Source of the DNA: Pelagomonas calceolata | Lineage: Eukaryota | NCBI GenBank assembly: GCA_918797485.1 | Contig: CAKKNE010000005.1 | Location: 4,960,001-5,024,000 of the forward strand | Length of the DNA: 64,000 nucleotides | Direction: 5' to 3' | Part shown: piece by piece, positions 1-64,000 of the stretch | Numbering within the stretch: position 1 is the stretch's first letter | How the letters are laid out: each line of letters starts with the position of its first letter | Position numbers and translations under genes: made by a program | The notes under the pieces: generated by a model | Told to the model about the DNA's origin: nothing | Databases searched by the model: none | The model's input: the letters and a program-made list of their open reading frames with translations, nothing else

Positions 1-2
1 AT

Positions 3-182
3 GTCATTAGGAATGAAATGTTCAAGACGGACCAGTCCCTGGTCACGGTCGTGAAGCGGTTGCAGGGCGACTACGGCATGAAATGGGTGGCGCGCGGCGC
101 GGACAAGAATCTCGTGGGGGTGGCCGTGCCGGTCGCGTGCACGATCTTCTTCACGGACCAGCTGCGACGGGTGGGGCTGTGA
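3..182 (+). CDS. 3' end of a gene entering from the left edge; mitochondrial-carrier-like C-terminus
   Basis: Hand translation from nt 3: VIRNEMFKTDQSLVTVVKRLQGDYGMKWVARGADKNLVGVAVPVACTIFFTDQLRRVGL*. Resembles the third repeat of a carrier protein (..DVIRxxM.., then RG and a hydrophobic helix). Partial. Confidence 0.5.
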   Translation, partial: VIRNEMFKTDQSLVTVVKRLQGDYGMKWVARGADKNLVGVAVPVACTIFFTDQLRRVGL

Positions 183-427
183 CCTTTTGGCGCTTCCGTG
201 CGGCTCTTGGTGGACGTTTGCTTTGCCTAGAGCCAGGCCGCCTAGCCGCGGAGCTCCCTGCGTGACCGCACGCCCTCATACGCCGTCGCCCCGAGTGTTA
301 GCTCGGAGGCGACGACGGCGAGGGGGAGCAGGCCGGACGCCGGAATCCCAAGGCCGCGCCGGTGGCGCATCGGGGGCCGCCGCGGGATAGCGATGTTTAA
401 CTGTTGTATTCTTAACACACACATACC

Positions 428-1837
428 CTACTTCGCCGCGTGGCGCGCAGGGAAGACGGCGTCGAAGTCGTCCTCGTCGGAGGACTGCTGCGACGCGGGC
501 TCCTGGCGCTTTGGGGGCGCCACGACCAGCTCGTCGTCGTCGTCGCTGAGCTCCACGACCTCGCCCTGCGCCCTCTTCTGCGGCGCGGGCGGCCCGCGCT
601 TCTGCGACGCGGGCGCCTTCTTCGCCGTCGCCGCGAGGCACGCCAGCGCGAGCTCGCCGTCGACGCCCGCCTCCCTCACAATGGCCTCCTGCAACCTAGC
701 TGGAGGGTGCGGCAGCCAGCCGTACTCGCGCGCGTTGTTGAAGACGCCGGCCGTCTTGCCCTTGCAGTTCCGCAGGAAGCGCTTCTCAAACGCGACCGCA
801 TCGCCGGCGATGACTTTCTCGCGGACCGCAACGATCCAGTCGGGCCACTTCGACAGGCGCCGCGACCACCACGCCGTCGCCCGCTTGATGTCGTCGGACG
901 CGCTCACGTACTGCGACGAGTACAGGTCCGCGCGGCAGGCGACGGCGGCACACTCGGGCACGTCCCCCAGCGCGCAGAAGATCAATGGAACATAAATCTT
1001 CGACCACGACCGCACCTCGGCACCTAAAGCCCCGCGCAGGACCCAGGCGTCATCACCTAAGGCCGGCACGGGCACTCTGATGGGCTTCACGGTTGCGGCA
1101 CCCGGGCAATTTAGCATCTCTGCGACCGACCGCGTCTGGGGGCGCGTGCGCGGCGGCACGGTCAGCGGCTTCCTCTTCGACGTGTCCCACGAGTCCACGG
1201 CGGACCGCTGGCGCTCGGCGTCAGACCTCAGACCCGCGGCGGCGTGCGAGGCCGTCGAGCGGATGGCGTCCTTGGCCGCGGCCGCGGCGCTGCCCGGCGA
1301 AGGCAAGGACGCGAGCGACTCGAAGCGCGGCTTTTGTTGAGGCGGCGGCGCGTCGTCGGCGAAGGCGCCGGGTCTTACCGGAAAGGAAACCTTTTCGATG
1401 TCGCGCAGCGCCCCGGCGGCCTGGAGCTGCTTCGCTCGCTTCGAGGCGGCGACGGGCTTGCAGTCTGTGGGTGGGGGCGGCCGCTTCTTCTTCGCGTCGA
1501 CGTCGGACCGCGTCGGGATGCGAAAACCCGTTTTGGGCTTCTGGCTCCAGGGCGTGCCGTCGGCGCGAGGCCACGTTGATGTGTTGGCGCGGTCCTCGCG
1601 GTCCTCGCGGTCCCATCGCGACGGCTTCGATGGCTGCGCCGCGGCCCGCAACTGGTTGCCGCAGGCGACGCATTGATCAGCGTCGCCCGCGTTCAGCAAC
1701 GTGCACTTCGGGCAGGCGACCTGGAGGCCGTCGTCGACGTCGTCGGCGTCGTCGTCGTCGGAGCTGTTGGCGAGGTCGATCGGGCCGGCCTTTTCTTTTT
1801 CTTCGTCGCTGGCGAGGTCGATGACTTTGTGGGACAT
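428..1837 (-). CDS. Hypothetical protein with RanBP2-type zinc finger and SIM-like motifs
   Basis: ORF 428..1936; first ATG at 1837 (MSHKVIDL). ACPKCTLLNAGDADQCVAC matches the RanBP2/NZF finger. VIDL, PIDL and VVELSDD are acidic SIM-like motifs. Confidence 0.7.
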   Translation of the reverse strand: MSHKVIDLASDEEKEKAGPIDLANSSDDDDADDVDDGLQVACPKCTLLNAGDADQCVACGNQLRAAAQPSKPSRWDREDREDRANTSTWPRADGTPWSQKPKTGFRIPTRSDVDAKKKRPPPPTDCKPVAASKRAKQLQAAGALRDIEKVSFPVRPGAFADDAPPPQQKPRFESLASLPSPGSAAAAAKDAIRSTASHAAAGLRSDAERQRSAVDSWDTSKRKPLTVPPRTRPQTRSVAEMLNCPGAATVKPIRVPVPALGDDAWVLRGALGAEVRSWSKIYVPLIFCALGDVPECAAVACRADLYSSQYVSASDDIKRATAWWSRRLSKWPDWIVAVREKVIAGDAVAFEKRFLRNCKGKTAGVFNNAREYGWLPHPPARLQEAIVREAGVDGELALACLAATAKKAPASQKRGPPAPQKRAQGEVVELSDDDDELVVAPPKRQEPASQQSSDEDDFDAVFPARHAAK

Positions 1838-2493
1838 CGTGGGCCAGCCGTGGCGCGCGTACGGCGCGCGGCGGCCGGCTGGGCAATGAGGCTGCGGGGG
1901 GCCCAACTGAGCCTCTGGAGACGCGGCGCGTCCCACCGCTGGACGGATTGTTGTCAGGCGTCTACTGTGGCCTCAGCGAGGGTCTGCAGACCAGAGAGAC
2001 GACCGGTTCGCGCGTCTCAAAGACCGCGCGGCACAGACCATTTTTGTGTGCGGGTTCTAGGCGTAGAGGTTCAGGAGTCTTGCCGTGTTGCCCGTGGCCT
2101 CAGATGCACACGTAGATGGCTCAAATTTAAAACAAACAAAATACTAGTAGCTTTCAAAATCAGATGACAAGTGCCCCCAACGCCTACAAAAACAGGTGCT
2201 GTACACCACCTGTGCGTCATCTCCAGACGCAGCAGCTTACCAACGGCTTGAGATTACCGGTCTCGCCGTCCGTGGAAACTCACGGCGTCAGAGGAGTGTC
2301 GTAGCACGACAAACGGCACTTTGACGAACAACACGGCAACCGGCTGCCGTACGGCCGCACGGGCTTATTGTATAACGCACGGGCCCTAAGCGCCGTGCCG
2401 CAACACGCCGGTCGCCGCGCAGCGTCCAGACCGCGCTCAAACGCCCCGAAAGAAAGAATAGTGCGTCGAGGGACAGCGCCGACGCGACAAAAG

Positions 2494-3057
2494 ATGTCCC
2501 TCGTCCACTTCACCACCTCTCTGGCCAGACGCTACGCCGCCGCCTACGAGGCCAAGCCCATCCAGACCGCCGTCACGTCGGGCGTCGTCATCAAGACGGG
2601 CGCCGACGTCTTCGGGCAGCTCTTCCTCGAGAAGAGGCCACTCGACACGCGACGGACGCTCGCCATGGCCGTGTTCTCGGCGTCGATCGGCGGCTACGGG
2701 AACTACGTCTTCATCCGCGAGGCGTCGAAGCTCGCGTCGGCGGCGGGCGGCGCGCGCGGCGCGCTCGCCGCGGCGGGCGCCGACGTGCTGGCCTACGGCC
2801 CGCTCGTCTACCTGCCGGCGTACACGCTCGCGATGGGCGCGGCGGCGAACAAGTCGCTCTCCGACGCGGCGATGACGCTGCGGCGCCAGTGGCGCGAGGC
2901 GACGGCCTGCTCCGTGGCCATCCTGGGCCCGGCGCAGGCCGTCAACTTCTCGGTCGTGCCCTACGGCCTGCGCCTGCCCTTCATGCTCGGCGCCGCGTTC
3001 GTCTACAACGCAGCGCTGTCGTCGATCAACCTCCGCGCGCTCTCGGCGTCGAGCTGA
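2494..3057 (+). CDS. Mpv17/PMP22 family membrane protein
   Basis: PIQTAVTSG..ADVFGQ, DTRRTLAM, QAVNFSVVPYGLRLPF..YNAALS are typical Mpv17/PMP22 motifs. Confidence 0.85.
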   Translation: MSLVHFTTSLARRYAAAYEAKPIQTAVTSGVVIKTGADVFGQLFLEKRPLDTRRTLAMAVFSASIGGYGNYVFIREASKLASAAGGARGALAAAGADVLAYGPLVYLPAYTLAMGAAANKSLSDAAMTLRRQWREATACSVAILGPAQAVNFSVVPYGLRLPFMLGAAFVYNAALSSINLRALSASS

Positions 3058-3245
3058 CGGCCCCGACGCCCCCCTCCTCCCCAATTCGCCACAAACCCAT
3101 CACATGGATGTCCATACCTCTGTTTTTCTGAACATAAATTGAAGTCTAATGAATCAACAGCACACTTACGCCGACGCCCATCCGACGCCGTCACCGCGAC
3201 GGCGTTGGAGTGGTATAGAGTCACAGGCATGTGGCCACGCGTCAT

Positions 3246-4418
3246 CTAGAACGGCATGCAGCGCCGCCCCAGCTCGATCAGCACCTGCGGGCAGAGGCGC
3301 CCGAGCCCCGGCGTGTCGTCGGCGAAGGGTGCGACGGGCCCGTCGCACCATTTTGATACGGCCTCCAACAAATCCCGGTGCAGGCGCTGGTCGCCCGCGA
3401 AGGGCCGCTCGAGGATCGGGTCCGTGTGCGTCCAGCCCTCGTAGAGCTTTGTATGTACGTCGACGCCCAGATCTTCCAGCGCCGCCGCGAAGTCGAGCGT
3501 CGACTGGGCCGTCGCGCTCTTGTCCGCCGTGCCGTGCAACAACAGCATCGGGGGCAGCTCGACTTCCTCCGCGCGCGCCGCGAGATACGAAGGCGACGCG
3601 AGGAGCATGCCCGCCTCGTCCCCGAAGATGAAATCGAGCATGGCCTGCCCGAAGCCGCGCGCGCGCCAGTGCGCCGCCGTCGCCGGCACGTGGTACGGTC
3701 CAGAAATACCGACAAAGCCTCTCAGATCCGTCGGCCGCCAGTGGACCGGGCCCCTTAATAGTACAAGAGCACAAAGGTGCGCGCCCGCGCTCTGCCCGAC
3801 CAACACGACATTGTCTCTATCGCCGCCGTACTCTTCACATTTCTCGAGGCACCACCCGATCGACAGGTCCACATCCGAAGCCATGCCATGCACATCACAT
3901 TGCGGGCAGTTCCTATAATCGGGCGCGAAGACGAGCACGCCGTGCGCCGCCAACGCTCGTCCGGTCAGCGACGCCCAGGCCTTGTAGCCGATGACCCACG
4001 CGCCACCGCTCACGAAGATGACGGTCGGGGCTTTTTCGCCTCGAATAGCTATCGGCCGGTAGACGTCCGCCGTGTGCCTCACCTTGGGACCGTACCGCAG
4101 CGATCGATCGACCGCTCCACTAAAGTAGTACCGGATACTTCTTGCTAGGGCCGGCGCGCAGAACAGCGCGTACAGGATCAGTCGGATGAAGTTCACGACC
4201 CACAAAGGGGACCCTCGCACCGTCATCCAGGTGAGTCTTACAGCCATCTTCACCACGAGGATCGTCTGCTCCCATCTCGACGGCGTCTTGAAGGACTGCG
4301 TTAAACTGGAAGTGAGCCAGAGGCGTCTAGCTTGCCGCGTGGGCGTCGGCGGCAGGGGGCTCTTGGTCCTATCGGTCGGCGGCGGCGTGCGGGAGCGCGG
4401 GCGTTGTTGTGTTGGCAT
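3246..4418 (-). CDS. Isoprenylcysteine methylesterase (ICME/PCME)-like alpha/beta hydrolase
   Basis: FVSGGAWVIGYKAW, PDYRN, GQSAGAHL nucleophile elbow, LHGTAD, YEGWTHTD, C-terminal RCMPF. ATG at 4418. Confidence 0.9.
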   Translation of the reverse strand: MPTQQRPRSRTPPPTDRTKSPLPPTPTRQARRLWLTSSLTQSFKTPSRWEQTILVVKMAVRLTWMTVRGSPLWVVNFIRLILYALFCAPALARSIRYYFSGAVDRSLRYGPKVRHTADVYRPIAIRGEKAPTVIFVSGGAWVIGYKAWASLTGRALAAHGVLVFAPDYRNCPQCDVHGMASDVDLSIGWCLEKCEEYGGDRDNVVLVGQSAGAHLCALVLLRGPVHWRPTDLRGFVGISGPYHVPATAAHWRARGFGQAMLDFIFGDEAGMLLASPSYLAARAEEVELPPMLLLHGTADKSATAQSTLDFAAALEDLGVDVHTKLYEGWTHTDPILERPFAGDQRLHRDLLEAVSKWCDGPVAPFADDTPGLGRLCPQVLIELGRRCMPF

Positions 4419-4586
4419 TTTTTCTTGCTTGCTGCCTTTTTTGGGTTTTGCACTGGTTTGGTGCACGGCTCGGCGCGAGCAGCAAAAACGGCGCAGTGCT
4501 TGCTGCCGTCGAGCGTTGAAACGCGCAGCGCGTGCCCAGCGTGATTTATGCGGCAAAAACTAGCCGAGCCAAAGCTGGCTGCGCTC

Positions 4587-4608
4587 GCTAGTGTCTTACT
4601 GCCGCTAG
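4587..4608 (+). promoter_or_regulatory. CTAG-TGTCTTAC intergenic motif copy
   Basis: GCTAGTGTCTTACTGCCGCTAG; 169 bp from ATG 4418(-) and 168 bp from ATG 4776(+). Confidence 0.8.
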
Positions 4609-4775
4609 GACCGATCCCGGGGCCTTTGTCTCGTGTGTGCGCCTGCTCTGCGCTTTGATGGTCCCAGATTGTATTCACGGGAGTTATTGATCCTGTTCTC
4701 TCGTTTGCCGACCGCTGGTTGCCCACGCGCTGCACCCCAGGCTGCACCACTACCACGCCGCTCCAAGGGAACCGC

Positions 4776-5660
4776 ATGCGCAGCCGCGAAAAGATGTACC
4801 AAGCTTTCGCGCGGAACGACCCTGAGCTGCGCGCGCGGCGCAAGCTCGAGCGGGCGGCCGCGCGGCGCCGCAACGACCAGAACTGGGGCGCCATCTGGGC
4901 CGCGCCCGCAGCGGCGCCCGAGCCTGTCGCAGTGGTGCCGCCGCCCGCATCGCCTGACGACGCCGCGGCGCCGGCACCCGCGCCCGAAACCGCGGCTAGT
5001 GACGCCGAGCCAGCGGCGGCACTGGTTGCGCTTTTGCGAGCACGTGACGAGCCGGCGGCGGCGGCGGCGCTCTCGCACGAGGAAGCCGCGGCGCCACCGT
5101 CATTACACGACGACGCCGAGCCCGCGGCGGCGGAGCCGTCGCACTCGCCGCGTGACGACGCCGCCGCAAAAGCAAGAGCCTTCGCCCAGAAGCGCCAGCA
5201 GCACTACAACATGGCCGGGCTCCTAGGAAGGAAGTGGGATGAGGAAGACGAGATGGAGGACGACGACGCAGCGCCACCGCCACCACACGACGACGCCGCG
5301 GCGCCGTCGCCGCCGCCACCCTCGGAAGACGCCGCGCCACCACCGCCGCCGCACGAGTCGGACGACGAGTCCCCGCCGCTCCGCCTCCCGGCGACGGGCC
5401 AGACGGGCACGCAGTGGTCGCAGTGGACGACGGGCCCGGCGTCGCAGCGCGCGGCGTCGCAGTGGGCGTCGCCGCCGCCGCCGGAGTGGGACGACGCGCT
5501 CCGGCGGCGCCTGCGCGCCGCGGCGCCGGTCGACGCCGCGAACGCGGCCTGCGTGGCCTACGCCGCCGACGAGCGCGCGCGCGCCGCGCTGCCGACGATG
5601 AACGTGTCGCGCGGGGACGTGGACGTGCTGTTCGCGCCCGAGGAGGGGGCTTGGGACTAG
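4776..5660 (+). CDS. Low-complexity Pro/Ala/acidic protein with a phosphatase inhibitor-2-like segment
   Basis: Open frame from ATG 4776. FAQKRQQHYNM resembles the FxxKRKxHYNE helix of PP1 inhibitor-2. Confidence 0.55.
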   Translation: MRSREKMYQAFARNDPELRARRKLERAAARRRNDQNWGAIWAAPAAAPEPVAVVPPPASPDDAAAPAPAPETAASDAEPAAALVALLRARDEPAAAAALSHEEAAAPPSLHDDAEPAAAEPSHSPRDDAAAKARAFAQKRQQHYNMAGLLGRKWDEEDEMEDDDAAPPPPHDDAAAPSPPPPSEDAAPPPPPHESDDESPPLRLPATGQTGTQWSQWTTGPASQRAASQWASPPPPEWDDALRRRLRAAAPVDAANAACVAYAADERARAALPTMNVSRGDVDVLFAPEEGAWD

Positions 5661-5701
5661 GTATGTGAATGTATCTTATGACAGGGGCGCGCGTGGCACG
5701 T

Positions 5702-7346
5702 TCAGTCCATGCCTGGTATTTTGATATGCATGAGAACTGCAAAGCGCCCCTCGGCGGCCTCGCCGAAGTTGACGAAGATGATGCCGTCTTCTAGGGCAGT
5801 TCGCTCGTGGAAGACGTTCGTGTCAATCTTGAGTTCAATCGCCCCCTCGCCGGAGAGGAGGGCGGCGCCCGGCCGCGTGCCTTTGACCGAGGGAATGCCG
5901 ACATAGTAATGAGTTGGATACGGATTCCGTCTGTGCTGAGGAGAATCGTGTTGATGCGTCTGCGGATTGAGTCGTAACTCTGTGGGCATCGCAATGTCGA
6001 CTCGCGTGGCCCTGAGGAGCGTGAAGAGACTTTGCGTCGAAGTCCTTGAGGGGTTTCAAAACGCCATTATCTGTCTGAGGGACGGCGTCCTGGTCCAGAC
6101 TCACAAGTGGCACATTATTTTCCGCCATCACTCTCAACAGCTCGGCGTAGGTCGTGAGAGGCGGCCGCGAGGAGTCGTGGCACTCCGCCCGAAAGTCAGC
6201 GTCACCTAGCTTTCCTATTTTTTGTTCAAACTGGTTGTGCGGTTTCGGGACTTTGTTCGTCCACGCCGTGGGCAGGCGGTGGTCGGAGGCGACGGATCCC
6301 AGGACGAGGCGCAGATCGGCGGCCATCGCCTCGTAGTCATCGGGCGTCAGCGGTTGAGGCGTCTCATTAGTACCCAAAAAGTTGTTGCTAACGACGTGAT
6401 GTTGTACGAGGGAGACATTGGTCACAACAACGGTCAACCGCCGCCCTTTCAGATGATCGAAGAGCGCGCCGAGCGAGTATTTGGTGATCTGAGTGAGCTG
6501 CGCGCGGTCGCAGGGCCCCTTGCCGTTGGCTTCGTCGACGGTCAGCACGCGCGAGTGCGTCATGGCGAGCCCGCGCGAGAGGTCGTCCTGCTCCATCTGC
6601 GAATACCCTAACAGCGTCGTCGCGCCCTCTTTTTGCGCGTCGGACCACGTGGCCGGGCACCGGAAGATCTGGACGTTGTCCGATGCTCCGCCAGGCGGTC
6701 CAACTGGAAGAGATTTTGGTCCGCCAACCGACTGCCGAGCGTGGCGGAACTCGACGGACTCCGCACACCGCTGGAGGAGCTCGCGCGTGAGATTAGCAGC
6801 TTTCCCCGCTTTCTGCCGCGCGATCAACTCCTTCTTGACCGCCTGATCGTTGAGGCCGTCCGACGGGCGGCAGTACAGGTGCTCGAGCCAAGCGCGCGGC
6901 GTGGCTCGGTTTATCGCCGCGGGCCGCGTCACGACGGCCTTGTAGTCCAGGTTCATGGTCTTGCAAACTAAAGGAACCGCACTAGAATGTTTTATGAGCG
7001 TGTCGACCGCGGCGGCCGCACTGCGCTTGAGGACGCCGCGCGACAAGGGCACGTCGTAGTACATACCTGCCACGATGCGCACCGGTTTCGGCGGCACTGG
7101 ATCGTCGATCTCATCGGCCCGGAAGTACTGATGCGGCTGGGCGCGTAGCGCGTGCCGCTCGCCGCTCTTGTCACTGACGCACACTAAATATTCGAGGACC
7201 TTATGTCTTGTGTCGCCGCGTAAACGGCAGTACGGAAGCGGCTTACAGATGATGTTCGCGCCTTCTTCGGTGTTCACGTAAAATGCCGCGTTCGCGCCAT
7301 ATTTTGCGAGGTGCTGCGCCGCCGTTAGCCGTTCCTTGGGCGGCAT
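5702..7346 (-). CDS. Hypothetical protein (503-aa ORF 5835..7346), 3' end possibly frameshifted
   Basis: Long ORF of normal composition starting MPPKERL. After ~6030 protein-like sequence appears in other frames (ORFs 5791..5994 and 5702..5989). Confidence 0.55.
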
Positions 7347-7627
7347 ATTTTTTACCGCGCCGCTGTATGGATGAAACTTCTTTAGCGCCTCGGCGTTGAG
7401 CTTCTTGGCCGACGGCTAGCGAGCGCGCTGCTTCTACACGCTCCTTTACGAAGCGCGAGCGTGTGCCTGAGAGCACCAAGGCCTCTCCTTGCTGTTTAGC
7501 TACGTAACTTGTACGAGCGCTTCCGAGCGCGTGCGTGGGCTTGAGAGCTGGTGTTTAGCACGCGTTAGAGCACCGCGCGGCCGTGCTGTCGCTGAGTTTG
7601 GTTGTGCGTGTGGCCTGTTTGTTGTTT

Positions 7628-7650
7628 CTAGTGTCTTACTGGCCGCTAGC
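7628..7650 (+). promoter_or_regulatory. CTAG-TGTCTTAC intergenic motif copy
   Basis: CTAGTGTCTTACTGGCCGCTAGC upstream of 7346(-) and 7823(+). Confidence 0.8.
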
Positions 7651-7822
7651 CTTTATGCTGGAAAGAGTGAAACGCGGCACGTGCGGCGTTTGGACGTCGG
7701 TTGTTGCCGAAAGACGCCGCTACAGTGAGGAGATCAAGCTCCGGTGAAACTCCGATTGGAGCGGTGCCGCATAAAAAAAAATAGAGAGGGCTACCACAAG
7801 CCCAGCATGTCCAGGTTGATTT

Positions 7823-8092
7823 ATGCACAGGTTTCTCGTCGAGTTGTCGGACGGCGAGTACGCGCTGGAGCGCGCGCCGGATGCAGTCGGCGGCTACTGT
7901 ATCCTGAGCTACACGCCGGGCCCGCCGGGCTACGTCAGCATCGTCGTCGTCAAGCGGGCCGGCTCGGATAACCAGGCCGGCCGCGGCTGCTGCGTCCAAT
8001 CGGCGGACGAGGCGCTCCTGCCGTCGAAGCCGTCCTCGGAGACGCTCCTTGAGTTCTCGGAGGCGTCGTCTTCTCCGGCGGCGGCGGCGTGA
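7823..8092 (+). CDS. Small hypothetical protein, probably a last exon
   Basis: GC3-rich frame FLVELSDGEYALER... begins after an acceptor-like TTGATTTATGCACAG (ends 7830). True start uncertain. Confidence 0.4.
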   Translation: MHRFLVELSDGEYALERAPDAVGGYCILSYTPGPPGYVSIVVVKRAGSDNQAGRGCCVQSADEALLPSKPSSETLLEFSEASSSPAAAA

Positions 8093-8119
8093 GCTGTGGG
8101 TAAAACTAGTACTTATGAA

Positions 8120-9086
8120 TTACATCGCCGCGTCGCATCGGACGAGGCACGAAAGGTCCATACACTCCGCCGCGACGTCGGGCGCGTCTGAGAAGCCGAT
8201 GTGCTTGCGGTTCGCGCGCTGCTTCTGGAACGTCGCGGTGTTTAACTCCTTCCATCGTACCGTATTGCCCCCGACTTTCTTGAAGGTCTCGGCGCGCCAT
8301 TGTTTCGCCGAGGCGGCGCGCTTCCGTGCCGCAACGCCGGACGCCGCGGCCTCGCATTCAGATCGGAGGTACACTTGGTCGCCGCCCGTTGAGCGCCATC
8401 CGCGCGGAAATTCGTCGTCTCGTAGGGCGTAGACGTGTCGTGCCAAGTCGGCGGTAACGAGCGCATACCTTGGTAGGCGCTCGCACGACTCACAGAGCCG
8501 CACCGCGAGCGGCGGGAAGATATATGGTGAAGGCTGTGAGCACTCGACGCAGCAGCCCTCACTGACTGTCTTCGGCCGCGACGACGACGGCGACCGGACG
8601 GCGCGCGCCGGGTCTGGCGGCGGCAAGGGCGGCTCTTCGGGAGCCGCGCGCAGCTCGTCGAGCCGCGACCGCGCTCGCATTGCGCCTTCCGCTCCCAGGA
8701 CGCTCAGCATCGCGTCGTCGACCGTCGTGGCGTTTAATGATAATAATTCGTCGAGGCTGCCGCCATCGTCGACCGACAGCTCGAGCGCGCCTCCCAACCT
8801 TCGCAGCTGCTTCCGGGAGGCCACGCTCGCCAGCGCGCTGGCCACGTCCATCTCACTTTCCTTCCTCGGGTGCTTCCTCGAGTTCGTCGAGGTGCGAAGT
8901 GACGACCAACTCCGCGTTCCGATTCCAACCCACGTTGTCGTCGCCCACAACGACCTGTACGACTTGGCCCACGACGGCTTTGATGACGCCGTGGCCGCCG
9001 CCCTGGTAGTCCGGGAGTGCCACGCGCAGGCCGACGAAGGACTCGCGCCACGCCTTTTCCTCTTCGCGCGACGCGCTTTCGTCCAT
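8120..9086 (-). CDS. XPA-like zinc-finger protein; apparent single-base frameshift near 8860
   Basis: CCVECSQP..LCESCERLPRYALVTADLARHVYALRDDEF..VYLRSECE resembles the XPA C4 finger plus LITKTEAKQEYLL..LYL region. Upstream frame (ATG 9086, stop 8853) and downstream frame (8120..8950) overlap at GAGGAAGGAAAGTGAGATG. Confidence 0.55.
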
Positions 9087-9299
9087 TAATACTTCCGCGC
9101 GCGCGAAGGCTTCGAGCGCTGCGACGGCGTGCACCTTTTGCCTCAGCTGGCAATGTGCAGCAGCGCAGTTCGCAGGGCGCAGCAGCGCAGTTGCAGGCGC
9201 GCAGTTCGCAGCGCTCGCAGCGGTATTACAGAGTACAGACACACGTCGGCCGCCTTTTTGCGGATAGCTAGCGTTGCTCTTTGTGCGGCCCAAGGCGTA

Positions 9300-9319
9300 G
9301 CTAGCTGTAACACACTAGC
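9300..9319 (-). promoter_or_regulatory. Degenerate CTAG-TGTCTTAC motif copy
   Basis: Reverse complement GCTAGTGTGTTACAGCTAGC; 214 bp from ATG 9086(-) and 222 bp from ATG 9541(+). Confidence 0.6.
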
Positions 9320-9540
9320 TGGCACAGCCAAAACACAAAAAAAGGCCCGCCTCCGCCTTGCTATTGCCTAAGGCGTGCTGTTCTATTGTTTAGAACTGTC
9401 TGCCAAAAAGCTCTCCCGTCGCTGACGCGAGCACGCCTTCGAGCGTGCGCTACAGAGCCTCAGATTTGAGCACTCTGCTGGTCAGCCTCGCCGCCGGCGC
9501 GTGCGCGCTACAGATTCAAAAACAGAGCTCACAACAGAGC

Positions 9541-10260
9541 ATGACGGCCCGCCCGCTCCTCGTGTCCGAGAGACAAAAGGGCAACCCCCTCCTCAAGCAC
9601 CTCAAAAACGTGCCGTGGAAGCACGACGCGACCATCACCCCGGATTACGTGCTGGGGGATAGAAACTGCGCGGTCTTCATTTCTATAAGGTACCACATGC
9701 TCAAGCCCCAATATCTTGGTAGAAGATTAGCTGAATTGAGGGCCGAGGGGAGCCGCTGGCGGCTGCGTGTGCTCCTCTGCCTGGTGGACGTCGAAGATGC
9801 GACGAAGGCATTGCACGAACTGAACATCCTGGCACTACGCATGGACTGCGTGCTGTTCCTGGCGCACGGCCCGCAGGAGGCGGCGCGGTACTTAGAGTGC
9901 TTCAAGGCCTACGAGAAGAACTCGGCGCAGTGCATCAGAGAACGCGTCGACCCGTCGCACGCCGGGCAAGTTGCGGATGCGTTGCAGGCCATCAAACCGT
10001 TAAATAGGACGGACGTGGCTACTTTGTCAAATAGATTCGCGACGTTCGGCGATTTATTACGGGCGAACCTCGACGATCTGCGCGCTTGTCCCGGGCTGGG
10101 CGACAAGAAGTGCTCGCGGCTGCACGACGCGTTCGCGCGGCCCTTCGACGCCGCGCCGGCCGCGCCGCCGGTCGCCGCGCCGCCACCGCCGCCTCCGGAA
10201 ACGGCGCCGCCACCGCCTCCGGAAACGTCTCCGGATGACCCGGACGCGACCCAGGACTGA
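9541..10260 (+). CDS. ERCC1: DNA excision repair protein ERCC1/Rad10
   Basis: LVSERQKGNPLLKHLKNVPW, PDYVLG, FISIRYH, LRVLLCLVD, EAARYLE..KAYE, and HhH motif CPGLGDKK. Confidence 0.95.
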   Translation: MTARPLLVSERQKGNPLLKHLKNVPWKHDATITPDYVLGDRNCAVFISIRYHMLKPQYLGRRLAELRAEGSRWRLRVLLCLVDVEDATKALHELNILALRMDCVLFLAHGPQEAARYLECFKAYEKNSAQCIRERVDPSHAGQVADALQAIKPLNRTDVATLSNRFATFGDLLRANLDDLRACPGLGDKKCSRLHDAFARPFDAAPAAPPVAAPPPPPPETAPPPPPETSPDDPDATQD

Positions 10261-10383
10261 GCTCGCTTGCTGTCATGTTTGTGTGTAAATGTATCTCAGG
10301 AGTAAGGGCGTTCAAGTACTTGCACATGCCAGGGGTACTACCCAAGAGTTATATGATGTCCTTAGGAAGGGGTGCCAAAAATA

Positions 10384-12368
10384 TCAGTTGAGGTCCCGCA
10401 GCGCCGCCTTGACGCGCGCCGCCGCCGCGTCGAGGTCGCGCCGCCGCTCCTCTCTCAGAGTCCGGCGGCGCCGCTCGGCGTACGACCGGGCGTGCGGCGG
10501 CGCCTTCCGCGACTCGGCCTCGAGCAAGTCCCGCTGCACGTTCAGCTCCAGCAGCTTTCTTTCAAGAGGAGCGCGCCGCGCCGCGTGGGCCTCGTCGCGT
10601 GTCGTCGCGAAGGGCGCGCCGTCGCGGGGCGAGAAGGGCGTCGGCGCGCCGGCGAGCCGCGGAGCCGCGGGCTCGGGGCCGACTTGGGGCGGCCGGTAGC
10701 CCGCGGCGTGCTTGCTGTGCTGGGCGGGCGCGAACGCGGCGAGGGGCGTCGGGCCGGCGGCCAACCGCTGAGAGGGGCTTCCGGGAGGCTGATGTGAGTT
10801 TGGGCGAGGCGGCGGCGGCGGCGGCGCGAGGTCCGCCGACGCGCGGAGGCGCGAGGTCCTCACGTCCGCGTCGCGCGGCGGCGCCGCCCGCTCGCTCCGC
10901 AAGCGAGCGATCTCGGCGGCGTTGCGGCGCACCTCCTCGCCGAGCGCGTCGTGGGCCGTCCGGAGATCCGCATGCGCGCGGCGCCAGCCGTCGACGGCCG
11001 CGCGCGCCTCCGCCGCCGCGGCCTCGGCGCGGGCCGCGCGCGCGTCCGCCTCCGCGCGCGCGTGGTCCGCGTCGCGCCGCTGGAGCCCGGCGCGCTCGAG
11101 CGCGCCGGCCGTCGACCTGTGTGGAAATCAAAATTTTACGGCGCGTATCCAGGTCGGCCGCGTGCACCCGACACACTGGTTGATTTCCACACAGCCGTCG
11201 ACGCGACGCGGTCGTCAGCGTCGCGTGCTGACGCCTCGAGTGCCGCGACGCGGCCCTGCAAGGCCTCGACGGCGACGGCGTCGCGGCCGCGCGCGGCGGC
11301 CGCCTCGACCGCGTCGTCGCGGAGCTGATCTATTAAAGTCCGCGCGCGGGCCAGCTCGTCGTTTAACGTGCGCGCCTCGGCCTCGGCGTCGAGCTTTACC
11401 TGGCGGTCGCGCCGCGCCTGGTCTCTCAAAGCGGCCGCCTCGCGCTCGGCGGCGTCGACGCGCCGGCGCAGCGTCTGCAGCTCCGCGTCGCGGTCGCGCG
11501 ACGCGCGCAGCGACTCGCGCGACGCGCGGGGGTTGAACGGCTCCTCGCGCGATGCGCGCGGGTTCGGTTCCGGTTCCGGTTCCGCCGGCGCGGCCGGCGC
11601 CGGCGCCGGCGCCGCGTCCCACGCGGCCGCCCGGCCCGCCTGGCGCACGGCGACGGGCAGCCGCGCGGGGCCGAGGCGCGGCCCCGCGGCGTAGTTTGAC
11701 AGGGGCACGGGACCCGGCCGGTCGTACGCGTCGTCGGGCTCGTAAGGTTTTTGCGTTCGTGGCGGGAATACGTCGCCCAAGCCGCCGGCGTGAGGTACGG
11801 GCGACGGCGGCGGCGAGTTCCGCACGCGCCCGCCCGGCCGGAAGGCCTCGGGCGACGGCGCCGCCGGTTTTTCAATGGAGGGCGACCGCGGCTTCCACAT
11901 CGTGCGGTGGCGCGCCTCCGGCGAGTCCGCCTTGGGCGGCGCCTGCCACGCCTTGGGCGAGGCCGGCGGGCTGTTGGCCACGGGCCCGCCGCTCCGAAAG
12001 GCCTCGGGCGAGGTCACGCCCACGGCCGCGGCGGCGGCGGCGAGCTCCTTGACGACGATGGGCGCCGGCTTCTTCCGCGGTGAGGATGTGGCGACGGGCG
12101 ACGGCGGCGGCGTCTCGTCGAGGTCCACAGGCGGCGGAGGCGTGTCGTTGGCCACGGTGTCCACGAGGCTCGACGCCGTGGCGTAGGCCGCGCGGGCCGT
12201 CGCCGTCAGGGTCTCCGCGATGGTTGGCTGCGCCTCCTCGACGGTCGGCTCGGCGTCGAGCGCGACGACCTCGACAGTGTCGTGCACGTCGTCGTTGTCC
12301 GCTTTTTGAAAGGGCAGGAACTCCGAGTTGCCTTGCAGTTCTCCTTCGTCGCCTTTGTCGTCGGCCAT
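10384..12368 (-). CDS. Pro-rich/coiled-coil hypothetical protein, 2 exons (12368-11203, 11116-10384; 632 aa)
   Basis: Removing the introner intron 11117-11202 joins ORF 11136..12368 in frame to ORF 10384..10932 (..RVASTAGALERAGLQRR..). Confidence 0.75.
11117..11194 (-). mobile_element. Introner element IE1 (78 bp) forming GT-AG intron 11202-11117
   Basis: TIR CTGTGTGGAAATCAA / TTGATTTCCACACAG; perfect 8-bp TSD CCGTCGAC at 11109-11116 and 11195-11202. Confidence 0.92.
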
Positions 12369-12563
12369 TTGCGAGGTCCGCGTACGAATGCAAGGGCAAA
12401 CCGTAGGATGCAGCGTTTCTTTTTTGCTGGGACGTAGAGCCTTGGCGTCGCTGTCAGCGCAGCGTATGAGCTGAGAGTATTATTAGTTGACGCAGAAATG
12501 GCGTAACGCAGCAAAACTGAGGGCGCGCGCATAAAACCGCGACTTTGCAAGTTATGCTGCGCG

Positions 12564-12586
12564 GCTAGCGGCCTGTAAGACACTAG
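12564..12586 (-). promoter_or_regulatory. CTAG-TGTCTTAC intergenic motif copy
   Basis: Reverse complement CTAGTGTCTTACAGGCCGCTAGC; 196 bp upstream of ATG 12368(-). Confidence 0.8.
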
Positions 12587-13693
12587 GGGAAACCGCATTA
12601 ATCCATACAATAGGTGTTTAAGCATGCACCCACGCGTGTCCCGTCTCGCCGCCCGTCTCGCGCTTTGCGTCGGCGCAAAAGCCCTCTGAGGCGGCGTCTG
12701 AGAGGCAAAATATCAGCCTAAATAGCGCGCGCTACAGCGCTGCTCCGAAGCTTTGGGCTTCTCCGGGAGCCTATCCAGCGAGGACTGCTCGCCGCTGCGC
12801 TGCGCCAGCTCTCAGCGCGCCGCCGCGGCTCTCCTGCGCCAGCACAGCTGTGTTTGCAGACATGCGCTCTAGTGTAGCGTGCCACGGCCACGAGATGGCC
12901 GACAATAAAAAAAACATGACGCCCGAGTAGCGCCAGAGGCCACACGAAAGTGTGGCCGCAAAAGAAAGAAAAAAAACTCGACGCCAACCAGAGCTGCTGG
13001 CGCCGGCTCCTCTATGTGCAAGGGTGACACGAGAACTGTGACGGCTCGACGACGAGCGGCTACGGGATAAGGCGCCGCGCGCAAGGAAGGAACGGCGGCG
13101 CCGCCACTGCCCACGATCACTTAGTATGTCCGTCCGTGATTCACGCCGCTGGACTTTGCTTCCTCTTGGGTGACAATGTTTACCTGATAACCGGGTGATC
13201 ACGTGGCCGTCGGAAAAGTGGTCGGGCTGAGTGGCGGTGGTCTGCTCCGAAACGTTCTCCTCCGAGGCGCCTCCTCGAGAAAGGACATCTCCGCGGGCCC
13301 GCACACGTGCTCGCAGTGCTCAGGTTAAGGGCACGCCAAGCTCTTCGCGTTCAGTGGATGGTTTCCGCAGAAACCGGATCAAGTCTCGTCCCTGCTGTGA
13401 GGGAACGAGCTGTAAGGAGGATGGGAGAGGAAGGACGGCACGCCTCCTCCAGAGCGCGATGATCGCATCGAGCACGCGGCCGCGGGGTTGTGCGAGATCA
13501 GGAGGGGGGCGCGCGCGGTGCTTGAGACGTGGGCCTGGCATAGAGCGTCGCCGTGGGCTGGTGGTCGGCGACGGTCTTCGCGCCTACGAGCGATTGAGAG
13601 TACTCATGGACGCGGCCTGCGGGGTAAACAAGATCGTGAGCTGAGTTACTGCCGTGCGGCGCACCTCAAATGGCCTCGACGACGTCAGACGCC

Positions 13694-15433
13694 GGCCGCG
13701 CCGTGTTGAACAAGGTCAAGGCGCTTCGAGGGCGGCGTGTTATGTGATCGTGACCTGTACTCGGCGTCGCCGTGAGCAAGGGCGACGTCGGATCTACCAA
13801 GTCGTGATCTAATGCTGATCTCGCGCCTCGACGCGGGCCGCGCCGTCCTGGACCAGGTCAAGGCGCTTCGAGGGCGGCGTGTTATGTGATCGTGACCTGT
13901 ACTCGGCGTCGCCGTGAGCAAGGGCGACGTCGGATCTACCAAGTCGTGATCTAATGCTGATCTCGCGCCTCGACGCGGGCCGCGCCGTCCTGGACCAGGT
14001 CAAGGCGCTTCGAGGGCGGCGTGTTATGTGATCGTGACCTGTACTCGGCGTCGCCGTGAGCAAGGGCGACGTCGGATCTACCAAGTCGTGATCTAATGCT
14101 GATCGCGCTCGACGCTGGGCGCGCCGTCCTGGACCAGGTCAAGGCGCTTCGAGGGCGGCGTGTTATGTGATCGTGACCCGTACTCGGCGTCGCGGTGACC
14201 AAGGGCGACGTCGGATCTACCAAGTCGTGATCTAATGCTGATCTCGCGCCTCGACGCGGGCCGCGCCGTCCTGGACCAGGTCAAGGCGCTTCGAGGGCGG
14301 CGTGTTATGTGATCGTGACCTGTACTCGGCGTCGCCGTGAGCAAGGGCGACGTCGGATCTACCAAGTCGTGATCTAATGCTGATCTCGCGCCTCGACGCG
14401 GGCCGCGCCGTCCTGGACCAGGTCAAGGCGCTTCGAGGGCGGCGTGTTATGTGATCGTGACCCGTACTCGGCGTCGCGGTGACCAAGGGCGACGTCGGAT
14501 CTACCAAGTCGTGATCTAATGCTGATCTCGCGCCTCGACGCGGGCCGCGCCGTCCTGGACCAGGTCAAGGCGCTTCGAGGGCGGCGTGTTATGTGATCGT
14601 GACCTGTACTCGGCGTCGCCGTGAGCAAGGGCGACGTCGGATCTACCAAGTCGTGATCTAATGCTGATCTCGCCTCGGCGGGCCGCGCCGTCCTGGACCA
14701 GGTCAAGGCGCTTCGAGGGCGGCGTGTTATGTGATCGTGACCTGTACTCGGCGTCGCCGTGAGCAAGGGCGACGTCGGATCTACCAAGTCGTGATCTAAT
14801 GCTGATCTCGCGCCTCGACGCGGGCCGCGCCGTCCTGGACCAGGTCAAGGCGCTTCGAGGGCGGCGTGTTATGTGATCGTGACCTGTACTCGGCGTCGCC
14901 GTGAGCAAGGGCGACGTCGGATCTACCAAGTCGTGATCTAATGCTGATCTCGCGCCTCGACGCGGGCCGCGCCGTCCTGGACCAGGTCAAGGCGCTTCGA
15001 GGGCGGCGTGTTATGTGATCGTGACCTGTACTCGGCGTCGCCGTGAGCAAGGGCGACGTCGGATCTACCAAGTCGTGATCTAATGCTGATCTCGCGCCTC
15101 GACGCGGGCCGCGCCGTCCTGGACCAGGTCAAGGCGCTTCGAGGGCGGCGTGTTATGTGATCGTGACCTGTACTCGGCGTCGCCGTGAGCAAGGGCGACG
15201 TCGGATCTACCAAGTCGTGATCTAATGCTGATCTCGCGCCTCGACGCGGGCCGCGCCGTCCTGGACCAGGTCAAGGCGCTTCGAGGGCGGCGTGTTATGT
15301 GATCGTGACCCGTACTCGGCGTCGCGGTGACCAAGGGCGACGTCGGATCTACCAAGTCGTGATCTAATGCTGATCTCGCGCCTCGACGCGGGCCGCGCCG
15401 TCCTGGACCAGGTCAAGGCGCTTCGAGGGCGGC
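13694..15433. repeat. Tandem array of a 142-bp unit, ~12.3 copies
   Basis: CAAGGCGCTTCGAGGGCGGC recurs at 13717, 13859, 14001, 14140, 14282, 14424, 14566, 14704, 14846, 14988, 15130, 15272, 15414 (spacing 142 except 139 and 138). Confidence 0.97.
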
Positions 15434-18400
15434 CTGCTCTTTTACCGTTGTGACCACCACTTCAGCATCCCAAGCAAGTTCATTGGTCTCATCTGCCGCC
15501 CAAGGGGTTGAGACAACTTTGTAAGGCATGGAAGTGTCAACCTTCGGCGCGCGCGCCGGCTGCGCGGTCACTTCTACTACATCGGGCGGCGGCTGCTCTT
15601 CTACCGTTGTGGCCACTTCAGCATCCCAAACAAGTTCATTGGTCCCATCTGCCGCCCAAGGCTTTGAGACAACGTTGTAACGCACGGAAGTCGCGCGCGG
15701 CGGCTGCGCCACCAGTTCTTCTACTTCGTGCGGTGGCTGCGGCGGCAACGCGGGCTGCGACGGCTCGACTGCATCAGGGACTGCTACCTCTATCGATGTG
15801 GCCGCGTCGGGCGCCTCCTCAACAATCTCTGGTAATACGGAGTCGCACGGCTCGGTGCACTTCCGACCCCCGTCTGCACAGGTCCAGTGTGCGCCTTCAA
15901 CTACTACGGTGCCTTTCTCGCGGAGGCGCCACTGTTCACACGTGTCGCAACAGGACCATGGCCTGTCCTGTCCTGTATCGTGCCAGTAGCATTTGACCTT
16001 GTTCCCGTCGGCCGCGGTGCGGCCGTTGCCCAGCTGCTGGGCGATCTTCGGCCACTTTCCCCACATGCTGCGGAACTTCTCCTCCAACACGACTATCCTC
16101 CGCTTCTCGTCTTCGGTCAGGGGCGTTTGGTTCGACTGGAGAGACGCGTAGTGTTGCAGGACGTACCCCTGATCCCACTGTATGCCCAGCTCGTTCAAGG
16201 CTTCGGCGATATAGTTCCACGATGCCTTTGCATCAGGACGGAGCTCCTTGGCTTTCTTCACAAGTAATTTGAGGACGTCGTCGCTGCTTAGGTTAGCGAG
16301 GGCTTCTGCATCTGCGCGGGCGGCATCAATAAGTGCGGCCACGTGTGACCTGCGCTGCGCCTCGCGGCCGTCGCCGCGCTCGCTGAACGCCTGCGCTACC
16401 TGCTGCAACACATCGCGGCACTTCTCGAGTACTTCAGCAAGCTCGCGACGCTCACCGTCGCCGTCAAACAGGATCTCATATAATGACTTGTGCTGGGCCT
16501 GGAAGACCCGCTCGACCGCGGCGACCGCGGCAACCTTCTTCGCTTGGTCGTCGGCACACGACTCTACTAATTTGAGAATCGCGTCCGAGGCCAAGGCGCC
16601 GTGCATCGAGACGTCCTTCACGTGGGCCTCGAGCGGCTTCTCGACGCCGAGCGCCTTGAGATCTTCGACAAGAGCTTTGCGCTGCGCCGCAAAGGCCGCG
16701 CCGCCGCCGGCGGCGCAGTGGCCCGACCACTTCTCGACCGACGCACCCAAGGGGATGACGTGCTTCCGGGTGCGGTGGATAATGACCGCGGCAAACTCGT
16801 CTTTGACATGGCGCCGCGCCGTCGCGTGCGGGCCGCTATAAGACGGGTGGTAGCGGAGCTCTACTCTGACCTGTGTGGAAATCAACCAGTGTGTCGGGTG
16901 CACTAAGTCATTTCTCGGCGATGACGCGGCCGTGCTGGACCCGTCAAACGATGAAGAACCGCCACCGCCACGCCATCGAGCAGGCGGCGCGTCGATGGCG
17001 TGGAGGACGACGCCGTAAAATTTTGATTTCCACGCAGACTCCGACGTCGCGGCCGTCCTTGCGGTACACGAGGAATGTTCTCTCCGCGTCGACGGAAGGC
17101 AGCTTGTCGTCGCCGGTGAGGAACCACAGAACATCGCGAACGGCTTCGTCCGCTTCGGTCACCTCGACGCAGATGTCCTCGTCGCCCACGATGCAGTCCA
17201 TGGCATAGGTGTGCTGGTCAATACCGAAGACCTGTATAGGAGATTGTCGATTCCGAGCGTGAAGGCTCGTCGGCGACGTCCAGACGACCGTGCAACCTCC
17301 ACGCCATCGATGCGATCGGAGTTTTGGACTCGGAAGGCGCACCTCGATTATGGTCCCGGGCCATTCCGATTTGCGGATGGCCTCAAACAGGCGGGGCGCG
17401 CCGCGTGCAAGATCTCCCGGCCGATCGGCCGGCTCGAGGACGGCATCGTTACTTCTCGAGGGCTGCATGGTGCTGACATTAAGATTGTGGATGGTGTCGA
17501 ACCACCTGTGCGCACATCAACCAGTGAGTCGGGTGCACGGCGACGACGCGGCCGTGCTTGATAACCCGAGCGGCGAGGGACCCAGATCGCCACGCGTAGA
17601 CGTGGCGTCGATGGCGCGGAGCTCGTCGCGACGGCTCGGCGACGGTTTGATTTGTGCACTGCAAGCCACGCGGCGCGGAGCTTATCAAGGCCGGCCGCGA
17701 CCGCCTCAGCGCGCGACTGGAACTGGTCTCGGGTGAAACCTACCTGAGCTAAGACTGATAAAGCGAGGCGCTCGATGGTCTGGCAGACTCGTTCCGAGCC
17801 ATCATCTGTTCTAATGCGGGCGCAGTTCACGTCCAACAAGTTGGAAGGTGATGCGGCGTCGTCGTCGACTGCGGCCGTACGCAACCAGTGCTCGGCTTCC
17901 GTCAAAGGCTCGGTGTCGGCGCGCGCGCTAATCGCGAGGTCGCGCGCCCAGCCAGCTACTAAAACGCGCTTGCTCTTGCCGGCGCCGAGGGGTAAGGAAT
18001 ACTGGAACTTCTCGTGGGGCTTCTTGTTCGCGTCCTTGACCGCGCCAGCGCGTAGGCTTCGCTCGACCTTCTTGAGGGCCGCGAGCAGGGAGGCTTCCTC
18101 GGCGTCGTCAGTGTCTTCGTAGTAAGACCGGGCGAGGCGCTCCGCGTGCAAGCGGTCGGCCCCGCCGGCGACCGAGAGCTCCACGCACGCGGCCTCGTAC
18201 ACGTCGCGTAGGACTAATACAGCAGCGAGCGCGGGCTCTTCGCCATCGCCGCGGTACTTCCGGAACAGGGGGCCGACTTCGACTTTCGCCACCGTCGCGA
18301 GCCGAGCTAAGCGCCGCGTAAGCCCTGGTACAATCTCCTCGTCCGTGCGCAGCATCTTGGCTTCGGCCGCGCGGGCTTTTGCTACCCGCGCGGCATGATT

Positions 18401-18754
18401 GGACGCGCGCGGCACAGGAGCGGCGTCGCCTCCAGCGCCTCGCCGGCGCTTGGGCGGCGCCGGCGACTCGTCCTCCGCGTCGTCGTAGTCGTCGTCGTCT
18501 CCGGACTCGTCGTCGTATTCAGACTTGTCGTCGTCGTCGTCGTCGTGACCGTCATTCTTAGCGGCCCGCTCCAGTAACATTTTCACAGCGGCAAGGCGCT
18601 CCGGCGACGCGGCGCCCGGCGGTGGCACCGTCGTTGCCCATGCCATGGGTGCCGACTGGGCGCCGCTCGAGGCGCGGCGCGGCCCCGACCCGCTCGCGTC
18701 CTCGTTTTCCAGATCCATACGTCTTCCCCAGGCTTCAGGCATGCACGCCGCCAT
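15413..18754 (-). CDS. ~1000-aa putative chromatin protein with Myb/SANT-like domain and CW-type zinc finger, 3 exons (18754-17670, 17505-17046, 16870-15413)
   Basis: Removing two introner introns joins three ORFs in frame (exon sum 3003 nt). Myb-like LTEDEKRRIV..WPKIAQQLGNGRT..VKCYW; zf-CW WSCCDTCEQWR..WTCADGGRKC; NLS-like PPKRRR. Start codon uncertain. Confidence 0.75.
16871..17037 (-). mobile_element. Introner element IE2 (167 bp) forming GT-AG intron 17045-16871
   Basis: TIR CTGTGTGGAAATCAA / TTGATTTCCACGCAG; TSD ACTCTGAC / ACTCCGAC (1 mismatch); splicing gives ..DGRD|VRVELRY. Confidence 0.9.
17506..17661 (-). mobile_element. Introner element IE3 (second TIR subfamily) forming GT-AG intron 17669-17506
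   Basis: TIR CTGTGCGCACATCAA / TTGATTTGTGCACTG; TSD CGAACCAC / CAAGCCAC (2 mismatches); splicing gives ..RAAWFDTIHNLNVSTMQP in frame. Confidence 0.85.
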
Positions 18755-19364
18755 GGATGAGAGCACGGCGGCGCGCCGACTTTGCTCAGCGGCCTCGACC
18801 GCGCGCGCTAGGCGTCCGTGTATGTCGTAAAAGCGCTAATACAGGCGCGCCCGTAGTTCTTTTCGGCACGGTTCGGCCGGGATATATTTGCAATGAAGTT
18901 CCACAGTGATCGCGACTCAAATTTTGCGACGTGTGGACCATAAATTTGTCTCAACTGCGCCAACGAGGCTGGAAAAACCCGTTTTGATTTTGAGTCCACA
19001 CGAGAGGACAAGCGTGCGTTCACAGGTCCTCGAGCACAGACTCGTCTTTTGATTTGCCTCCAGGGCTTTCCCAAGCTGCTTCTTTGGACCCGATGGTTCC
19101 CGTAAAAAACGTCAATTACCCGATGCAGCGACGCTGGAAGGGCACTCGATGGGTGCAGTGCGCGGCGTCCGCTTTCCGTGCCTTTGTGATCTGTCTTCGT
19201 CTTAGGTCGATGGTGTTGTCATGTTTCCGGAACGGGCGGCGCGTCGTGTCTGCTTCGGCAGCGGTTCGACGAAATACTCCGAATAGCACCACAGACTGCT
19301 CGGACGGCACCCAGGTGATCTGTGTGCTGCAGGAGGGCTCGCAAAAAAGCGGCGGCAAAACCGA

Positions 19365-19386
19365 GCTAGCGGCAGTAAGACACTAG
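19365..19386 (-). promoter_or_regulatory. CTAG-TGTCTTAC intergenic motif copy
   Basis: Reverse complement CTAGTGTCTTACTGCCGCTAGC; ~610 bp upstream of ATG 18754(-). Confidence 0.75.
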
Positions 19387-19484
19387 GCATTAAGCAGCGC
19401 GCAGCGCCTGATAATCTAATAGCCGTCGTCTGAGACCTCAGGAAGGTGGGACCACATTCATTTTACGCCATCGAGGCACAACAA

Positions 19485-20903
19485 CTAAGCCCGAAGAAGC
19501 GCCGGCCGGTCGAGCCGGAACGTCTCTAAAGAAAAAGGCAGCTTCACCCCCAGCGCGAGCGCCGCCGCGGCGTCGCCGATGGCCGGGCCCATCTTGAAGG
19601 CGTGGCCCGAGCCGCCGCCCGCCAATATGATAGGCGCGCCCGCGCCAGGAACTTTATCAAGCACGTAGTGGTAGTCCGGCGTCGTCGTGTAGAGGCAGGA
19701 CTCGCTCCGGAAGGGCGTGGCTTCCAGCCCCGGGAAGAAGCTCGCCACGAAGCGTTGGTTCGCTTCGATTATGGAAGGGTCGCCTTGATGATCGTGGCTC
19801 CGCAGCGCCTTCTCATCTAATGTTTGACCGACGTGGTGCGCCGCGACCTTGACGCCCTGTGTCTTGACGATGGGGATGCCGTAGTAGCCCAAATCGCCGA
19901 GGCCGTTGTTAAGATCCGAAATAAAAACGGGCATTCTTTTATAACCGTAGACAGCTTTACTTCCTTTCGGCTTGAAGTAGGACACCGTTTCCCGCGTCAC
20001 GGTCGTGGGTACATGAAGATTGAACCACTTTTTAGCTATTGAGGTCAGCCACGCGCCCGGCGCCACGATACAACTCCGGCCGACGATCCTTTCCTTATTT
20101 CCGAGGCGCACTTCAACAGAATCGGCCCGGCGCTTTACTGAAACAACATCAGAACCCTCCCTCACGTCTACCTTAAGCTTCCGCGCGAGTTCATAAGCTC
20201 TCGCCATCGCGACCTGTGTGGAAATCAAATTTTACGGCGCGTTCGTCGCGTCGTCCTCCACGCTATCGACGCGACGCTTGCTCGATGGCGTGGCGATGCC
20301 GGTTCATCACCACTCGACGGAGCCAGTGCACCCGACACGCTGGTTGATTTCCACACAGATCGCGACGTCGGCGAACAGTACCCCAAAGTCCGGCTGGTAC
20401 AGCGCCGTCGTGTTCTTCGGGGCCGAGAACTGGGGGAAGCGCTCCTTGAGCTTCTTTCTAGATAATTTCTCGTGCGCGAGGCCCCGCTTCCGGTAAATCT
20501 TGGTAAGATCATCTAAACCGCCGTGCGAGTCATAATTTCCACCTTGCCCGGAATAGAGCGAAACGCCGCCCGTGTGGGCCAGCACCTTGCTCGTCGCATC
20601 ATTCAGTTCGCCCCAGTAGGACAGCGACAGGTACATCATGTCGACGTAAATCTCGTCGGCGTACGCGAAGCGGTAGATGCGGCCGTCGCCGTGCGACGAG
20701 CCCCGCGCGTGGCCCTCCGTGTATTTCTCGACGAGGCAGACGGTCCTGTTCTGCCTTGCTGCCGCGATGGCGGACCAGACGCCCATGACGCCTCCTCCCA
20801 CCACTACAACGTCGTACTGCACGGGCTGCGGTTTGCGCAGCCGTTGTGCTGCCAATGCTGCGAGCGCTGCTGCTGCGGCGCCGAGTCGGAGGAGTATATG
20901 CAT
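19485..20903 (-). CDS. FAD-dependent sarcosine/L-pipecolate oxidase family protein, 2 exons (20903-20367, 20213-19485; 421 aa)
   Basis: YDVVVVGGGVMG Rossmann motif, RGSSHGDGRIYR, CLYTTTPD, GGSGHAFKMGPAIG; exons join in frame across IE4. Confidence 0.9.
20214..20358 (-). mobile_element. Introner element IE4 (145 bp) forming GT-AG intron 20366-20214
   Basis: TIR CTGTGTGGAAATCAA / TTGATTTCCACACAG; perfect TSD ATCGCGAC at 20206-20213 and 20359-20366. Confidence 0.93.
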
Positions 20904-21075
20904 TGTCTTGCTTTTGCGCAGCTGATGGCTGGTGTGGCTTTTTGGCTGTGATGGCTGTGGTGGCTTTTTGTTTGGACACAGCTGTGGCAGGCGGCCTCGC
21001 AGCGATCGTGGCAAGTACTGGGCGCGTGAATAGCCCAGCTATTGCAGCTCTTCGGCCGCTCGGCGCAAAGACCGA

Positions 21076-21098
21076 GCTAGCGGCAGATAGACACTAGC
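21076..21098 (-). promoter_or_regulatory. CTAG-TGTCTTAC intergenic motif copy (variant)
   Basis: Reverse complement GCTAGTGTCTATCTGCCGCTAGC; 173 bp from ATG 20903(-) and 164 bp from ATG 21262(+). Confidence 0.75.
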
Positions 21099-21261
21099 AG
21101 GCAGCCTTGCAAAGTCCGCAAGACCGGCGTAACCACCATACCACACGCCACACGTGCTGTAATAATTGCCATTCGTTCTCTATTTCGACATGCGTCGCAG
21201 CGCGCCAGACGCGCCTTCCATGAGATAGCATAAAGCAGCCAACCCAACCCAAGACATTAGG

Positions 21262-22347
21262 ATGGCGTCGGCGCGGCGCGTAAAAGCGATGCTCTACGGC
21301 ATCGCCGCAATATCAAGCATATCGTCAGCGCAGCGCATCGAGCACCCAGGCACCGGGGCCACGAGCCCCAACGCCTACTTCGTCATGGTCGGGCCCCTCG
21401 AGCCCCAGCGCGCCTACCACCCCTGGCTCGTGTCCGCGGTATCGATGGCGAACACCTTGAAAGACCACGGGTCGACGAGCGACTTTGTCCTTTTATTAGC
21501 GACGAAGCGGGATGGGCGGCCGCGCGAGACTGTAGATCTACTAGAAGAAGAAGAAGCCACTTTGCTCAAAACGGGCTGTCGGTGGCGCTACGCCCAACCA
21601 CCCGGTAAGAAACACCTGGCGGGCTACCACATGGGCCACTACAAATTGTTAGCGTGGCAGCACGTCGAGTATGCAACCATACAACTGTTGGACGCCGATT
21701 TACTGCCCGTCAACAACCTAGATCCGCTCTTCTCATTGACAAAAGCTTTGAACACCGAAGTCGTAGCGTGCCCGGGCAAGGTCGCTCCATTGAATGCAGG
21801 ATGGGTTTTAATACGACCATCACTGACAACGTTCGAAGGTTTACTGAAAACGCTCGATATAATGAGAAGGACGAATCGCGACGCGCCCTACGGCCATGCT
21901 ATGAAGACGCCCTGGCGCGCGGCGACGGGGGCCGCGGGCGGCAGCGACTGGCGCTTCTTCGATGTCTTCGGGAACCAAGGGCACATGTACGACTACTTTC
22001 GGTTCGAGGCGAAGAGCTTGAGCGTCATCACGCAGTCGACGCAGAACGGCACGCGGGTCTTCTCATATAAAGATGAGGAGCGCATCCTTGATGAATTGCC
22101 GTCCGTGTTGGACGCGGCGTTTCCGTGCCCGTTCCCAGTGCGGGGCAAGCGCGCGCCCAGTGGGTTGGCCTACCACCACTTCACGGGGTCGCGGAAGCCC
22201 TGGCGGCCCTTCACGCCGTCGAACGCGAAGTACCGGGCCTGGTACGCGGCGGCGTCGCGGCGGGGCGCGGACCTGGGGATTCTGGAGGGGTTGTTTCCTT
22301 CCGTGCCGCGGGACGTGCTGCGGGACGCGGCGACTCGTGCTTTGTAA
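21262..22347 (+). CDS. Glycosyltransferase family 8 (glycogenin-like fold) with N-terminal signal/anchor
   Basis: KLLAWQHVEY..LLDADLL (DxD), LNAGWVLIRPS, GNQG, HFTGSRKPW. Confidence 0.85.
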   Translation: MASARRVKAMLYGIAAISSISSAQRIEHPGTGATSPNAYFVMVGPLEPQRAYHPWLVSAVSMANTLKDHGSTSDFVLLLATKRDGRPRETVDLLEEEEATLLKTGCRWRYAQPPGKKHLAGYHMGHYKLLAWQHVEYATIQLLDADLLPVNNLDPLFSLTKALNTEVVACPGKVAPLNAGWVLIRPSLTTFEGLLKTLDIMRRTNRDAPYGHAMKTPWRAATGAAGGSDWRFFDVFGNQGHMYDYFRFEAKSLSVITQSTQNGTRVFSYKDEERILDELPSVLDAAFPCPFPVRGKRAPSGLAYHHFTGSRKPWRPFTPSNAKYRAWYAAASRRGADLGILEGLFPSVPRDVLRDAATRAL

Positions 22348-22452
22348 TAATTTTGGTTTTGTGATGGATGACCTCGCGTCGGCGGCGTGCATGCAAGCCA
22401 GCATTTGTCCTGAACTGTGTAAACAAGGAAAATCATGATCTTACAGGAATAC

Positions 22453-23406
22453 CTATCTTTCAAGGCCAAACTCGCGTAAGGCATGCCCTACCATACGAAG
22501 ATCAAGATCATCGAGTCGCCAGTCCAATTGCTCGTTCAAGGCCGTCCGCAATAGGTCTGTAATTTCTCGCGTCATCGGATGCGCGGGGCCCATGACGCGC
22601 CGAATTCGGGTATGTAGGTCCACGAGCCGTCCAACCGCTAGGCGTAGGCACGCTCTGGAGCCGATTCCGTGGGAATGACCGAAGAAATGGTAGAGGTACG
22701 TGGCGCGGGATTCCTCCAACTGCGGCCGCAACGTACGCATCGGGTGCGTCCGAGGGCGTGGTGGCGCCCAGATAAATCCGCCGCTCAAAATTGTTTTCGT
22801 GAGACGTCTCCGCGAGGAAGGGGCCGTCCAAGACCCTTAATGAGACGAAGCCCGGCGGGCCGCTCAGAGGCTGGCCACAATCCAAATCGAGCAAGGCGAC
22901 TTTTTGTGTGGACGCGTTGGCCAGGTAGCGGCAGAGCGTCGACTTGCCCGCGTTCTGGCCGCCGAGGGCCATCACCGAATTGATGCTTGCGAACCTTAAT
23001 GCAGCCTCGCGCCAGGGCTGCGGCTCGGCGAGGGGCCGCCAGCTGATCGCGTTCTCGACGAGTGCCACGGCCACGCCCTCGAAACGCTCGACGCCGGGCA
23101 CGTCCGGCGCCTCGGTGACCGCCAATTGTTGATTCGCTGCTGCAGTCACCTCGACGACGACCGGGCGGTTATCAGCCAAGGCGGACCGACAAACACTTCA
23201 TCGCCGGCGCGCTCGTAGCGGAGCACGAGCGCCGGGCTCGTCGCGTGCGCGCGTACGGTTTGATTTTGTCGCAAGACGTGGCCGTGGACCGCCGCGGCGC
23301 CCCGGAGGCAGCGCAGCGTCACGGCGCCGCGCAGCGCGAGCGGCGCGTCGGGGGCGACGCGCAGGAGGAGGCGGTCTGCCGAGGCCCAGGCGAAGGGCTC
23401 TGCCAT
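22453..23406 (-). pseudogene. Frameshifted, truncated Nol9/Grc3 (Clp1-family) polynucleotide kinase fused to an unrelated fragment
   Basis: N-terminal LALRGAVTLRCLRGAAAVHGHVL (ATG 23406); frameshift near 23190; P-loop GGQNAGKSTLCRYLAN, DLDCGQP..PPGFVSL, YLGATTP. The INTxGW motif and C-terminal half are missing; sequence switches near 22720. Confidence 0.7.
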
Positions 23407-23573
23407 CTTTTTGCTGTGCGCAGCGTGCGTGTGCAGCGCGACGCGGTGGGCGCAGCGATGGCGATCACGAGCCCTGCTTGGTCGCAGTGGAGATTTCACT
23501 AGCAGTGCTGCCTATCAAGCGTTGCCACTCGCTGTTGCTGCCGCTACGCGTTTGCTCGGCTGGCGGCGCTTTA

Positions 23574-23597
23574 GCTAGCGGCCAGTAAGACACTAGC
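23574..23597 (-). promoter_or_regulatory. CTAG-TGTCTTAC intergenic motif copy
   Basis: Reverse complement GCTAGTGTCTTACTGGCCGCTAGC; 168 bp from ATG 23406(-) and 177 bp from ATG 23774(+). Confidence 0.8.
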
Positions 23598-23773
23598 AAG
23601 CGGCTCGTTTTTGCCGTGTGAAGCTCCTGCGCTGCTGTCAGCGCGTAGAGCGCCCCAGAACTTTGCGCGAGGGCAACGACACACGACTCTTGCCGCAGCG
23701 AGCGAGCGCGCTGAGAACGCCGTCTAGCCGTCGTCGCGCGGCACGCACAAACCAGAAGCAGCCGTTTGCAACG

Positions 23774-25543
23774 ATGGTGAAGAAGCAGGGCTCCAAGACC
23801 ACGGGCGGCACGCCGCCGAAGAAGAAGTTCGGCAAAAAAGCGGCGCCCGACACTTACGAGGCCGACAAGAAGGTGATAGAGACGTTCTGCAAGCGGCGCG
23901 AGAACCGCGGGCTGGGCCAGAAAGACCTAGCGAGGAGGGCGTGCGAAAAATTGGGTTTCAACGCCATGTCGTTCAGCGCCGTGGAGGGCTACATTAAAAA
24001 TGCGAAGCTGGTGTCCGCCGCGGCCAAGGCCGCAAACAAGAAGGCCAAAATGCCGGCACACGCCAAAATCGACCTGAAAACGGTGACGGTCAAGGAGATG
24101 GTTAAGGAGGAGGACGGCTACGCCGTGCCGACCTACCCTTTAACTTTGACATCCGATAGCTCGACGAACAAGCACCCCAACAGCGCGCCGCTGCGCGGCG
24201 AACCGGTGCGGATCGTCGGCGAGGGCAAGGCGGCCGTAGACGATGCGCTAGAGAAGGCGTTCGACCGGAACCGCGTCATATTGAGCTACGTCGGCGACCA
24301 CGGCGCCGAGTTCGCGGCGCTACTAGAAGACCTCGAGGAGAGCGATCCGGAGCGCTACGAGCGGCTCGTCGCCATAAAAGAAAAGTATGACGACGTGCCA
24401 AGCTTCCGGTTCGAGACCGGCCGGCACGCCTCCGGCATCCCGGGCGTCCATCGCATGAAACGCAAGGGCCAGCCCGACCGCCTCGTCATCATCATCAAAG
24501 GTTCTCCTTTCGAGGGCGATAGCGAGGACGACACGCCCGAGGGCCGCAAAATAATCGAGGCGAAGGTCGCGGGGAGCTACTCGAGGACGCTGGAGCGGGC
24601 CCCGGTGCTCGCCAAGGCCGAAGAAGCCCTCCAGAACGGCGCGACCGAGGAGTCGCTCGTCGCCGAGAGCGACTTGTCCTTGGTGCCGGGCGCGGAGCCG
24701 GGCGCGGCGCGGGCGTCGCGGGGCCGGGCCACGGAGCGGGCGCCGCGGGCGTCGGCGCCCAGGAAGCGGGCGGCGTCGGCGCCGGCGCCCACGACCAAAC
24801 GGCCGAAGAGAGACGAGATGGACCGGCTGGCCCAGTTGGCGTTGCGCCGGGTGCATGCTGCTGCGGCGGCTGCGCGGCGCAAAGGCGTCGCGATCGCGTT
24901 TACGGACGAGACCATGCGCGCGTTCGAAAGATTATGCACGGCGTCCTCCAAGAAGACGCCGCCGACCGACCGGCCGACGGTCGAGAGTTACAAGGACGTG
25001 ATTCAGCCGCTGCAGGAGGCTTTAGATGAGCTGTGGGACGCGCTGGACATCGACTCGGAGTCAGTGATGCTCTGGGGGCCGTGCCCGCCGACGGAGTGCC
25101 TCGGCCAGGCGCCGGAGACGAAGCCCATGATGGGCACCGCGTGGAACGCGGTCATGGCGGGCGGCTGGGCGGGGGGCGTCAACGATGCGTCGGAACACGA
25201 CTCCTTCGTCGCGGCCCTCGACGGCCACTGCCGGGACCGCGGGCTACTGAAGCATTTCCTAGAAAGGCGCTACGGGGCCGTGCTCACGCCGTATCAGTAC
25301 GCCGAGCTCGCGCCGGCGTGGTGCGTCGACGTCGCCATCGACTTCAATGATAGAGAGATGTCGGTGCCGGTGCTGGAGGGCGTCTTCCTGCGGCCCAAGG
25401 CGCTCGCGAATCGCTGGCGCCACGGGATGCGCCGGTCCGAGTGGGTCCGGTACATGGGCGCTGGTCGCGTGGACGCTATCGTCGCGCGCTACTCCGCGGC
25501 GACGAACCTGCTGCGCGCCGACGAGCACGCGGGCTTCGCCTAG
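23774..25543 (+). CDS. Hypothetical basic, probably nuclear protein (589 aa)
   Basis: Long ORF with genome-typical codon use; ATG 23774 (MVKKQG), NLS-like PPKKK and KRPKR. Confidence 0.7.
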   Translation: MVKKQGSKTTGGTPPKKKFGKKAAPDTYEADKKVIETFCKRRENRGLGQKDLARRACEKLGFNAMSFSAVEGYIKNAKLVSAAAKAANKKAKMPAHAKIDLKTVTVKEMVKEEDGYAVPTYPLTLTSDSSTNKHPNSAPLRGEPVRIVGEGKAAVDDALEKAFDRNRVILSYVGDHGAEFAALLEDLEESDPERYERLVAIKEKYDDVPSFRFETGRHASGIPGVHRMKRKGQPDRLVIIIKGSPFEGDSEDDTPEGRKIIEAKVAGSYSRTLERAPVLAKAEEALQNGATEESLVAESDLSLVPGAEPGAARASRGRATERAPRASAPRKRAASAPAPTTKRPKRDEMDRLAQLALRRVHAAAAAARRKGVAIAFTDETMRAFERLCTASSKKTPPTDRPTVESYKDVIQPLQEALDELWDALDIDSESVMLWGPCPPTECLGQAPETKPMMGTAWNAVMAGGWAGGVNDASEHDSFVAALDGHCRDRGLLKHFLERRYGAVLTPYQYAELAPAWCVDVAIDFNDREMSVPVLEGVFLRPKALANRWRHGMRRSEWVRYMGAGRVDAIVARYSAATNLLRADEHAGFA

Positions 25544-25705
25544 TCCGTCCCGGGACGTTGCCGACCGCTGCCGCCAAGCCTGGTAGCGCTGTCCTTAAGA
25601 AGCTGTTACGTAACTCGCGAGTCTATCTACGGGGAGGACTCGCCGCCGCGGAACGCCGCGGCGCAATCTCGATCTGCCCCCCCCCCAGGCGGACCGGCGT
25701 CTCTA

Positions 25706-26077
25706 TTGTCTTGGGGAGGACTGAAAGGACGAGAAACAAACGAAAATAACGATGCGCGTGAAACCCGAATTGATTTTGGCACAAACTCCTGCTTTGACCT
25801 GTTTTACGCCCAAAACTCGACGACCGTGACGTATCTGCAACGAAGCGCCTACGAGCTTTTCTCGCGAGACGCGGAGTCGCGCGGTGTACGTTACACGCGC
25901 AGGTGCGCGAGCCCGTGGTCCGTCATCTTCGACTTCGACAAGCGGAATAATTTTTATTCCGACTACGTGCACATGCTGGGCAAGGTGCGCGTCTACTCGC
26001 CCGAGGTCATGAAGGTGGCCGCGGCGTGGCTCCGGAAGGCGGTCCGCAGAATGTCCAAGTGCGTGAACGTGGCCTAG
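25706..26077 (+). pseudogene. Protein-like ORF fragment without a good start
   Basis: Frame has globular composition and GC3 bias (RIDFGTNSCFDLFY..PWSVIFDFDKR..) but the first ATG is near its end. Confidence 0.3.
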
Positions 26078-26439
26078 ACGCGTAGTCGTATGACACAAAC
26101 CACCCTCTTGTAAGAACTTAGAACCGCAGCGACTTGGGGTGCTCATCGTTTCGTTACTAGGCACTAACGCCCAACAACTGACGTCAAACTAGCCCGGGCG
26201 GTGGCGGCGAGCGACGCCTCGGCCGCGCCGAAGGCGGGGGCCGGCGGCGGCGATCGCGCCGATGGCGTTCCGCTCGTGGACGCCGGCGCCGAGGCGCGCG
26301 GGTCCGTCGACGATGGTCGCGTCTGCGGCGCATCAAGGCGAAGATGATGGCGGGCAAGTGAGTCCTCTCTGGACGGCCGCGCGCGAGAGACCCCCTCCTC
26401 GTCCCGCATATAACGATGCACCTTACACAACCAGGGTTC

Positions 26440-26464
26440 GCTAGTGTCTTACTGGGGCGCTAGC
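26440..26464 (+). promoter_or_regulatory. CTAG-TGTCTTAC intergenic motif copy
   Basis: GCTAGTGTCTTACTGGGGCGCTAGC; 160 bp upstream of ATG 26624(+). Confidence 0.8.
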
Positions 26465-26623
26465 TCGATCGATGGACATCGCAGTGATTTAGAGGTCGTA
26501 CCCGTGGGTTCACTGCAACGAGGAAAGCCAGCGTTGGTGCAAGGCATCGCCACGACCACAAAGCTTTGTAACGCGACATCTGAGCCTGCAACCGCACATC
26601 TCAAGCACGAAACTGCAGCAGTC

Positions 26624-28939
26624 ATGGCGCCACCATGCATCGGCATCGACTTAGGTGCAGCAAAAACGATGGTCGTAGGAGAAACGGGCGAGATCGTGCG
26701 TAATGAGCTCGGCGGCCACAGTTCGGCGTCGCTCGTCGGCTTTAGTGGAGACGAGAGGTATGTGGGAGAGGGCGCCGTGGCGCAGCTCGCGACGAATGCC
26801 AAGAACACGGCGCGCATCGGCGAGCGCCTTCACGGCCGTGCCGAGGGTGGCGGCTTCACGGCGTTCTACGCCGGCGCCGAGACAGCCATTGCTGATGACG
26901 CTCTAGCAGCGGCACTACTGAGGAACGTCGGCTCATTAGCGAACAAAACCTTCGGCGGCGTCCAGGCGACGGCCCTAGTCGTGCCTAACGCCTGGGAGGA
27001 GTCGCAAATCGCCACGCTAGCTAGAGCGGCAGCAGCCGGGCTCGACGGTGGCGTGGAGTTTGTGAAGGCAGATTCATGCTTAAGGCTGGCCTACGAGAAG
27101 CGCCACGCGACGAACCTGGAGAAGGACGAGACTAGAGTTGTGGCCTTTGTGGACGTTGGTAGGTGTGCTGCCTCTTGCGTCGTGTGCTCCTTTACCCAGG
27201 AAGAATCGTCGATCCTAGCGTCCGAAGCTTCTACCGATGGCACTTACGCGGGCACCGCAGCCTTAGATGCGTTGGTCTACGACTACTTGCTCATAAAACT
27301 GCCGAAGGGCGTCGACAAACCGGTAGCAGGATCGAAGAAGGGTCTGCGACTACTAAATGCCTGTGAAAGATTGCGAGTACTCCTGTCAACCATGGATTTA
27401 GCTAAAGTGACCTGCGAGAACTTGGGGGAGGAAAGGGACGTGCCCCTAGAATTAACGAGAAAGGAGCTCGAGGAGGTCTGCGCGCCTGCGCTGAAGGGTT
27501 TATATCACTTGTTGGAACGAGCCAAAATGGGCGCCGGCATGGTCGTCGACGCCGTCGAACTGGTGGGGGGCGGGTCGCGCGTCTGTGCGGTCCGTAATTG
27601 CGCGGGCGAGGTCTTCGGCACGTCCACTTTCGGCGCGAAGATGGACGACGCGTCGTTAGCTCATGGGGCTGCCTTAGCTCTGGCGACGGAGCGCGACGCG
27701 CGGAAGAACGTCTGGTTGCAACGAGAGGCGCTTGTTGCCGCGCAATCGAGGTCTCATGAGAACACGAAGTTGCTGGACGAGGCGAAGGCAAACCTGGACA
27801 AGGAGGAGAAGGCCGCGGCGTTCAAGGCGCAAGAAGCGGCCGCGGAGAAACCGGAGAACGGCGACGGCGACGAGGCCCCGGTGCCCGCCGCGGAAGACGC
27901 GCCCGAGTCGACGCTGCAGATCCGCGTCCGCGTCCTCTCGCAAAAAGCTGAGGATTTGAAGGCGGACGAGCGGAAGGTGACTTCCGCACTAGAACAAGCC
28001 GCGGACGTCGCTGATAGAGCTGCGAAGGTCTTAGCCACAAGGCCCGAGACCGACGCGGTTGAGCTGAGGAAAGCCGAGGACGCCATGTGTGAGAGGGACG
28101 AAGGTGTGCGATTGGTCGCGGAGCAGCGGAACGCCCTCGAGACGTGTGTCTTGGAATTACGGGCCGCGAAGAACGGCTCGCACTACAAGCTTTTTGAGGA
28201 GAAGGCGGTGGAATTTGGTGACTTACTCCAGGCCGCCGAGGACTGGCTCTGGTCGGACGAGGCGTCGAACGCCGACGCCATCGCGCAGAAGAAGGAGCAG
28301 GTCCTCGCGGATGCCAAAGCTCTGGTACCGGAGTACTTCGCCAAGGTCGAGGCGGAGCGGTTAGCTACTGAAAAAGAACTAGAAAAGGAAGCGGCGACGG
28401 CGACGAACGAGGATGATGATGATGAGCGAAGGGAGGATCGCATCAACGCGGATACGCGAAAGTTGAAATTCGCCGACCGATTTCGATTGGTCGAGAAAAA
28501 TAAAGCGGAGGGCACGGAGTTATTTAAAGATGGCAATATTCATCATGCCGCCAAACGGTATAAGGACGCTCTAGGTCATGCCTCGAAGCTGCGGGAGTAC
28601 GACTTGGGACCCGACGACGCCGCGAAGACCAAAAAGATAAAGGTGGACTTACATGTGAACATGGCCCTGTGCTGGACGAAGCTCCAGAACAACGACCAAG
28701 CTTTAAAGAGTGCCGGCGAAGCCCTGGCCCTGGAACCGGCCCACCCGAAGGCCCTTTACCGAAGAGCCGCGCTCTACGAAAAAACCTCAAAATTCGACGA
28801 GGCCAAGGCCGACCTCAAACAGGTCTTGAAGGCCAACGAGGCCGACAAGGCCGCGCTTGCCCTCATGAAGCGCGTCGACGCGCAGCTCGCGCGGCAAAAG
28901 GCGAAAGCCAAAAAGATGGCGGCGAAGATGTTCGCCTAG
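26624..28939 (+). CDS. Hsp70/Hsp110-like protein with C-terminal TPR clamp
   Basis: IGIDLG, IVRNELGG, VAFVDVG, VELVGGGSRV, RNALE..AEDWLW (Hsp110 lid); KNKAEGTELFK..YKDAL, HVNMALCW, KALYRRA (TPR). Confidence 0.88.
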   Translation: MAPPCIGIDLGAAKTMVVGETGEIVRNELGGHSSASLVGFSGDERYVGEGAVAQLATNAKNTARIGERLHGRAEGGGFTAFYAGAETAIADDALAAALLRNVGSLANKTFGGVQATALVVPNAWEESQIATLARAAAAGLDGGVEFVKADSCLRLAYEKRHATNLEKDETRVVAFVDVGRCAASCVVCSFTQEESSILASEASTDGTYAGTAALDALVYDYLLIKLPKGVDKPVAGSKKGLRLLNACERLRVLLSTMDLAKVTCENLGEERDVPLELTRKELEEVCAPALKGLYHLLERAKMGAGMVVDAVELVGGGSRVCAVRNCAGEVFGTSTFGAKMDDASLAHGAALALATERDARKNVWLQREALVAAQSRSHENTKLLDEAKANLDKEEKAAAFKAQEAAAEKPENGDGDEAPVPAAEDAPESTLQIRVRVLSQKAEDLKADERKVTSALEQAADVADRAAKVLATRPETDAVELRKAEDAMCERDEGVRLVAEQRNALETCVLELRAAKNGSHYKLFEEKAVEFGDLLQAAEDWLWSDEASNADAIAQKKEQVLADAKALVPEYFAKVEAERLATEKELEKEAATATNEDDDDERREDRINADTRKLKFADRFRLVEKNKAEGTELFKDGNIHHAAKRYKDALGHASKLREYDLGPDDAAKTKKIKVDLHVNMALCWTKLQNNDQALKSAGEALALEPAHPKALYRRAALYEKTSKFDEAKADLKQVLKANEADKAALALMKRVDAQLARQKAKAKKMAAKMFA

Positions 28940-28963
28940 GGCGTTTTAATATTGGAAGTTTTC

Positions 28964-29281
28964 TTAGTCGTCGGCGGCGTTCTCGGGAAGCGATGGCGTG
29001 CCGCGGGCGCGGAGCGCGGCTCCGAGCGTCACAAGCGAGCGTCGCAAGGATTCATCAATCAACGTTGTGGTCGGGTGCGCACCGCCGAGCACGCGCCGCG
29101 CGGTCGGTTCGATCTCCTCGAGCGTCGCCACGGCCTCGCGGAGGTCGTCGAGCGTGGCGGCGGGGTCCAGGTGGAGCGCATCCGCGTAGAGTGTTGAAGT
29201 TTGTTGGACTTGCAAATCGGGTTCACACCATTTTCGGCCGAAGGAGGACCTGCTGAGTGTTGAGGGTTCTGAGGGACTCAT
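28964..29281 (-). pseudogene. C-terminal fragment of a dispersed TPR-like 'ARRVLGxAHP' family
   Basis: YADALHLDPAATLDDLREAVATLEEIEPTARRVLGGAHP closely resembles the ORF at 60474..60983; 5' part missing. Confidence 0.6.
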
Positions 29282-29394
29282 CGTATCGCTTTCGACGCCA
29301 GCGACTTAGCCTGTCGCCTGGCGGCGTAGACGCCCGCAAGCCTTTGCCTAAGTGCCCTCTCGACCACGGGCGCCGCGCTACGCAGATAACAATC

Positions 29395-29784
29395 ATGTCA
29401 CAAACCGACGGCGGCAAGACGACGCTGTGCTATATGCACGGCTCGCTGAGCCTTGACGAGGATCAGATCTTCGAGGGCGAGTGGTCGTACGACGACCCGG
29501 CGGAGTGCGACGACGAGCCCGAGGAATCTTGGCTCTTCGAATACAAAGTGGTCGATCAAACGTGCAGTCCAGACGGCAGGACGGAGACAATCACGTTCAG
29601 AGGAACTTTCCTACACAAAGACGGCGTCGCCAAGGACGAATTCGTGCTCCACTGTGACACTATAGATAGCCCGTCTACGTACACGGGCCGCGGCGAATCG
29701 GACTTTGGCGAGTACACGATCGTGGGCGAGTGTATCAATGGAGAACTCGACAGCGCGGAGTTTACCTTCCGGAAGCTTGTGTAG
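29395..29784 (+). CDS. Small acidic hypothetical protein, paralog of the N-terminal domain of the next gene
   Basis: ATG 29395; GEWSY..WLFEY..FRGTF..YTGRGESDFGEYTIVG aligns with GDWFY..WPFRL..LRGSF..VSGSGSSRFGAYTVVG of 30150.. Confidence 0.7.
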   Translation: MSQTDGGKTTLCYMHGSLSLDEDQIFEGEWSYDDPAECDDEPEESWLFEYKVVDQTCSPDGRTETITFRGTFLHKDGVAKDEFVLHCDTIDSPSTYTGRGESDFGEYTIVGECINGELDSAEFTFRKLV

Positions 29785-29925
29785 TCGTCGTCGTCGTCGT
29801 GTTTAAGATAGATGGATATATATTAATTCACGTGCGAGAGAGAGAGGGGAACTATTTCGGTTTTGGGGGGGGCAGGCACCTAGGGAGGGCTATCGGGGGA
29901 GCTATCCCCCGCTTGCTTGCTATGC

Positions 29926-29948
29926 CTAGTGTCTTACAGGCCGCTAGC
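29926..29948 (+). promoter_or_regulatory. CTAG-TGTCTTAC intergenic motif copy
   Basis: CTAGTGTCTTACAGGCCGCTAGC; 202 bp upstream of ATG 30150(+). Confidence 0.8.
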
Positions 29949-30149
29949 ACCGGCAGCAACGCGGTACCGACCCGGGACGGCTCGTGAACACGGGCTCAGA
30001 GCCCCAAAAGACGCACGCAAGAAGTGCAAAGTGCTGCGGCATCATCGCCCCAGCGATAACGGTACTTGGCTGCGCCCGCAGCCGACCTGCTCTCCCGTAA
30101 CACACAGAGAGCAGATAAGCACTGACAGCGCGAGCGGCGCTATTACGAC

Positions 30150-31655
30150 ATGTCGTCACCCGCAGCGCCCGCCGGAAGCAGCACGCCCGCCGACGCGACC
30201 GAAACGGCAACCATCTGCCACCTCGCCGGCACGCTCACAGCGTCGGAGTGCGCCGGCGACTGGTTCTACGCCGCCGAGGGCGAGCGCTGGCCCTTCCGCC
30301 TCGCGGTCCTGGACGAGCGGGACACGGGCGTCGACGAGCGCACGCTGTTACTGAGAGGCTCGTTCGAGCACGCCGGTGGTATTGCCGACGACGACCTCGA
30401 GCTGACGATTTGTAATAATGACGTGTCGGGCTCGGGCAGTTCAAGATTTGGGGCCTACACCGTCGTCGGCACGGTCCACGGAGATTCCATACAAATACGC
30501 AAGCTCAAGAACGTCCTCCCAAAAAAGCGGCGGCGCCGGTCGACGAAGAAAGTGGACGAGGACGCGTCGCGCGAGTTAGATAAACCAAAGAAGCGGAAGA
30601 AGAAGCAGAAGCTCGTGGCGAGAAAGCCGCCGGCCGAGGGCGCCCAGCTGCTAGTCAAGTGGGCCGGCGACGACGGTTCGGATAGGGAGGATGGGCGCTA
30701 TCCCTGTGTATTACGGGGCGGCCAGTTGTATGGGGACTGGGAGGAGCCCGTGCCGTTTGACCCGGACGACGTCGCGACCCGAGTGGAATCAAATTTCGGG
30801 CGCCCCACGCCATCGACGCGACGTGCTTCCGTAGCTGCGTCTGCGCGATGGTGTCGTGATTTCACGCCATCGACGCGACGTTGTCCCCGTGGCCGCGTCG
30901 GCTCGATGGCGTGGAAGTACACGAAGAACCTAACTCACTGGTTGATTTCCACACAGGACGACTGGCGCTACGGCGAGGGCGCCTACAAACAAAGGGCGCT
31001 GGACTTTGTCGCGCGGTTCTGCGCCAAGCTGCCGCCGCCGCCCAAGGAGCCGAAGAAGCGACAAAAACGGGTCGATATACCGCCGGTCGAGGCGATCGGG
31101 GACCTCGTCGCCGAGATGGCGGAGTTCGTGGCCGATAATGCGCCCGAGGATATCCAGAACGCCTACGCGTGTTCGCTGCACCCGGCGGAGTATCTGCGGA
31201 GGTGGGCCCGCGGCGACTCCTTATTGAGACCGCTGCGGGGCCTGAACGTGCAGCACCCCTGGGCGCCGATGCTCCTCGACGGCTCGAAGGTCATCGAGGC
31301 GCGGACGTATGATATAGACGACAAGGGCGGGTTCGGTAATGAGTGGTTCTGGGTCGTCGAGACGCCGGGCAAGCAGCGGCAGCGGGGCCAGCGGGCGCGC
31401 ATCACGGGCTGCGTCAAGTTTTGTCGGGAGGCCGTGCGCTACACGTCCCTCGACCAGTGGCGCGCGGACGAAGATAAGCACCGCATCGCGGCGGGCTCGG
31501 ACTACGACTGGGACGGCCGCGGCGCGATGTTCGGCTGGCGCGTCGAGCGCGTCATGGTGCTCCGCGAGCCGGTGCCGGGCCCGGACCGCAAGGGCACGAT
31601 CAACTCGAAGCCCGTGCCGCGGCTCGTGCCTCGGGACGGCTGGGTCGTCGCCTGA
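30150..31655 (+). CDS. Multidomain protein with C-terminal ASCH/PUA-like domain; probable intron 30771-30956 (439 aa spliced)
   Basis: LRGLNVQHPWAPMLLDGSKVIEARTY..ITGCVKF..FGWRV is an ASCH signature; the in-frame insert is IE5. Confidence 0.78.
   Translation: MSSPAAPAGSSTPADATETATICHLAGTLTASECAGDWFYAAEGERWPFRLAVLDERDTGVDERTLLLRGSFEHAGGIADDDLELTICNNDVSGSGSSRFGAYTVVGTVHGDSIQIRKLKNVLPKKRRRRSTKKVDEDASRELDKPKKRKKKQKLVARKPPAEGAQLLVKWAGDDGSDREDGRYPCVLRGGQLYGDWEEPVPFDPDDVATRVESNFGRPTPSTRRASVAASARWCRDFTPSTRRCPRGRVGSMAWKYTKNLTHWLISTQDDWRYGEGAYKQRALDFVARFCAKLPPPPKEPKKRQKRVDIPPVEAIGDLVAEMAEFVADNAPEDIQNAYACSLHPAEYLRRWARGDSLLRPLRGLNVQHPWAPMLLDGSKVIEARTYDIDDKGGFGNEWFWVVETPGKQRQRGQRARITGCVKFCREAVRYTSLDQWRADEDKHRIAAGSDYDWDGRGAMFGWRVERVMVLREPVPGPDRKGTINSKPVPRLVPRDGWVVA
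30779..30956 (+). mobile_element. Degenerate introner element IE5; in-frame 186-nt intron 30771-30956
   Basis: Right TIR TTGATTTCCACACAG intact; left TIR eroded (CCGAGTGGAATCAA); GT 8 nt before it; internal CACGCCATCGACGCG motifs; TSD not recognisable. Confidence 0.8.
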
Positions 31656-31876
31656 GTAATGTCCTTTTTTGTGGCTCGGGAGATACAACAAAGATCATAT
31701 ACACAACTAGAGTCAGACGCGTGCACGCGACCGCAGGACCTTTCTACAAGCTTCGCGTCCGCATCGCGATCGCTCGAGGTTGTACGACGACGCGCCTGCT
31801 GTCGTCGCCGGCGTCTGGTCCGTAGCCGAGGATCGCGGCGCGCAATTCGAGGTCGCACTCGGAGGGCTCCGCGCGA

Positions 31877-32149
31877 TTAAGGCGACGGTTTGCCCTTGTA
31901 AACCGGCCGTCGTGGTGCGACGTCCGGCTCCTCGTCGAGCGCGAACGAGTTGTCGGCCTCGTCGTCCGAGTCGATGCCGTCGTCGTCGCTGTCCGTGTCC
32001 GATTCCGTGGACTGCTCGGCCGCCTCGGCGCGGAGCCGCTCGAGTTTCTCAGCATACTTTTTGGCCTTGTGATGCTTTCCAGCTTTTTCTGCTTGTTTGA
32101 GCTTGCGCTCGTACTGCTCGATTTTTTCGTCAAGATAATCATCACCCAT
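31877..32149 (-). CDS. Small charged hypothetical protein (90 aa)
   Basis: ATG-initiated helical Lys/Glu-rich ORF, divergent from 32383 across a motif copy. Confidence 0.5.
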   Translation of the reverse strand: MGDDYLDEKIEQYERKLKQAEKAGKHHKAKKYAEKLERLRAEAAEQSTESDTDSDDDGIDSDDEADNSFALDEEPDVAPRRPVYKGKPSP

Positions 32150-32228
32150 GATCGCCCTTGCAATTGATGAGCCGTGAAACAGCCCAGGCGCCTTGTTATC
32201 GATATCAAGCGTGGTGATGCCCTGCTTC

Positions 32229-32251
32229 CTAGTGTCTTACACGACGCTAGC
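32229..32251 (+). promoter_or_regulatory. CTAG-TGTCTTAC intergenic motif copy
   Basis: CTAGTGTCTTACACGACGCTAGC between ATG 32149(-) and 32383(+). Confidence 0.75.
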
Positions 32252-32382
32252 TGGCGGCGCGCGGGACGCCTGCTCGTCACGGGCGTCCAGCGCGAAAGGT
32301 AGACCGATAAAGGAGGCCTTCTGGACCTCCCGCACTGCCGCAGCTGGATCACGAGGTCAGAAAGGCATTTATGCGGCCATAA

Positions 32383-34566
32383 ATGGCTGCAGAGCAGAGC
32401 AGTGGCAGCAATGCTTCTCCTGCCGAAAGAGCACCGGCCAAAGCTGCGCTATCGATCTTGGGTGCAATAACCGCAGCCCTATTTGCTGTCGCCGTAGCGG
32501 TCTCGCAACAACGGCACGATAATACGCCACGCCTCGACTTGCGCTACTGCGAGGGCGGGCTGCGGCCGCGACCCGCGTTTGCGCTAGCGCAGCCGCGCCG
32601 GTTTGCGCCAGTGCCACCCGCGGACGGCGCGGCGCCGGGCTGCGGCGCGCTACCGCCGGTGCGAGGTGCCTATCCCACCACTCGTAAGCTCGAGGACATC
32701 GTCGCAAGCTGGCCCATCAACGACACGCGCATTCACGCTCCAGTCGGCGGCCTCTGCCGCTTCGACTGGTCGAAATCCGAGGACCGCGTGAAGGCCCTCG
32801 CGTATCGACGGGCCGAGGTGCCCTTCCAGGCGTTCAACGTTCCCTCGCTGGACGCCGCCGTCGACCGGTGGAGCAGCGACGACTACGTAGGGAATATGTG
32901 GCACGGCGCCGCGACCGCGGAAGTTTCAACCTATCCACGCGGCGACTTCGCGCACGGGCCCAATCACTTCATGTTCCACCACGCGGGGAGCTCCGCCCAC
33001 GCACCGACGACCTCACGGAGCACGACGCTCCGGCAGTGGCTGGCGCGAGACGCCGCGGCGACGCCCGAGTACCTCTCGTTCGAGGTGCCGTACGCCCACG
33101 GCGGCGTCGACCGGCGCGGCGGCGGTGCTCGCGGCGAGAGCGTGTTGCACAAAGAGCTGCCGCTGTTCGATGCCGCAGTTCAATCGGATGAGAGCCGCTT
33201 TTTCGCGCCGGGCGAAGAGGACTTCGCGGACGCGCGCTGGCCCCGCGGCATCGTCTGCAAAGGCGGCGACGAAGGTGTAATTGGCGCGGAAGCGCACTGG
33301 GACGCGTCCCGCAACTTCATCGCACAAGTTCGGGGCGCGCGGCGGTTCATACTGGCGGACCCGGAAGAAGCCTGCGCCATGCAATTGTTGCCGCGGGGGC
33401 ACGCTTCGCACCGCCATTCTTCCGTAGATTGGTCGCAGCCTGCTACACAGTGGCCCGCGGAGCTCCGATCGGTCCGGGCGTACGACGTCGTGCAGCGTCC
33501 GGGTGATGTGCTCTATCTACCGCAGTACCACATGCACTACATCATCAGCCTCGATCGAAACCTGCAGTGCAACAGCGTGCGCGGTCGGGACCTGCGCGAA
33601 ACGCCAAAAACGAGGGAGTGCTTACAACTCGGGCCAAATTTCGAGTGCTCGCGGCCACCGACGGCGTTCGAAGTGCCGGTAGCGCTACTCGACGCCGATC
33701 GAGGACTAGTACGCGCCTGCGTCGTTGAGTTTGGCCCTCGGGAAGCGGAGCCCGCGGCCTATCCCATGTTTTCGGACTTGCCGCGTCCGCGGGGCGTGAG
33801 CTGCCGCGTCGTGGCGCTGGACGAACTAGTCGCAGATGCGCGGTGGCGGCTCGGCGGGCAGGGCGGGAGACCGGCGCTTGAGCCGTCGGGATTTGTTTTC
33901 CACCTCTCTCGCTCGGGCTCAACGCTCATCGCGAACTCGTTACAAACAGCACCGAAGGCGCTCGTGTTGTCGGAGCCGGAGATCCTGGCCGAGGTTCTCG
34001 CTCGCGCGCCCTCGCTGCTGAGGGACGTCTTCGAGGTTTTTGGGTCCTCCAACTACCACACGCACATGGTGGTTAAATGGCAAAGTGCCATGGTGGTCCA
34101 CGCGCAGAGACTGGCGGAGATATTCCCCGCGACGCCGTTAATCGTCGCCTACCGAGACCCGGCGGATATCCTCGCGGCGCACCTTTTCGAAGACAAACCG
34201 CCGTGCGCGGCGCCTTATCGGCCCGGAGACAAACTCGGCGAAGCCTCAGCGACGCTTCCGGGGGGCAACGGTGAAGACGTGGGCCGGCGCTGCGTCGCGC
34301 GCCTCGCGGCAACGATGGACGCGGCATTGGCGCTCGAAGACGCGACGTTCGTCGACTATGGCGAGCTTCCGGATGCCATTGACGACATCGCGGCGAGATT
34401 CGGCCTCCCGACCGTAAACGTGTCGCGCGTCGCCGGCGTCGACGCGAAAGCAGGAGGCGCCTACAAGAGTCTTGCCGCGACGAAGCGCGCCGCGCTCCCC
34501 GAGGATCTTTGGGCCTGGGCGGCGCCCCACCTCTCGCCGCGCTACGCCGCGCTGCGCCGTCGGTGA
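32383..34566 (+). CDS. Membrane-anchored JmjC (cupin-8) hydroxylase fused to a sulfotransferase-like domain
   Basis: N-terminal TM helix; AHWDASRNFIAQVRGARRF and PGDVLYLPQYHMH (HxD...H); GFVFHLSRSGSTL, VLSEP, YRDPADIL, FVDYGELP. Confidence 0.8.
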   Translation: MAAEQSSGSNASPAERAPAKAALSILGAITAALFAVAVAVSQQRHDNTPRLDLRYCEGGLRPRPAFALAQPRRFAPVPPADGAAPGCGALPPVRGAYPTTRKLEDIVASWPINDTRIHAPVGGLCRFDWSKSEDRVKALAYRRAEVPFQAFNVPSLDAAVDRWSSDDYVGNMWHGAATAEVSTYPRGDFAHGPNHFMFHHAGSSAHAPTTSRSTTLRQWLARDAAATPEYLSFEVPYAHGGVDRRGGGARGESVLHKELPLFDAAVQSDESRFFAPGEEDFADARWPRGIVCKGGDEGVIGAEAHWDASRNFIAQVRGARRFILADPEEACAMQLLPRGHASHRHSSVDWSQPATQWPAELRSVRAYDVVQRPGDVLYLPQYHMHYIISLDRNLQCNSVRGRDLRETPKTRECLQLGPNFECSRPPTAFEVPVALLDADRGLVRACVVEFGPREAEPAAYPMFSDLPRPRGVSCRVVALDELVADARWRLGGQGGRPALEPSGFVFHLSRSGSTLIANSLQTAPKALVLSEPEILAEVLARAPSLLRDVFEVFGSSNYHTHMVVKWQSAMVVHAQRLAEIFPATPLIVAYRDPADILAAHLFEDKPPCAAPYRPGDKLGEASATLPGGNGEDVGRRCVARLAATMDAALALEDATFVDYGELPDAIDDIAARFGLPTVNVSRVAGVDAKAGGAYKSLAATKRAALPEDLWAWAAPHLSPRYAALRRR

Positions 34567-34630
34567 GGCGAAGGAAACTGTTCATAGTAGTGTACATATA
34601 TTTGTTGATTTCAACTGAAACAGACACACA

Positions 34631-35389
34631 TCACTTACGCCGCCGCCGCCGCTTCCCGGAAGGCCGCGCCTCAACTAGCGCCTTGATTTCGTCCCCGTCC
34701 AACCACGAGTCGTCGGCACCTGCATTATATTTCCGCGCCGCCCCAGCCTCAACGGCGCGAGCCGCCGACGCGCCAACGACACCATCAGTGTTGCGAACCC
34801 CGAGCATCGCTGCGAGCGCCGCCGTATCCCCGGGACTCCGCACGCGCCACGCGTCCGGTGAGCCACACGACAGCACCAAGCCGCGCCCGCCATTCGTCAG
34901 GGCCGCCAGGCGCAGCCCCGTCGCCGTCAGGTGCCGCAGGCTCCGCGGCTGCCCGATCGAGTGAGCATAAGACACCTCGAAGGCCGCGCCCCGCTTGATC
35001 GCGACCTCCACGTCCTTACGCGCGACTGAAAAAGGCAGGCGCGCGCCGCAGGCGACAGAGATGAGGTCGACGTCGTTGCATGAGCACGCCGCTCGGAAGG
35101 CGTCGTCCGTCTCCGGCACGGCCGCGACGATGTCAAACGCGTTCAGCACCTTCTGCGGCACGCTCACGCGCGGCGCGTCGAGGCGCACGGTCAGGCGCTT
35201 CAGGAGACGCAGCCGCGGCGTCGTCTTCAGCGTTTCGACGTCGCGCGGTTCGCCCCAGTCGAGCGGTTTTGCATCGCTGGCGTGCGCGGCGTCGCAGAGC
35301 GTTTCAAGCGCCACCGAGGCGTAGCCCAGCGCGTAGGCGCGCTCCGCAGCCGCTACTGAGCCGCAGCGCAGCTCGTGGGCGTCCTGCAT
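34631..35389 (-). CDS. RPP30: RNase P/MRP subunit p30
   Basis: LKRLTV, FDIVAAVP..AFRAAC..VDLIS, AIKRGAAFEVSY, GLVLSCG..RSPGD. Confidence 0.88.
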   Translation of the reverse strand: MQDAHELRCGSVAAAERAYALGYASVALETLCDAAHASDAKPLDWGEPRDVETLKTTPRLRLLKRLTVRLDAPRVSVPQKVLNAFDIVAAVPETDDAFRAACSCNDVDLISVACGARLPFSVARKDVEVAIKRGAAFEVSYAHSIGQPRSLRHLTATGLRLAALTNGGRGLVLSCGSPDAWRVRSPGDTAALAAMLGVRNTDGVVGASAARAVEAGAARKYNAGADDSWLDGDEIKALVEARPSGKRRRRRK

Positions 35390-35583
35390 TTTCGCTGCGA
35401 CGGCGTCTGCCCTTTGCTGCAGCAATGCTGCTGGCCCGGGCTGGCTGCTGGCTGGCGAGCTGTTTCCGGCAGGCGAAGCTCTTTCGCACTGCGTCGAATA
35501 GTAGTGTGCGCCTCTCTCTGCGCTACCTCTGCCGCTCCTAGGCCGCACCAGCACGTTTTTTGTGAGCCAGAGTCTGGCCGATT

Positions 35584-35606
35584 GCTAGCGGACTGTAAGA
35601 CACTAG
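35584..35606 (-). promoter_or_regulatory. CTAG-TGTCTTAC intergenic motif copy
   Basis: Reverse complement CTAGTGTCTTACAGTCCGCTAGC; 195 bp from ATG 35389(-) and 267 bp from ATG 35873(+). Confidence 0.8.
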
Positions 35607-35646
35607 AAAACAGTGCCGGACGCCGATCCAGCCCTTAATCTCGTCC

Positions 35647-35673
35647 GTACTGCTGGTACTGCTGGTACTGCTG
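35647..35673. repeat. 9-bp microrepeat x3 (GTACTGCTG)
   Basis: GTACTGCTGGTACTGCTGGTACTGCTG in the RPP30/DUF1995 intergenic region. Confidence 0.8.
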
Positions 35674-35872
35674 CATTTCATTATTTGCTCGGTGCGTCAG
35701 CCACACGCCTGCATCACCTCAGACGCCAGGCAGCGCGGCGGGCCATCGGTATCGGGTCTGCCAGCAGTGTGCACCCAGCATTGCCTTTATAGCAGCCTCA
35801 GCTCCCTGCAGAGCTCGAACTGCGATACCTGCAGCTTGCGAAGGTCGCGAACTGCGAAACCTGCAGCTTGCA

Positions 35873-37215
35873 ATGGCCAGCATGATACTGCTGTGCACAC
35901 TCGCAGCGTCAGCGGCAGCATTGGTAGCGCCGCCGGGTCGGACGCAGTTGGCGCCGCGCGCCACCACGCGCCGCACGGCGTTGCCGAGCGACATTGGTCT
36001 CGAGGACGCCTTCGACGGGCTCTTCGACGTGCTCGAGAACGCGTACACCTCGGGCGCCGTCGTGGACTTTACCTCCGCGGCGAGCGCCGCCGCCGACACC
36101 TTTGCAGCCGCTGACCCCGTGGTCCAGGCGGGCGCCGCGGCGGTAGCTTTAGCGGGCGGCGCCGCGTCCGTCTTCCGGCCGCCGCCCAAATTCCCGACGA
36201 TCTACGGGTCGTGGTTCGGCGACAAGATGAGCGCAGACATGCGCGCATGCATTTCTGCCGGTCTGCGGAGCGGCCTCACGGCCATGGAGGTGCGGACCAG
36301 TGCATAAATCAAATTGTCGCGGCATTTCTACTCACTGGTGTTGATTTGCGCACAGGTGCGCACGCAAGCGCTGCCGAACCTCGACGAGGCCAAGTTCGGC
36401 ACCCCCACCAATGAAAAATTTCAGATCGAGTGCGCGCGGAGTTTGGGGTTGTCGAGCGGGCCGACGAAGCCCCAATCTACAGGAAAAGTGGACGCCGGCG
36501 GCCTCCAGAAGTCCGTGAAGCGCTTCGACTCGAACTACATGCTCGTGAAGCGCGACCCGGTCGCCTACGCCAACGTCTGGTGGGCCCAACGAATAGCGCC
36601 GGCATTAGGTTCCAGAAGGAAGATCTGGGTCTTGCTCGCGGAAGGCCGCGTCGACACGTCGGCCTGCTCAAAGCTGCCGCGGAATTTTGTGGTGAAACCG
36701 CTCGAGTCGAAGGACGTCCAGGTCACGTCCAGAGATGCCGTGATTGTCGTGGCGCCCGGCGTGACGCAGTCGTGGAAGATCGGCTACGACCTAGCAACGA
36801 ACGCGGGCGCCCCGGTCGTCTTCCTCAACTCCCAGCTCTCGGAACGGTACTCGCTCGGTGGGCCGCTGGACGACGTCGAGGAGGTCTACTACCTCAAGCC
36901 CATCTCCAAGGGCTTCGTGTATCGGGCCTACCCCGGGGGCTGGCAGTGCATCCCTGCGTGGAAATCAACCAGTGTGTCGGGTGCTCCGTCGAGTGGTGAG
37001 GAACCGGCCGAACGCGCCGTAAAATTTGATTTCCACACAGGTGCATCCTTGACAAGCCGGATGGGACTCAAGAGAAGCTCCAGGAGTACGCCGCGGGGGA
37101 ACGGCCGACGCTCGGCGAGCTCTCGCAACTGACGCGGAGCGTGTCCCAGGAGAAGTTCGGCGCGGCGATGAACGACAAGTTCACGAACGACCCGCGCATG
37201 GGGGGGCGGATGTAA
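35873..37215 (+). CDS. Plastid-targeted DUF1995-like protein, 3 exons (35873-36289, 36356-36945, 37041-37215; 393 aa)
   Basis: Signal peptide ..ASAAA-L; PVVFLN, VYYLKP..GFVYRAYPGGWQ..RPTLGEL; both introner introns restore the frame to TAA at 37213-37215. Confidence 0.8.
36298..36355 (+). mobile_element. Minimal introner element IE6 (58 bp) forming GT-AG intron 36290-36355
   Basis: TIR CAGTGCATAAATCAA / TTGATTTGCGCACAG; TSD GTGCGGAC / GTGCGCAC. Confidence 0.88.
36954..37040 (+). mobile_element. Introner element IE7 (87 bp) forming GT-AG intron 36946-37040
   Basis: TIR CTGCGTGGAAATCAA / TTGATTTCCACACAG; perfect TSD GTGCATCC. Confidence 0.92.
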
Positions 37216-37696
37216 CGTGCCGTTCTCTAACTCGCGGCGATGGCGTGGGGGTGGTGCGTCGTAGGCATGACATGGGGCCCCGCCGCGTCGACGGCGTCGA
37301 CCTCGAACGGTCCGTACGTCGGCCGCATGTTTCTCGGTGACGTTGCCAGGGCTAGTGGGCGGGCCTCCCGCAGGGGAGACACCGTGCGTGCGGATTCACC
37401 GGCCTTGCCACGACCAGAGCTCCCAAATACCCGCACGAAAGCAAAGCTTCCGAGCTCTTTATCCGTCTGATTGTGTCCGAGACCCGTCGTCGGGCAGCAA
37501 AGACGCGTAATCTGGGGCCCGTCTCGGCTGTGCTTGCTGTCATACCACACGGCTCAGCGCGTGGGGATCGCGGTCGACCGGTGCAGCACCTCAGCGTAGA
37601 AAACGACGTGTTTACATGCCCTTAGTGCAGCGAGAGCCCGCCCTTGCAATTTTTCGCGTGTGCGTGCTAAAACTCTCCCTCACAGGTGCAGCCATC

Positions 37697-38812
37697 ATGA
37701 TGAAGCTGCTAATCGTGGCGAGCGCGGCCAGCGCCTGGTCGCTGGGGGTAAAAGGGACCCTGCCGAAGCTCAACAACCGCGCCCTGCAAAGCACGCAGCA
37801 GCGGCAGCAGCAGGTCGTCGCGACGGCGCCGGCCTCGGCCACGGCGCTCAAGGCGACTGAAGTCACGGGCGGCGCCAAGGCCGAGGATGGGCTCATGGAG
37901 ACGCTCAAGACGGGGTCCTTCTTCGCGCTCTGGTACCTCTTCAACATTGGGTACAACATCTACAACAAGAAGGCCCTCAACGTGCTGCCCATGCCCTGGA
38001 CGCTCGCGACTTTACAGCTCTTCGCGGGTATCCCCTACGTCTTACTGCTCTGGTCCACGGGCGCCCGAAAGACGCCGAAGCTGACGCAGGACAACCTCAA
38101 GACGCTCTTCCCGGTGGCGTGCGGTCACCTCGGCACGCACATCGGCGCTGTTATTTCTCTAGGAGCCGGCGCCGTCTCCTTCACGCACATCGTCAAGGCT
38201 TCCGAGCCCGTCGTGTCGGCCGCGCTCTCGGCAGTGATGCTGGGCGCGTTCTACAGCCCGATCACCTACCTCACGTTACTCCCCATCGTGGGTGGTGTCG
38301 CCCTCGCCTCATTGAAGGAGCTTTCGTTCACGTGGCTCGGCTTCGGCGCCGCCATGCTCTCCAACGTCTCGTCCGCTCTCCGAGGCATCCTCGCGAAGAA
38401 GACCATGGGCGGCGGCGTCGGCGAAAACATGAACGAGACGAACCTGTACGCCGTGATGACGATCATGGCCTTCGCGGTGTTGTTACCTGTTTCACTACTG
38501 GTCGAGACGCCCAAGGCCGTCGGCGCCGCCATCAACACCGCCGTCGCCGCGGGCACGTCGAAGAAGGACCTCGCCATCCTCTCCGCCCTGTCGGGCGCGT
38601 ACTACTACCTCTACAACGAGGTCGCCTTCCTCGCGCTCGGCCGCGTGAACCCCGTGACGCACGCCGTCGGCAACACGATCAAGCGCGTCGTGATCATCAT
38701 CGCGTCGGTCATCGCCTTCAACACGCCGATCAGCCGCCTGGGCGTCATCGGCTCGTCGATCGCCATCACGGGCACGCTGCTATACTCGTTGGCCAAGAAC
38801 AAGTACGGCTAG
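37697..38812 (+). CDS. TPT: Plastid triose-phosphate/phosphate translocator family protein
   Basis: Bipartite presequence (ASA-W); WYLFNIGYNIYNKK, AVSFTHIVKASEP, THAVGNTIKRVVII. Confidence 0.93.
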   Translation: MMKLLIVASAASAWSLGVKGTLPKLNNRALQSTQQRQQQVVATAPASATALKATEVTGGAKAEDGLMETLKTGSFFALWYLFNIGYNIYNKKALNVLPMPWTLATLQLFAGIPYVLLLWSTGARKTPKLTQDNLKTLFPVACGHLGTHIGAVISLGAGAVSFTHIVKASEPVVSAALSAVMLGAFYSPITYLTLLPIVGGVALASLKELSFTWLGFGAAMLSNVSSALRGILAKKTMGGGVGENMNETNLYAVMTIMAFAVLLPVSLLVETPKAVGAAINTAVAAGTSKKDLAILSALSGAYYYLYNEVAFLALGRVNPVTHAVGNTIKRVVIIIASVIAFNTPISRLGVIGSSIAITGTLLYSLAKNKYG

Positions 38813-39128
38813 GTGGTGGTTGCGTTGCGCGCGGCCGCGCACCCCGTCATAAAGGTCTTAGTCGCTCATCGTAAGACCGGTCGTGTTTCCTGGACGCGTC
38901 GACGGCGTGCCCGGGGGGGGGCGCGCCGCCGGGCGGCGGGCCCGCCTGCAGGCGCCGCGGCGGCGAATCCGCGGCGAGCCTCCCGGGACGTCTCCCGGGG
39001 CCCCGTAATCTACTTGTCTACCGTGACGGAGTCACCACATGATAAAGTTAGCATTCGGGGGAAGCGGCCGCAGGCGCAGACAGCGGGGTAGAAGAAAGTT
39101 TGGCGAGAAGAAAGTTTGGCGGGCTATG

Positions 39129-40055
39129 CTAGCACTCGGCCGCGCGCGCGTCGCGCGGCCTGACTTGCGCCACCTCCGCTATTTCACCACTCGCCATCCT
39201 TACCACAAAGGGTCTCTTGGTCGGCGACGACAACAACACGGCGGCATCGACCTCCGCGTCGGACGTCGGCACCCAAACTGTTGGATAGGCGTCGAGCGAG
39301 GGCCGCCGCCGCGGCGTTCCGGGAGGTTTTGGTAGAGACGGGTCCGCCGGCAGGATCAAATGTCTACGACGAGCGTGCACGGGAATCTGGTCCTGCGTCA
39401 AATCATAGGCACAGAGGCTGATGGGACAGGGCGCGTCTTTTTTGTCGTCCCCCTTGATCACCTTGATTTTGGCTTTTGTGACCGGATCCAGCATGGACCG
39501 CACCATCTTCACGAGCGTCGTGGCCCAGCCCGGCAAGGGATAAATAATGATCCTCCTCAATCTTTCGGGATACATGTCGGGAATCAGCGACGCCAGTGCG
39601 CGAAAAAAAGGCATCGCGGCCGTGGCCGGTTTGTTGTGCCAGCCCGGCCCCGAGCCGCCTCTCGTATCTACTAACACCACAATCCTTCGATCCGAATCCT
39701 TCAACAGCACCTGATCCATCAGTACACACATTTGGGCGACGTATGCCTGCTTATCAATCTGCGTAGAATAGCGCGCGCCCTCGACCAAGACGACCTGGTC
39801 GCCGCGTCTCGTCCTCCCACCGAGCGTCGCGAACTGGGGAGCTTGCTGCTGGACGGGTGCTGCTCTTTCTTGTAAACGTGCCGGCGCGCCTTCATCTGAA
39901 CGCCACTTGAGGTAGTTCCGATAAAGCTTGAGCGCGTCCTTGGGCGTTTTCCTTGCCGTCGCGAACCTCAAGACCTCGGCGGCCGGCGCGTCGGGGTAGT
40001 GCAGCCGCAAAGCTTGGAGGTTGGCGGCTGGCGCCGTGCGCGGCGTCGCCGGCAT
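39129..40055 (-). CDS. CRAL-TRIO (Sec14-like) lipid-binding protein
   Basis: VLRFATARK..YLKWR, VVLVD, YPERLRRIII..LDPVTKAKI. ATG at 40055. Confidence 0.85.
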   Translation of the reverse strand: MPATPRTAPAANLQALRLHYPDAPAAEVLRFATARKTPKDALKLYRNYLKWRSDEGAPARLQERAAPVQQQAPQFATLGGRTRRGDQVVLVEGARYSTQIDKQAYVAQMCVLMDQVLLKDSDRRIVVLVDTRGGSGPGWHNKPATAAMPFFRALASLIPDMYPERLRRIIIYPLPGWATTLVKMVRSMLDPVTKAKIKVIKGDDKKDAPCPISLCAYDLTQDQIPVHARRRHLILPADPSLPKPPGTPRRRPSLDAYPTVWVPTSDAEVDAAVLLSSPTKRPFVVRMASGEIAEVAQVRPRDARAAEC

Positions 40056-40555
40056 GGGTCCGGGCTGCCTTCCTCCGCGCGCGTGGGCTGCCTTTTGCCT
40101 TCGCTTGCACCGCACGAGCTTGCGGTGCACTCTTTGCTGCGTTTGGCTCGCGCGCCACAGCCTTGTTAATTTCAAGCTTTGAGCTAGGCTCGCATACTAG
40201 GACGGGTTAACAGGCGTATCGAGGGGCCCGAATACGTCTCCGCGGGACGACAGGCTTGCGTTGCGCAGGCTTCCCAACCCGAACCTAGCGCCAAAAAGGA
40301 ACGTCTAGATCGAGAGCATATTGTTTATTGCACTCCCCCGCGTCCCACGAGCGTCTTTGCTGGCGCGCGGCCCGCGCCGTCGCGGCGGTGCCAGCGCTGC
40401 GTAACGGGGCAAAAAGCGCGTCGTCGGGGCTGCCCCGGCGCCGCGCCCAGCTGTTTTCCGCTGCAGTGCCAAGCACAGCCCGATGCGCGCGCGCGCGGCT
40501 GGAGCGGCACTGCGCCAACCCGAAACGCGCACGCAGGTCCCTTCCCACCATCACC

Positions 40556-40984
40556 ATGCGCGCCATCCTTCTCTTAGCCGTCGGTGCCGCCGCGCTCAAG
40601 GCGCCGAAGCAGACGGCCCTCGCCGTCCGCGGCGGCGGCGACGACAGCACGAACGAGATCATCATGAAGGTTTCGGCGGCGGCTGCCACGGCGTCGGGCG
40701 CGCTCACGATCCTCGACAAGAGCGACCTCGTCGAGAAGTACATCTTCTTCGGCCTCAACCCCGCGACGTCTGGCGCGGCCTACGGCGTCGCCCTCCTGGG
40801 CTGGGGCGTGGGCAAGATCAACGCCGTGCAATCGGGGGCCAAGTCGATCAAGAATTTCGCGAAGCTCAACCTCATCCCGATGGCCTGCTGGATCGCGACG
40901 AACTTCCAGAACGACGCGCCGATGACCGAGAACATCTTCCCGGGCCTCTTCGCCGCGGCCTACGCCTACATCGTCTGGGGCTGA
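40556..40984 (+). CDS. Small membrane protein with signal peptide and LAVRGG presequence motif
   Basis: MRAILLLAVGAAA..ALAVRGG followed by 3-4 hydrophobic helices; strong GC3 bias. Confidence 0.75.
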   Translation: MRAILLLAVGAAALKAPKQTALAVRGGGDDSTNEIIMKVSAAAATASGALTILDKSDLVEKYIFFGLNPATSGAAYGVALLGWGVGKINAVQSGAKSIKNFAKLNLIPMACWIATNFQNDAPMTENIFPGLFAAAYAYIVWG

Positions 40985-41083
40985 AGCGTGTGCCCGGATC
41001 GACCGACCGGACATAAGTAGCTAGTAGCAACATTCTTACGCGCGCCAGCCACGCGCCCGCCGCCGCGGCACTTTACGTCTCAT

Positions 41084-41755
41084 TTATCTCGGCGAGACCG
41101 TGATCTCCTCCTTGTCGGCCACCAAATCGCCGGCGATGAACGCGTTCCAGGACTCGATCGGCCAGACGAAGTTCGAGAACATGATCGTCAGCGCGAGCGG
41201 CACGTCGATGATGATCTCTTTTTCGGCGGGGTTCTTCGTCTTGGCGACCGTGCGCAGGTACTTGCGGCCCGCCGTGCCGATCCAGCCCGTCGTGTAGAGG
41301 AAGCCCAGGCCCGGGAGCACGAACTGCGGGAAGTACGTCGGGTCGCCGTTCGCGATGAGGTGCGGCAGGCCGTCCTTGCCACATAATAAGTTGGAGTCGG
41401 CGTAGCGCTTGAAGCGGTTGTTCGCCTGGTTCAGCGTCTGTTCCAGGGCGAGGTACGGCGGGCTTCCGGGCTCGTACTTCTTCATGCGGCCTTCCAGCGT
41501 GGCGACCGTCTTGCGCTGCCGCTTGCCGAACTGCTTCGACGTCGCGCAGTCCTCGAGCTGCTTGTAGTAGATCGAGCCGGGCTGGCCGCCCGCGGCGAGC
41601 GCCGCGTCGGAGCCGGCGAGCAGGGCGCCGCCGAGCGCGGCGGCGCCGGCGGCCCTCCGGAGCACGGCGCCGGTCTTCGGCGGCGCGGCCGTCATCGTCG
41701 GCGCCAGCCGCAGCGCCGAGGCGCCCGCGGCGAGGGCGACGAGGAGCCGGGCCAT
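41084..41755 (-). CDS. psaF: Photosystem I subunit III (PsaF), nucleus-encoded with tripartite presequence
   Basis: LLCGKDGLPHLI, FVLPGLGFLYTTGWIGTAGRKYL, EKEIIIDVPLA, EITVSPR. Confidence 0.96.
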   Translation of the reverse strand: MARLLVALAAGASALRLAPTMTAAPPKTGAVLRRAAGAAALGGALLAGSDAALAAGGQPGSIYYKQLEDCATSKQFGKRQRKTVATLEGRMKKYEPGSPPYLALEQTLNQANNRFKRYADSNLLCGKDGLPHLIANGDPTYFPQFVLPGLGFLYTTGWIGTAGRKYLRTVAKTKNPAEKEIIIDVPLALTIMFSNFVWPIESWNAFIAGDLVADKEEITVSPR

Positions 41756-42381
41756 CTTTACGCTACCTGTGAGGGGACGCGGTGTGATTTGACGCCCTTT
41801 TGGTTGCTGCGGTGCGTTTCGGGAGCCTCTCGTCGTCCGATGTCGAGTTCTGTTTCTTCTGAGTGCTCTTCCGGCCAGCGCAGCCTCAGTGTAGGCTCAG
41901 GGCCAGCGCGCCGCGCGGCGTGCGACAGCGCTATCAGTTTCTGAAGCGCGCCTCCGTAGCGCGCGCGCGGCTGAGAGACCTTCCAAGCAGGTGCCGCTTG
42001 AGTTCAGCTAACTCGTATCGCACGGCGATTTTTGGCCGCGAGCGGTGCTGGCGGCTGCAATAGTGGTCGATCGAACTCCTCGCGCCGCTCGGTTGACTTT
42101 TTTAGGGGCGCTGCTGTGCACCAAAAGCTGGTTGACTCCGCAGGATGCCGAGGTAGAGGTACTTTTGGTGAAAGATCGCGGTACTTTTACCCCACCCAAA
42201 GTACCTTACCTCATCGCTTGGAGGGCTCGAGCCCTAAAAGGCCGTGCGTATGGCGTCGAACGCCATGCGACCGCTGCAGGGAGACATGCTGCCCGTGTAA
42301 AGAGCCACGGCGCCGCGCCGAGCGCTCGGCAGACTCGTCGAAACGCACGCGGGGAAGAGGCACGAGATAAAGAAAAGCCAC

Positions 42382-43644
42382 TTACCGCCCCACCACGTCG
42401 TCCCCGAACAAACCAGGCACGGACGACTCCTCGGGCGGCCACGCGTCCCGCTTCCGCTCGGAGAAGCGCCGCGGCGGCGCGCGCCGTCTGGGAGATTCTG
42501 GAGAGTGCACACCAGCCGCGGGCGTGACTGACCAATGGGCCCGCGATTTGGAAGACGCGTTCGCCGGCGTCGCCCTCCGGCCGACGTCGGGCCACTGGGG
42601 CCCCGCGAGGGGGTCGTCGCCGAATAATGATGAAGCGTGTTGATTGATAGAGTCGCCGTCGGCTTGAGAACCGGACAGCGCGCGCACCTCGTCCCTCAAC
42701 TCCCTCAATTCATTGCGCAAGTCCGTCCCGTTGGCCTGGGGCGTCTGGCGCAGCCTTCTCACCTCGGCGTGGAGGTCCGCGATCTCTGAGCGCACGTCCG
42801 AGGCCGGCGCCGTTGTACTAGGCAGCCACGAAAACGACGCGTCGATGGCGCTCATGATATCCAAGGCGGCGGGCGTCGTCGCCGTCGTGGGGTTGTAGGC
42901 TATGATAGGTGTCCGCGGCGACGTCGTCCGCGACGCCGTTCCTCGAGGCGACGTCGCTGTCGCCGTGTCCGTCGTACTCCGCCGCTGGTGCGACGCGAGC
43001 TCCTCCTGCAAGTGGGCGATCTGCTCGGCCTCGAAGGCCACCAATTCCTCCGCTTTTTCCCGCTCTTGTGTCCTTTCATCTTCGCAGCGTCGCAAATCCT
43101 CGGACACGGCCCGGAACGCCGCGTCGGCGGCATCGGCCCGCTCGTTCGCGTCTGCAGCGGCTTGGCGCGCCTCGGCCGCCTCCTCCCTGACCCTTTCCAC
43201 CTCGTCCCGGACCGCCCGCGTCTTCTTCTCAAAGTCGACGTCATGTCTTTTCGCGGCGCGCGCCTCGGCGACGCCCCTTTCTGATCGGGCGACCTCCAAC
43301 GCCACTTCAGCCTTCTGCCTTAACCGCTGCTCGCGGTCGAGGGCGTCCTCGGCCGCGCCCAATCGCCTTTCCAAGGCTCTTAATTTGCTCGTCTCGGAAA
43401 CATCAGTGGTCCGCCAGGAGCGCCGCCTCGACGGCTTCTCGTCGTCGTAGTCTCTAGTAGTTCGCCTTCGAGGAGGCGTCTCGGGCGCCGTCGCCAGCAA
43501 TCCTCGAAGTGCCGTTTCTCCGCGGCGCTCGCCTCCGAGTTCCTTCGAGACGCGTCTTTCTAAATAATAGTTCCTCAGCTTGAGCTGGAAGCTGTCCGAT
43601 TCCAGGTCCGCCAAGCGCGCGGTCAGGGCTTCTTCGGCGCTCAT
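42382..43644 (-). CDS. Coiled-coil protein with centrosomin motif 1 (CM1; gamma-TuRC activator-like)
   Basis: LESDSFQLKLRNYYLERRV resembles the CM1 consensus LxKENFxLKLRIYFLEE. ATG at 43644. Confidence 0.72.
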   Translation of the reverse strand: MSAEEALTARLADLESDSFQLKLRNYYLERRVSKELGGERRGETALRGLLATAPETPPRRRTTRDYDDEKPSRRRSWRTTDVSETSKLRALERRLGAAEDALDREQRLRQKAEVALEVARSERGVAEARAAKRHDVDFEKKTRAVRDEVERVREEAAEARQAAADANERADAADAAFRAVSEDLRRCEDERTQEREKAEELVAFEAEQIAHLQEELASHQRRSTTDTATATSPRGTASRTTSPRTPIIAYNPTTATTPAALDIMSAIDASFSWLPSTTAPASDVRSEIADLHAEVRRLRQTPQANGTDLRNELRELRDEVRALSGSQADGDSINQHASSLFGDDPLAGPQWPDVGRRATPANASSKSRAHWSVTPAAGVHSPESPRRRAPPRRFSERKRDAWPPEESSVPGLFGDDVVGR

Positions 43645-44189
43645 CTCTGCTCGCGGCGGCGGCGGCGTGTTGGGCAGGCTTGGAGGAGAGCGCTTCCAAA
43701 TCTGGAGCGGGCGCAGCACAGATCGGCCAGAGCGCGTTAAGGGCTTGTTCTAGCCGTACTGATAATGCAACTACGCGATGTGTGCGGCGTTCGCGCTCGG
43801 ACGCCGCGGCCTTGCCAAAGGCGCAAAATTGCTCGAAATGGAGCAAGCTAGACGCCCTAAAACCGCCTCCAAGGACCATATCGCGCGAGTTGGAGAGCTT
43901 TCTGAACCCTGGGAGGGAGTTTCGCAAAAGTAAAAAAACGGGTTCCGTGAGATTGGCTGGCGTGGTTTTTGAGCCATTTCACAGCCACAGCTGCTGCAAA
44001 ATCGCGTCAGGGGTCACCCACGTATCACAGTAGTACCGCTGCGCCCTATCCTGCAGCCATATCGGCCGACCAGCACTCCAGCTCTCCGGCCTAGCCTGTG
44101 CTCTCCCAATCTCCCAAGGCGAGCAACCGATCTCTAGCATAGCTGGTCATCGATTTTCAGCTCTGCAAAGCGATCAAAATTGTGCAGCC

Positions 44190-44597
44190 ATGATGATGGC
44201 TCTCCGGCTGCTCATGCTCTCCACAATTGTCGCTAGCTTCGCACCGCGCATCACGCCGAGGCCACACACAACGCGATACGCCGTCGAGGAGATGTATCTG
44301 TGTGATGAGAACGTCGAGAAGGTGCTCGAGGGCGCGCGCGAGGACATGGCCGCCGTCTTCGGCTACGCGGCGGACAGCCAAAAGGTCGGGATCACCGGCA
44401 CGGTGGATCTGGTGGAGATCGAGGGCCCCATCGTCATCATCCGGCTGGGCGGCCGCTTCTGGCACAAGCGGAGCGACGTCGTGACGCGCGTCGCGAACTA
44501 CCTCATCGAGCGGATTCCCGAGATTTGTGATGTGGAGGTCGAGGACGCGGCGCAACTGGACGACGCGGACAAGCTCGAGAAGAAGCCCGGTTGGTAA
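44190..44597 (+). CDS. Plastid-targeted NifU C-terminal (NFU)-like protein
   Basis: VAS-FAP presequence; ENVEKVLE..GITGTVDLVEIEGPIVIIRLGGRFWH..YLIERIPEI; lacks CxxC. Confidence 0.8.
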   Translation: MMMALRLLMLSTIVASFAPRITPRPHTTRYAVEEMYLCDENVEKVLEGAREDMAAVFGYAADSQKVGITGTVDLVEIEGPIVIIRLGGRFWHKRSDVVTRVANYLIERIPEICDVEVEDAAQLDDADKLEKKPGW

Positions 44598-44611
44598 CAC
44601 TGTTCACATTA

Positions 44612-45407
44612 CTAGTTCCTAGTTCCTGGCCCGCCCGGGCCGACAATAGCGCGTGCTGCTCTAATGTCGTCGGCCGGCGCGAGCGCGAAGTAGTTGTCGA
44701 AGGCTTTCACGGCCTGGCGCTGCGCCGCGACGACGTCCTCCGATGTTTCCGCCGGGTTCTTCTTGAGGTAGTCGAGTTCGTCCCGCAGTAGCTGGACCTG
44801 GTCCAAGGCGTCGTTCCGATTCCTGTGTGGAAACGGTGGGGCGCCGGAAATCTGATTTTCACACAGAAACAGGCATGTACTGGATCGTCTGCTTCGAGCT
44901 TGGTGGTGTACCGCCGAGGAGGTAGAGGTTCGCGCGGTCGGAGTCGCCCTTCTCATAATAAACATTGTCCGAGTACGCGTTGAACGCCTTCTTGATCGCC
45001 TTCGTCTCGAAGGACGGCGAGGCCAAGGCGGCGGCGGCCAACGATCGGCCGTCGGCCGTCGCGAGCTGCGGGCCCATGGCGCGGATGGCGTCCTCGAGCC
45101 GCAGCACCTTCGACAATCGTTGGCCGGGCGAGTCCCGCAAGTTCGGATCCGCGAGCTCCTGCAACGACTCGTCGGCGTCGAGCTGGCGCTTGATCCGGAT
45201 CCACTCGAGCGGTTTTGCAGTCAAGATCGAGCCCTTGTCGCTGCCCTCGTCGACGCGCGGGAACGCCGGGTCGAGCGCGAGCGCGGGCGCGGTGATGCTC
45301 GTAAACGCTGTGCCGCAGAGCTGACCGAGGCTACGGCGGGTCGTCATACGAAGTGGTGTAGCTTGTCGCAGCGATGCCGCCAGCACAGCCCATGAGAGAT
45401 GCCTCAT
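44612..45407 (-). CDS. Putative thylakoid-lumen protein, 2 exons (45407-44875, 44822-44612; ~247 aa)
   Basis: Signal peptide, then twin-Arg TTRRSL..PALA; exons join across IE8 (..IQYM|NRNDALDQV). Confidence 0.7.
44823..44866 (-). mobile_element. Highly reduced introner element IE8 (44 bp)
   Basis: Ends CTGTGTGGAAA / TTTTCACACAG; no clear TSD; donor GC at 44874 or GT at 44880, both frame-compatible. Confidence 0.7.
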
Positions 45408-45787
45408 TGCTGTGTCAGTGTCCGCACAAATGCGTTTCGCGTGCTCGGGCGATCGCTGCGATCTCGTACGCGATTCCTACGCAACTTTTGCTGCGTCTAG
45501 TCAATCGCTCGCGGCCTTCAATTTTCAGCCAGACCTCTGAGCAAGCTTGCTCTGCGAGGCTGGAGGCGCATTGGTCGCGCGTTGCGACCCCGCAGCCAGC
45601 CAGGGTTTGCATTACTCTAATCACTCCTTATCGTGCCTCTCCAAACGAGCGTGTGCCGCGCGGCGCTCCGACGACGCGCAGAAAAAGCCAGCCACACCTG
45701 GACAGGTCCTAGCTGCTTCCTGCCGCCGTCGCCAGTCGATCTGTGTGTCGTTACGCCATCGAGCAGAACGCAGCCGGACAAACAACC

Positions 45788-46540
45788 ATGCCCGTCCGCG
45801 TCGTCCCCGTCCCAGCCCTCGAGGACAATTATATGTACGTCGTCATCGACGAGGAAACGAAGCAGTGTGGAGTAATTGACCCCGTCGACGCGGCCGCAAT
45901 ACAAACCGCGGCCGAGCGCGAGGGCGCGACGATCACGGCCATCCTCACGACGCACTCGCACTGGGACCACGCCGGCGGCAACGTCGAGCTTAAAAAAAGG
46001 TGCGCGTCGGTCGAGGTCGTGTACGGCGGCGTGGGTGACGGCGTCGCCGGCTGCACGAAGGAACTGGGAGACGGCGACACGTTCGCCCTGGGCAACTCGA
46101 CGGTGCAAGTAATCTCGACGCCATGCCACACGGCGGGCCACATTTGCTACTTGGTCGACGGGAACGTCTTCACCGGCGACACGATGTTCGTCTCAGGCTG
46201 CGGCAACTTCAATAGCGGCACGCCGGCGCAGATGGCTCAGGCTTTTCAGAAGCTCCTGGCCTTACCGGACGAAACGAAGGTCTGGGTCGGCCACGAGTAC
46301 ACCTGCAAGAACTGTAGGTTCGCTTTGTTCGCGGATCCGGATAACGAGGAGATCCAGCGAAGGTTAAAATGGGCCGAGTCGTGCCACTCGTGGACCGTGC
46401 CCTCGACCATTGGGGATGAAAAGCGCTGCAACCCCTTCGCGCGCCTCGGTAGTTTGCCAATGTTCGACAACGAGCCGGGCGGTCCGGCCGAGCGCATGCG
46501 CCTCGTGCGCAAGGCCAAGGACGACTGGGGCCGGCGGTAA
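45788..46540 (+). CDS. HAGH: Hydroxyacylglutathione hydrolase (glyoxalase II)
   Basis: DNYMY, THSHWDHAGGN, TPCHTAGH, FTGDTMFVSGCG, GHEYT, VPSTIGDEK..NPF. Confidence 0.95.
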   Translation: MPVRVVPVPALEDNYMYVVIDEETKQCGVIDPVDAAAIQTAAEREGATITAILTTHSHWDHAGGNVELKKRCASVEVVYGGVGDGVAGCTKELGDGDTFALGNSTVQVISTPCHTAGHICYLVDGNVFTGDTMFVSGCGNFNSGTPAQMAQAFQKLLALPDETKVWVGHEYTCKNCRFALFADPDNEEIQRRLKWAESCHSWTVPSTIGDEKRCNPFARLGSLPMFDNEPGGPAERMRLVRKAKDDWGRR

Positions 46541-46626
46541 TTTACATGTGTACTAACAGTGCCCGGTTAAGCAGGGAGGCGTCGGCTCCGCGGCTAGGCG
46601 GCCTAGCTCTAAGCAAAGCAACAATA

Positions 46627-47448
46627 TTAGGTCCAGCGCGACGCCGTCGACGCGAGCGCCCTATCCATCAAAGGGTTCGGATACAAGCTCGTAGAGCGCG
46701 CTATTGCCAGGTCCTGGGGCCGTCGACAGTCCAGGTCCTGGGAGTGCAGACCGCACTTAGTTTGTATCGACGGCGGCGCGTAGTCCGGCAAACGAGTCGA
46801 GTCCTGGTACGTCGTCCGATCCAGCTCCGTGCCCAGTGAACCACAAACTTCATCAGCGAAGCGCACGCGCCGGCCCGAATTCACCGCTTTTAAGTAAGCC
46901 GGCGTGCGGTTGTGGTCAGTTCCCGTAAAACGTTGAGACTGGTAGTCGACGACGACGGGGCACCCATTTTGATAAGTGATGTGCGGGCCCTTTGGCAGAA
47001 CAACAGGGGGCCTTTTCTTGGGCTTCGGCGTCCAGCACTCCTTGAGTCGACCGCCGCTCCTCCCTCTCTCCCGCATGTACAACCGCTCGGCAGCAAAGGT
47101 CCGCTCCAACATAATGTCCTCGTAGGCGTACGATAATCTAGTGAGCTCCTCGAGGGAGTAGGACCTATTACAAAAGTCTCCTTTCCACGCCGGGTCCTGC
47201 CTTTGGAGGTCGGCGGGGCCGCGGCAGCTACATGGTCTAGGTCCGGAACACTGGCAGCCGGCGCCGTAGTAATTGAGTAAAGGCGCCTTCTCCGCATCCG
47301 CCCTCTTGGGCAGCACGACGTGGACTCTGCCGCCTAAGTTGACGACCTTCGGCGGCTCCGCTCTTGGACGTGGCTTGCGCCGCCGGCGGTTCGCCGTGGG
47401 CGAGCGGGAGCGCCGCCGCGTACCGGTCTTCGGCCGGCGCGGCGGCAT
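46627..47448 (-). CDS. Hypothetical basic protein (273 aa)
   Basis: ATG-initiated ORF divergent from NUF2 across a motif copy; RVRF PP1-docking-like motif. Confidence 0.6.
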   Translation of the reverse strand: MPPRRPKTGTRRRSRSPTANRRRRKPRPRAEPPKVVNLGGRVHVVLPKRADAEKAPLLNYYGAGCQCSGPRPCSCRGPADLQRQDPAWKGDFCNRSYSLEELTRLSYAYEDIMLERTFAAERLYMRERGRSGGRLKECWTPKPKKRPPVVLPKGPHITYQNGCPVVVDYQSQRFTGTDHNRTPAYLKAVNSGRRVRFADEVCGSLGTELDRTTYQDSTRLPDYAPPSIQTKCGLHSQDLDCRRPQDLAIARSTSLYPNPLMDRALASTASRWT

Positions 47449-47701
47449 CGTTCGCTTGCGTCAGCTCTGGTAGTGGTGCCACGCGAGTATACGACTGTGT
47501 ATGAAGTCCGCACGACACGACGACGCCGGGGGCAGCCTCTCAGCCCCTTCTGCGCGCGGCCACGAGCCGGTCGTGGCAGAGCGCGCTGTGCTTGTGCGCT
47601 GTGCGCTCTCGCGCAGCAAAACAGGTTCTAGTAGGAGTGCTCAATCGCGCGGCAGGTATCGCTCACGTCCAGGATTGCGTGGCCATGCGTGAGCACCGCT
47701 T

Positions 47702-47724
47702 GCTAGTGTCTTACAGCACGCTAG
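47702..47724 (+). promoter_or_regulatory. CTAG-TGTCTTAC intergenic motif copy
   Basis: GCTAGTGTCTTACAGCACGCTAG; 254 bp from ATG 47448(-) and 177 bp from ATG 47901(+). Confidence 0.8.
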
Positions 47725-47900
47725 TTTGGCGCGCTTTTGCTTTGACAGAGCCAAAGCACCGGCCACGGCTCAAATTACGAGCCGTGTGGCATCGACAGTA
47801 GCGACACCAGTCGCCTTGCTCCGGGCGCGCGGCGAGGCAAGCGCGTCTCGCGGCTAGCGCACCTCAAAACACGCCAAGAGCGCATCCCGCCGCGCACACC

Positions 47901-49220
47901 ATGTTCTCCTTCCCCTTACTGACGAACGCCGAGATCTTGGCATGCCTCGACGAGTTAGAGTTAGGCTTCACGGAGGCCATGCTCCTAAACCCGGAGAAGC
48001 ACCGCGACGAGGTGCGCAACGTCTTCGAGCAGCTCGCCGAGCTGTGCTGCGGTTTATCCCGAGAAGATGTAGCAAGGCACGCGCGCATCGACGTGGACAG
48101 ATTGCCGTACGCGCAGCTCCACGAGGAGAGCGTCGTGGAATTAGCTGTTTTCCGAGGCGTCGCGGATCTGCTGAGGAGATCCGGCGTGGCCGACTTCGGG
48201 CTGCGGGACTGGCACGCGCCCTCCACCAAACGCCTCAAGAAGCATTTGAGTGGTGTGATCAATTTTGCTAAATTTCGGGAAGACCGATTGGCGGAGTACG
48301 TGCAATTGTGCCAGCAGCGCGACGCGATCATCGAGGACGCTTCAAATGCGCAGCGGGACGCGCTGGAGGCGCAGGACGAGGTTTCCAATGTGGAGCGGGA
48401 GACCTACGACGCTCGTCAAGAGGTCGCGTCCGCAGAAGACGCCACTGCCGTTTTCGAGACCGACGCCGCGGCGTTTGGTCGGATTGTTGCGTCCGCCTCC
48501 GAGAAACGAGACGATTTAGTAGATGCCGCTCGTGTATTGGCGGAGGACATCACAAATTCGTTAGAAGAAGTTAGGTTGCGAGACGAGGAATGCGCGCGGC
48601 TCCGGGACACCGCGCCCGTGCAGACGCCCGAGGAACTCGAAAGTAGGATCGCGGCCATGCACCAGGAGTTGGAGGCCATTGATTCAGCGCATGCCGACCA
48701 CTCTTCCGAATTGGAGCGGGCCATGACTGAAGCGAGGCGCTGCGCCGAGGCCGCGCCATTGATCCAGCGATGCGCTTCTGCCGTCGAAGCTGTGGAAGCG
48801 GACGTCGCGGCGCATCGCGCGCGGTTAGCTGAATTACGGGACGTCGAGAGGCAAGGCGATGGGGCAAGGGCCGAAATCAGGCAGCTCGACGACTGTCTCA
48901 AAGTGGCCGACGGCAACGCGGACTTGGCGCGGAAACGAGTTGATGATTGTGCCGAGCAAGCTAGATTGCGGGCCGACCGGGACGCGCGCGCGTTATCGGT
49001 CTTGCGGGACGAGCTCCAGCGGTTAGAAAGGGAGGCCGCTCCTAGACAAGCGTTGAGGCGCCACCTCGAAGCTCGAGCGGTAGAAGTGAGGAAGAATGTA
49101 CAGGTCGAGGACGTGGCCGAGGACGCGTGGATCGACGCGTGTGCTGCCGATTTGGCGGCGGCGCTGCGGGCGACGCACGCGTGCGCGCGCGAGCTGCCGC
49201 CGCCGCCGGTCCTCGCGTAG
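47901..49220 (+). CDS. NUF2: Kinetochore protein Nuf2
   Basis: FSFPLL..EILACL, DFGLRDW.AP.TKRL..LSGVINFAKFRE, then a long coiled coil. Confidence 0.92.
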   Translation: MFSFPLLTNAEILACLDELELGFTEAMLLNPEKHRDEVRNVFEQLAELCCGLSREDVARHARIDVDRLPYAQLHEESVVELAVFRGVADLLRRSGVADFGLRDWHAPSTKRLKKHLSGVINFAKFREDRLAEYVQLCQQRDAIIEDASNAQRDALEAQDEVSNVERETYDARQEVASAEDATAVFETDAAAFGRIVASASEKRDDLVDAARVLAEDITNSLEEVRLRDEECARLRDTAPVQTPEELESRIAAMHQELEAIDSAHADHSSELERAMTEARRCAEAAPLIQRCASAVEAVEADVAAHRARLAELRDVERQGDGARAEIRQLDDCLKVADGNADLARKRVDDCAEQARLRADRDARALSVLRDELQRLEREAAPRQALRRHLEARAVEVRKNVQVEDVAEDAWIDACAADLAAALRATHACARELPPPPVLA

Positions 49221-49565
49221 GTGGTACTAAGTTCCGGTGGGGGAGCTCGTGCTTACTCGCGGCCCGGGGCGCGCGCCGTCAATGAAAACAGGCCCAAGAA
49301 AGCACCGCCCCGCGGGTACTGCGTCCGAGCTGGCTTTCTATTGCAGTGCTAGGATTCTGGAGCCCTGCGGTCGCCGATTCTGATGCACGATCGTGCGGGG
49401 CCTCCAACCTCGCGGCCGCCGTGAATGCATTTGCTGTTCACTACGTTCCGGCTCACGCACGCAGTGGAATTATGCAAGGATAGCTTGAAACACTCAATCA
49501 CTCCCTACCGCCGTCTCCTATCACCACGCCCCCAGCCAAACTCGCCCCCACGCCTCACTGCAGCC

Positions 49566-50912
49566 ATGGGCAATTGTGGGAGCAAAAAGGGCGTGGAGAC
49601 GCTGCCGACGCCGCCGACGAAAACGAGCACGGGCGGGAGCGACGTTACGAGCAGCACGACCAGCATAAGGGCGGCCGAGACCTCGCCCCAGAAACTGCCG
49701 GCGCCGCCGACGTCGCCGCTCACCCCCCCAAAGCCGCCGGCGAAGACGCGCGCCCTCGTCTTCACGGACGCCGGCGCCGATCTGGACGATGAGATGGCTT
49801 TGCTACTCGCGAAGGCGTTGATTGACGCGGACCAATTATCACTCGAAGCAGTAGTGTGCACGCTACACCCGGCAAAAAGACGCGCGCAACTCGTGCGAGG
49901 CACACTCGACGCCTTAGGGTTGAGCGACGTCCCTGTTATTGTAGGGAGCGACGGCGGCGACGCGCAGAAGCAGCAGACGGCGCCCGCGCCGGAGGACCAC
50001 GACTACATCCCCGGAGACGATGATGAGAGAACTAAATCACTGAAGAGCATGAGCGAGGTGCACGAGCTGCTCGAACGAGTCGCGCCGCATTCCATTTCCA
50101 TCGTTATTTTGGCTTCACTTAAAGATGCTGCTTCTCTGTTAAAACGGAATGAGAGATTGTTCGTCAATAAAGTGCGAGACGTGACGATCATGGGCGGCGT
50201 GCGCTGGCCCGTCTCATCATTCGCAGAGCCGGACTCGGCCCACAACAACTCCTTTGATATGAAAGCTTCGGAGTACTTCTACAGACGGTGCCAAGAGCTC
50301 GGAGTGCCATTGATAGTTGTCGGTAGAGATGCGTGCTACGAGGTCGCCGCGCCGAAGGACATCTATGAAGAGTTGGGAAATACCGAGAGCGAAATAGGTA
50401 AACGACTAAGGGACGCGGCGCATGAAACAATCGACGATTTACGAAGGCGGGCGGCCTCGACCGGTGCCGAGAGGCGAGGCCTACCGAGCAGGTGCGACGC
50501 CCAGTGGTTCGCCGACAACTTTTGCCACGGCAACCCCGAGGTACTCGTAAGGCCCTTACAGGAGTCGGTCTGGGATTTAGTCGTGGCTTTTAACCTGTAT
50601 GACGTCGTCGCGCTGGCTTTGGCCGTACCTTTGTTGCGGGAGGCCTTCGTCTCTCCTCAGTGTGTGGTGGAGGTGAATGGCGTCTCTCATTGCTTCGTGG
50701 GCTGCGCGCCGGGCGCGCCGGCGTTCCGGTCCGCGAAGGCGCGTCGAGCTTGTGCTAAATTGGTCGCGGAGGGGCCGCTGAAGGGCCACGCGACGCGGTG
50801 CGCCGACGGGGACATTCCCGCGATGCGCGACTCGTCTCTAGTTTTTACGGACGGGAAGCTCCAGCTCGCCGGGGCCGCGTTGTTCGGGGACGTTTTGAGG
50901 GAGGCGCGGTGA
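49566..50912 (+). CDS. Inosine/uridine-preferring nucleoside hydrolase-like protein with N-acylation motif
   Basis: VFTDAGADLDDEMAL, VTIMGG, AHNNSFD, YDVVA; N-terminus MGNCGSKK (myristoyl/palmitoyl-like). Confidence 0.78.
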   Translation: MGNCGSKKGVETLPTPPTKTSTGGSDVTSSTTSIRAAETSPQKLPAPPTSPLTPPKPPAKTRALVFTDAGADLDDEMALLLAKALIDADQLSLEAVVCTLHPAKRRAQLVRGTLDALGLSDVPVIVGSDGGDAQKQQTAPAPEDHDYIPGDDDERTKSLKSMSEVHELLERVAPHSISIVILASLKDAASLLKRNERLFVNKVRDVTIMGGVRWPVSSFAEPDSAHNNSFDMKASEYFYRRCQELGVPLIVVGRDACYEVAAPKDIYEELGNTESEIGKRLRDAAHETIDDLRRRAASTGAERRGLPSRCDAQWFADNFCHGNPEVLVRPLQESVWDLVVAFNLYDVVALALAVPLLREAFVSPQCVVEVNGVSHCFVGCAPGAPAFRSAKARRACAKLVAEGPLKGHATRCADGDIPAMRDSSLVFTDGKLQLAGAALFGDVLREAR

Positions 50913-51031
50913 GACGAGGGGGAGGTTTTGTTTTGTGGTGCCCCGCTATTCGGGAGAAGGGGTTGTTCTAATCTATCGAGTAGTCCGGTATTCTTAGCTA
51001 ACTCGCCGGCGGCGAGACCGTGACAACAAAA

Positions 51032-54000
51032 CTACACGTTACTCGGCGTATCCAACCATTCCTGGGTGAGCTTCGACTTCAGCCGCGCCATAGCCTTCAG
51101 GCTCCCCGTTTGTGTTATGACGTCGTCGCTCTGCAAGCCAGAAACACTATCTTCTGCCGTTTGCTCCATGTCTCCGATGCACGCCATAAACTCCGCCTCG
51201 CCCTCCTTGAGGCCCCCGTACGCCTCCTGGAGCGCCTTCTGGTGGTACAATGACTTGCTCAGCATGCCGTGGATGCCGCGACCCCCGTCGCGCATCGGCT
51301 TGTGGGCCACTCTCTGCTTCTCGCGGGCGACGCGGAGGTCCTTGCACCGCGCCTTGTGCGCCTGCCAGTCGGCCTTTTGGTGATCGCGCGAGCAGTACGC
51401 GACGCATCGGCAGCCCCGACAGAAGAAAAGCTTTTGCGCGGGCGTTTCCACCACGCCGCAGTGCGCGCACGCCCGCGTGGTAGCGACCGCGCTGCGACCG
51501 CCGCCTTCGCCGTCGAGGGCGTCGGCCTGGGACGTCGGAGGAGTGACGCCCCGCGCCTCGAGCCTGCGGCGCGTGGCCGCGTCGAAAGTGTCCCAGCGGA
51601 AGCCGGCCTTCTCCGCGGACGTGAGCTTGTGCAGCCACCGCGCGACGCTGCTCCGCATGACGCCGCGACGGGCCTCCGCGGTTGCCGCGTCCTTGCGCGC
51701 GCAGCGGTCCAGGAGGAAGCGGCCGGACGCGGACGCGGCGAGGAGGTCTCGGACCGCGGCCGCCCAGGGCGCCGCGGCGCCCGCCGCGCCCTTGTAGAGC
51801 CGCGCGGCGGCGAAGATGGCGTCGCACGAAACCACGAGCGCCTCCTCGTCGAGGTCGATGTCGCCGCCGTTCTCGTCCGAGAGCGGGCTGTTCCCGTCAA
51901 GCGCGGCGAGCGCGTATGTCCTCAAGAAACCGCAGACGTCGCCCTCGGCCCGGTCGACCCAGAACTCGGGCGTGTGGAGATGCTCGCGGAACAGTCGCTG
52001 GAAGAGGTGGTGGTGGTCGCTCGACACCGCGACAATCACGGCGCAGGCCACGACCGCGCCGGGTTTCGTTGCGAAATCCGTGCCAAACTTCTCCCGCCGC
52101 CCCGCATCTTCGTCGCCCCAGCCGTAGCGACCGGTGCCGGCCATCCGACCCAACGCGTACTCGAGATAGCGCCCGCCCGCGTAGAGGCCGAGCTCGTGCC
52201 GGTCGGCGGACGCGAGACCGACGAGTCGCGCCGTCGCCGTGTCCCGGAGCTTGCGGCTGGCCGGGCCAACGCCCAGCGCAAGGCGCATCAGGACCGTGAC
52301 GGCAAAGCAACCATAACACCGGGGCGCCTCGTCGCGTTGCGCACTCGCGTCGTCGGGCTCGGCGCCCCGAATAACGGAAAAGGCTCGAGTCACCCCCTTC
52401 GCGCTCATCGAGGCGCCGCCCGAGCGGCGCGCCAGGTGCTCCCTCACGAACACGTCCTCGGCGTCCTCCTCTTCGCGGCACGGGTCTTCGTCGGCGTCGC
52501 AATCGTCGGCTGCGCTCCCGGTGAGCCGCGCCCGGCAGGCGCGGTCGCGGCGGTCGAGGCCGAAGACGTCCCAGCGCGGGGATTCGAGGAAGACGAGGCT
52601 CCGGAGGTCGTCCGACGCCGCGACGGCGCGAAGCGGCAGGCACCGCGCGATCTTGCGGAGCTCCTCCTCGACCATGCCCACCGCCACCTGGGCCCTCGCG
52701 TCGCGGTAGCCGCGCCGCACGACGTGGCAAACGGCGGCAACGGCAGAAACGACGTCGGTGCCGAACCGCGCCAACCGCTTCGGGGACCTCTCGCCCAGGT
52801 GCGCGACGACGTCCATCCGCAAGCGATCGAGCGCAGCCTCGATGCGAGGTCCTATCCCCCTCTTGTCGTCGCTCGCGAGCCAGTCTGACTCATCGACGTG
52901 CGACACGAGCAGCCACGAGCGGCTCGCCCATCGGGACTCCTCGAGGCGGTCCGCGATCGAGCGCCCGTCCACGATGATGCCGTCGCCAGCGCTGTCGCGC
53001 GCGAGCGGCGTCAGGATCTTCGTCGCCTCCATCGCGCCGCCGCTCGGGTCTAGCGCCAAGAGCGCGTCGGCCAGCCGGACGCGCGCGGTGCGCACGTCCG
53101 CCTGGGGCTCTTGGTCAAATTTCAGGTTCGAAGCTTTCGCGGATATCCTGGTCGAGTGAGGCGGCGCTAGTGCCACGGCGAATCGCTCCTTTGCTTTAAC
53201 GTAGGCCAGAACGGTGCCACGCGCGCCGTTCAAGTCCGCCCGTGATACGAGTCCGGTGATTTGTACGCCCCTGCCGACGTCGGCCGCGTCGATGGCTGCC
53301 CGCGCGTCCGCGACGGCTGTCTCGAGAACGGCGCGCGCCGGCCCGTTATAACCGGGTCCGAGGCTGCGCGCGTACCGACCGAGTAGCGCGCGGCAGCGCG
53401 AGAGCCTGGAGAGCGCATTCGCAAGCTCGCCTGCCTCGAAGTGGGCCCGCCGCGCGAGGTCGACGGCGCAGCGCAGCAGGGTCTCTGCCGCCCAGGGCTT
53501 GTCCTCCTCCATAAATACCTCGGCCAGCTTTGAGGCCTTATCTGCCGTGCGCGCCGTGCTCACGGCGTTCGTCACCCAGGCCGGGGGCGCCTCGGCGTAC
53601 CGCAACTGCTCGATGGCCGTGGCGGCAAATGCGGCGGACGCCTCCTGCTGCTTGCGTTGCGCGATGTTTAAGGCGGCGGCCTCCGAGATGTCATTCATGA
53701 TCGCGGCGTTGTCGAAACCCAGGCGCGGCGTCAAAACTTCTATCGCTATTGCCGCGTGTTTCGCGGTGCTGGAGAGGTGCTTTGCGTGCACGCCGGACCC
53801 CTGGAGCGCTTGGAATATGCATTTCGCTCCGTGAAGCCTGTCGAAAAGAGCGCTGATCAGCTGGCCCTCCGACGGAGGCGGCAGGCCCTGGGTCGGCATT
53901 CGTTTAATGGAAAACATGAAACCATCGTAGAAGGTACGGCGTTTGGCTTCGGTGTCCGCCCGGCAGCCCTGCGCGTAATCCAGGTACACTTTGCCGAGTT

Positions 54001-54130
54001 CCGGCATGTCAAACTCATCCGCGATTGCTGCAAGCTTTGTAAACTCGCGTCCAATTTCCTTAAGATTCAATATCCGGCCATAGTCGGTTTGCATAAGCAT
54101 GACATGAGCTGGATTTAGCCCCTCCATCAT
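51032..54130 (-). CDS. Large helical/TPR-like protein with C-terminal MYND zinc finger
   Basis: CAHCG..LFFCRGCRCVAYCSRDHQKADWQAHKARC; internal VQITGLVSRADLNGARGTV module. First ATGs at 54130/54127. Confidence 0.82.
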   Translation of the reverse strand: MMEGLNPAHVMLMQTDYGRILNLKEIGREFTKLAAIADEFDMPELGKVYLDYAQGCRADTEAKRRTFYDGFMFSIKRMPTQGLPPPSEGQLISALFDRLHGAKCIFQALQGSGVHAKHLSSTAKHAAIAIEVLTPRLGFDNAAIMNDISEAAALNIAQRKQQEASAAFAATAIEQLRYAEAPPAWVTNAVSTARTADKASKLAEVFMEEDKPWAAETLLRCAVDLARRAHFEAGELANALSRLSRCRALLGRYARSLGPGYNGPARAVLETAVADARAAIDAADVGRGVQITGLVSRADLNGARGTVLAYVKAKERFAVALAPPHSTRISAKASNLKFDQEPQADVRTARVRLADALLALDPSGGAMEATKILTPLARDSAGDGIIVDGRSIADRLEESRWASRSWLLVSHVDESDWLASDDKRGIGPRIEAALDRLRMDVVAHLGERSPKRLARFGTDVVSAVAAVCHVVRRGYRDARAQVAVGMVEEELRKIARCLPLRAVAASDDLRSLVFLESPRWDVFGLDRRDRACRARLTGSAADDCDADEDPCREEEDAEDVFVREHLARRSGGASMSAKGVTRAFSVIRGAEPDDASAQRDEAPRCYGCFAVTVLMRLALGVGPASRKLRDTATARLVGLASADRHELGLYAGGRYLEYALGRMAGTGRYGWGDEDAGRREKFGTDFATKPGAVVACAVIVAVSSDHHHLFQRLFREHLHTPEFWVDRAEGDVCGFLRTYALAALDGNSPLSDENGGDIDLDEEALVVSCDAIFAAARLYKGAAGAAAPWAAAVRDLLAASASGRFLLDRCARKDAATAEARRGVMRSSVARWLHKLTSAEKAGFRWDTFDAATRRRLEARGVTPPTSQADALDGEGGGRSAVATTRACAHCGVVETPAQKLFFCRGCRCVAYCSRDHQKADWQAHKARCKDLRVAREKQRVAHKPMRDGGRGIHGMLSKSLYHQKALQEAYGGLKEGEAEFMACIGDMEQTAEDSVSGLQSDDVITQTGSLKAMARLKSKLTQEWLDTPSNV

Positions 54131-54315
54131 CGCGATGTGCCCGGCAGCAGCGATGAGGCCTGTGCTGCCAGCATGGCGTCGCTCTCCCAATATTACAAGC
54201 TGAAAAACTTCGGCGTCGAAAAATGGACGATCACAGCGATCGAGCGAGCAGGCTGCAGCGACGAATGCAAACAAATATGCCTCTGCTGCCGCCACCACCC
54301 AGCTTGGCTTGCCTT

Positions 54316-54339
54316 GCTAGTGTCTTACAAACCGCTAGC
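54316..54339 (+). promoter_or_regulatory. CTAG-TGTCTTAC intergenic motif copy
   Basis: GCTAGTGTCTTACAAACCGCTAGC; 186 bp from ATG 54130(-) and 244 bp from ATG 54583(+). Confidence 0.8.
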
Positions 54340-54582
54340 CGTGATCCCTCCGGCAGATATCCTCCCGAGCAAAGACCCGTACGCGACGAGCTCCCGCCTA
54401 AAAAAGAATTGCCAAGCGCCGGGTGCCTGCCAGTTGTCTGCGCTGCGCACAGCGCAGATCATAGCAAAGCACGCGCGACGCACGGGGCAGCCCGCATTCG
54501 TAACGATCGCTGCGGATGGCCAGCCGACGCGTACGACGAACCGCGGGCCCGCTCGGGCAGCCCTGATGGCTGAGCAGACAAT

Positions 54583-57060
54583 ATGAGCACGAAACCGCGC
54601 CCCCACCCGCGCGGCGTCCAGTACCGCAAGAAGAAGCCGAGATCCATACAAGTGGCGCCGGCTGGTGGGAGAAGGAGCCGTCGAAGCCTCAACGAAACGA
54701 AGGAGGACGACGACGACGAGGAGGGCGGCAGACGGATCGTAGATGATTTTGACGAGGCTTTTGATGATGATGATGAAGATTATGGTGCTGTTTGTTGCGG
54801 TCTGGTCAAACTAAACGCCGCGCAAGCAGAAGTCCCGTGGGGCCGCTGGCACGCGAGGTTGGAGTCGAATATTGCCCTGTTTCTTATCTTATCCCTAACC
54901 TTTTTCGACATAACGAAGATGGCCCTGGACATGATTTATAAGCTCAAGTTGGAGGAGGATAGTAATTGGGAGTTAGTCGGTTACCTCACTTCAGCAGTCT
55001 TCGCGGTCGAGTTTTTTTTCCATCTGTACTGCCACGCGGATGTCTACAGCGTGAAGCACTTCTTCGAGATACGGGCGAACCAGATCGACGGCGTCGTGGT
55101 GACGTTGGACGCCATGTCCTACACGTTGGGGGCCGCGGCCGGTGCGGGTGGTGCTTTGGGCGCCGTGGCTTCTTCGGGCCGAGCATTACGACTCCTACGA
55201 CTCTTGAGATTACTACGACTACTACGAGCGGCAAGAGCAGCTCGCGCATTAAACCGGAAGAAACCCTTATCTACTTATGATCCATTAGTTGTCTGCGAGG
55301 AGGGCGATGTAGATACGGCGAAAAGGTTCATGGAGCCCGGTGTCAATCGGGACCGGTTCTGGTGTCTCAGTGACTCCGGCGAGTCGCCCTTGTACTTGGC
55401 AGCCAAAAGGGGCAGACATGGTGTGGTGAAAGCCATCGTGCGATCTGGCTCCCCTCGCGCGAAGGAGGCGGTGGAATTGCGAGATCATATATTGGGCGCG
55501 ACGCCGGTGTTTGTGGCGGCGCTCCATGCGCACCGAAAGGCCTGTCGGGAGCTGGCTATCCACGGGAGGGCGGATCTCACGAGCAAGCCCACTATGCATG
55601 ATGAGTTCAGAAAAGTATCTGCTGAAGAAGTGATAAAACATCGGTTGTGGCCCGACATCCTTCAAGCGGCGGCGAAGCAGCGAGCTGCGGACGCCGAGCA
55701 GGCGCGGAAAGATGAGCTCAAACGACAGCGCGAGGAGCAGCAACGGCTCCAAGAGCTCGAGAGAAGGAAAAGGTTACAGCTCGATAGCAAGGCCGGGAAG
55801 CGACGGGAGTTCGGAAGGGTCATGTGGAAAGTGACGTCCCAGGAGATCACAAGACGTACTAAGAGGGCCTTTTTGAAAATATGTGGCAATCTGTATACGC
55901 CCGGGGAAGATGGGTTAAGGGGTACGCGAGCCGCCTGGTTGAGATTACGGAAGCAGCGCGACTGGCAACATAGGTTAAAACAGCAGCAGGATCATGTGGT
56001 GAGGCCCTCGACCGCTGAAGTAAGGGAGAAGGACGCCAGTCGTCGAAGAAGGAAGAACGTCGCGCGACTCGGCATCAACTGGACGACGAAACGCCCCATC
56101 ACGCCCTGGCGTAAAAGATCGGAAAAGCGGCCCATGACCCGAGACAGACTGTTGAGGTTCTGGTCCACCGGTGGAAGGGGCGGCAATGATGAACATCCTC
56201 CGACCATCGGGAGGCGGGCGGCCGTCTCCATCGCCTTGCAGGACAAGGAAGCGGAAGCTACCTGGGCGACGGAACTGCAGCATGATGCGGAAGGGATTCC
56301 TCGCACGATTGAAGGGTCCGCTTATCGGCATGTGCTGAGGCACCCGATGTCCGATTTCAAAAGAGAACAAACATTGAAGAAGGACTCGAATACCATCTTT
56401 ACGGTCTTTTTAGATGAGTTACGATACGCCGCATCTCTAGCTCGACGTAGATTACCGGGATCTCGCAAGTCGACGCGAGGCTCCGAAACACCGAGGTCTC
56501 CCTCGAGGCCCTGGACGCCCTTCTCGAACCTGTTCAGCATGACGCCGCGGTTCCGACGACCCATGACGTCCAAGTCCGTGCGGTTTGAGGATGAGCCGCC
56601 GATGACTCCTGCCAGTTGGCGTAGCAGACCGAGGACCGGCCAATCGTTAACAGGCTTCGAGAGTCCATCACGACCGTTGACGGGGACCTCGACACCACGG
56701 CCGAGAACGTCCGGAAGTGTGCGCTTCGCCGACGAGGTCGAGGTCGAGGACCTCGAAGATCCGCTCGAGATGATGTCCCAGACTGCACCTCCAGTACTAT
56801 ATTCGAACGAGGAACTCTTCAATTCTACGGATCCGCTCGAGAAGAAGGTGGCGAGGATGGAGCTGCACTTCCGGACGGATGTGGATGAGTGGCTCACGGA
56901 AAATGGTACTTCCTCACCAGTCAAATACGAGCAGTTTGCCAACACGATGACGGACGTGTACATGGCGAAGCTGGATGGGATGGAGGGGACGCCGGCCGTG
57001 CGAGCCGTGCGGAAGCGCGTGATTGCGCAGATCGAGCAGCTGGCCGTCGGGAGCCTCTGA
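54583..57060 (+). CDS. Voltage-sensor-domain protein with ankyrin repeats and BAG-like C-terminus
   Basis: S2 FAVEFFFHLY, S3 NQIDGVVV, S4 RALRLLRLLRLLRLLRAARAAR; ankyrin GESPLYLAAKRGRHGVV and GATPVFVAALH; C-terminus AKLDGMEG..VRAVRKRVIAQIEQL. Confidence 0.8.
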   Translation: MSTKPRPHPRGVQYRKKKPRSIQVAPAGGRRSRRSLNETKEDDDDEEGGRRIVDDFDEAFDDDDEDYGAVCCGLVKLNAAQAEVPWGRWHARLESNIALFLILSLTFFDITKMALDMIYKLKLEEDSNWELVGYLTSAVFAVEFFFHLYCHADVYSVKHFFEIRANQIDGVVVTLDAMSYTLGAAAGAGGALGAVASSGRALRLLRLLRLLRLLRAARAARALNRKKPLSTYDPLVVCEEGDVDTAKRFMEPGVNRDRFWCLSDSGESPLYLAAKRGRHGVVKAIVRSGSPRAKEAVELRDHILGATPVFVAALHAHRKACRELAIHGRADLTSKPTMHDEFRKVSAEEVIKHRLWPDILQAAAKQRAADAEQARKDELKRQREEQQRLQELERRKRLQLDSKAGKRREFGRVMWKVTSQEITRRTKRAFLKICGNLYTPGEDGLRGTRAAWLRLRKQRDWQHRLKQQQDHVVRPSTAEVREKDASRRRRKNVARLGINWTTKRPITPWRKRSEKRPMTRDRLLRFWSTGGRGGNDEHPPTIGRRAAVSIALQDKEAEATWATELQHDAEGIPRTIEGSAYRHVLRHPMSDFKREQTLKKDSNTIFTVFLDELRYAASLARRRLPGSRKSTRGSETPRSPSRPWTPFSNLFSMTPRFRRPMTSKSVRFEDEPPMTPASWRSRPRTGQSLTGFESPSRPLTGTSTPRPRTSGSVRFADEVEVEDLEDPLEMMSQTAPPVLYSNEELFNSTDPLEKKVARMELHFRTDVDEWLTENGTSSPVKYEQFANTMTDVYMAKLDGMEGTPAVRAVRKRVIAQIEQLAVGSL

Positions 57061-57248
57061 CTCTGAGCGGCTCGCGGCGCTATCGAGCGGGCGTCGCGTC
57101 GACCTCCACGCCATCGACGCGGCGCCTGCTCGATAGCGTGGCGGTGTGGTTTCTCGGCCGCACGGCCGCATCCACCGAGAACGGAGGACTGTGGCTCTCG
57201 GATCGTGTAACAATGTGTGAAATTAGTCGGGGGGAATCGGATCTATAT

Positions 57249-58517
57249 CTAGGCAGCAATCTCCTGGGCGGCGTGGCCCTCGTCCTTGGAGCCGGCCGGG
57301 AGCGTCGTCGCCTCCGCGGCATACTCCTTGAGCAGGTTCAGCGCCACCACAACGTGCTGGATCTCCGACGTGCCCTCGTAGATCTCCGTGATGCGCGCGT
57401 CTCGGTAATACCGTTCCGCAGGCATGTCACTCACATAGCCCATGCCGCCTAGGACCTGGATCGCCTGGTGGGCGTTGTAGGTAGCCGCCTCCGAAGCTAC
57501 GAGCTTGGCCATCGCGGCCTCCTTCGTGTAGTTCCTCCCCGCATCTTTGTAGGCCGCGGCCCGCCACGTTAACAGACGAGCCGATTCCAATTGACAGGCC
57601 ATCTTCGACAGCTTCTCTTGGATCGCGTAGAGGGCTTTGATCGGCTTGCCGAAGGCCTGCCGTTCCGCCGCATACGTCGCCGCAATGTCCAGCGACGCCT
57701 GGGCAATGCCACACGCCTGGGCCGCGATACCAATACGACCACCGTCGAGGGTCTGCATCGCGATCTTGAAGCCATCCCCCTCCTTGCCTAGGAGAGCTGT
57801 TTTCGGGATCTTGCAGTCCTCGAAGATGAGATTGGCTGTCGAGGAGCCTCTGATTCCCAACTTGTCCTCCGGCGCGCCGACCGAGAAGCCTGGTGTTGAT
57901 CTGTCTACAACAAAGGCCGAGATGCCCTTGTGCTTCAATGATTTATCGGTCGTCGCGAAAACAACGGCAGCGTCCGCTTCTAACGCATTGGTGATCCAGG
58001 CCTTCGTGCCGTTGAGTACGAAGTGGTCTCCCGCATCTTTAGCTGTCGTACTGGCGGCGCCCGCATCACTACCGTTGCCCGGCTCGGATAATGCAAAACA
58101 ACCAATCTTCTCGCCAGACGCGTAGGGCTTCAGGAATTCATCTTTTTGTTGCTGGGACGTCGCATTCGCTGACACGGGAGCGCAGTACAAAGAGTTGTTG
58201 GCCGACATGATCACGCCAGCTGAAGCGCACCCTCGCGAGATCTCCTCCAGAGCTACCGCATAGCTGACAGCGTCCATGCCGCCGCCATTGTCCTCTTCAC
58301 TGACCATCATGCCCATAAATCCCAACTCCGCTAATTCATTCACAGCTTCGCGCGGGAACTTGTGGAGGCGGTCGGTCTCGCCCGCGATGGGCATGAGCCG
58401 CTCTTCCGCGAAGCCGCGCGCCACGTCCCTTATCTGGTCGTGGTCCTCGGCGAAAGCCATGAAGGCCCTCGTTTGTTGTGCATTGCGCGCTACGGCTCTG
58501 GTGGCTCGGCCGAGCAT
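57249..58517 (-). CDS. ACADS: Mitochondrial short-chain acyl-CoA dehydrogenase
   Basis: Transit peptide; [51 protein letters not shown]. Confidence 0.95.
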
Positions 58518-58967
58518 GGTTGTAGCTGGTCTTTGTTACAGCGCAGTTGGTTGGTGGTGGAGCGAGGTATCAGCCTGCTCGCGATGTGTTTTTTTGCGTC
58601 AAACGTAGCTTGCAAAAGCTCCAATTGCGATGGAAGGGCCTCGGAGCAAAAAGTTGCCTCGCTAACTAAAGGCACTAGCACTAGCATCCGTCCGAGCGCG
58701 ATCCAAACGTCCCCGGACCCGTCGCCCCCGCAGCCAGGCGTCCCTGGGCGTCGCGGGCCTCCTGGCGGGTGCGGCACCCACCAAACAAAAGCGGCAGGCA
58801 CGCGGCCAAAGCTGCCCCGCCGGCGCCCGCCGGAGCCAACGCCAGCGGACGACGGCCGCGCCAGCAGGCCGACTCGACTCCGGGAACCGACGGCCCGCGG
58901 GGCTGCCCGCCGGAAGCAGCACCAGGACAAACAAGCAGCCCAAAAAGACTTGGCTGCCCGCCGGACC

Positions 58968-60434
58968 ATGGAGACCGCATCAAGACGCCACGCGAACCCG
59001 TTTCAAGCTACAAGAGAACTAAGACGAAGTGTAGCTGTCACCCGCTACGACGAGCCCGTCACTTCGCATTCCTTCCCGGGCAACAAGGCGAGGAGGCCGC
59101 GGCCGACGAACGGTGCCCTGTCGCCCCAGATCGAGACCGCTGTTGCGCAGGCCGGCGAGCAGCGCGCGAGACGAGTCAGGAACGACCTCGAGAAGGACGT
59201 CCGCAAGGCAAGGGAAGACTTAAGGGTGGTCACGCACTACGAAACAAGGCGATCAAGGTCCTATGACGAGGGCGAGGACGTGCAATCATTGAAACAGATC
59301 ATCAAGGACCAACAGCGACGGATCAGCGAATTAGAAGCTGAAAATGAAAGATTAAAAATGGAAAAAGTTCTGGGAACGGGCCGAGAGCGTCCGGTCCGCA
59401 TCCAGTCGGCGGCCGACGCGCCGCGCGACCCCATGCCCCGCGATCGCTACGCCGAGTCGCAGACGCCGACGCGGGCGCACCACGAGCAGCGGCGGGACGT
59501 CGCGCTGCAGCGCGCGACCCGTAGACAGCGCAAGCCCGAGCCGCGGTACGTCGAGCCGCCGCCGGGCACGCCGCCGCCGCCCGACGGCGAGCCGCCGCCG
59601 ACGCCTCGGGGGGAAGTGCGGATCCCCCAGGAGGCGTCGCAACGATCATCTAGGATGAGACGAGCTAGAGATGAACAAAGAATGCGTGAGGACTTGGCTA
59701 GGACGGTGTCCGTGACCCGAGACGACGAACCGCTCACGTTGTACGTGGCCCACGACAACGTGCCCCTCGGCGAGGCCATGCGCGGGAAGAAATCAGACGT
59801 CTTGGTCGAGACGAAGCATTCATCTGGAAAGCTCTGCTTCGTCTACGGGCGGGTCGGGTATTCCGGTCCTGCCGGCGAGGCGCCGGACGCTTCCGGTGCT
59901 TTGCAGTTGGGTTCTCGAGGCTGCTGGGTGTTATCCTTAGAATCGTGCCACGCGCGCTGCGTCGATCCGGCCACGAAACGGCGATTAGCGACCTTCGAGT
60001 GCTTGTCTCTGATCGAAGGCGAGGCCATCCCCTTTTCGTCTGTGGAGGACTGTCGTTCATTTTTTAGAGGGTGTACCAGTCGTGTTGACGTGGTCCTCGC
60101 GCCGCAGCGGCTGCGGGACGACGGCCGGCCGCCCAAATCTCTGGTGTCCGTCAATGAAGCTCCCTATCTCCCCTACTGGGACACGGACTCGCCGCCACGA
60201 AGATTAGCCCCTCAGTTCCGGAGTGCGGGTGTGGGCTACATCCGATTAGGGGACGACATGTCGCGCAACGGCCTCAGCTTCATCTCCTGCGACGCGGCTA
60301 GCTTTTTACTGGACGCGGGCCACGCTCCCAGCGCGTCATCAACGGGACGGCGCCGGTTGGAGGTCGCCGCGCCCGTGGATCCTTCACCATTGGCGCGGAC
60401 GCGGAAGGGCGCGCCGGCGGTGCACCAGTGGTGA
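58968..60434 (+). CDS. Hypothetical protein with coiled coil and globular C-terminal domain
   Basis: ATG 58968 (METASRR) within long ORF 58362..60434. Confidence 0.65.
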   Translation: METASRRHANPFQATRELRRSVAVTRYDEPVTSHSFPGNKARRPRPTNGALSPQIETAVAQAGEQRARRVRNDLEKDVRKAREDLRVVTHYETRRSRSYDEGEDVQSLKQIIKDQQRRISELEAENERLKMEKVLGTGRERPVRIQSAADAPRDPMPRDRYAESQTPTRAHHEQRRDVALQRATRRQRKPEPRYVEPPPGTPPPPDGEPPPTPRGEVRIPQEASQRSSRMRRARDEQRMREDLARTVSVTRDDEPLTLYVAHDNVPLGEAMRGKKSDVLVETKHSSGKLCFVYGRVGYSGPAGEAPDASGALQLGSRGCWVLSLESCHARCVDPATKRRLATFECLSLIEGEAIPFSSVEDCRSFFRGCTSRVDVVLAPQRLRDDGRPPKSLVSVNEAPYLPYWDTDSPPRRLAPQFRSAGVGYIRLGDDMSRNGLSFISCDAASFLLDAGHAPSASSTGRRRLEVAAPVDPSPLARTRKGAPAVHQW

Positions 60435-60473
60435 CGGTCTCGTCTTTATTAAGTAGGGTTCGAAAACTGACCA

Positions 60474-60959
60474 TTACGCGCTCCCCTCCGGCGACGGCGT
60501 CTCGCGGGCGCGGAGAAGCGCCTCACCGGCACGGACCGCTTCTCGCAAGCGTCGCGCGGTATCCTCCATCCCCCCCACGTCCGGATGCGCGCTCCCGAGC
60601 ACGCGCAGCGCGGTCGGTGCCAAATCCTCGAGTTCATTCGCTGCCTCGCGGAGATCATCGAGCGTCATACAGGGGTCTTCGTAGAGCGCCATCACGTAAT
60701 GTTTTCTCAACTTGAGCGTGGTGTTATTACTCTCTCCGAGAACGCGTCGTGCCACGGGAATCGTTCGGCGCAGCAGTGCCTTGGCTTCTTTGAAGCGTTC
60801 TAGACGAACAAGGCATGACGAGTAGTTAAGGGCTCCTATAATAGTTGCTTCATATTCTTCGCCCTGTAACTTTAGACGTACGGAGTATACGATTCGCTCC
60901 ATCCTTAGGGCCTGTTCGTTCCGTCCAAGACTTTTATACGCAGTTGCAAGATTGCTCAT
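60474..60959 (-). pseudogene. TPR-like 'ARRVLGxAHP' family member, probably 5'-truncated
   Basis: MSNLATAYKSLGRNEQAL..FKEAKALLRRTIPVARRVLGE..LDDLREAANELEDLAPTALRVLGSAHP; paralogous to 28964..29281. Confidence 0.6.
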
Positions 60960-61344
60960 ACAGGCAACTACGCGCGGCTCCAAGCCCTGGCGGAGACCCT
61001 CGGCGCGAGACGTCCGCGCGGATCGATTTGCTGCACGTTAAATAGCCGCGCCGCGGCGAGCGCTCACAGGTGAGTCGTTTATTATCTCCAGGACACCGGC
61101 GCGTGCGTTTTGCGTTGCAATAGATCGGCTGGCTTACAGCTGGGGTGGGGCAATTTATGAAACCGCTCGCGCGAGAGCAGTTGAGGTTGTGAGGGTGGTC
61201 TGGCGGTCCTAGACACGCCGCAGCGCCGAGTCTTGACTTGTCGAGCCGACGCGCGCGCCCAGGAGCGGCACGTGTGTCGAAAACAACGAACCACTGGCCA
61301 CCCCAAGGCCACGCCGCGGCGACTCAACTACTACACACTACTTC

Positions 61345-61842
61345 TTACCCTCGCCGCGGGAAAAAAACGCTGTGCCGCGACTGGTGCTTCTTGTGCTTGC
61401 CGCGAAAACCCAAAGGCCGGCCCTCGTTTTTGTTGCCCTTCGCGCGTCTCTGGATAATCTTTTTCGACCCCTTCTGCCAGCTCCTGAGTTTATTCCAGTG
61501 CGCGAGGACGGCGGCGGCCTCCGTCTTCCGCGAGCACTGGGCGCAGGCTCTTTCAATAATGTTATTCGCGGTCGCGTCGTGCTTCAGCGACTCGGCGGCT
61601 TCCGAAATATGCTTGTTGCGCGCTCGCGCGAGAATGACGTTCCGCGCCTTCACAACATGAGAACACTTCGTGAGCGCCCGCCGCAGCTCGGGGTCTCCCA
61701 ACTCAATGGCGAGCCATGCCACCAACGCGTCTTTGTCGTCGCGGCAGACGACGGGTCGGGGCTCCTGGCCCTTGGGCGCGTGGCGTTCTTTCTGCGGCTT
61801 GCGCGTCGCCGGCGCGTCGCCGTCGGTCATGTCACTCGACAT
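61345..61842 (-). CDS. Hypothetical basic protein
   Basis: ATG 61842 (MSSDMTDG), 199 bp from the motif copy at 62041. Confidence 0.5.
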   Translation of the reverse strand: MSSDMTDGDAPATRKPQKERHAPKGQEPRPVVCRDDKDALVAWLAIELGDPELRRALTKCSHVVKARNVILARARNKHISEAAESLKHDATANNIIERACAQCSRKTEAAAVLAHWNKLRSWQKGSKKIIQRRAKGNKNEGRPLGFRGKHKKHQSRHSVFFPRRG

Positions 61843-62040
61843 GGTTGCGGCGCGCAGCGGTTGCAGCACAGTGTCTGGGAGAGCGGTGAGTGCTTAAGCG
61901 CTGAGGAGTGTAGGACTGCTCGAAAAAGCACGGCAGTGCTGCTTGCACAGCGAATGCGCCACGTTTATGTGGTCAAACCGTGCCAGTCGTGCGCGCAGCC
62001 GCTTTATCGCCTGCAATCGAGTCTGTCTTGCAAGGGATCC

Positions 62041-62063
62041 CTAGTGTCTTACAGGCCGCTAGC
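62041..62063 (+). promoter_or_regulatory. CTAG-TGTCTTAC intergenic motif copy
   Basis: CTAGTGTCTTACAGGCCGCTAGC. Confidence 0.8.
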
Positions 62064-62133
62064 GATTCCTAAACGCGCCAGAGTCCTGAAAGCCGCGCCC
62101 CGGAGCGGTACCCCCTCAACTGCGTTGGAGCTT

Positions 62134-62157
62134 GCTAGTGCCTTACAGGCCGCTAGC
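62134..62157 (+). promoter_or_regulatory. CTAG-TGTCTTAC intergenic motif copy (second in same spacer)
   Basis: GCTAGTGCCTTACAGGCCGCTAGC. Confidence 0.78.
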
Positions 62158-62520
62158 TTCCCAAGCTTTTTAACTTGTTTGCAGGCACGGCGCCGCAGAA
62201 GCTAAATACCCGCACGTTAGGCAATTTGGGCCCTCCCTCCAATCTCGATGGGGGCACCTCCGTGGCAAGCTAGTGTCGTCGTGTGCTTAGGATCCCCCTG
62301 GGACCCAACAGGCCTAGTTTCGGGACCCCTGGGCCTAGTTTCGCCGCGCCCGTCCAAATCACCTGCACTCTTTGCCAGAGTCTTTGGCTCACCCTTGACG
62401 GGTTTTCCACCCTACCCTCACCCGCACCCTTCTCCCAGACTGGGCACCCTTCACCCTTACCCTCGACGGGTAAACGCGGGTAAAAGGGTGCCACCCTTGC
62501 CCTTTTGCTGCCCTGCGCGC

Positions 62521-63189
62521 ATGCCGTCGCCACCACGACCCGACGTCGACATCGAGGGCTCCGACGCGGAACTAGAACGGACCATGTGCACGCCGGTCCA
62601 GCGCCACGCGCCGGCGCGCGACGCGCCCTGGTCGGCGCCGGGCGCGGTGTTCAGGCCCATCTGCGCGAGCCCGCTCACGCCGCCCAACGCGACGTCGGAG
62701 ATCAACCGCCACGCGGCGCGCCACGCGGTCGAGTGCTATGTGGTTTATGGCGCGAAGCTCGCGGCGCGGCGCGGCGGCAAAGGCCCTTTTTCGCCCGGCG
62801 CCGCGGCCGTCGCCGCGGCGCGCGCGAAGTGCCGCCTGCTCTGCCGCGAGGCCGGGACGCGCCGCGCGTTACGACGGCAGCTCGTCAAGGCCGTCGACGC
62901 GCGGCGCGGCAAGGAGTCGCGCGCCAATGGGCTTCTGAGGGAGCTCCTCTCAGAATTACGGGAGCTGGACGGCATCGGCTCGCCGGAGCCGTGCACGCCG
63001 TTCTCGCCGAAGCGGATGAACTTGCGGGGCGCCGTGCGCGTGCCCCTGCCGCCTTCCGAAATTGATCGAGTTGGCGCCGAATTGAGTGAGATGCGAGGCG
63101 GGCTGTCGCGGCGGGACGTCGGGATCGCGGTCGTCGTCGCCGGGCTCGGGGCATTGACGCTCGCGGCGACGACAGTTTTCGGCGCATAA
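62521..63189 (+). CDS. Hypothetical tail-anchored protein
   Basis: ATG 62521; C-terminal hydrophobic VGIAVVVAGLGALTLAATTVFGA. Confidence 0.6.
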   Translation: MPSPPRPDVDIEGSDAELERTMCTPVQRHAPARDAPWSAPGAVFRPICASPLTPPNATSEINRHAARHAVECYVVYGAKLAARRGGKGPFSPGAAAVAAARAKCRLLCREAGTRRALRRQLVKAVDARRGKESRANGLLRELLSELRELDGIGSPEPCTPFSPKRMNLRGAVRVPLPPSEIDRVGAELSEMRGGLSRRDVGIAVVVAGLGALTLAATTVFGA

Positions 63190-63239
63190 CCTTTTTGTTT
63201 TGGTGACCTGTCGCCGCGATGGCGTCGAGGAGTCGCTCG

Positions 63240-63263
63240 GCTAGTGTCTTACAGGCCGCTAGC
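63240..63263 (+). promoter_or_regulatory. CTAG-TGTCTTAC intergenic motif copy
   Basis: GCTAGTGTCTTACAGGCCGCTAGC; 273 bp upstream of BET3 ATG. Confidence 0.8.
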
Positions 63264-63535
63264 TAGCTGTGCGGCGCGCTCATTTTACACGAGGAGCAAT
63301 CGTCGAGCAGCAGTAGTGCTCTCGCGAACGCCATCTATCAGTACTGAAGCCCTGCGCCCCGCCGCAACGACGTCGCGCAGCTAGGCAAGCAGACAGGCAG
63401 ACACAGCCAGCACAAAAGCAGCAAAAAGCAGCATCCTCGTGCCGCGGGCCGGGGTTCCCGCTTGACATCAGCAAAAGGCAGCAAAAGCCTGCGCGAGAAC
63501 CAGGCACCGCTCGACGGCCACAAAAAGCAGCACCC

Positions 63536-64000
63536 ATGGCCCAGCAGACGCCGACCTCCAACAGCGTCAAAGCCTTACGGGCAAGAGGCGACCAGGTCTG
63601 GGCGCGCATGCCGAAATGCAACGCCGAGTTCTTCCGCTTGACGTATGGTGCTTTAGTGGTGCAACTGGTCGAGGACTGCGATGATATCAAAGAAGTGAAC
63701 GACAAACTCCTTTCTATGGGGGTGTCTATCGGTACTCGTATAATAGACGAGTTCCTCGCCAAGAGCAACCAAAGGGAGCCGTGCAAATCCTTCGAGGAGA
63801 CCTGCGAGGTCGTCGGGCGCGTCGCCTTCAAGATGTTTTTAGGGGTCGAGGCCGATGTGAGGAATTGGAACGAGGATAAATCAAGGTGTTCGCTCGTGTT
63901 CCCCGAGAACCCCCTGAACGAGAACGTGGAGCTGCCGCCGGGCAAGAACTTCCTCTACTCAAATATTATTTGCGGCGCGATTCGAGGCGCCTTGGAGCAG
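63536..64000 (+). CDS. BET3: TRAPP complex subunit Bet3/TRAPPC3, runs off the right edge
   Basis: Hand translation (absent from the ORF track): NAEFFRLTYGALVVQLVED..EVNDKLLSMGVSIGTRIIDEFLAKS..AFKMFLG..ENPLNENVELP..YSNIICGAIRGALEQ. Confidence 0.93.
   Translation, partial: MAQQTPTSNSVKALRARGDQVWARMPKCNAEFFRLTYGALVVQLVEDCDDIKEVNDKLLSMGVSIGTRIIDEFLAKSNQREPCKSFEETCEVVGRVAFKMFLGVEADVRNWNEDKSRCSLVFPENPLNENVELPPGKNFLYSNIICGAIRGALEQ

Follow-up and report, generated by a model that had tools for sequence, protein, structure and literature searches.

A long bipartite motif that stands beside many gene starts of Pelagomonas calceolata is probably the site of a putative general regulatory factor of the Reb1/Abf1 kind, which would act as a barrier to nucleosomes; we give this reading, made from the DNA sequence, a probability of about 65%. 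It was developed on a window of 64,000 nucleotides (contig CAKKNE010000005.1, positions 4,960,001 to 5,024,000), to which loci from metagenomes were added.

The motif and its copies

The consensus is GCTTG-CTAGTGTCTTAC-N4-6-GCTAG-C, in total about 28 bases, and thus reaches outward past the core, with GCTTG at the left and C-W at the right. The motif is pseudo-palindromic with a CTAG-containing end on each side, 17-19 bp apart, and the core TCTTAC is asymmetric. An earlier note on this DNA had described a variable middle of 3-5 nt; the middle is indeed variable, but by the present definition of the spacer its length is 4-6 nt, rarely 7. Half-sites are nearly absent.

The exact pattern CTAGTGTCTTAC-N4-7-GCTAG has 13 matches in the window and none in 100 dinucleotide shuffles. 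A profile trained on metagenome copies only finds 16 sites, namely the 13 exact ones and those at 9301, 21077 and 62135. These score 22.9-44.2 bits, the interval from 6 to 22.9 is empty, and the chance level, taken as the top match in five Markov shuffles, is 10.0. The 17-bp core is invariant in 13 of the 16 sites. All 15 near-identical copies listed in the earlier note are where it put them, 13 being exact and two (its 21076 and 62134) variants. Its three degenerate copies fared differently: the one at 9300 passes the profile, the one at 58661 is a decayed copy at most because its score of 6.0 is below the best chance match, and the one at 62269 scores -0.7 and is unsupported. The features of the window are:

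4588..4608, + strand, motif copy; divergent promoter of abhydrolase and IPP-2, ATGs 180 and 178 bp away
7628..7649, + strand, motif copy; divergent promoter, retained in homologous locus L107
9301..9318, - strand, short variant copy; divergent promoter of an uncharacterised gene and ERCC1, passes the profile
12565..12586, - strand, motif copy; upstream of a - strand gene with its start at 12368
19366..19386, - strand, motif copy; 100 bp past the DAO stop codon, no ATG within 450 bp
21077..21097, - strand, variant copy; divergent promoter of DAO and the gene at 21262
23575..23596, - strand, motif copy; divergent promoter of CLP1 and the gene at 23774, RNA 5'-end pile at 23677
26441..26463, + strand, motif copy; upstream of Hsp70-TPR, RNA contig start at 26580
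29926..29947, + strand, motif copy; tandem gap, upstream of the gene at 30150
32229..32250, + strand, motif copy; divergent promoter, retained in homologous locus L024
35585..35606, - strand, motif copy; divergent promoter of RPP30 and DUF1995, RNA contig ends at 35475 and 35752
47703..47724, + strand, motif copy; divergent promoter of an uncharacterised gene and Nuf2
54317..54338, + strand, motif copy; divergent promoter of MYND-TPR and an ion channel
58661..58685, - strand, possible decayed copy; divergent promoter, profile score not above chance
62041..62062, + strand, motif copy; followed by the shared modules A and B
62064..62110, + strand, modules A and B; secondary cassette
62135..62156, + strand, variant copy with one change; 94 bp past the 62041 copy
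63241..63262, + strand, motif copy; upstream of Bet3/TRAPP

Metagenomes hold 123 further loci with the motif. L001-L003, L125 (GC 0.37), L076 and L077 (duplicate contigs) and L127-L139 were left out of the counts. Prokaryote genomes gave 13 matches across 596 Gb. The literature that we searched contains no description of the motif, in line with the earlier note. That note had assumed a pelagophyte, and rightly: the genes of the window follow one another as on chromosome 5 in the published gene table of P. calceolata.

The information content is about 34 bits where 13 would be sufficient. That much is far more than an ordinary single factor requires, and one must ask how the copies originated; the surplus of roughly 20 bits points to a binder with several parts or to a copying mechanism.

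Placement relative to genes and RNA ends

The claim that the motif marks most promoters holds for about 60% of the genes in the window, 24 of 41 start codons having a copy within 450 bp. The other 40% or so include a run of nine genes at 37.1-46.5 kb. The sites were also said to lie outside coding spans, and none of 93 is inside a called ORF, where ORFs make up 58% of the DNA; nor do any lie in called introns. Sites are carried by 29 of 40 divergent gaps, 24 of 32 tandem gaps and 2 of 41 convergent gaps. For the window gaps only, the count is 11/18 against 0/11 for convergent gaps (Fisher p=0.001), so here the statement that the motif never occurs between convergent genes is correct; at the loci outside the window it is nearly so, as 2 of 30 convergent gaps have the motif, both gaps being long. 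With respect to genes the sites are thus not random, given their absence from ORFs and the bias among gaps. Their occurrence in either orientation was borne out in tandem gaps, where 11 copies have the same orientation as the downstream gene and 13 the opposite one, a statement about placement and not about function. From the motif centre to the ATG the median distance is 187 bp (IQR 144-233, n=82).

The genes next to the motif (83 ORFs) are of mixed functions and Pfam families and form no regulon. A housekeeping bias, which the window had hinted at, was rejected, as the neighbours with the motif (83) and those without (35) are both mixed. Inspection by eye of 11 window gaps, of which 10 lack the motif, revealed no further shared motif.

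Four RNA 5' ends have been observed near sites and lie 80-145 bp outside the motif; three of them are contig ends, and the fourth is a 5' pile (7 of 20 molecules). Two contigs from a run presumed to be RNA pass over the sites at 21077 and 32229.

Conservation between homologous promoters

The motif is kept in homologous promoters, and its absence from relatives, which the earlier note had named as evidence against it, was not found. Between such promoters, whose genes encode proteins 88-95% identical, the 17-bp core is identical, and of 12 flanks of 60 bp, 11 are only 40-52% alike, unrelated flanks being 44±5% alike. It should be noted that the pairs were selected by the presence of the motif in both members. 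In one pair (L042/L086) the motif is inverted. L061/L093, which are probably MYND-TPR paralogues, and L069/L073, which have repeat C in common, were not counted as orthologues.

Geometry of the flanks

Both flanks are alike in having outward T-tracts, bands of Inr-like CAYT and CG peaks at +112 and +293. T4 tracts at +5-30 compared with +35-60 number 21 against 6 on 136 left flanks and 31 against 4 on 137 right flanks. In the two CAYT bands (+60-100 and +130-160), which were picked after the pooled data had been viewed, the outward strand is enriched 1.8 and 2.0 times and the inward strand 0.9 and 1.3 times. The CG profile has a peak at +112 (z 5.1), a trough at +150 (z -7.5) and a peak at +293 (z 4.0), all of which vanish when the flanks are anchored at the ATG and persist on sides without a called gene start; the anchor is the motif. 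The correlation of the left with the right profile is 0.71, a value that none of 200 jitters equalled.

Long-range phasing of CG was not significant. The further CG peaks that were predicted are not significant (+475, z 1.1; +655, z -1.5), the CG periodogram has no clean peak at 170-190 bp (best period 120), and the CG autocorrelation of window and loci has no peak of nucleosome length. The CpG o/e of the window is 1.32, and the gene table of the species includes a C5-methylase-SNF2 gene (Dnmt5-type).

A model for the motif

The earlier note offered a general promoter element or a chromatin barrier. Its interpretation is supported, and of the two options the barrier, or general-factor site, is the better one: a core promoter element would not be expected to ignore orientation or to stand upstream of the few mapped 5' ends, as the motif does. 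The factor and its effect on chromatin are what we infer. The model postulates that an abundant factor binds the motif in the middle of a promoter region that is open. The factor would be a dimer or a multi-domain protein that holds both motif ends through a flexible link, and such a two-ended grip would explain both the spacer of 4-6 nt and the near absence of half-sites. About 250 bp would stay clear of nucleosomes through the factor and the outward T-tracts. Each flank would then receive from remodellers a +1 nucleosome, at about +125 to +280 counted from the edge of the motif, and near +293 would come a CG-rich linker which is predicted to be methylated by Dnmt5. Pol II would initiate at the Inr-like CAYT in the two bands. 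In this way a single site could be shared by the two genes of a divergent pair, and in tandem gaps it could also stop read-through from the upstream gene. Candidates for the factor, and candidates only, are the Myb proteins (PF13921), with at least 15 entries in the P. calceolata table.

A wider model can be formulated, in which several thousand promoters (an extrapolated number) have one lineage-specific element of 34 bits as their master organiser. A new DNA-binding protein or complex would recognise it; the element would set initiation in both directions and be the missing anchor of Dnmt5 linker methylation and nucleosome arrays, new sites would come from promoter cassettes that are copied, and sites would flip in place via their inverted ends. 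Taken as a whole this is tentative, and we would sooner expect some part of it to fail.

Other models

An ordinary orientation-free proximal activator site of the CCAAT or ZNF143 type, which recruits Pol II both ways and leaves a symmetric base pattern made up of initiation signals and 5' UTR composition, accounts equally well for placement, orientation and conservation. It has a parallel in the 18-bp ZNF143 site discussed below, the CAYT bands by themselves could account for the trough of CG at +150, and it allows for the lack of significant long-range CG phasing. We nevertheless consider it rather unlikely, since the CG peaks at +112 and +293 and a step in AT at +80 persist on 62 flanks without a called outward gene, the +293 peak falls well within coding DNA, and T-tracts are present on both sides. 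The same geometry on gene-less sides is in keeping with a site that is foremost a boundary (an insulator, a terminator roadblock or a marker of methylation-free islands), close to gene starts only because the genome is compact. A DAO contig of an RNA run terminates at 19383, 4 nt inside the 19366 site, and 12 of 24 tandem sites are no more than 164 bp away from the stop codon upstream. Convergent gaps, which would need termination boundaries most, are nevertheless nearly free of the motif, and it is commonest in divergent gaps, 29 of which carry it; we give this model very little credence.

The origin of the sites bears on two further models. Point mutation could hardly produce a site of 34 bits thousands of times over, which suggests the conserved relic of an old mobile element or of a promoter cassette that spread by copy-and-paste. 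Its copies would have landed near gene starts and been kept by spread or gene conversion and not by protein binding at each site. The commonest spacer is a single sequence (26 of 130 sites), and 12 of 140 sites lie in longer shared cassettes (A/B downstream of 8, C upstream of 4), one A/B copy being in a convergent gap (L033). The earlier claim that the flanks are unrelated has to be corrected on two points: the consensus extends outward, and these modules are shared. On the other hand 128 of 140 sites have neither cassette, and the core is intact where the flanks have dropped to chance identity. As the earlier note stated, no TIR or TSD bounds the motif: 134 sites have no excess of TSDs of 4-9 bp, the result for 3 bp being marginal (p=0.013 among 7 tests), and four regions around cassette copies have no TIR pair. 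A Helitron 3' end has a terminal CTRR followed by the T of an A/T target, but after the CTAG of the motif C predominates (on the right in 117 of 140 ends and on the left in 101 of 140, with T in 8 and 0), so the ends are not of this type. Among the entries listed, the gene table of the species has at least one transposase gene and no Helitron. We hold the relic to be improbable as the explanation of the motif, but a mobile origin may yet account for how the sites came about, with a different role at present. A structural DNA element (hairpin or cruciform) that serves as a nicking site or replication origin, similar to REP/HUH targets and the origins of single-stranded viruses, is very improbable and already largely refuted. 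Pairing of 6-7 bp between the motif ends would enclose a conserved loop, which, we presume, loosely resembles the circovirus nonamer. In 134 sites, however, none of 8 flanking pair positions covaries (the fixed core cannot show covariation), and folding is no better than in shuffles (z -0.64, median -3.7 kcal/mol). Viral contigs have three AT-rich matches with a 7-nt spacer to the looser pattern and none to the tighter one, Rfam at gathering score has no match in the window and 14 loci (15 sources), and one site per 4-7 kb would be dense for origins. An inverted repeat was also seen in L078, in coding-like DNA away from the motif.

Significance

The promoter grammar of pelagophytes is almost unexplored, and the main text of two genome papers does not contain the words "motif" or "promoter". 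Pelagomonas ranks with the ocean's most abundant eukaryotes. The motif is a fixed anchor for studying nucleosome phasing and periodic DNMT5 methylation in algae, a pattern treated in the cited part of PMC9246332. It can be used as bait for the factor, as a part for synthetic promoters and as an aid in annotating gene starts, and possibly as a tag for Pelagomonas contigs in metagenomes.

Comparison with known systems

REST RE1 and CTCF sites are also long, bipartite and of high information, tolerate changes in the spacer and were partly spread by mobile elements. They are mostly distal or have repressive or architectural roles, whereas the present motif is central to promoters, in an alga whose genes are densely packed. 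MITEs, Helitron ends and introner elements share with it short length, high copy number, CTAG and inverted ends; unlike them, the motif has no TSD or element body, has C and not T after CTAG, never occurs in ORFs or called introns and is held in place across lineages.

Genome-wide promoter elements are known from oomycetes, which are stramenopiles too. As described in the cited part of PMC3599244, INR+FPR is a combined motif of 16 nt, and INR+FPR and DPEP are orientation-biased (5.9:1 for INR+FPR), placed at the start site and present in about 13% of genes. The CAYT bands beside the Pelagomonas motif resemble the oomycete INR (YCAYTYY) as given there. The motif itself has no fixed orientation and apparently stands about 80-150 bp upstream of starts, and a core promoter element of the INR, FPR or DPEP type was rejected on the 11:13 orientation and the distance of the 5' ends. 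The ZNF143/Staf site (SBS) has 18 bp and occurs in 46.7% of 839 human bidirectional promoters; in the cited part of PMC3082894 it is degenerate and not described as bipartite. The Pelagomonas motif is likewise long and enriched at bidirectional promoters, but the sequences do not match. In the P. calceolata table the Pfam C2H2 family PF00096 is absent among the entries listed, and InterPro C2H2 entries are present.

The closest comparison is with the general regulatory factors of yeast. Abf1 and Rap1 sites are bipartite, and yeast divides the task among several factors. We know of no sequence likeness between these sites and the Pelagomonas motif. Like the sites of Reb1, Abf1 and Rap1, it is found in many unrelated promoters, in either orientation, adjoining poly(dA:dT) and, as far as the few mapped 5' ends indicate, upstream of starts. 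The yeast sites are flanked by symmetric nucleosome arrays, as described in the cited part of PMC8163841, and have roadblock activity, according to that of PMC5052057. The Pelagomonas motif differs in being much longer and more exact, and in that a single near-invariant site stands at about 60% of the genes in the window, which is unusual for a eukaryote.

Motif sequence and copies

All 15 near-identical copies claimed in the earlier note were found at their places in the window. The exact form CTAGTGTCTTAC-N4-7-GCTAG occurs 13 times versus none in 100 shuffles, and a two-part profile built from 125 metagenome copies gives 16 window sites scores of 22.9-44.2 bits and nothing else above 9. Two supposed degenerate copies did not hold up: 58661 scores 6.0, the next best after the 16 sites, and 62269 scores -0.7. 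The octamer TGTCTTAC lies inside full sites in 13/13 window occurrences and in 140/144 when metagenome loci, picked for the motif, are included.

The consensus of 130 metagenome copies, a set which still takes in two viral rows and one AT-rich row, is GCTTG-CTAGTGTCTTAC-spacer-GCTAG-C; the spacer measures 4, 5, 6 or 7 nt in 36, 81, 9 and 4 copies and reads AGGCC in 26. Both ends read outward as CRCTAGC-W and the core is asymmetric, which makes the motif a pseudo-palindrome with an asymmetric core. The motif holds ~34 bits (35 sites not serving as scan anchors), whereas locating 16 sites in 64 kb takes 13 bits, a comparison that reportedly goes back to Schneider (Rsequence/Rfrequency).

The promoter element is real, lineage-wide and apparently undescribed, and its length, exactness and reach are notable. 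The earlier note knew of no description, and none was found in the listed literature on Pelagomonas or pelagophyte promoters and motifs; a literal search with motif strings gave no algal paper by title or abstract. The words "motif", "promoter" and "intergenic" are absent from the main text of PMC9481584, the readable part of its supplements has no CTAG or promoter-motif passage, "motif" is absent from the pangenome preprint 10.1101/2024.10.30.620910 and from 10.1101/2025.04.21.649811, supplements aside, and the accessible part of PMC6836739 is uninformative on the motif. An oomycete-type core element, as far as the available text of PMC3599244 describes it, was tried and rejected.

Organism and spread

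The Pfam-identified window genes follow the order of Pca_5p27220-27590 in the P. calceolata gene table (PMC9481584, supplement file 4), with a window GC of 63.4%, against 63.6%. In metagenome locus L040, a protein adjoining a motif copy has the same sequence as a named P. calceolata protein; three of ten examined protein clusters beside copies bear that name, the other seven being without species, and homologues in Aureococcus and Chrysophaeum share 61-67% identity with one of these proteins. The motif is thereby shown for Pelagomonas-like lineages only.

At least 123 metagenome loci (L004-L126) came from 1/64 parts of the set, with ~9,000 stretches estimated. The window has one site every 4 kb; in the loci, away from scan anchors, the density is no more than ~1 per 6 kb (19 sites, 119 kb). 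Together these figures extrapolate to ~4,500-8,000 sites per 32 Mb. Prokaryote genomes gave 13 matches in 596 Gb, and viral contigs three in one scan and none in another. Five of the 13 (L128, L130, L134, L135, L138), on MAG contigs of 53-66% GC, carry full consensus flanks and spacer and, judged from GC and motif context, look like mis-binned Pelagomonas DNA.

Position relative to genes and transcripts

Called ORFs cover 58% of the loci DNA, yet 0/93 sites fall inside any ORF, in line with the noncoding placement first proposed. Leaving out nine short same-strand gaps, likely introns, sites occupy 29/40 divergent, 24/32 tandem and 2/41 convergent gaps; the window-only figures of 7/11, 4/7 and 0/11 (p=0.001) are the fair ones, because loci were picked for holding a site. 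The claim "never between convergent genes" is thus correct for the window and too strict for window and loci together. That the motif marks most promoters is true of a small majority: in our own gene map of the window a site lies no more than 450 bp from 24/41 start codons. Either orientation occurs, as had been stated (11:13 relative to the downstream gene), the median distance from motif centre to ATG is 187 bp (n=82), and the adjoining genes are functionally mixed.

Stranded RNA-seq of 17001-37000 is consistent with the strand assignments of the divergent pairs in that interval. Start sites are thinly mapped, since 5' ends are seen as a single pile, at 23677, and as contig ends at three positions (26580, 35475, 35752), all 80-145 bp outside the motif, and two contigs, from a run whose RNA nature is a guess, cross sites 21077 and 32229; the contig end of the DAO gene lies 4 nt inside site 19366.

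Other observations on genes and transcripts
37132-46540: nine consecutive genes (TPT, CRAL-TRIO, PsaF, glyoxalase II, others), motif in none of their promoters
17001-18334: plus-strand RNA opposite long minus-strand ORFs
19128-19258: partial matches from many reads of WD40-like repeats elsewhere

Persistence and flanks

Homologous promoters were found by comparing the flanks of 140 sites.

Homologous promoters (protein identity; identical fourfold sites)
L024 / window 32229: 94%; 19/28
L107 / window 7628: 95%; 10/17
L019 / L115: 88%; 27/32

The conservation in relatives' promoters that the earlier note proposed to check was observed: the 17-bp core is the same within pairs, while in six pairs 11 of 12 60-bp flanks are 40-52% alike and one 71% (unrelated flanks 44±5%). 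The pairs show persistence and not loss rate, because they were detected by both members carrying the motif. In the L042/L086 pair (72% over 36 aa) the place of the site is unchanged and its orientation reversed. Compared with window 31519-34743, L024 lacks the cupin gene (32383-34566 in the window) and keeps the site, directly between a small minus-strand gene and the RPP30 3' end. A ~100 bp block starting ~40 bp from the motif (L057:790-900 / L097:135-250) is nearly identical between lineages and has no Rfam match; it is possibly an RNA of new type or a short exon.

Reading outward, either flank, taken separately, has T-tracts at +5-30 (bp from the motif edge) and an AT-rich zone ending at ~+80. 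Outward-strand CAYT is enriched at +60-100 (1.8x) and +130-160 (2.0x), band limits picked post hoc, with 0.9x and 1.3x on the inward strand. CG peaks at +112 (z 5.1) and +293 (z 4.0), with a trough at +150 (z -7.5); these wash out under ATG anchoring, and persist on 62 flanks without a called outward gene. The left and right CG profiles correlate at 0.71, a value reached by 0/200 jitters. Two results speak against long-range phasing: CG at +475 and +655 is not significant, and no clean peak stands out in the periodogram. Periodic DNMT5 methylation in algae is restricted to linkers according to the available text of PMC9246332; leaning on this, we infer that the CG peaks are linker or border positions. 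The gene table includes a C5-methylase-SNF2 gene (Pca_1p15180). GCTGCCC, over-represented within 150 bp of the motif in both orientations (41 vs 14.6 expected), is a possible further cis-element.

Cassettes and other repeats

Longer repeats adjoin a minority of sites at variable spacing: modules A/B downstream of 8/140 and family C upstream of 4/140. They may be composite cis-elements, or a vehicle for copying new sites.

Repeats
Modules A + B, downstream of motif, variable spacing: window 62064-62110; L020, L033, L044, L045, L056, L078, L108, L013; also after variant motif copies
Downstream of motif+A+B, degenerate telomere-like runs of CCCTA/CCCTT: window 62400-62480; L033 ~4040-4070
Family C, second CTAG-rich repeat, up to ~100 bp: window 37340-37400, 49340-49385; L044:3130-3215; L073:2170-2260; L084; L121; L045:4329
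37-bp repeat, copies 95% alike, 3' side of genes: 218-254, 46585-46621
Tandem array, ~14 units x 142 bp, 95-98% alike: 13543-15539
Introner-like repeated introns: 16870, 17505, 20206-20358, 30771-30956, 36953, 57102, 11116-11206

Family C in the window, L044 and L073 sits in tandem gaps ~100-220 bp past the stop codon on the same strand, often followed at variable distance by the main motif; it may act as a terminator or insulator, or be a mobile cassette. The 37-bp repeat, not found in the loci, has two CTAG-like ends 15 bp apart and shares CAGGCCGC with the motif spacer. The array unit is close to nucleosome core length. RNA reads show splicing of two introner-like introns, at 20205-20359 and 30770-30957.

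Mechanism

What is observed is the sequence itself, where its copies lie, their indifference to orientation, their persistence and the symmetric composition of the flanks, and the last four favour the initial reading of a general promoter element or chromatin barrier, now as a predicted general-factor site. With a probability of about 0.65, a putative general regulatory factor would grip both motif ends, maintain an open region of ~250 bp, set the +1 nucleosome in line on each side and license initiation in both directions.

A plain activator without barrier function is unlikely. We give still less credit to a neutral cassette relic: A/B and C do accompany some sites, and no TSD of 4-9 bp (as first noted) and no Helitron-type T after CTAG was found in the motif sites. 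Some copying origin is nevertheless likely, given the surplus information of the motif, and is compatible with a present role as predicted binding site. A hairpin or origin is very improbable; arm extensions had no covariation, folding energy is ordinary and Rfam has no match for the motif. Hardly any weight goes to a boundary or terminator as primary role, considering the rarity of sites in convergent gaps.

Read as a general-factor site, the Pelagomonas motif would be a predicted binding site working like the yeast Reb1/Abf1/Rap1 sites, as the accessible portions of PMC8163841 and PMC5052057 describe them, and like the ZNF143 site, as portrayed in the part available of PMC3082894.

Follow-up and report, generated by a model that had tools for sequence, protein, structure and literature searches.

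The window analyzed in this work, a stretch of 64,000 nucleotides of the Pelagomonas calceolata contig CAKKNE010000005.1, contains on the (+) strand an intron-less open reading frame (P0001) that runs in a single exon from an ATG at 54583 to a stop codon at 57060 and encodes a protein of 825 amino acids. Its neighbors on either side, one encoding a MYND-finger protein and the other an acyl-CoA dehydrogenase, are located on the opposite strand. The gene content of the window, with Nuf2, TRAPP and PsaF, is that of a eukaryotic, photosynthetic organism, and its GC content is about 63%. In four stranded poly(A) RNA runs from one sample, all bins of the ORF were covered with the first mates on the minus strand, and the neighboring minus-strand gene showed the opposite read-strand pattern. 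No splice joint was observed inside the ORF in these four runs, in which joints were listed from 3 reads upward, and the three joints listed are all found beyond the stop codon, within a repeat at 57100-57150. Among four further runs, two (X1 and X2) yielded contigs that cover approximately 54437-57100 with neither gaps nor differences, a third one (X6) yielded two contig pieces 4 bases apart, and X15 gave short pieces only; the RNA nature of X1, X2 and X6 is presumed by the software. The gene is transcribed and, in the isoform observed, unspliced. A pore-encoding exon was looked for in these transcripts, and because no splice joint was present in the RNA reads over the ORF, they give no indication of a hidden pore exon.

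The Pfam Ion_trans profile matches aa 98-223 of the protein with 42.1 bits (cut-off 25), and the match is restricted to profile positions 4-115 of 241, i.e. the S1-S4 half. A model built from 13 sequences (pLDDT 74, pTM 0.51) showed four helices (aa 96-119, 129-154, 164-186 and 199-226) followed by ankyrin hairpins; a single-sequence fold was poor (pLDDT 43). In addition, the Atlas model of aa 85-232 matched an Ion_trans model with a TM of 0.71 over 129 residues; the Atlas feature scores were below 0.9 and are regarded as leads only. The ankyrin-repeat domain (about aa 228-368; 55264..55686, + strand) is made up of three repeats capped by a pair of helices, as indicated by a Pfam Ank_2 match (aa 237-334, 29.2 bits, cut-off 27.3) and a model pLDDT of 77-93. 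Its comparison with solved ankyrins in VIA-align gave a fold match with Z 15.8, rmsd 2.8 and 127 aligned residues, and when the two-domain model was compared by Foldseek and VIA-align, every row returned was a chain of the ankyrin type. Since no 19-residue stretch after S4 exceeds a hydropathy of 1.11, a value reached within an ankyrin repeat, S4 is not followed by an S5-P-S6 module. The window protein lacks a TxG[YF]G motif, its seven Pfam matches at E<=1 include no phosphatase family (PTEN-like and C2 included), and NCBIfam gave no match for P0001. These results agree with an earlier note made from the sequence of this DNA, which had proposed an S1-S4 domain, ankyrins directly after S4, and neither pore nor phosphatase. 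The window protein is, accordingly, a pore-less S1-S4 voltage-sensor domain (VSD) joined directly to ankyrin repeats.

Close relatives of the protein were found at eight metagenome loci, two of which, L002 and L003, encode proteins 96% and 75% identical to it by alignment. The dN/dS values against L002 (Nei-Gojobori) were 0.039 overall, 0.038 for the VSD and 0.015 for the ankyrins, and the gene is under purifying selection (dN/dS about 0.04). When 1.84 billion representatives were searched with a profile, 1100 matches were retrieved, and among the best 150 of them four (P0005, P0019, P0042 and P0126) span both the VSD and the ankyrins in one stretch. According to cluster look-up, P0019 and P0042 belong to Pelagophyceae sp. 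CCMP2097, where both are annotated as hypothetical proteins, and the P0004 cluster contains P0160, a protein of Aureococcus anophagefferens named 'Ion transport domain-containing protein'. These more distant relatives show 41, 34, 31 and 25-26% identity to the window protein (41% for the Aureococcus protein), and the family range of 25-75% identity comprises Aureococcus anophagefferens, the two CCMP2097 proteins and marine records. In the window protein as well as in L002, L003, P0004, P0005, P0160 and P0019, the Ion_trans match breaks off at position 115-116 of the 241 profile positions, and in P0042 it does so at position 112; ankyrin matches come after this truncated match in the family proteins, and no pore follows the VSD in the relatives examined. 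The least secure family member is P0126/P0159, which has no Pfam Ion_trans match. As judged from these alignments, the VSD-ankyrin join is conserved across pelagophytes, and the homologue survey suggested by the earlier note found it again in Aureococcus and in Pelagophyceae sp. CCMP2097. A 7-row tree had one starred branch and long rows, and orthology is claimed only for the window protein and L003. The viral and prokaryote collections contained no relatives. A word-index search for homologues of 453-1588 aa found no family member among 7989 candidates, and a second one retrieved, among 7986 candidates, one unrelated ankyrin protein and no family member; because these searches missed known full-length relatives, their blanks carry no evidence.

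The protein starts with a basic stretch (aa 1-40) and an acidic stretch (aa 41-70; together 54583..54792, +), both defined by charge counts and both probably cytoplasmic, and the acidic run is also present in P0160, P0019, P0042 and P0005. The VSD that follows has a complete set of the charged residues of such domains. Helix S1 (aa 96-119; 54868..54939, +) carries D109, which aligns with a mid-S1 Asn of Cav3 and may be equivalent to Asp112 of Hv1, as well as K112 and D116, which are not conserved. In S2 (aa 129-154; 54967..55044, +), F140 is the charge-transfer position, E143 the counter-charge, and Gly133 occupies the place of the outer acid of Kv/Nav channels. S3 (aa 164-186; 55072..55140, +) has D169 and, at +7, a second aspartate, D176. 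F140, E143 and D169 align with Cav3 residues and are conserved, and D109, D169, D176, R209 and R215 are invariant in all 7 VSD rows. In an alignment of eight rows, the F140 position is Phe in six and Tyr in two, the E143 position is always Glu or Asp, and the position seven residues before F140 is always Gly or Ser; 11 residues past the inner S3 Asp the rows have Y, L, V, I or S, with an Asp at +7 instead. The VSD was likened to solved folds through sequence alone: among the best 60 of 182 PDB matches the nearest were Cav3 domain IV (42 bits per domain), then other Cav/Nav domains, and then Ci-VSP (28.7 bits) and TPTE2 (26.1 bits). Hv1 was present neither among 41 PDB sequence matches to the VSD nor among these best 60 of 182. 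The intact VSD residues suggest that S4 of the window protein would move with voltage.

The S4 helix (aa 199-226; 55177..55260, +) has arginines at positions 200, 203, 206, 209, 212, 215, 218 and 221, encoded by mixed codons and followed by R225-K226-K227, and it contains no Trp. The eight arginines at every third residue that had been noticed previously are hence present, but the S4, which had also been called unusually long, is for the most part ordinary. In the alignment with Cav3.1 domain IV, R200-R215 match its six S4 charges, R218 is without a counterpart, R221 aligns with an Arg located after S4, and R218 and R221 sit in an Ala-rich extension. Because only six of the eight arginines match channel S4 charges, the part of S4 that serves in gating has an ordinary length, and the 'unusually long S4' was dropped as a key feature. 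The ladder is identical in the window protein, L002 and L003 despite near-saturated synonymous sites; there are eight S4 arginines in the Aureococcus protein (P0160) and seven in P0042, S4 is broken in P0019, and P0159 has about five period-3 charges. The RxWRxxR signature was found in none of six family proteins, nor in L003. S4 ends at aa 226 and the first ankyrin helix begins at aa 234, which leaves a join of about 8 residues. The number of residues between the equivalents of R215 and D233 in the eight rows (17, 17, 17, 17, 20, 12, 11 and 11) is always small; this spread of 9 residues in linker length, together with the S4 changes of P0019 and P0159, would argue against one rigid coupling. 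The model is also least certain in S4 itself (pLDDT 52-58), and, with a pTM of 0.51, the geometry of the VSD relative to the ankyrins is only loosely predicted.

A long charged helix (aa 357-419; 55651..55839, +), defined from the model and from charge and heptad counts, comes after the ankyrins, and it had been taken for a coiled coil. This helix is 47% charged and the hydrophobic fraction of its a/d positions is at best 0.33; given this charge and the few heptad hydrophobics, it looks more like a single charged helix or spacer than a dimerizing coiled coil. The basic middle region that comes next (aa 421-625; 55843..56457, +) has no Pfam match and includes a block, RP[IV][ST]PWR..RPxTR.RL, that is common to P0160 and P0019. 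Motif counts revealed eight RPx[S/T] motifs within aa 474-710 (56002..56712, +) compared with about 0.67 expected, a number not reached in any of 1000 shuffles, and none of the 31 other ORFs of the window had an excess of this motif at p<0.05, which bears out the RPxT-rich region of the earlier note. Observed/expected values were 8/0.68 in P0001, 10/0.57 in P0019, 3/0.30 in P0160 and 2/0.27 in P0042, although tandem repeats (in P0019 and L003) inflate such counts and the shuffle test overstates them; the motif is absent from P0159 and P0005, whose tails are probably incomplete. Seven of the eight motifs fit RPx[ST][AGPS], the motif of mammalian CDKL5, and two fit RPx[ST]P, which corresponds to the R-P-x-[S/T]-P motif of LF5, the CDKL5 kinase of Chlamydomonas flagella (PMC12711092). 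The fit of the tail to the CDKL5/LF5 consensus points to a possible flagellar protein. We tentatively consider that the tail may serve as substrate for a flagellar kinase of the CDKL5/LF5 type, in which case the protein would be located at the flagellum; of the steps in the reading proposed below, this is the least secure. In Aureococcus, according to the text of PMC4736243, no flagellated stage has been observed, yet many ciliary genes are present.

The two SVRF motifs that had been regarded as PP1-docking-like are both present in the tail: one of them (56575..56586, +), preceded by a lysine (K664-SVRF), fits the strict RVxF pattern and the other one (56716..56727, +) lies outside it. With the strict RVxF docking pattern for PP1, [RK]-x(0,1)-[VI]-x-[FW] in a disordered region, the tail gave one match where one is expected by chance (p=0.43). 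This match is kept in L003 and is RVSF in P0019, and the tails of P0160 and P0042 have none; PP1 docking of the tail is, as a prediction, weak. At the C terminus, a BAG-like three-helix end (aa 751-824; 56833..57054, +) was delimited by a sub-threshold Pfam BAG match to aa 765-820, which scored 17.9 bits within the full-length sequence. The region alone reached 22.2 bits (E 2e-4), and a further score of 21.3 bits was likewise below the cut-off of 23.4. Three helices are predicted there (pLDDT 56-70), and Foldseek placed BAG5 at rank 1 but with an E value of 0.42 and among hemoglobin rows; a sequence search with this end did not find BAG structures. The Hsp70-binding residues of human BAG1 are E212, D222, R237 and Q245 (PMC6013550), and by spacing two of the four are kept in the window protein as D798 and R810, the Glu position being T788/N787 and the Gln position E818. 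The helices of the BAG-like end described previously are hence predicted, but the domain stays below the Pfam cut-off and is absent from three named relatives (P0160, P0019 and P0042). Since it is seen only in the close clade of the window protein, this end is a late, lineage-specific addition rather than part of the family core or its core output.

TRPA/TRPV/TRPN and plant AKT1-type channels also combine a VSD-like domain and ankyrins in one chain. These channels have a pore, and their ankyrins are located before S1 (TRP) or far past S6 (AKT1), unlike those of the window protein, which sit straight after S4. Cav3 (T-type) domain IV provides the best VSD sequence match and six S4 charges in register, but the window protein is single-domain, lacks S5-P-S6, and has an S1 Asp for Asn and an S3 Asp for Ser. 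With Hv1 it shares a pore-less VSD and the lack of an outer S2 acid, and its mid-S1 Asp may be equivalent to that of Hv1; it differs in having no S4 Trp or RxWRxxR, six to eight S4 arginines rather than three, the second S3 Asp at +7 rather than +11, and a 600-residue tail with ankyrins. Ci-VSP and TPTE2 resemble it in having a VSD, a short basic linker and a folded cytoplasmic domain, which in the window protein is an ankyrin binding module and not an enzyme, with no PTEN-like phosphatase or C2. TMEM266 (HVRP1, C15orf27) is similar in its pore-less S1-S4 and its long non-enzymatic C terminus; it showed no proton current and was proposed to give voltage sensitivity to a separate effector, which is not known (PMC4148356, PMC6392501). 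In contrast to the window protein, which has no S4 Trp, an S1 Asp and ankyrins after S4, TMEM266 has RxWRxxR, no S1 Asp and an S4 that runs into a coiled coil (PMC4148356, PMC4969798). The nearest stramenopile precedent is the pore-less VSD-cyclase of Phytophthora: the VSD-cyclases of Phytophthora and alveolates join a VSD without pore homology to a cytoplasmic domain and one of them is located on a flagellum, although their effector is a nucleotide cyclase and they are described without ankyrins (PMC12223298).

Taken together, these results lead us to favor, by a small degree, the view that the window protein is a non-conducting voltage-to-scaffold transducer, possibly flagellar. Depolarization would cause S4 to move, the short basic linker (R225-K227) would then pull or tilt the ankyrin domain, and the shift of this domain would engage or release a bound partner, with the charged helix acting as a spacer that bears the basic, phosphorylatable tail. 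In Ci-VSP, basic residues in the linker between VSD and phosphatase couple S4 to the enzyme (PMC12337349), and by analogy the linker of the window protein may couple S4 to the ankyrins. The unbroken Arg ladder and the lack of the Hv Trp suggest that the VSD is non-conducting; gating-pore currents usually occur in VSDs that miss S4 charges (PMC10651576), and the S4 of the window protein misses none. Against this reading, three conserved traits appear Hv-like, i.e. the S1 Asp, the small residue at F140-7 and the second S3 Asp, and its flagellar step is weakened by the lack of an observed flagellated stage in the text on Aureococcus (PMC4736243). Of the voltage-to-scaffold/chaperone transducer proposed in the earlier note, the scaffold part persists as the leading reading, on the basis of a transcribed and unspliced gene with a conserved architecture, and the chaperone part, which would depend on the BAG-like end, is weak.

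The main rival is a non-canonical voltage-gated proton channel, in which the S1 aspartate would let protons pass through the VSD, with the ankyrins and the tail serving to anchor or regulate the channel. The atypical proton channel of the earlier note does not fit the RxWRxxR signature, absent from the six family proteins and L003, and protist Hv channels retain RxWRxxRxxH (PMC10377628); nevertheless, the invariant D109, if equivalent to Hv1 Asp112, keeps a proton leak possible, and an Hv-like protein of a mollusc that lacks the Trp may be a comparable case. The Gly or Ser at F140-7 in all eight rows recalls Ser143 of Hv1, which replaces the acid of Shaker (PMC4969798), and the second S3 Asp is invariant, but it lies at +7 and not at +11 as in Asp174/Asp185 of Hv1 (PMC4969798). 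Canonical Hv genes have been reported missing from Aureococcus (PMC10377628), and none of its 81 rows in supplement 3 of PMC12749960 is classed as Hv, in a table that may lack an Hv class. Six to eight S4 arginines instead of the three of Hv1, K112, which both in L003 and in the window protein lies a single turn away from D109, the closeness to Cav3 domain IV (42 bits) and then Ci-VSP (28.7 bits) among the best 60 of 182 solved matches, and a ladder without the missing charge that gating-pore currents usually need (PMC10651576) make this channel unlikely. We give still less weight to an auxiliary subunit, whose free VSD would pack in trans on a separate pore-forming channel and lend it voltage dependence while the ankyrins hold the complex. 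This would suit a Cav/Nav-type VSD that ends where the Cav3 S4-S5 linker begins, and the Aureococcus list offers many short K2P/KCa/Kv-like, CatSper-like and Cav-like entries as candidate partners; against it, no Ion_trans match was found in a scan of 28 other window ORFs (E<=1e-4) or in 5 neighbors, and co-expressed TMEM266 left Hv1 unaltered (PMC6392501).

That the VSD has lost its voltage sensing and is a mere membrane anchor for an ankyrin scaffold would account for the disrupted S4 of P0019 and the reduced one of P0159, the weak S4 model, and the Ala in place of the S2-S3 Trp of Cav3 (WNxxD). We consider this improbable, because the ladder is unchanged in the window protein, L002 and L003 while their synonymous sites are near saturation, it is kept in Aureococcus at 41% identity, and the counter-charges are invariant. 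An artefactual ORF, or a broken Cav-type gene with its pore in another exon, is hardly credible. Sister lineages have intron-like insertions in the same gene, so that splicing occurs in the family, but the ORF is uninterrupted, no joints appear in the reads, the contigs are gap-free, the same join exists in the named genomes of two other pelagophytes, and dN/dS is 0.039. This alternative is refuted for the isoform seen and could apply only to a rare isoform below the 3-read threshold.

The VSD proteins that a 2023 review lists (PMC10651576) drive either a pore, an exchanger, an enzyme (cyclase or phosphatase) or a proton path of their own. We propose, with considerable reservation, that the pelagophyte family may represent a new class of voltage-sensor output, in which S4 would be wired straight to an ankyrin binding domain. 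Voltage would then act on the interaction between two proteins without the need for a pore or an enzyme, probably at the flagellar membrane and under the control of a CDKL5-type kinase. A VSD immediately followed by ankyrins names a concrete non-enzymatic effector and makes voltage-switched protein binding directly testable. If the proposal is true, tools for voltage-gated recruitment could be modeled on this natural family, which would also reveal a way in which electrical signals may be used by marine picoalgae. Should the protein conduct protons instead, a lineage from which Hv has been reported missing would have a proton channel that lacks the Trp signature. A search of the literature, largely open-access papers, for the VSD-ankyrin architecture and for the accession numbers returned no description, and the word 'ankyrin' is absent from the main text of two reviews (PMC13095418 and PMC10377628) and of PMC12749960. 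Databases list the relatives only under automatic names, and the end of P0160 carries an Rdx/SelW domain that may be a gene-model fusion.

The VSD-ankyrin gene is split in sister lineages, represented by related metagenome loci, by insertions located at codons about 253 and 350. These insertions begin with GT and end with AG, are 128-149 nt long and are 70-100% alike, and they were found at L005:850-977, L005:1266-1414, L001:1126-1263, L006:about 2170-2300 and L008:1-109. The window copy of the gene lacks the GT...AG insertions seen in the sister lineages, and the presence of related insertions in those lineages and of none in the window copy points to an introner-like intron gain. Introners are described in Pelagomonas calceolata in a previous report (10.1101/2021.10.25.465678).

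A short repeat was observed at window 57092-57147, just 3' of the VSD-ankyrin stop codon. It shares 19 bases with the GT...AG insertions of the sister lineages, and it attracted hundreds of partially fitting reads per run that originate elsewhere in the transcriptome.

Within the coding region, the segment past the charged helix (window 55843-55900, aa 421-440) has as counterparts LRHTFKKW in P0042 and RGAWLRW in P0019, both relatives from Pelagophyceae sp. CCMP2097. We take this segment to be loosely similar to the centrin-binding Sfi1 repeat, and it gave no Pfam match. In the Aureococcus relative P0160, a terminal Rdx/SelW-like domain (aa 622-665) replaces the RPxT/BAG tail, a possible gene-model fusion. 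P0014 joins a PP2C fragment to a following VSD, and may be a mis-called gene on its short contig (914 nt).

The window and L002 share the order nucleoside-hydrolase gene, MYND/TPR gene (window 51032-54316, minus strand) and VSD-ankyrin gene; in L003 and L004 the first and last of these adjoin, with no MYND/TPR gene between them. Elsewhere, the window encodes, amid nuclear genes, photosystem I subunit PsaF (41087-41896, minus strand), together with a divergent Hsp70-like domain (80.6 bits) followed by a C-terminal TPR (26414-28936, plus strand) and a protein phosphatase inhibitor-2-like match slightly below the cut-off (24.3 bits; 4659-5657, plus strand).
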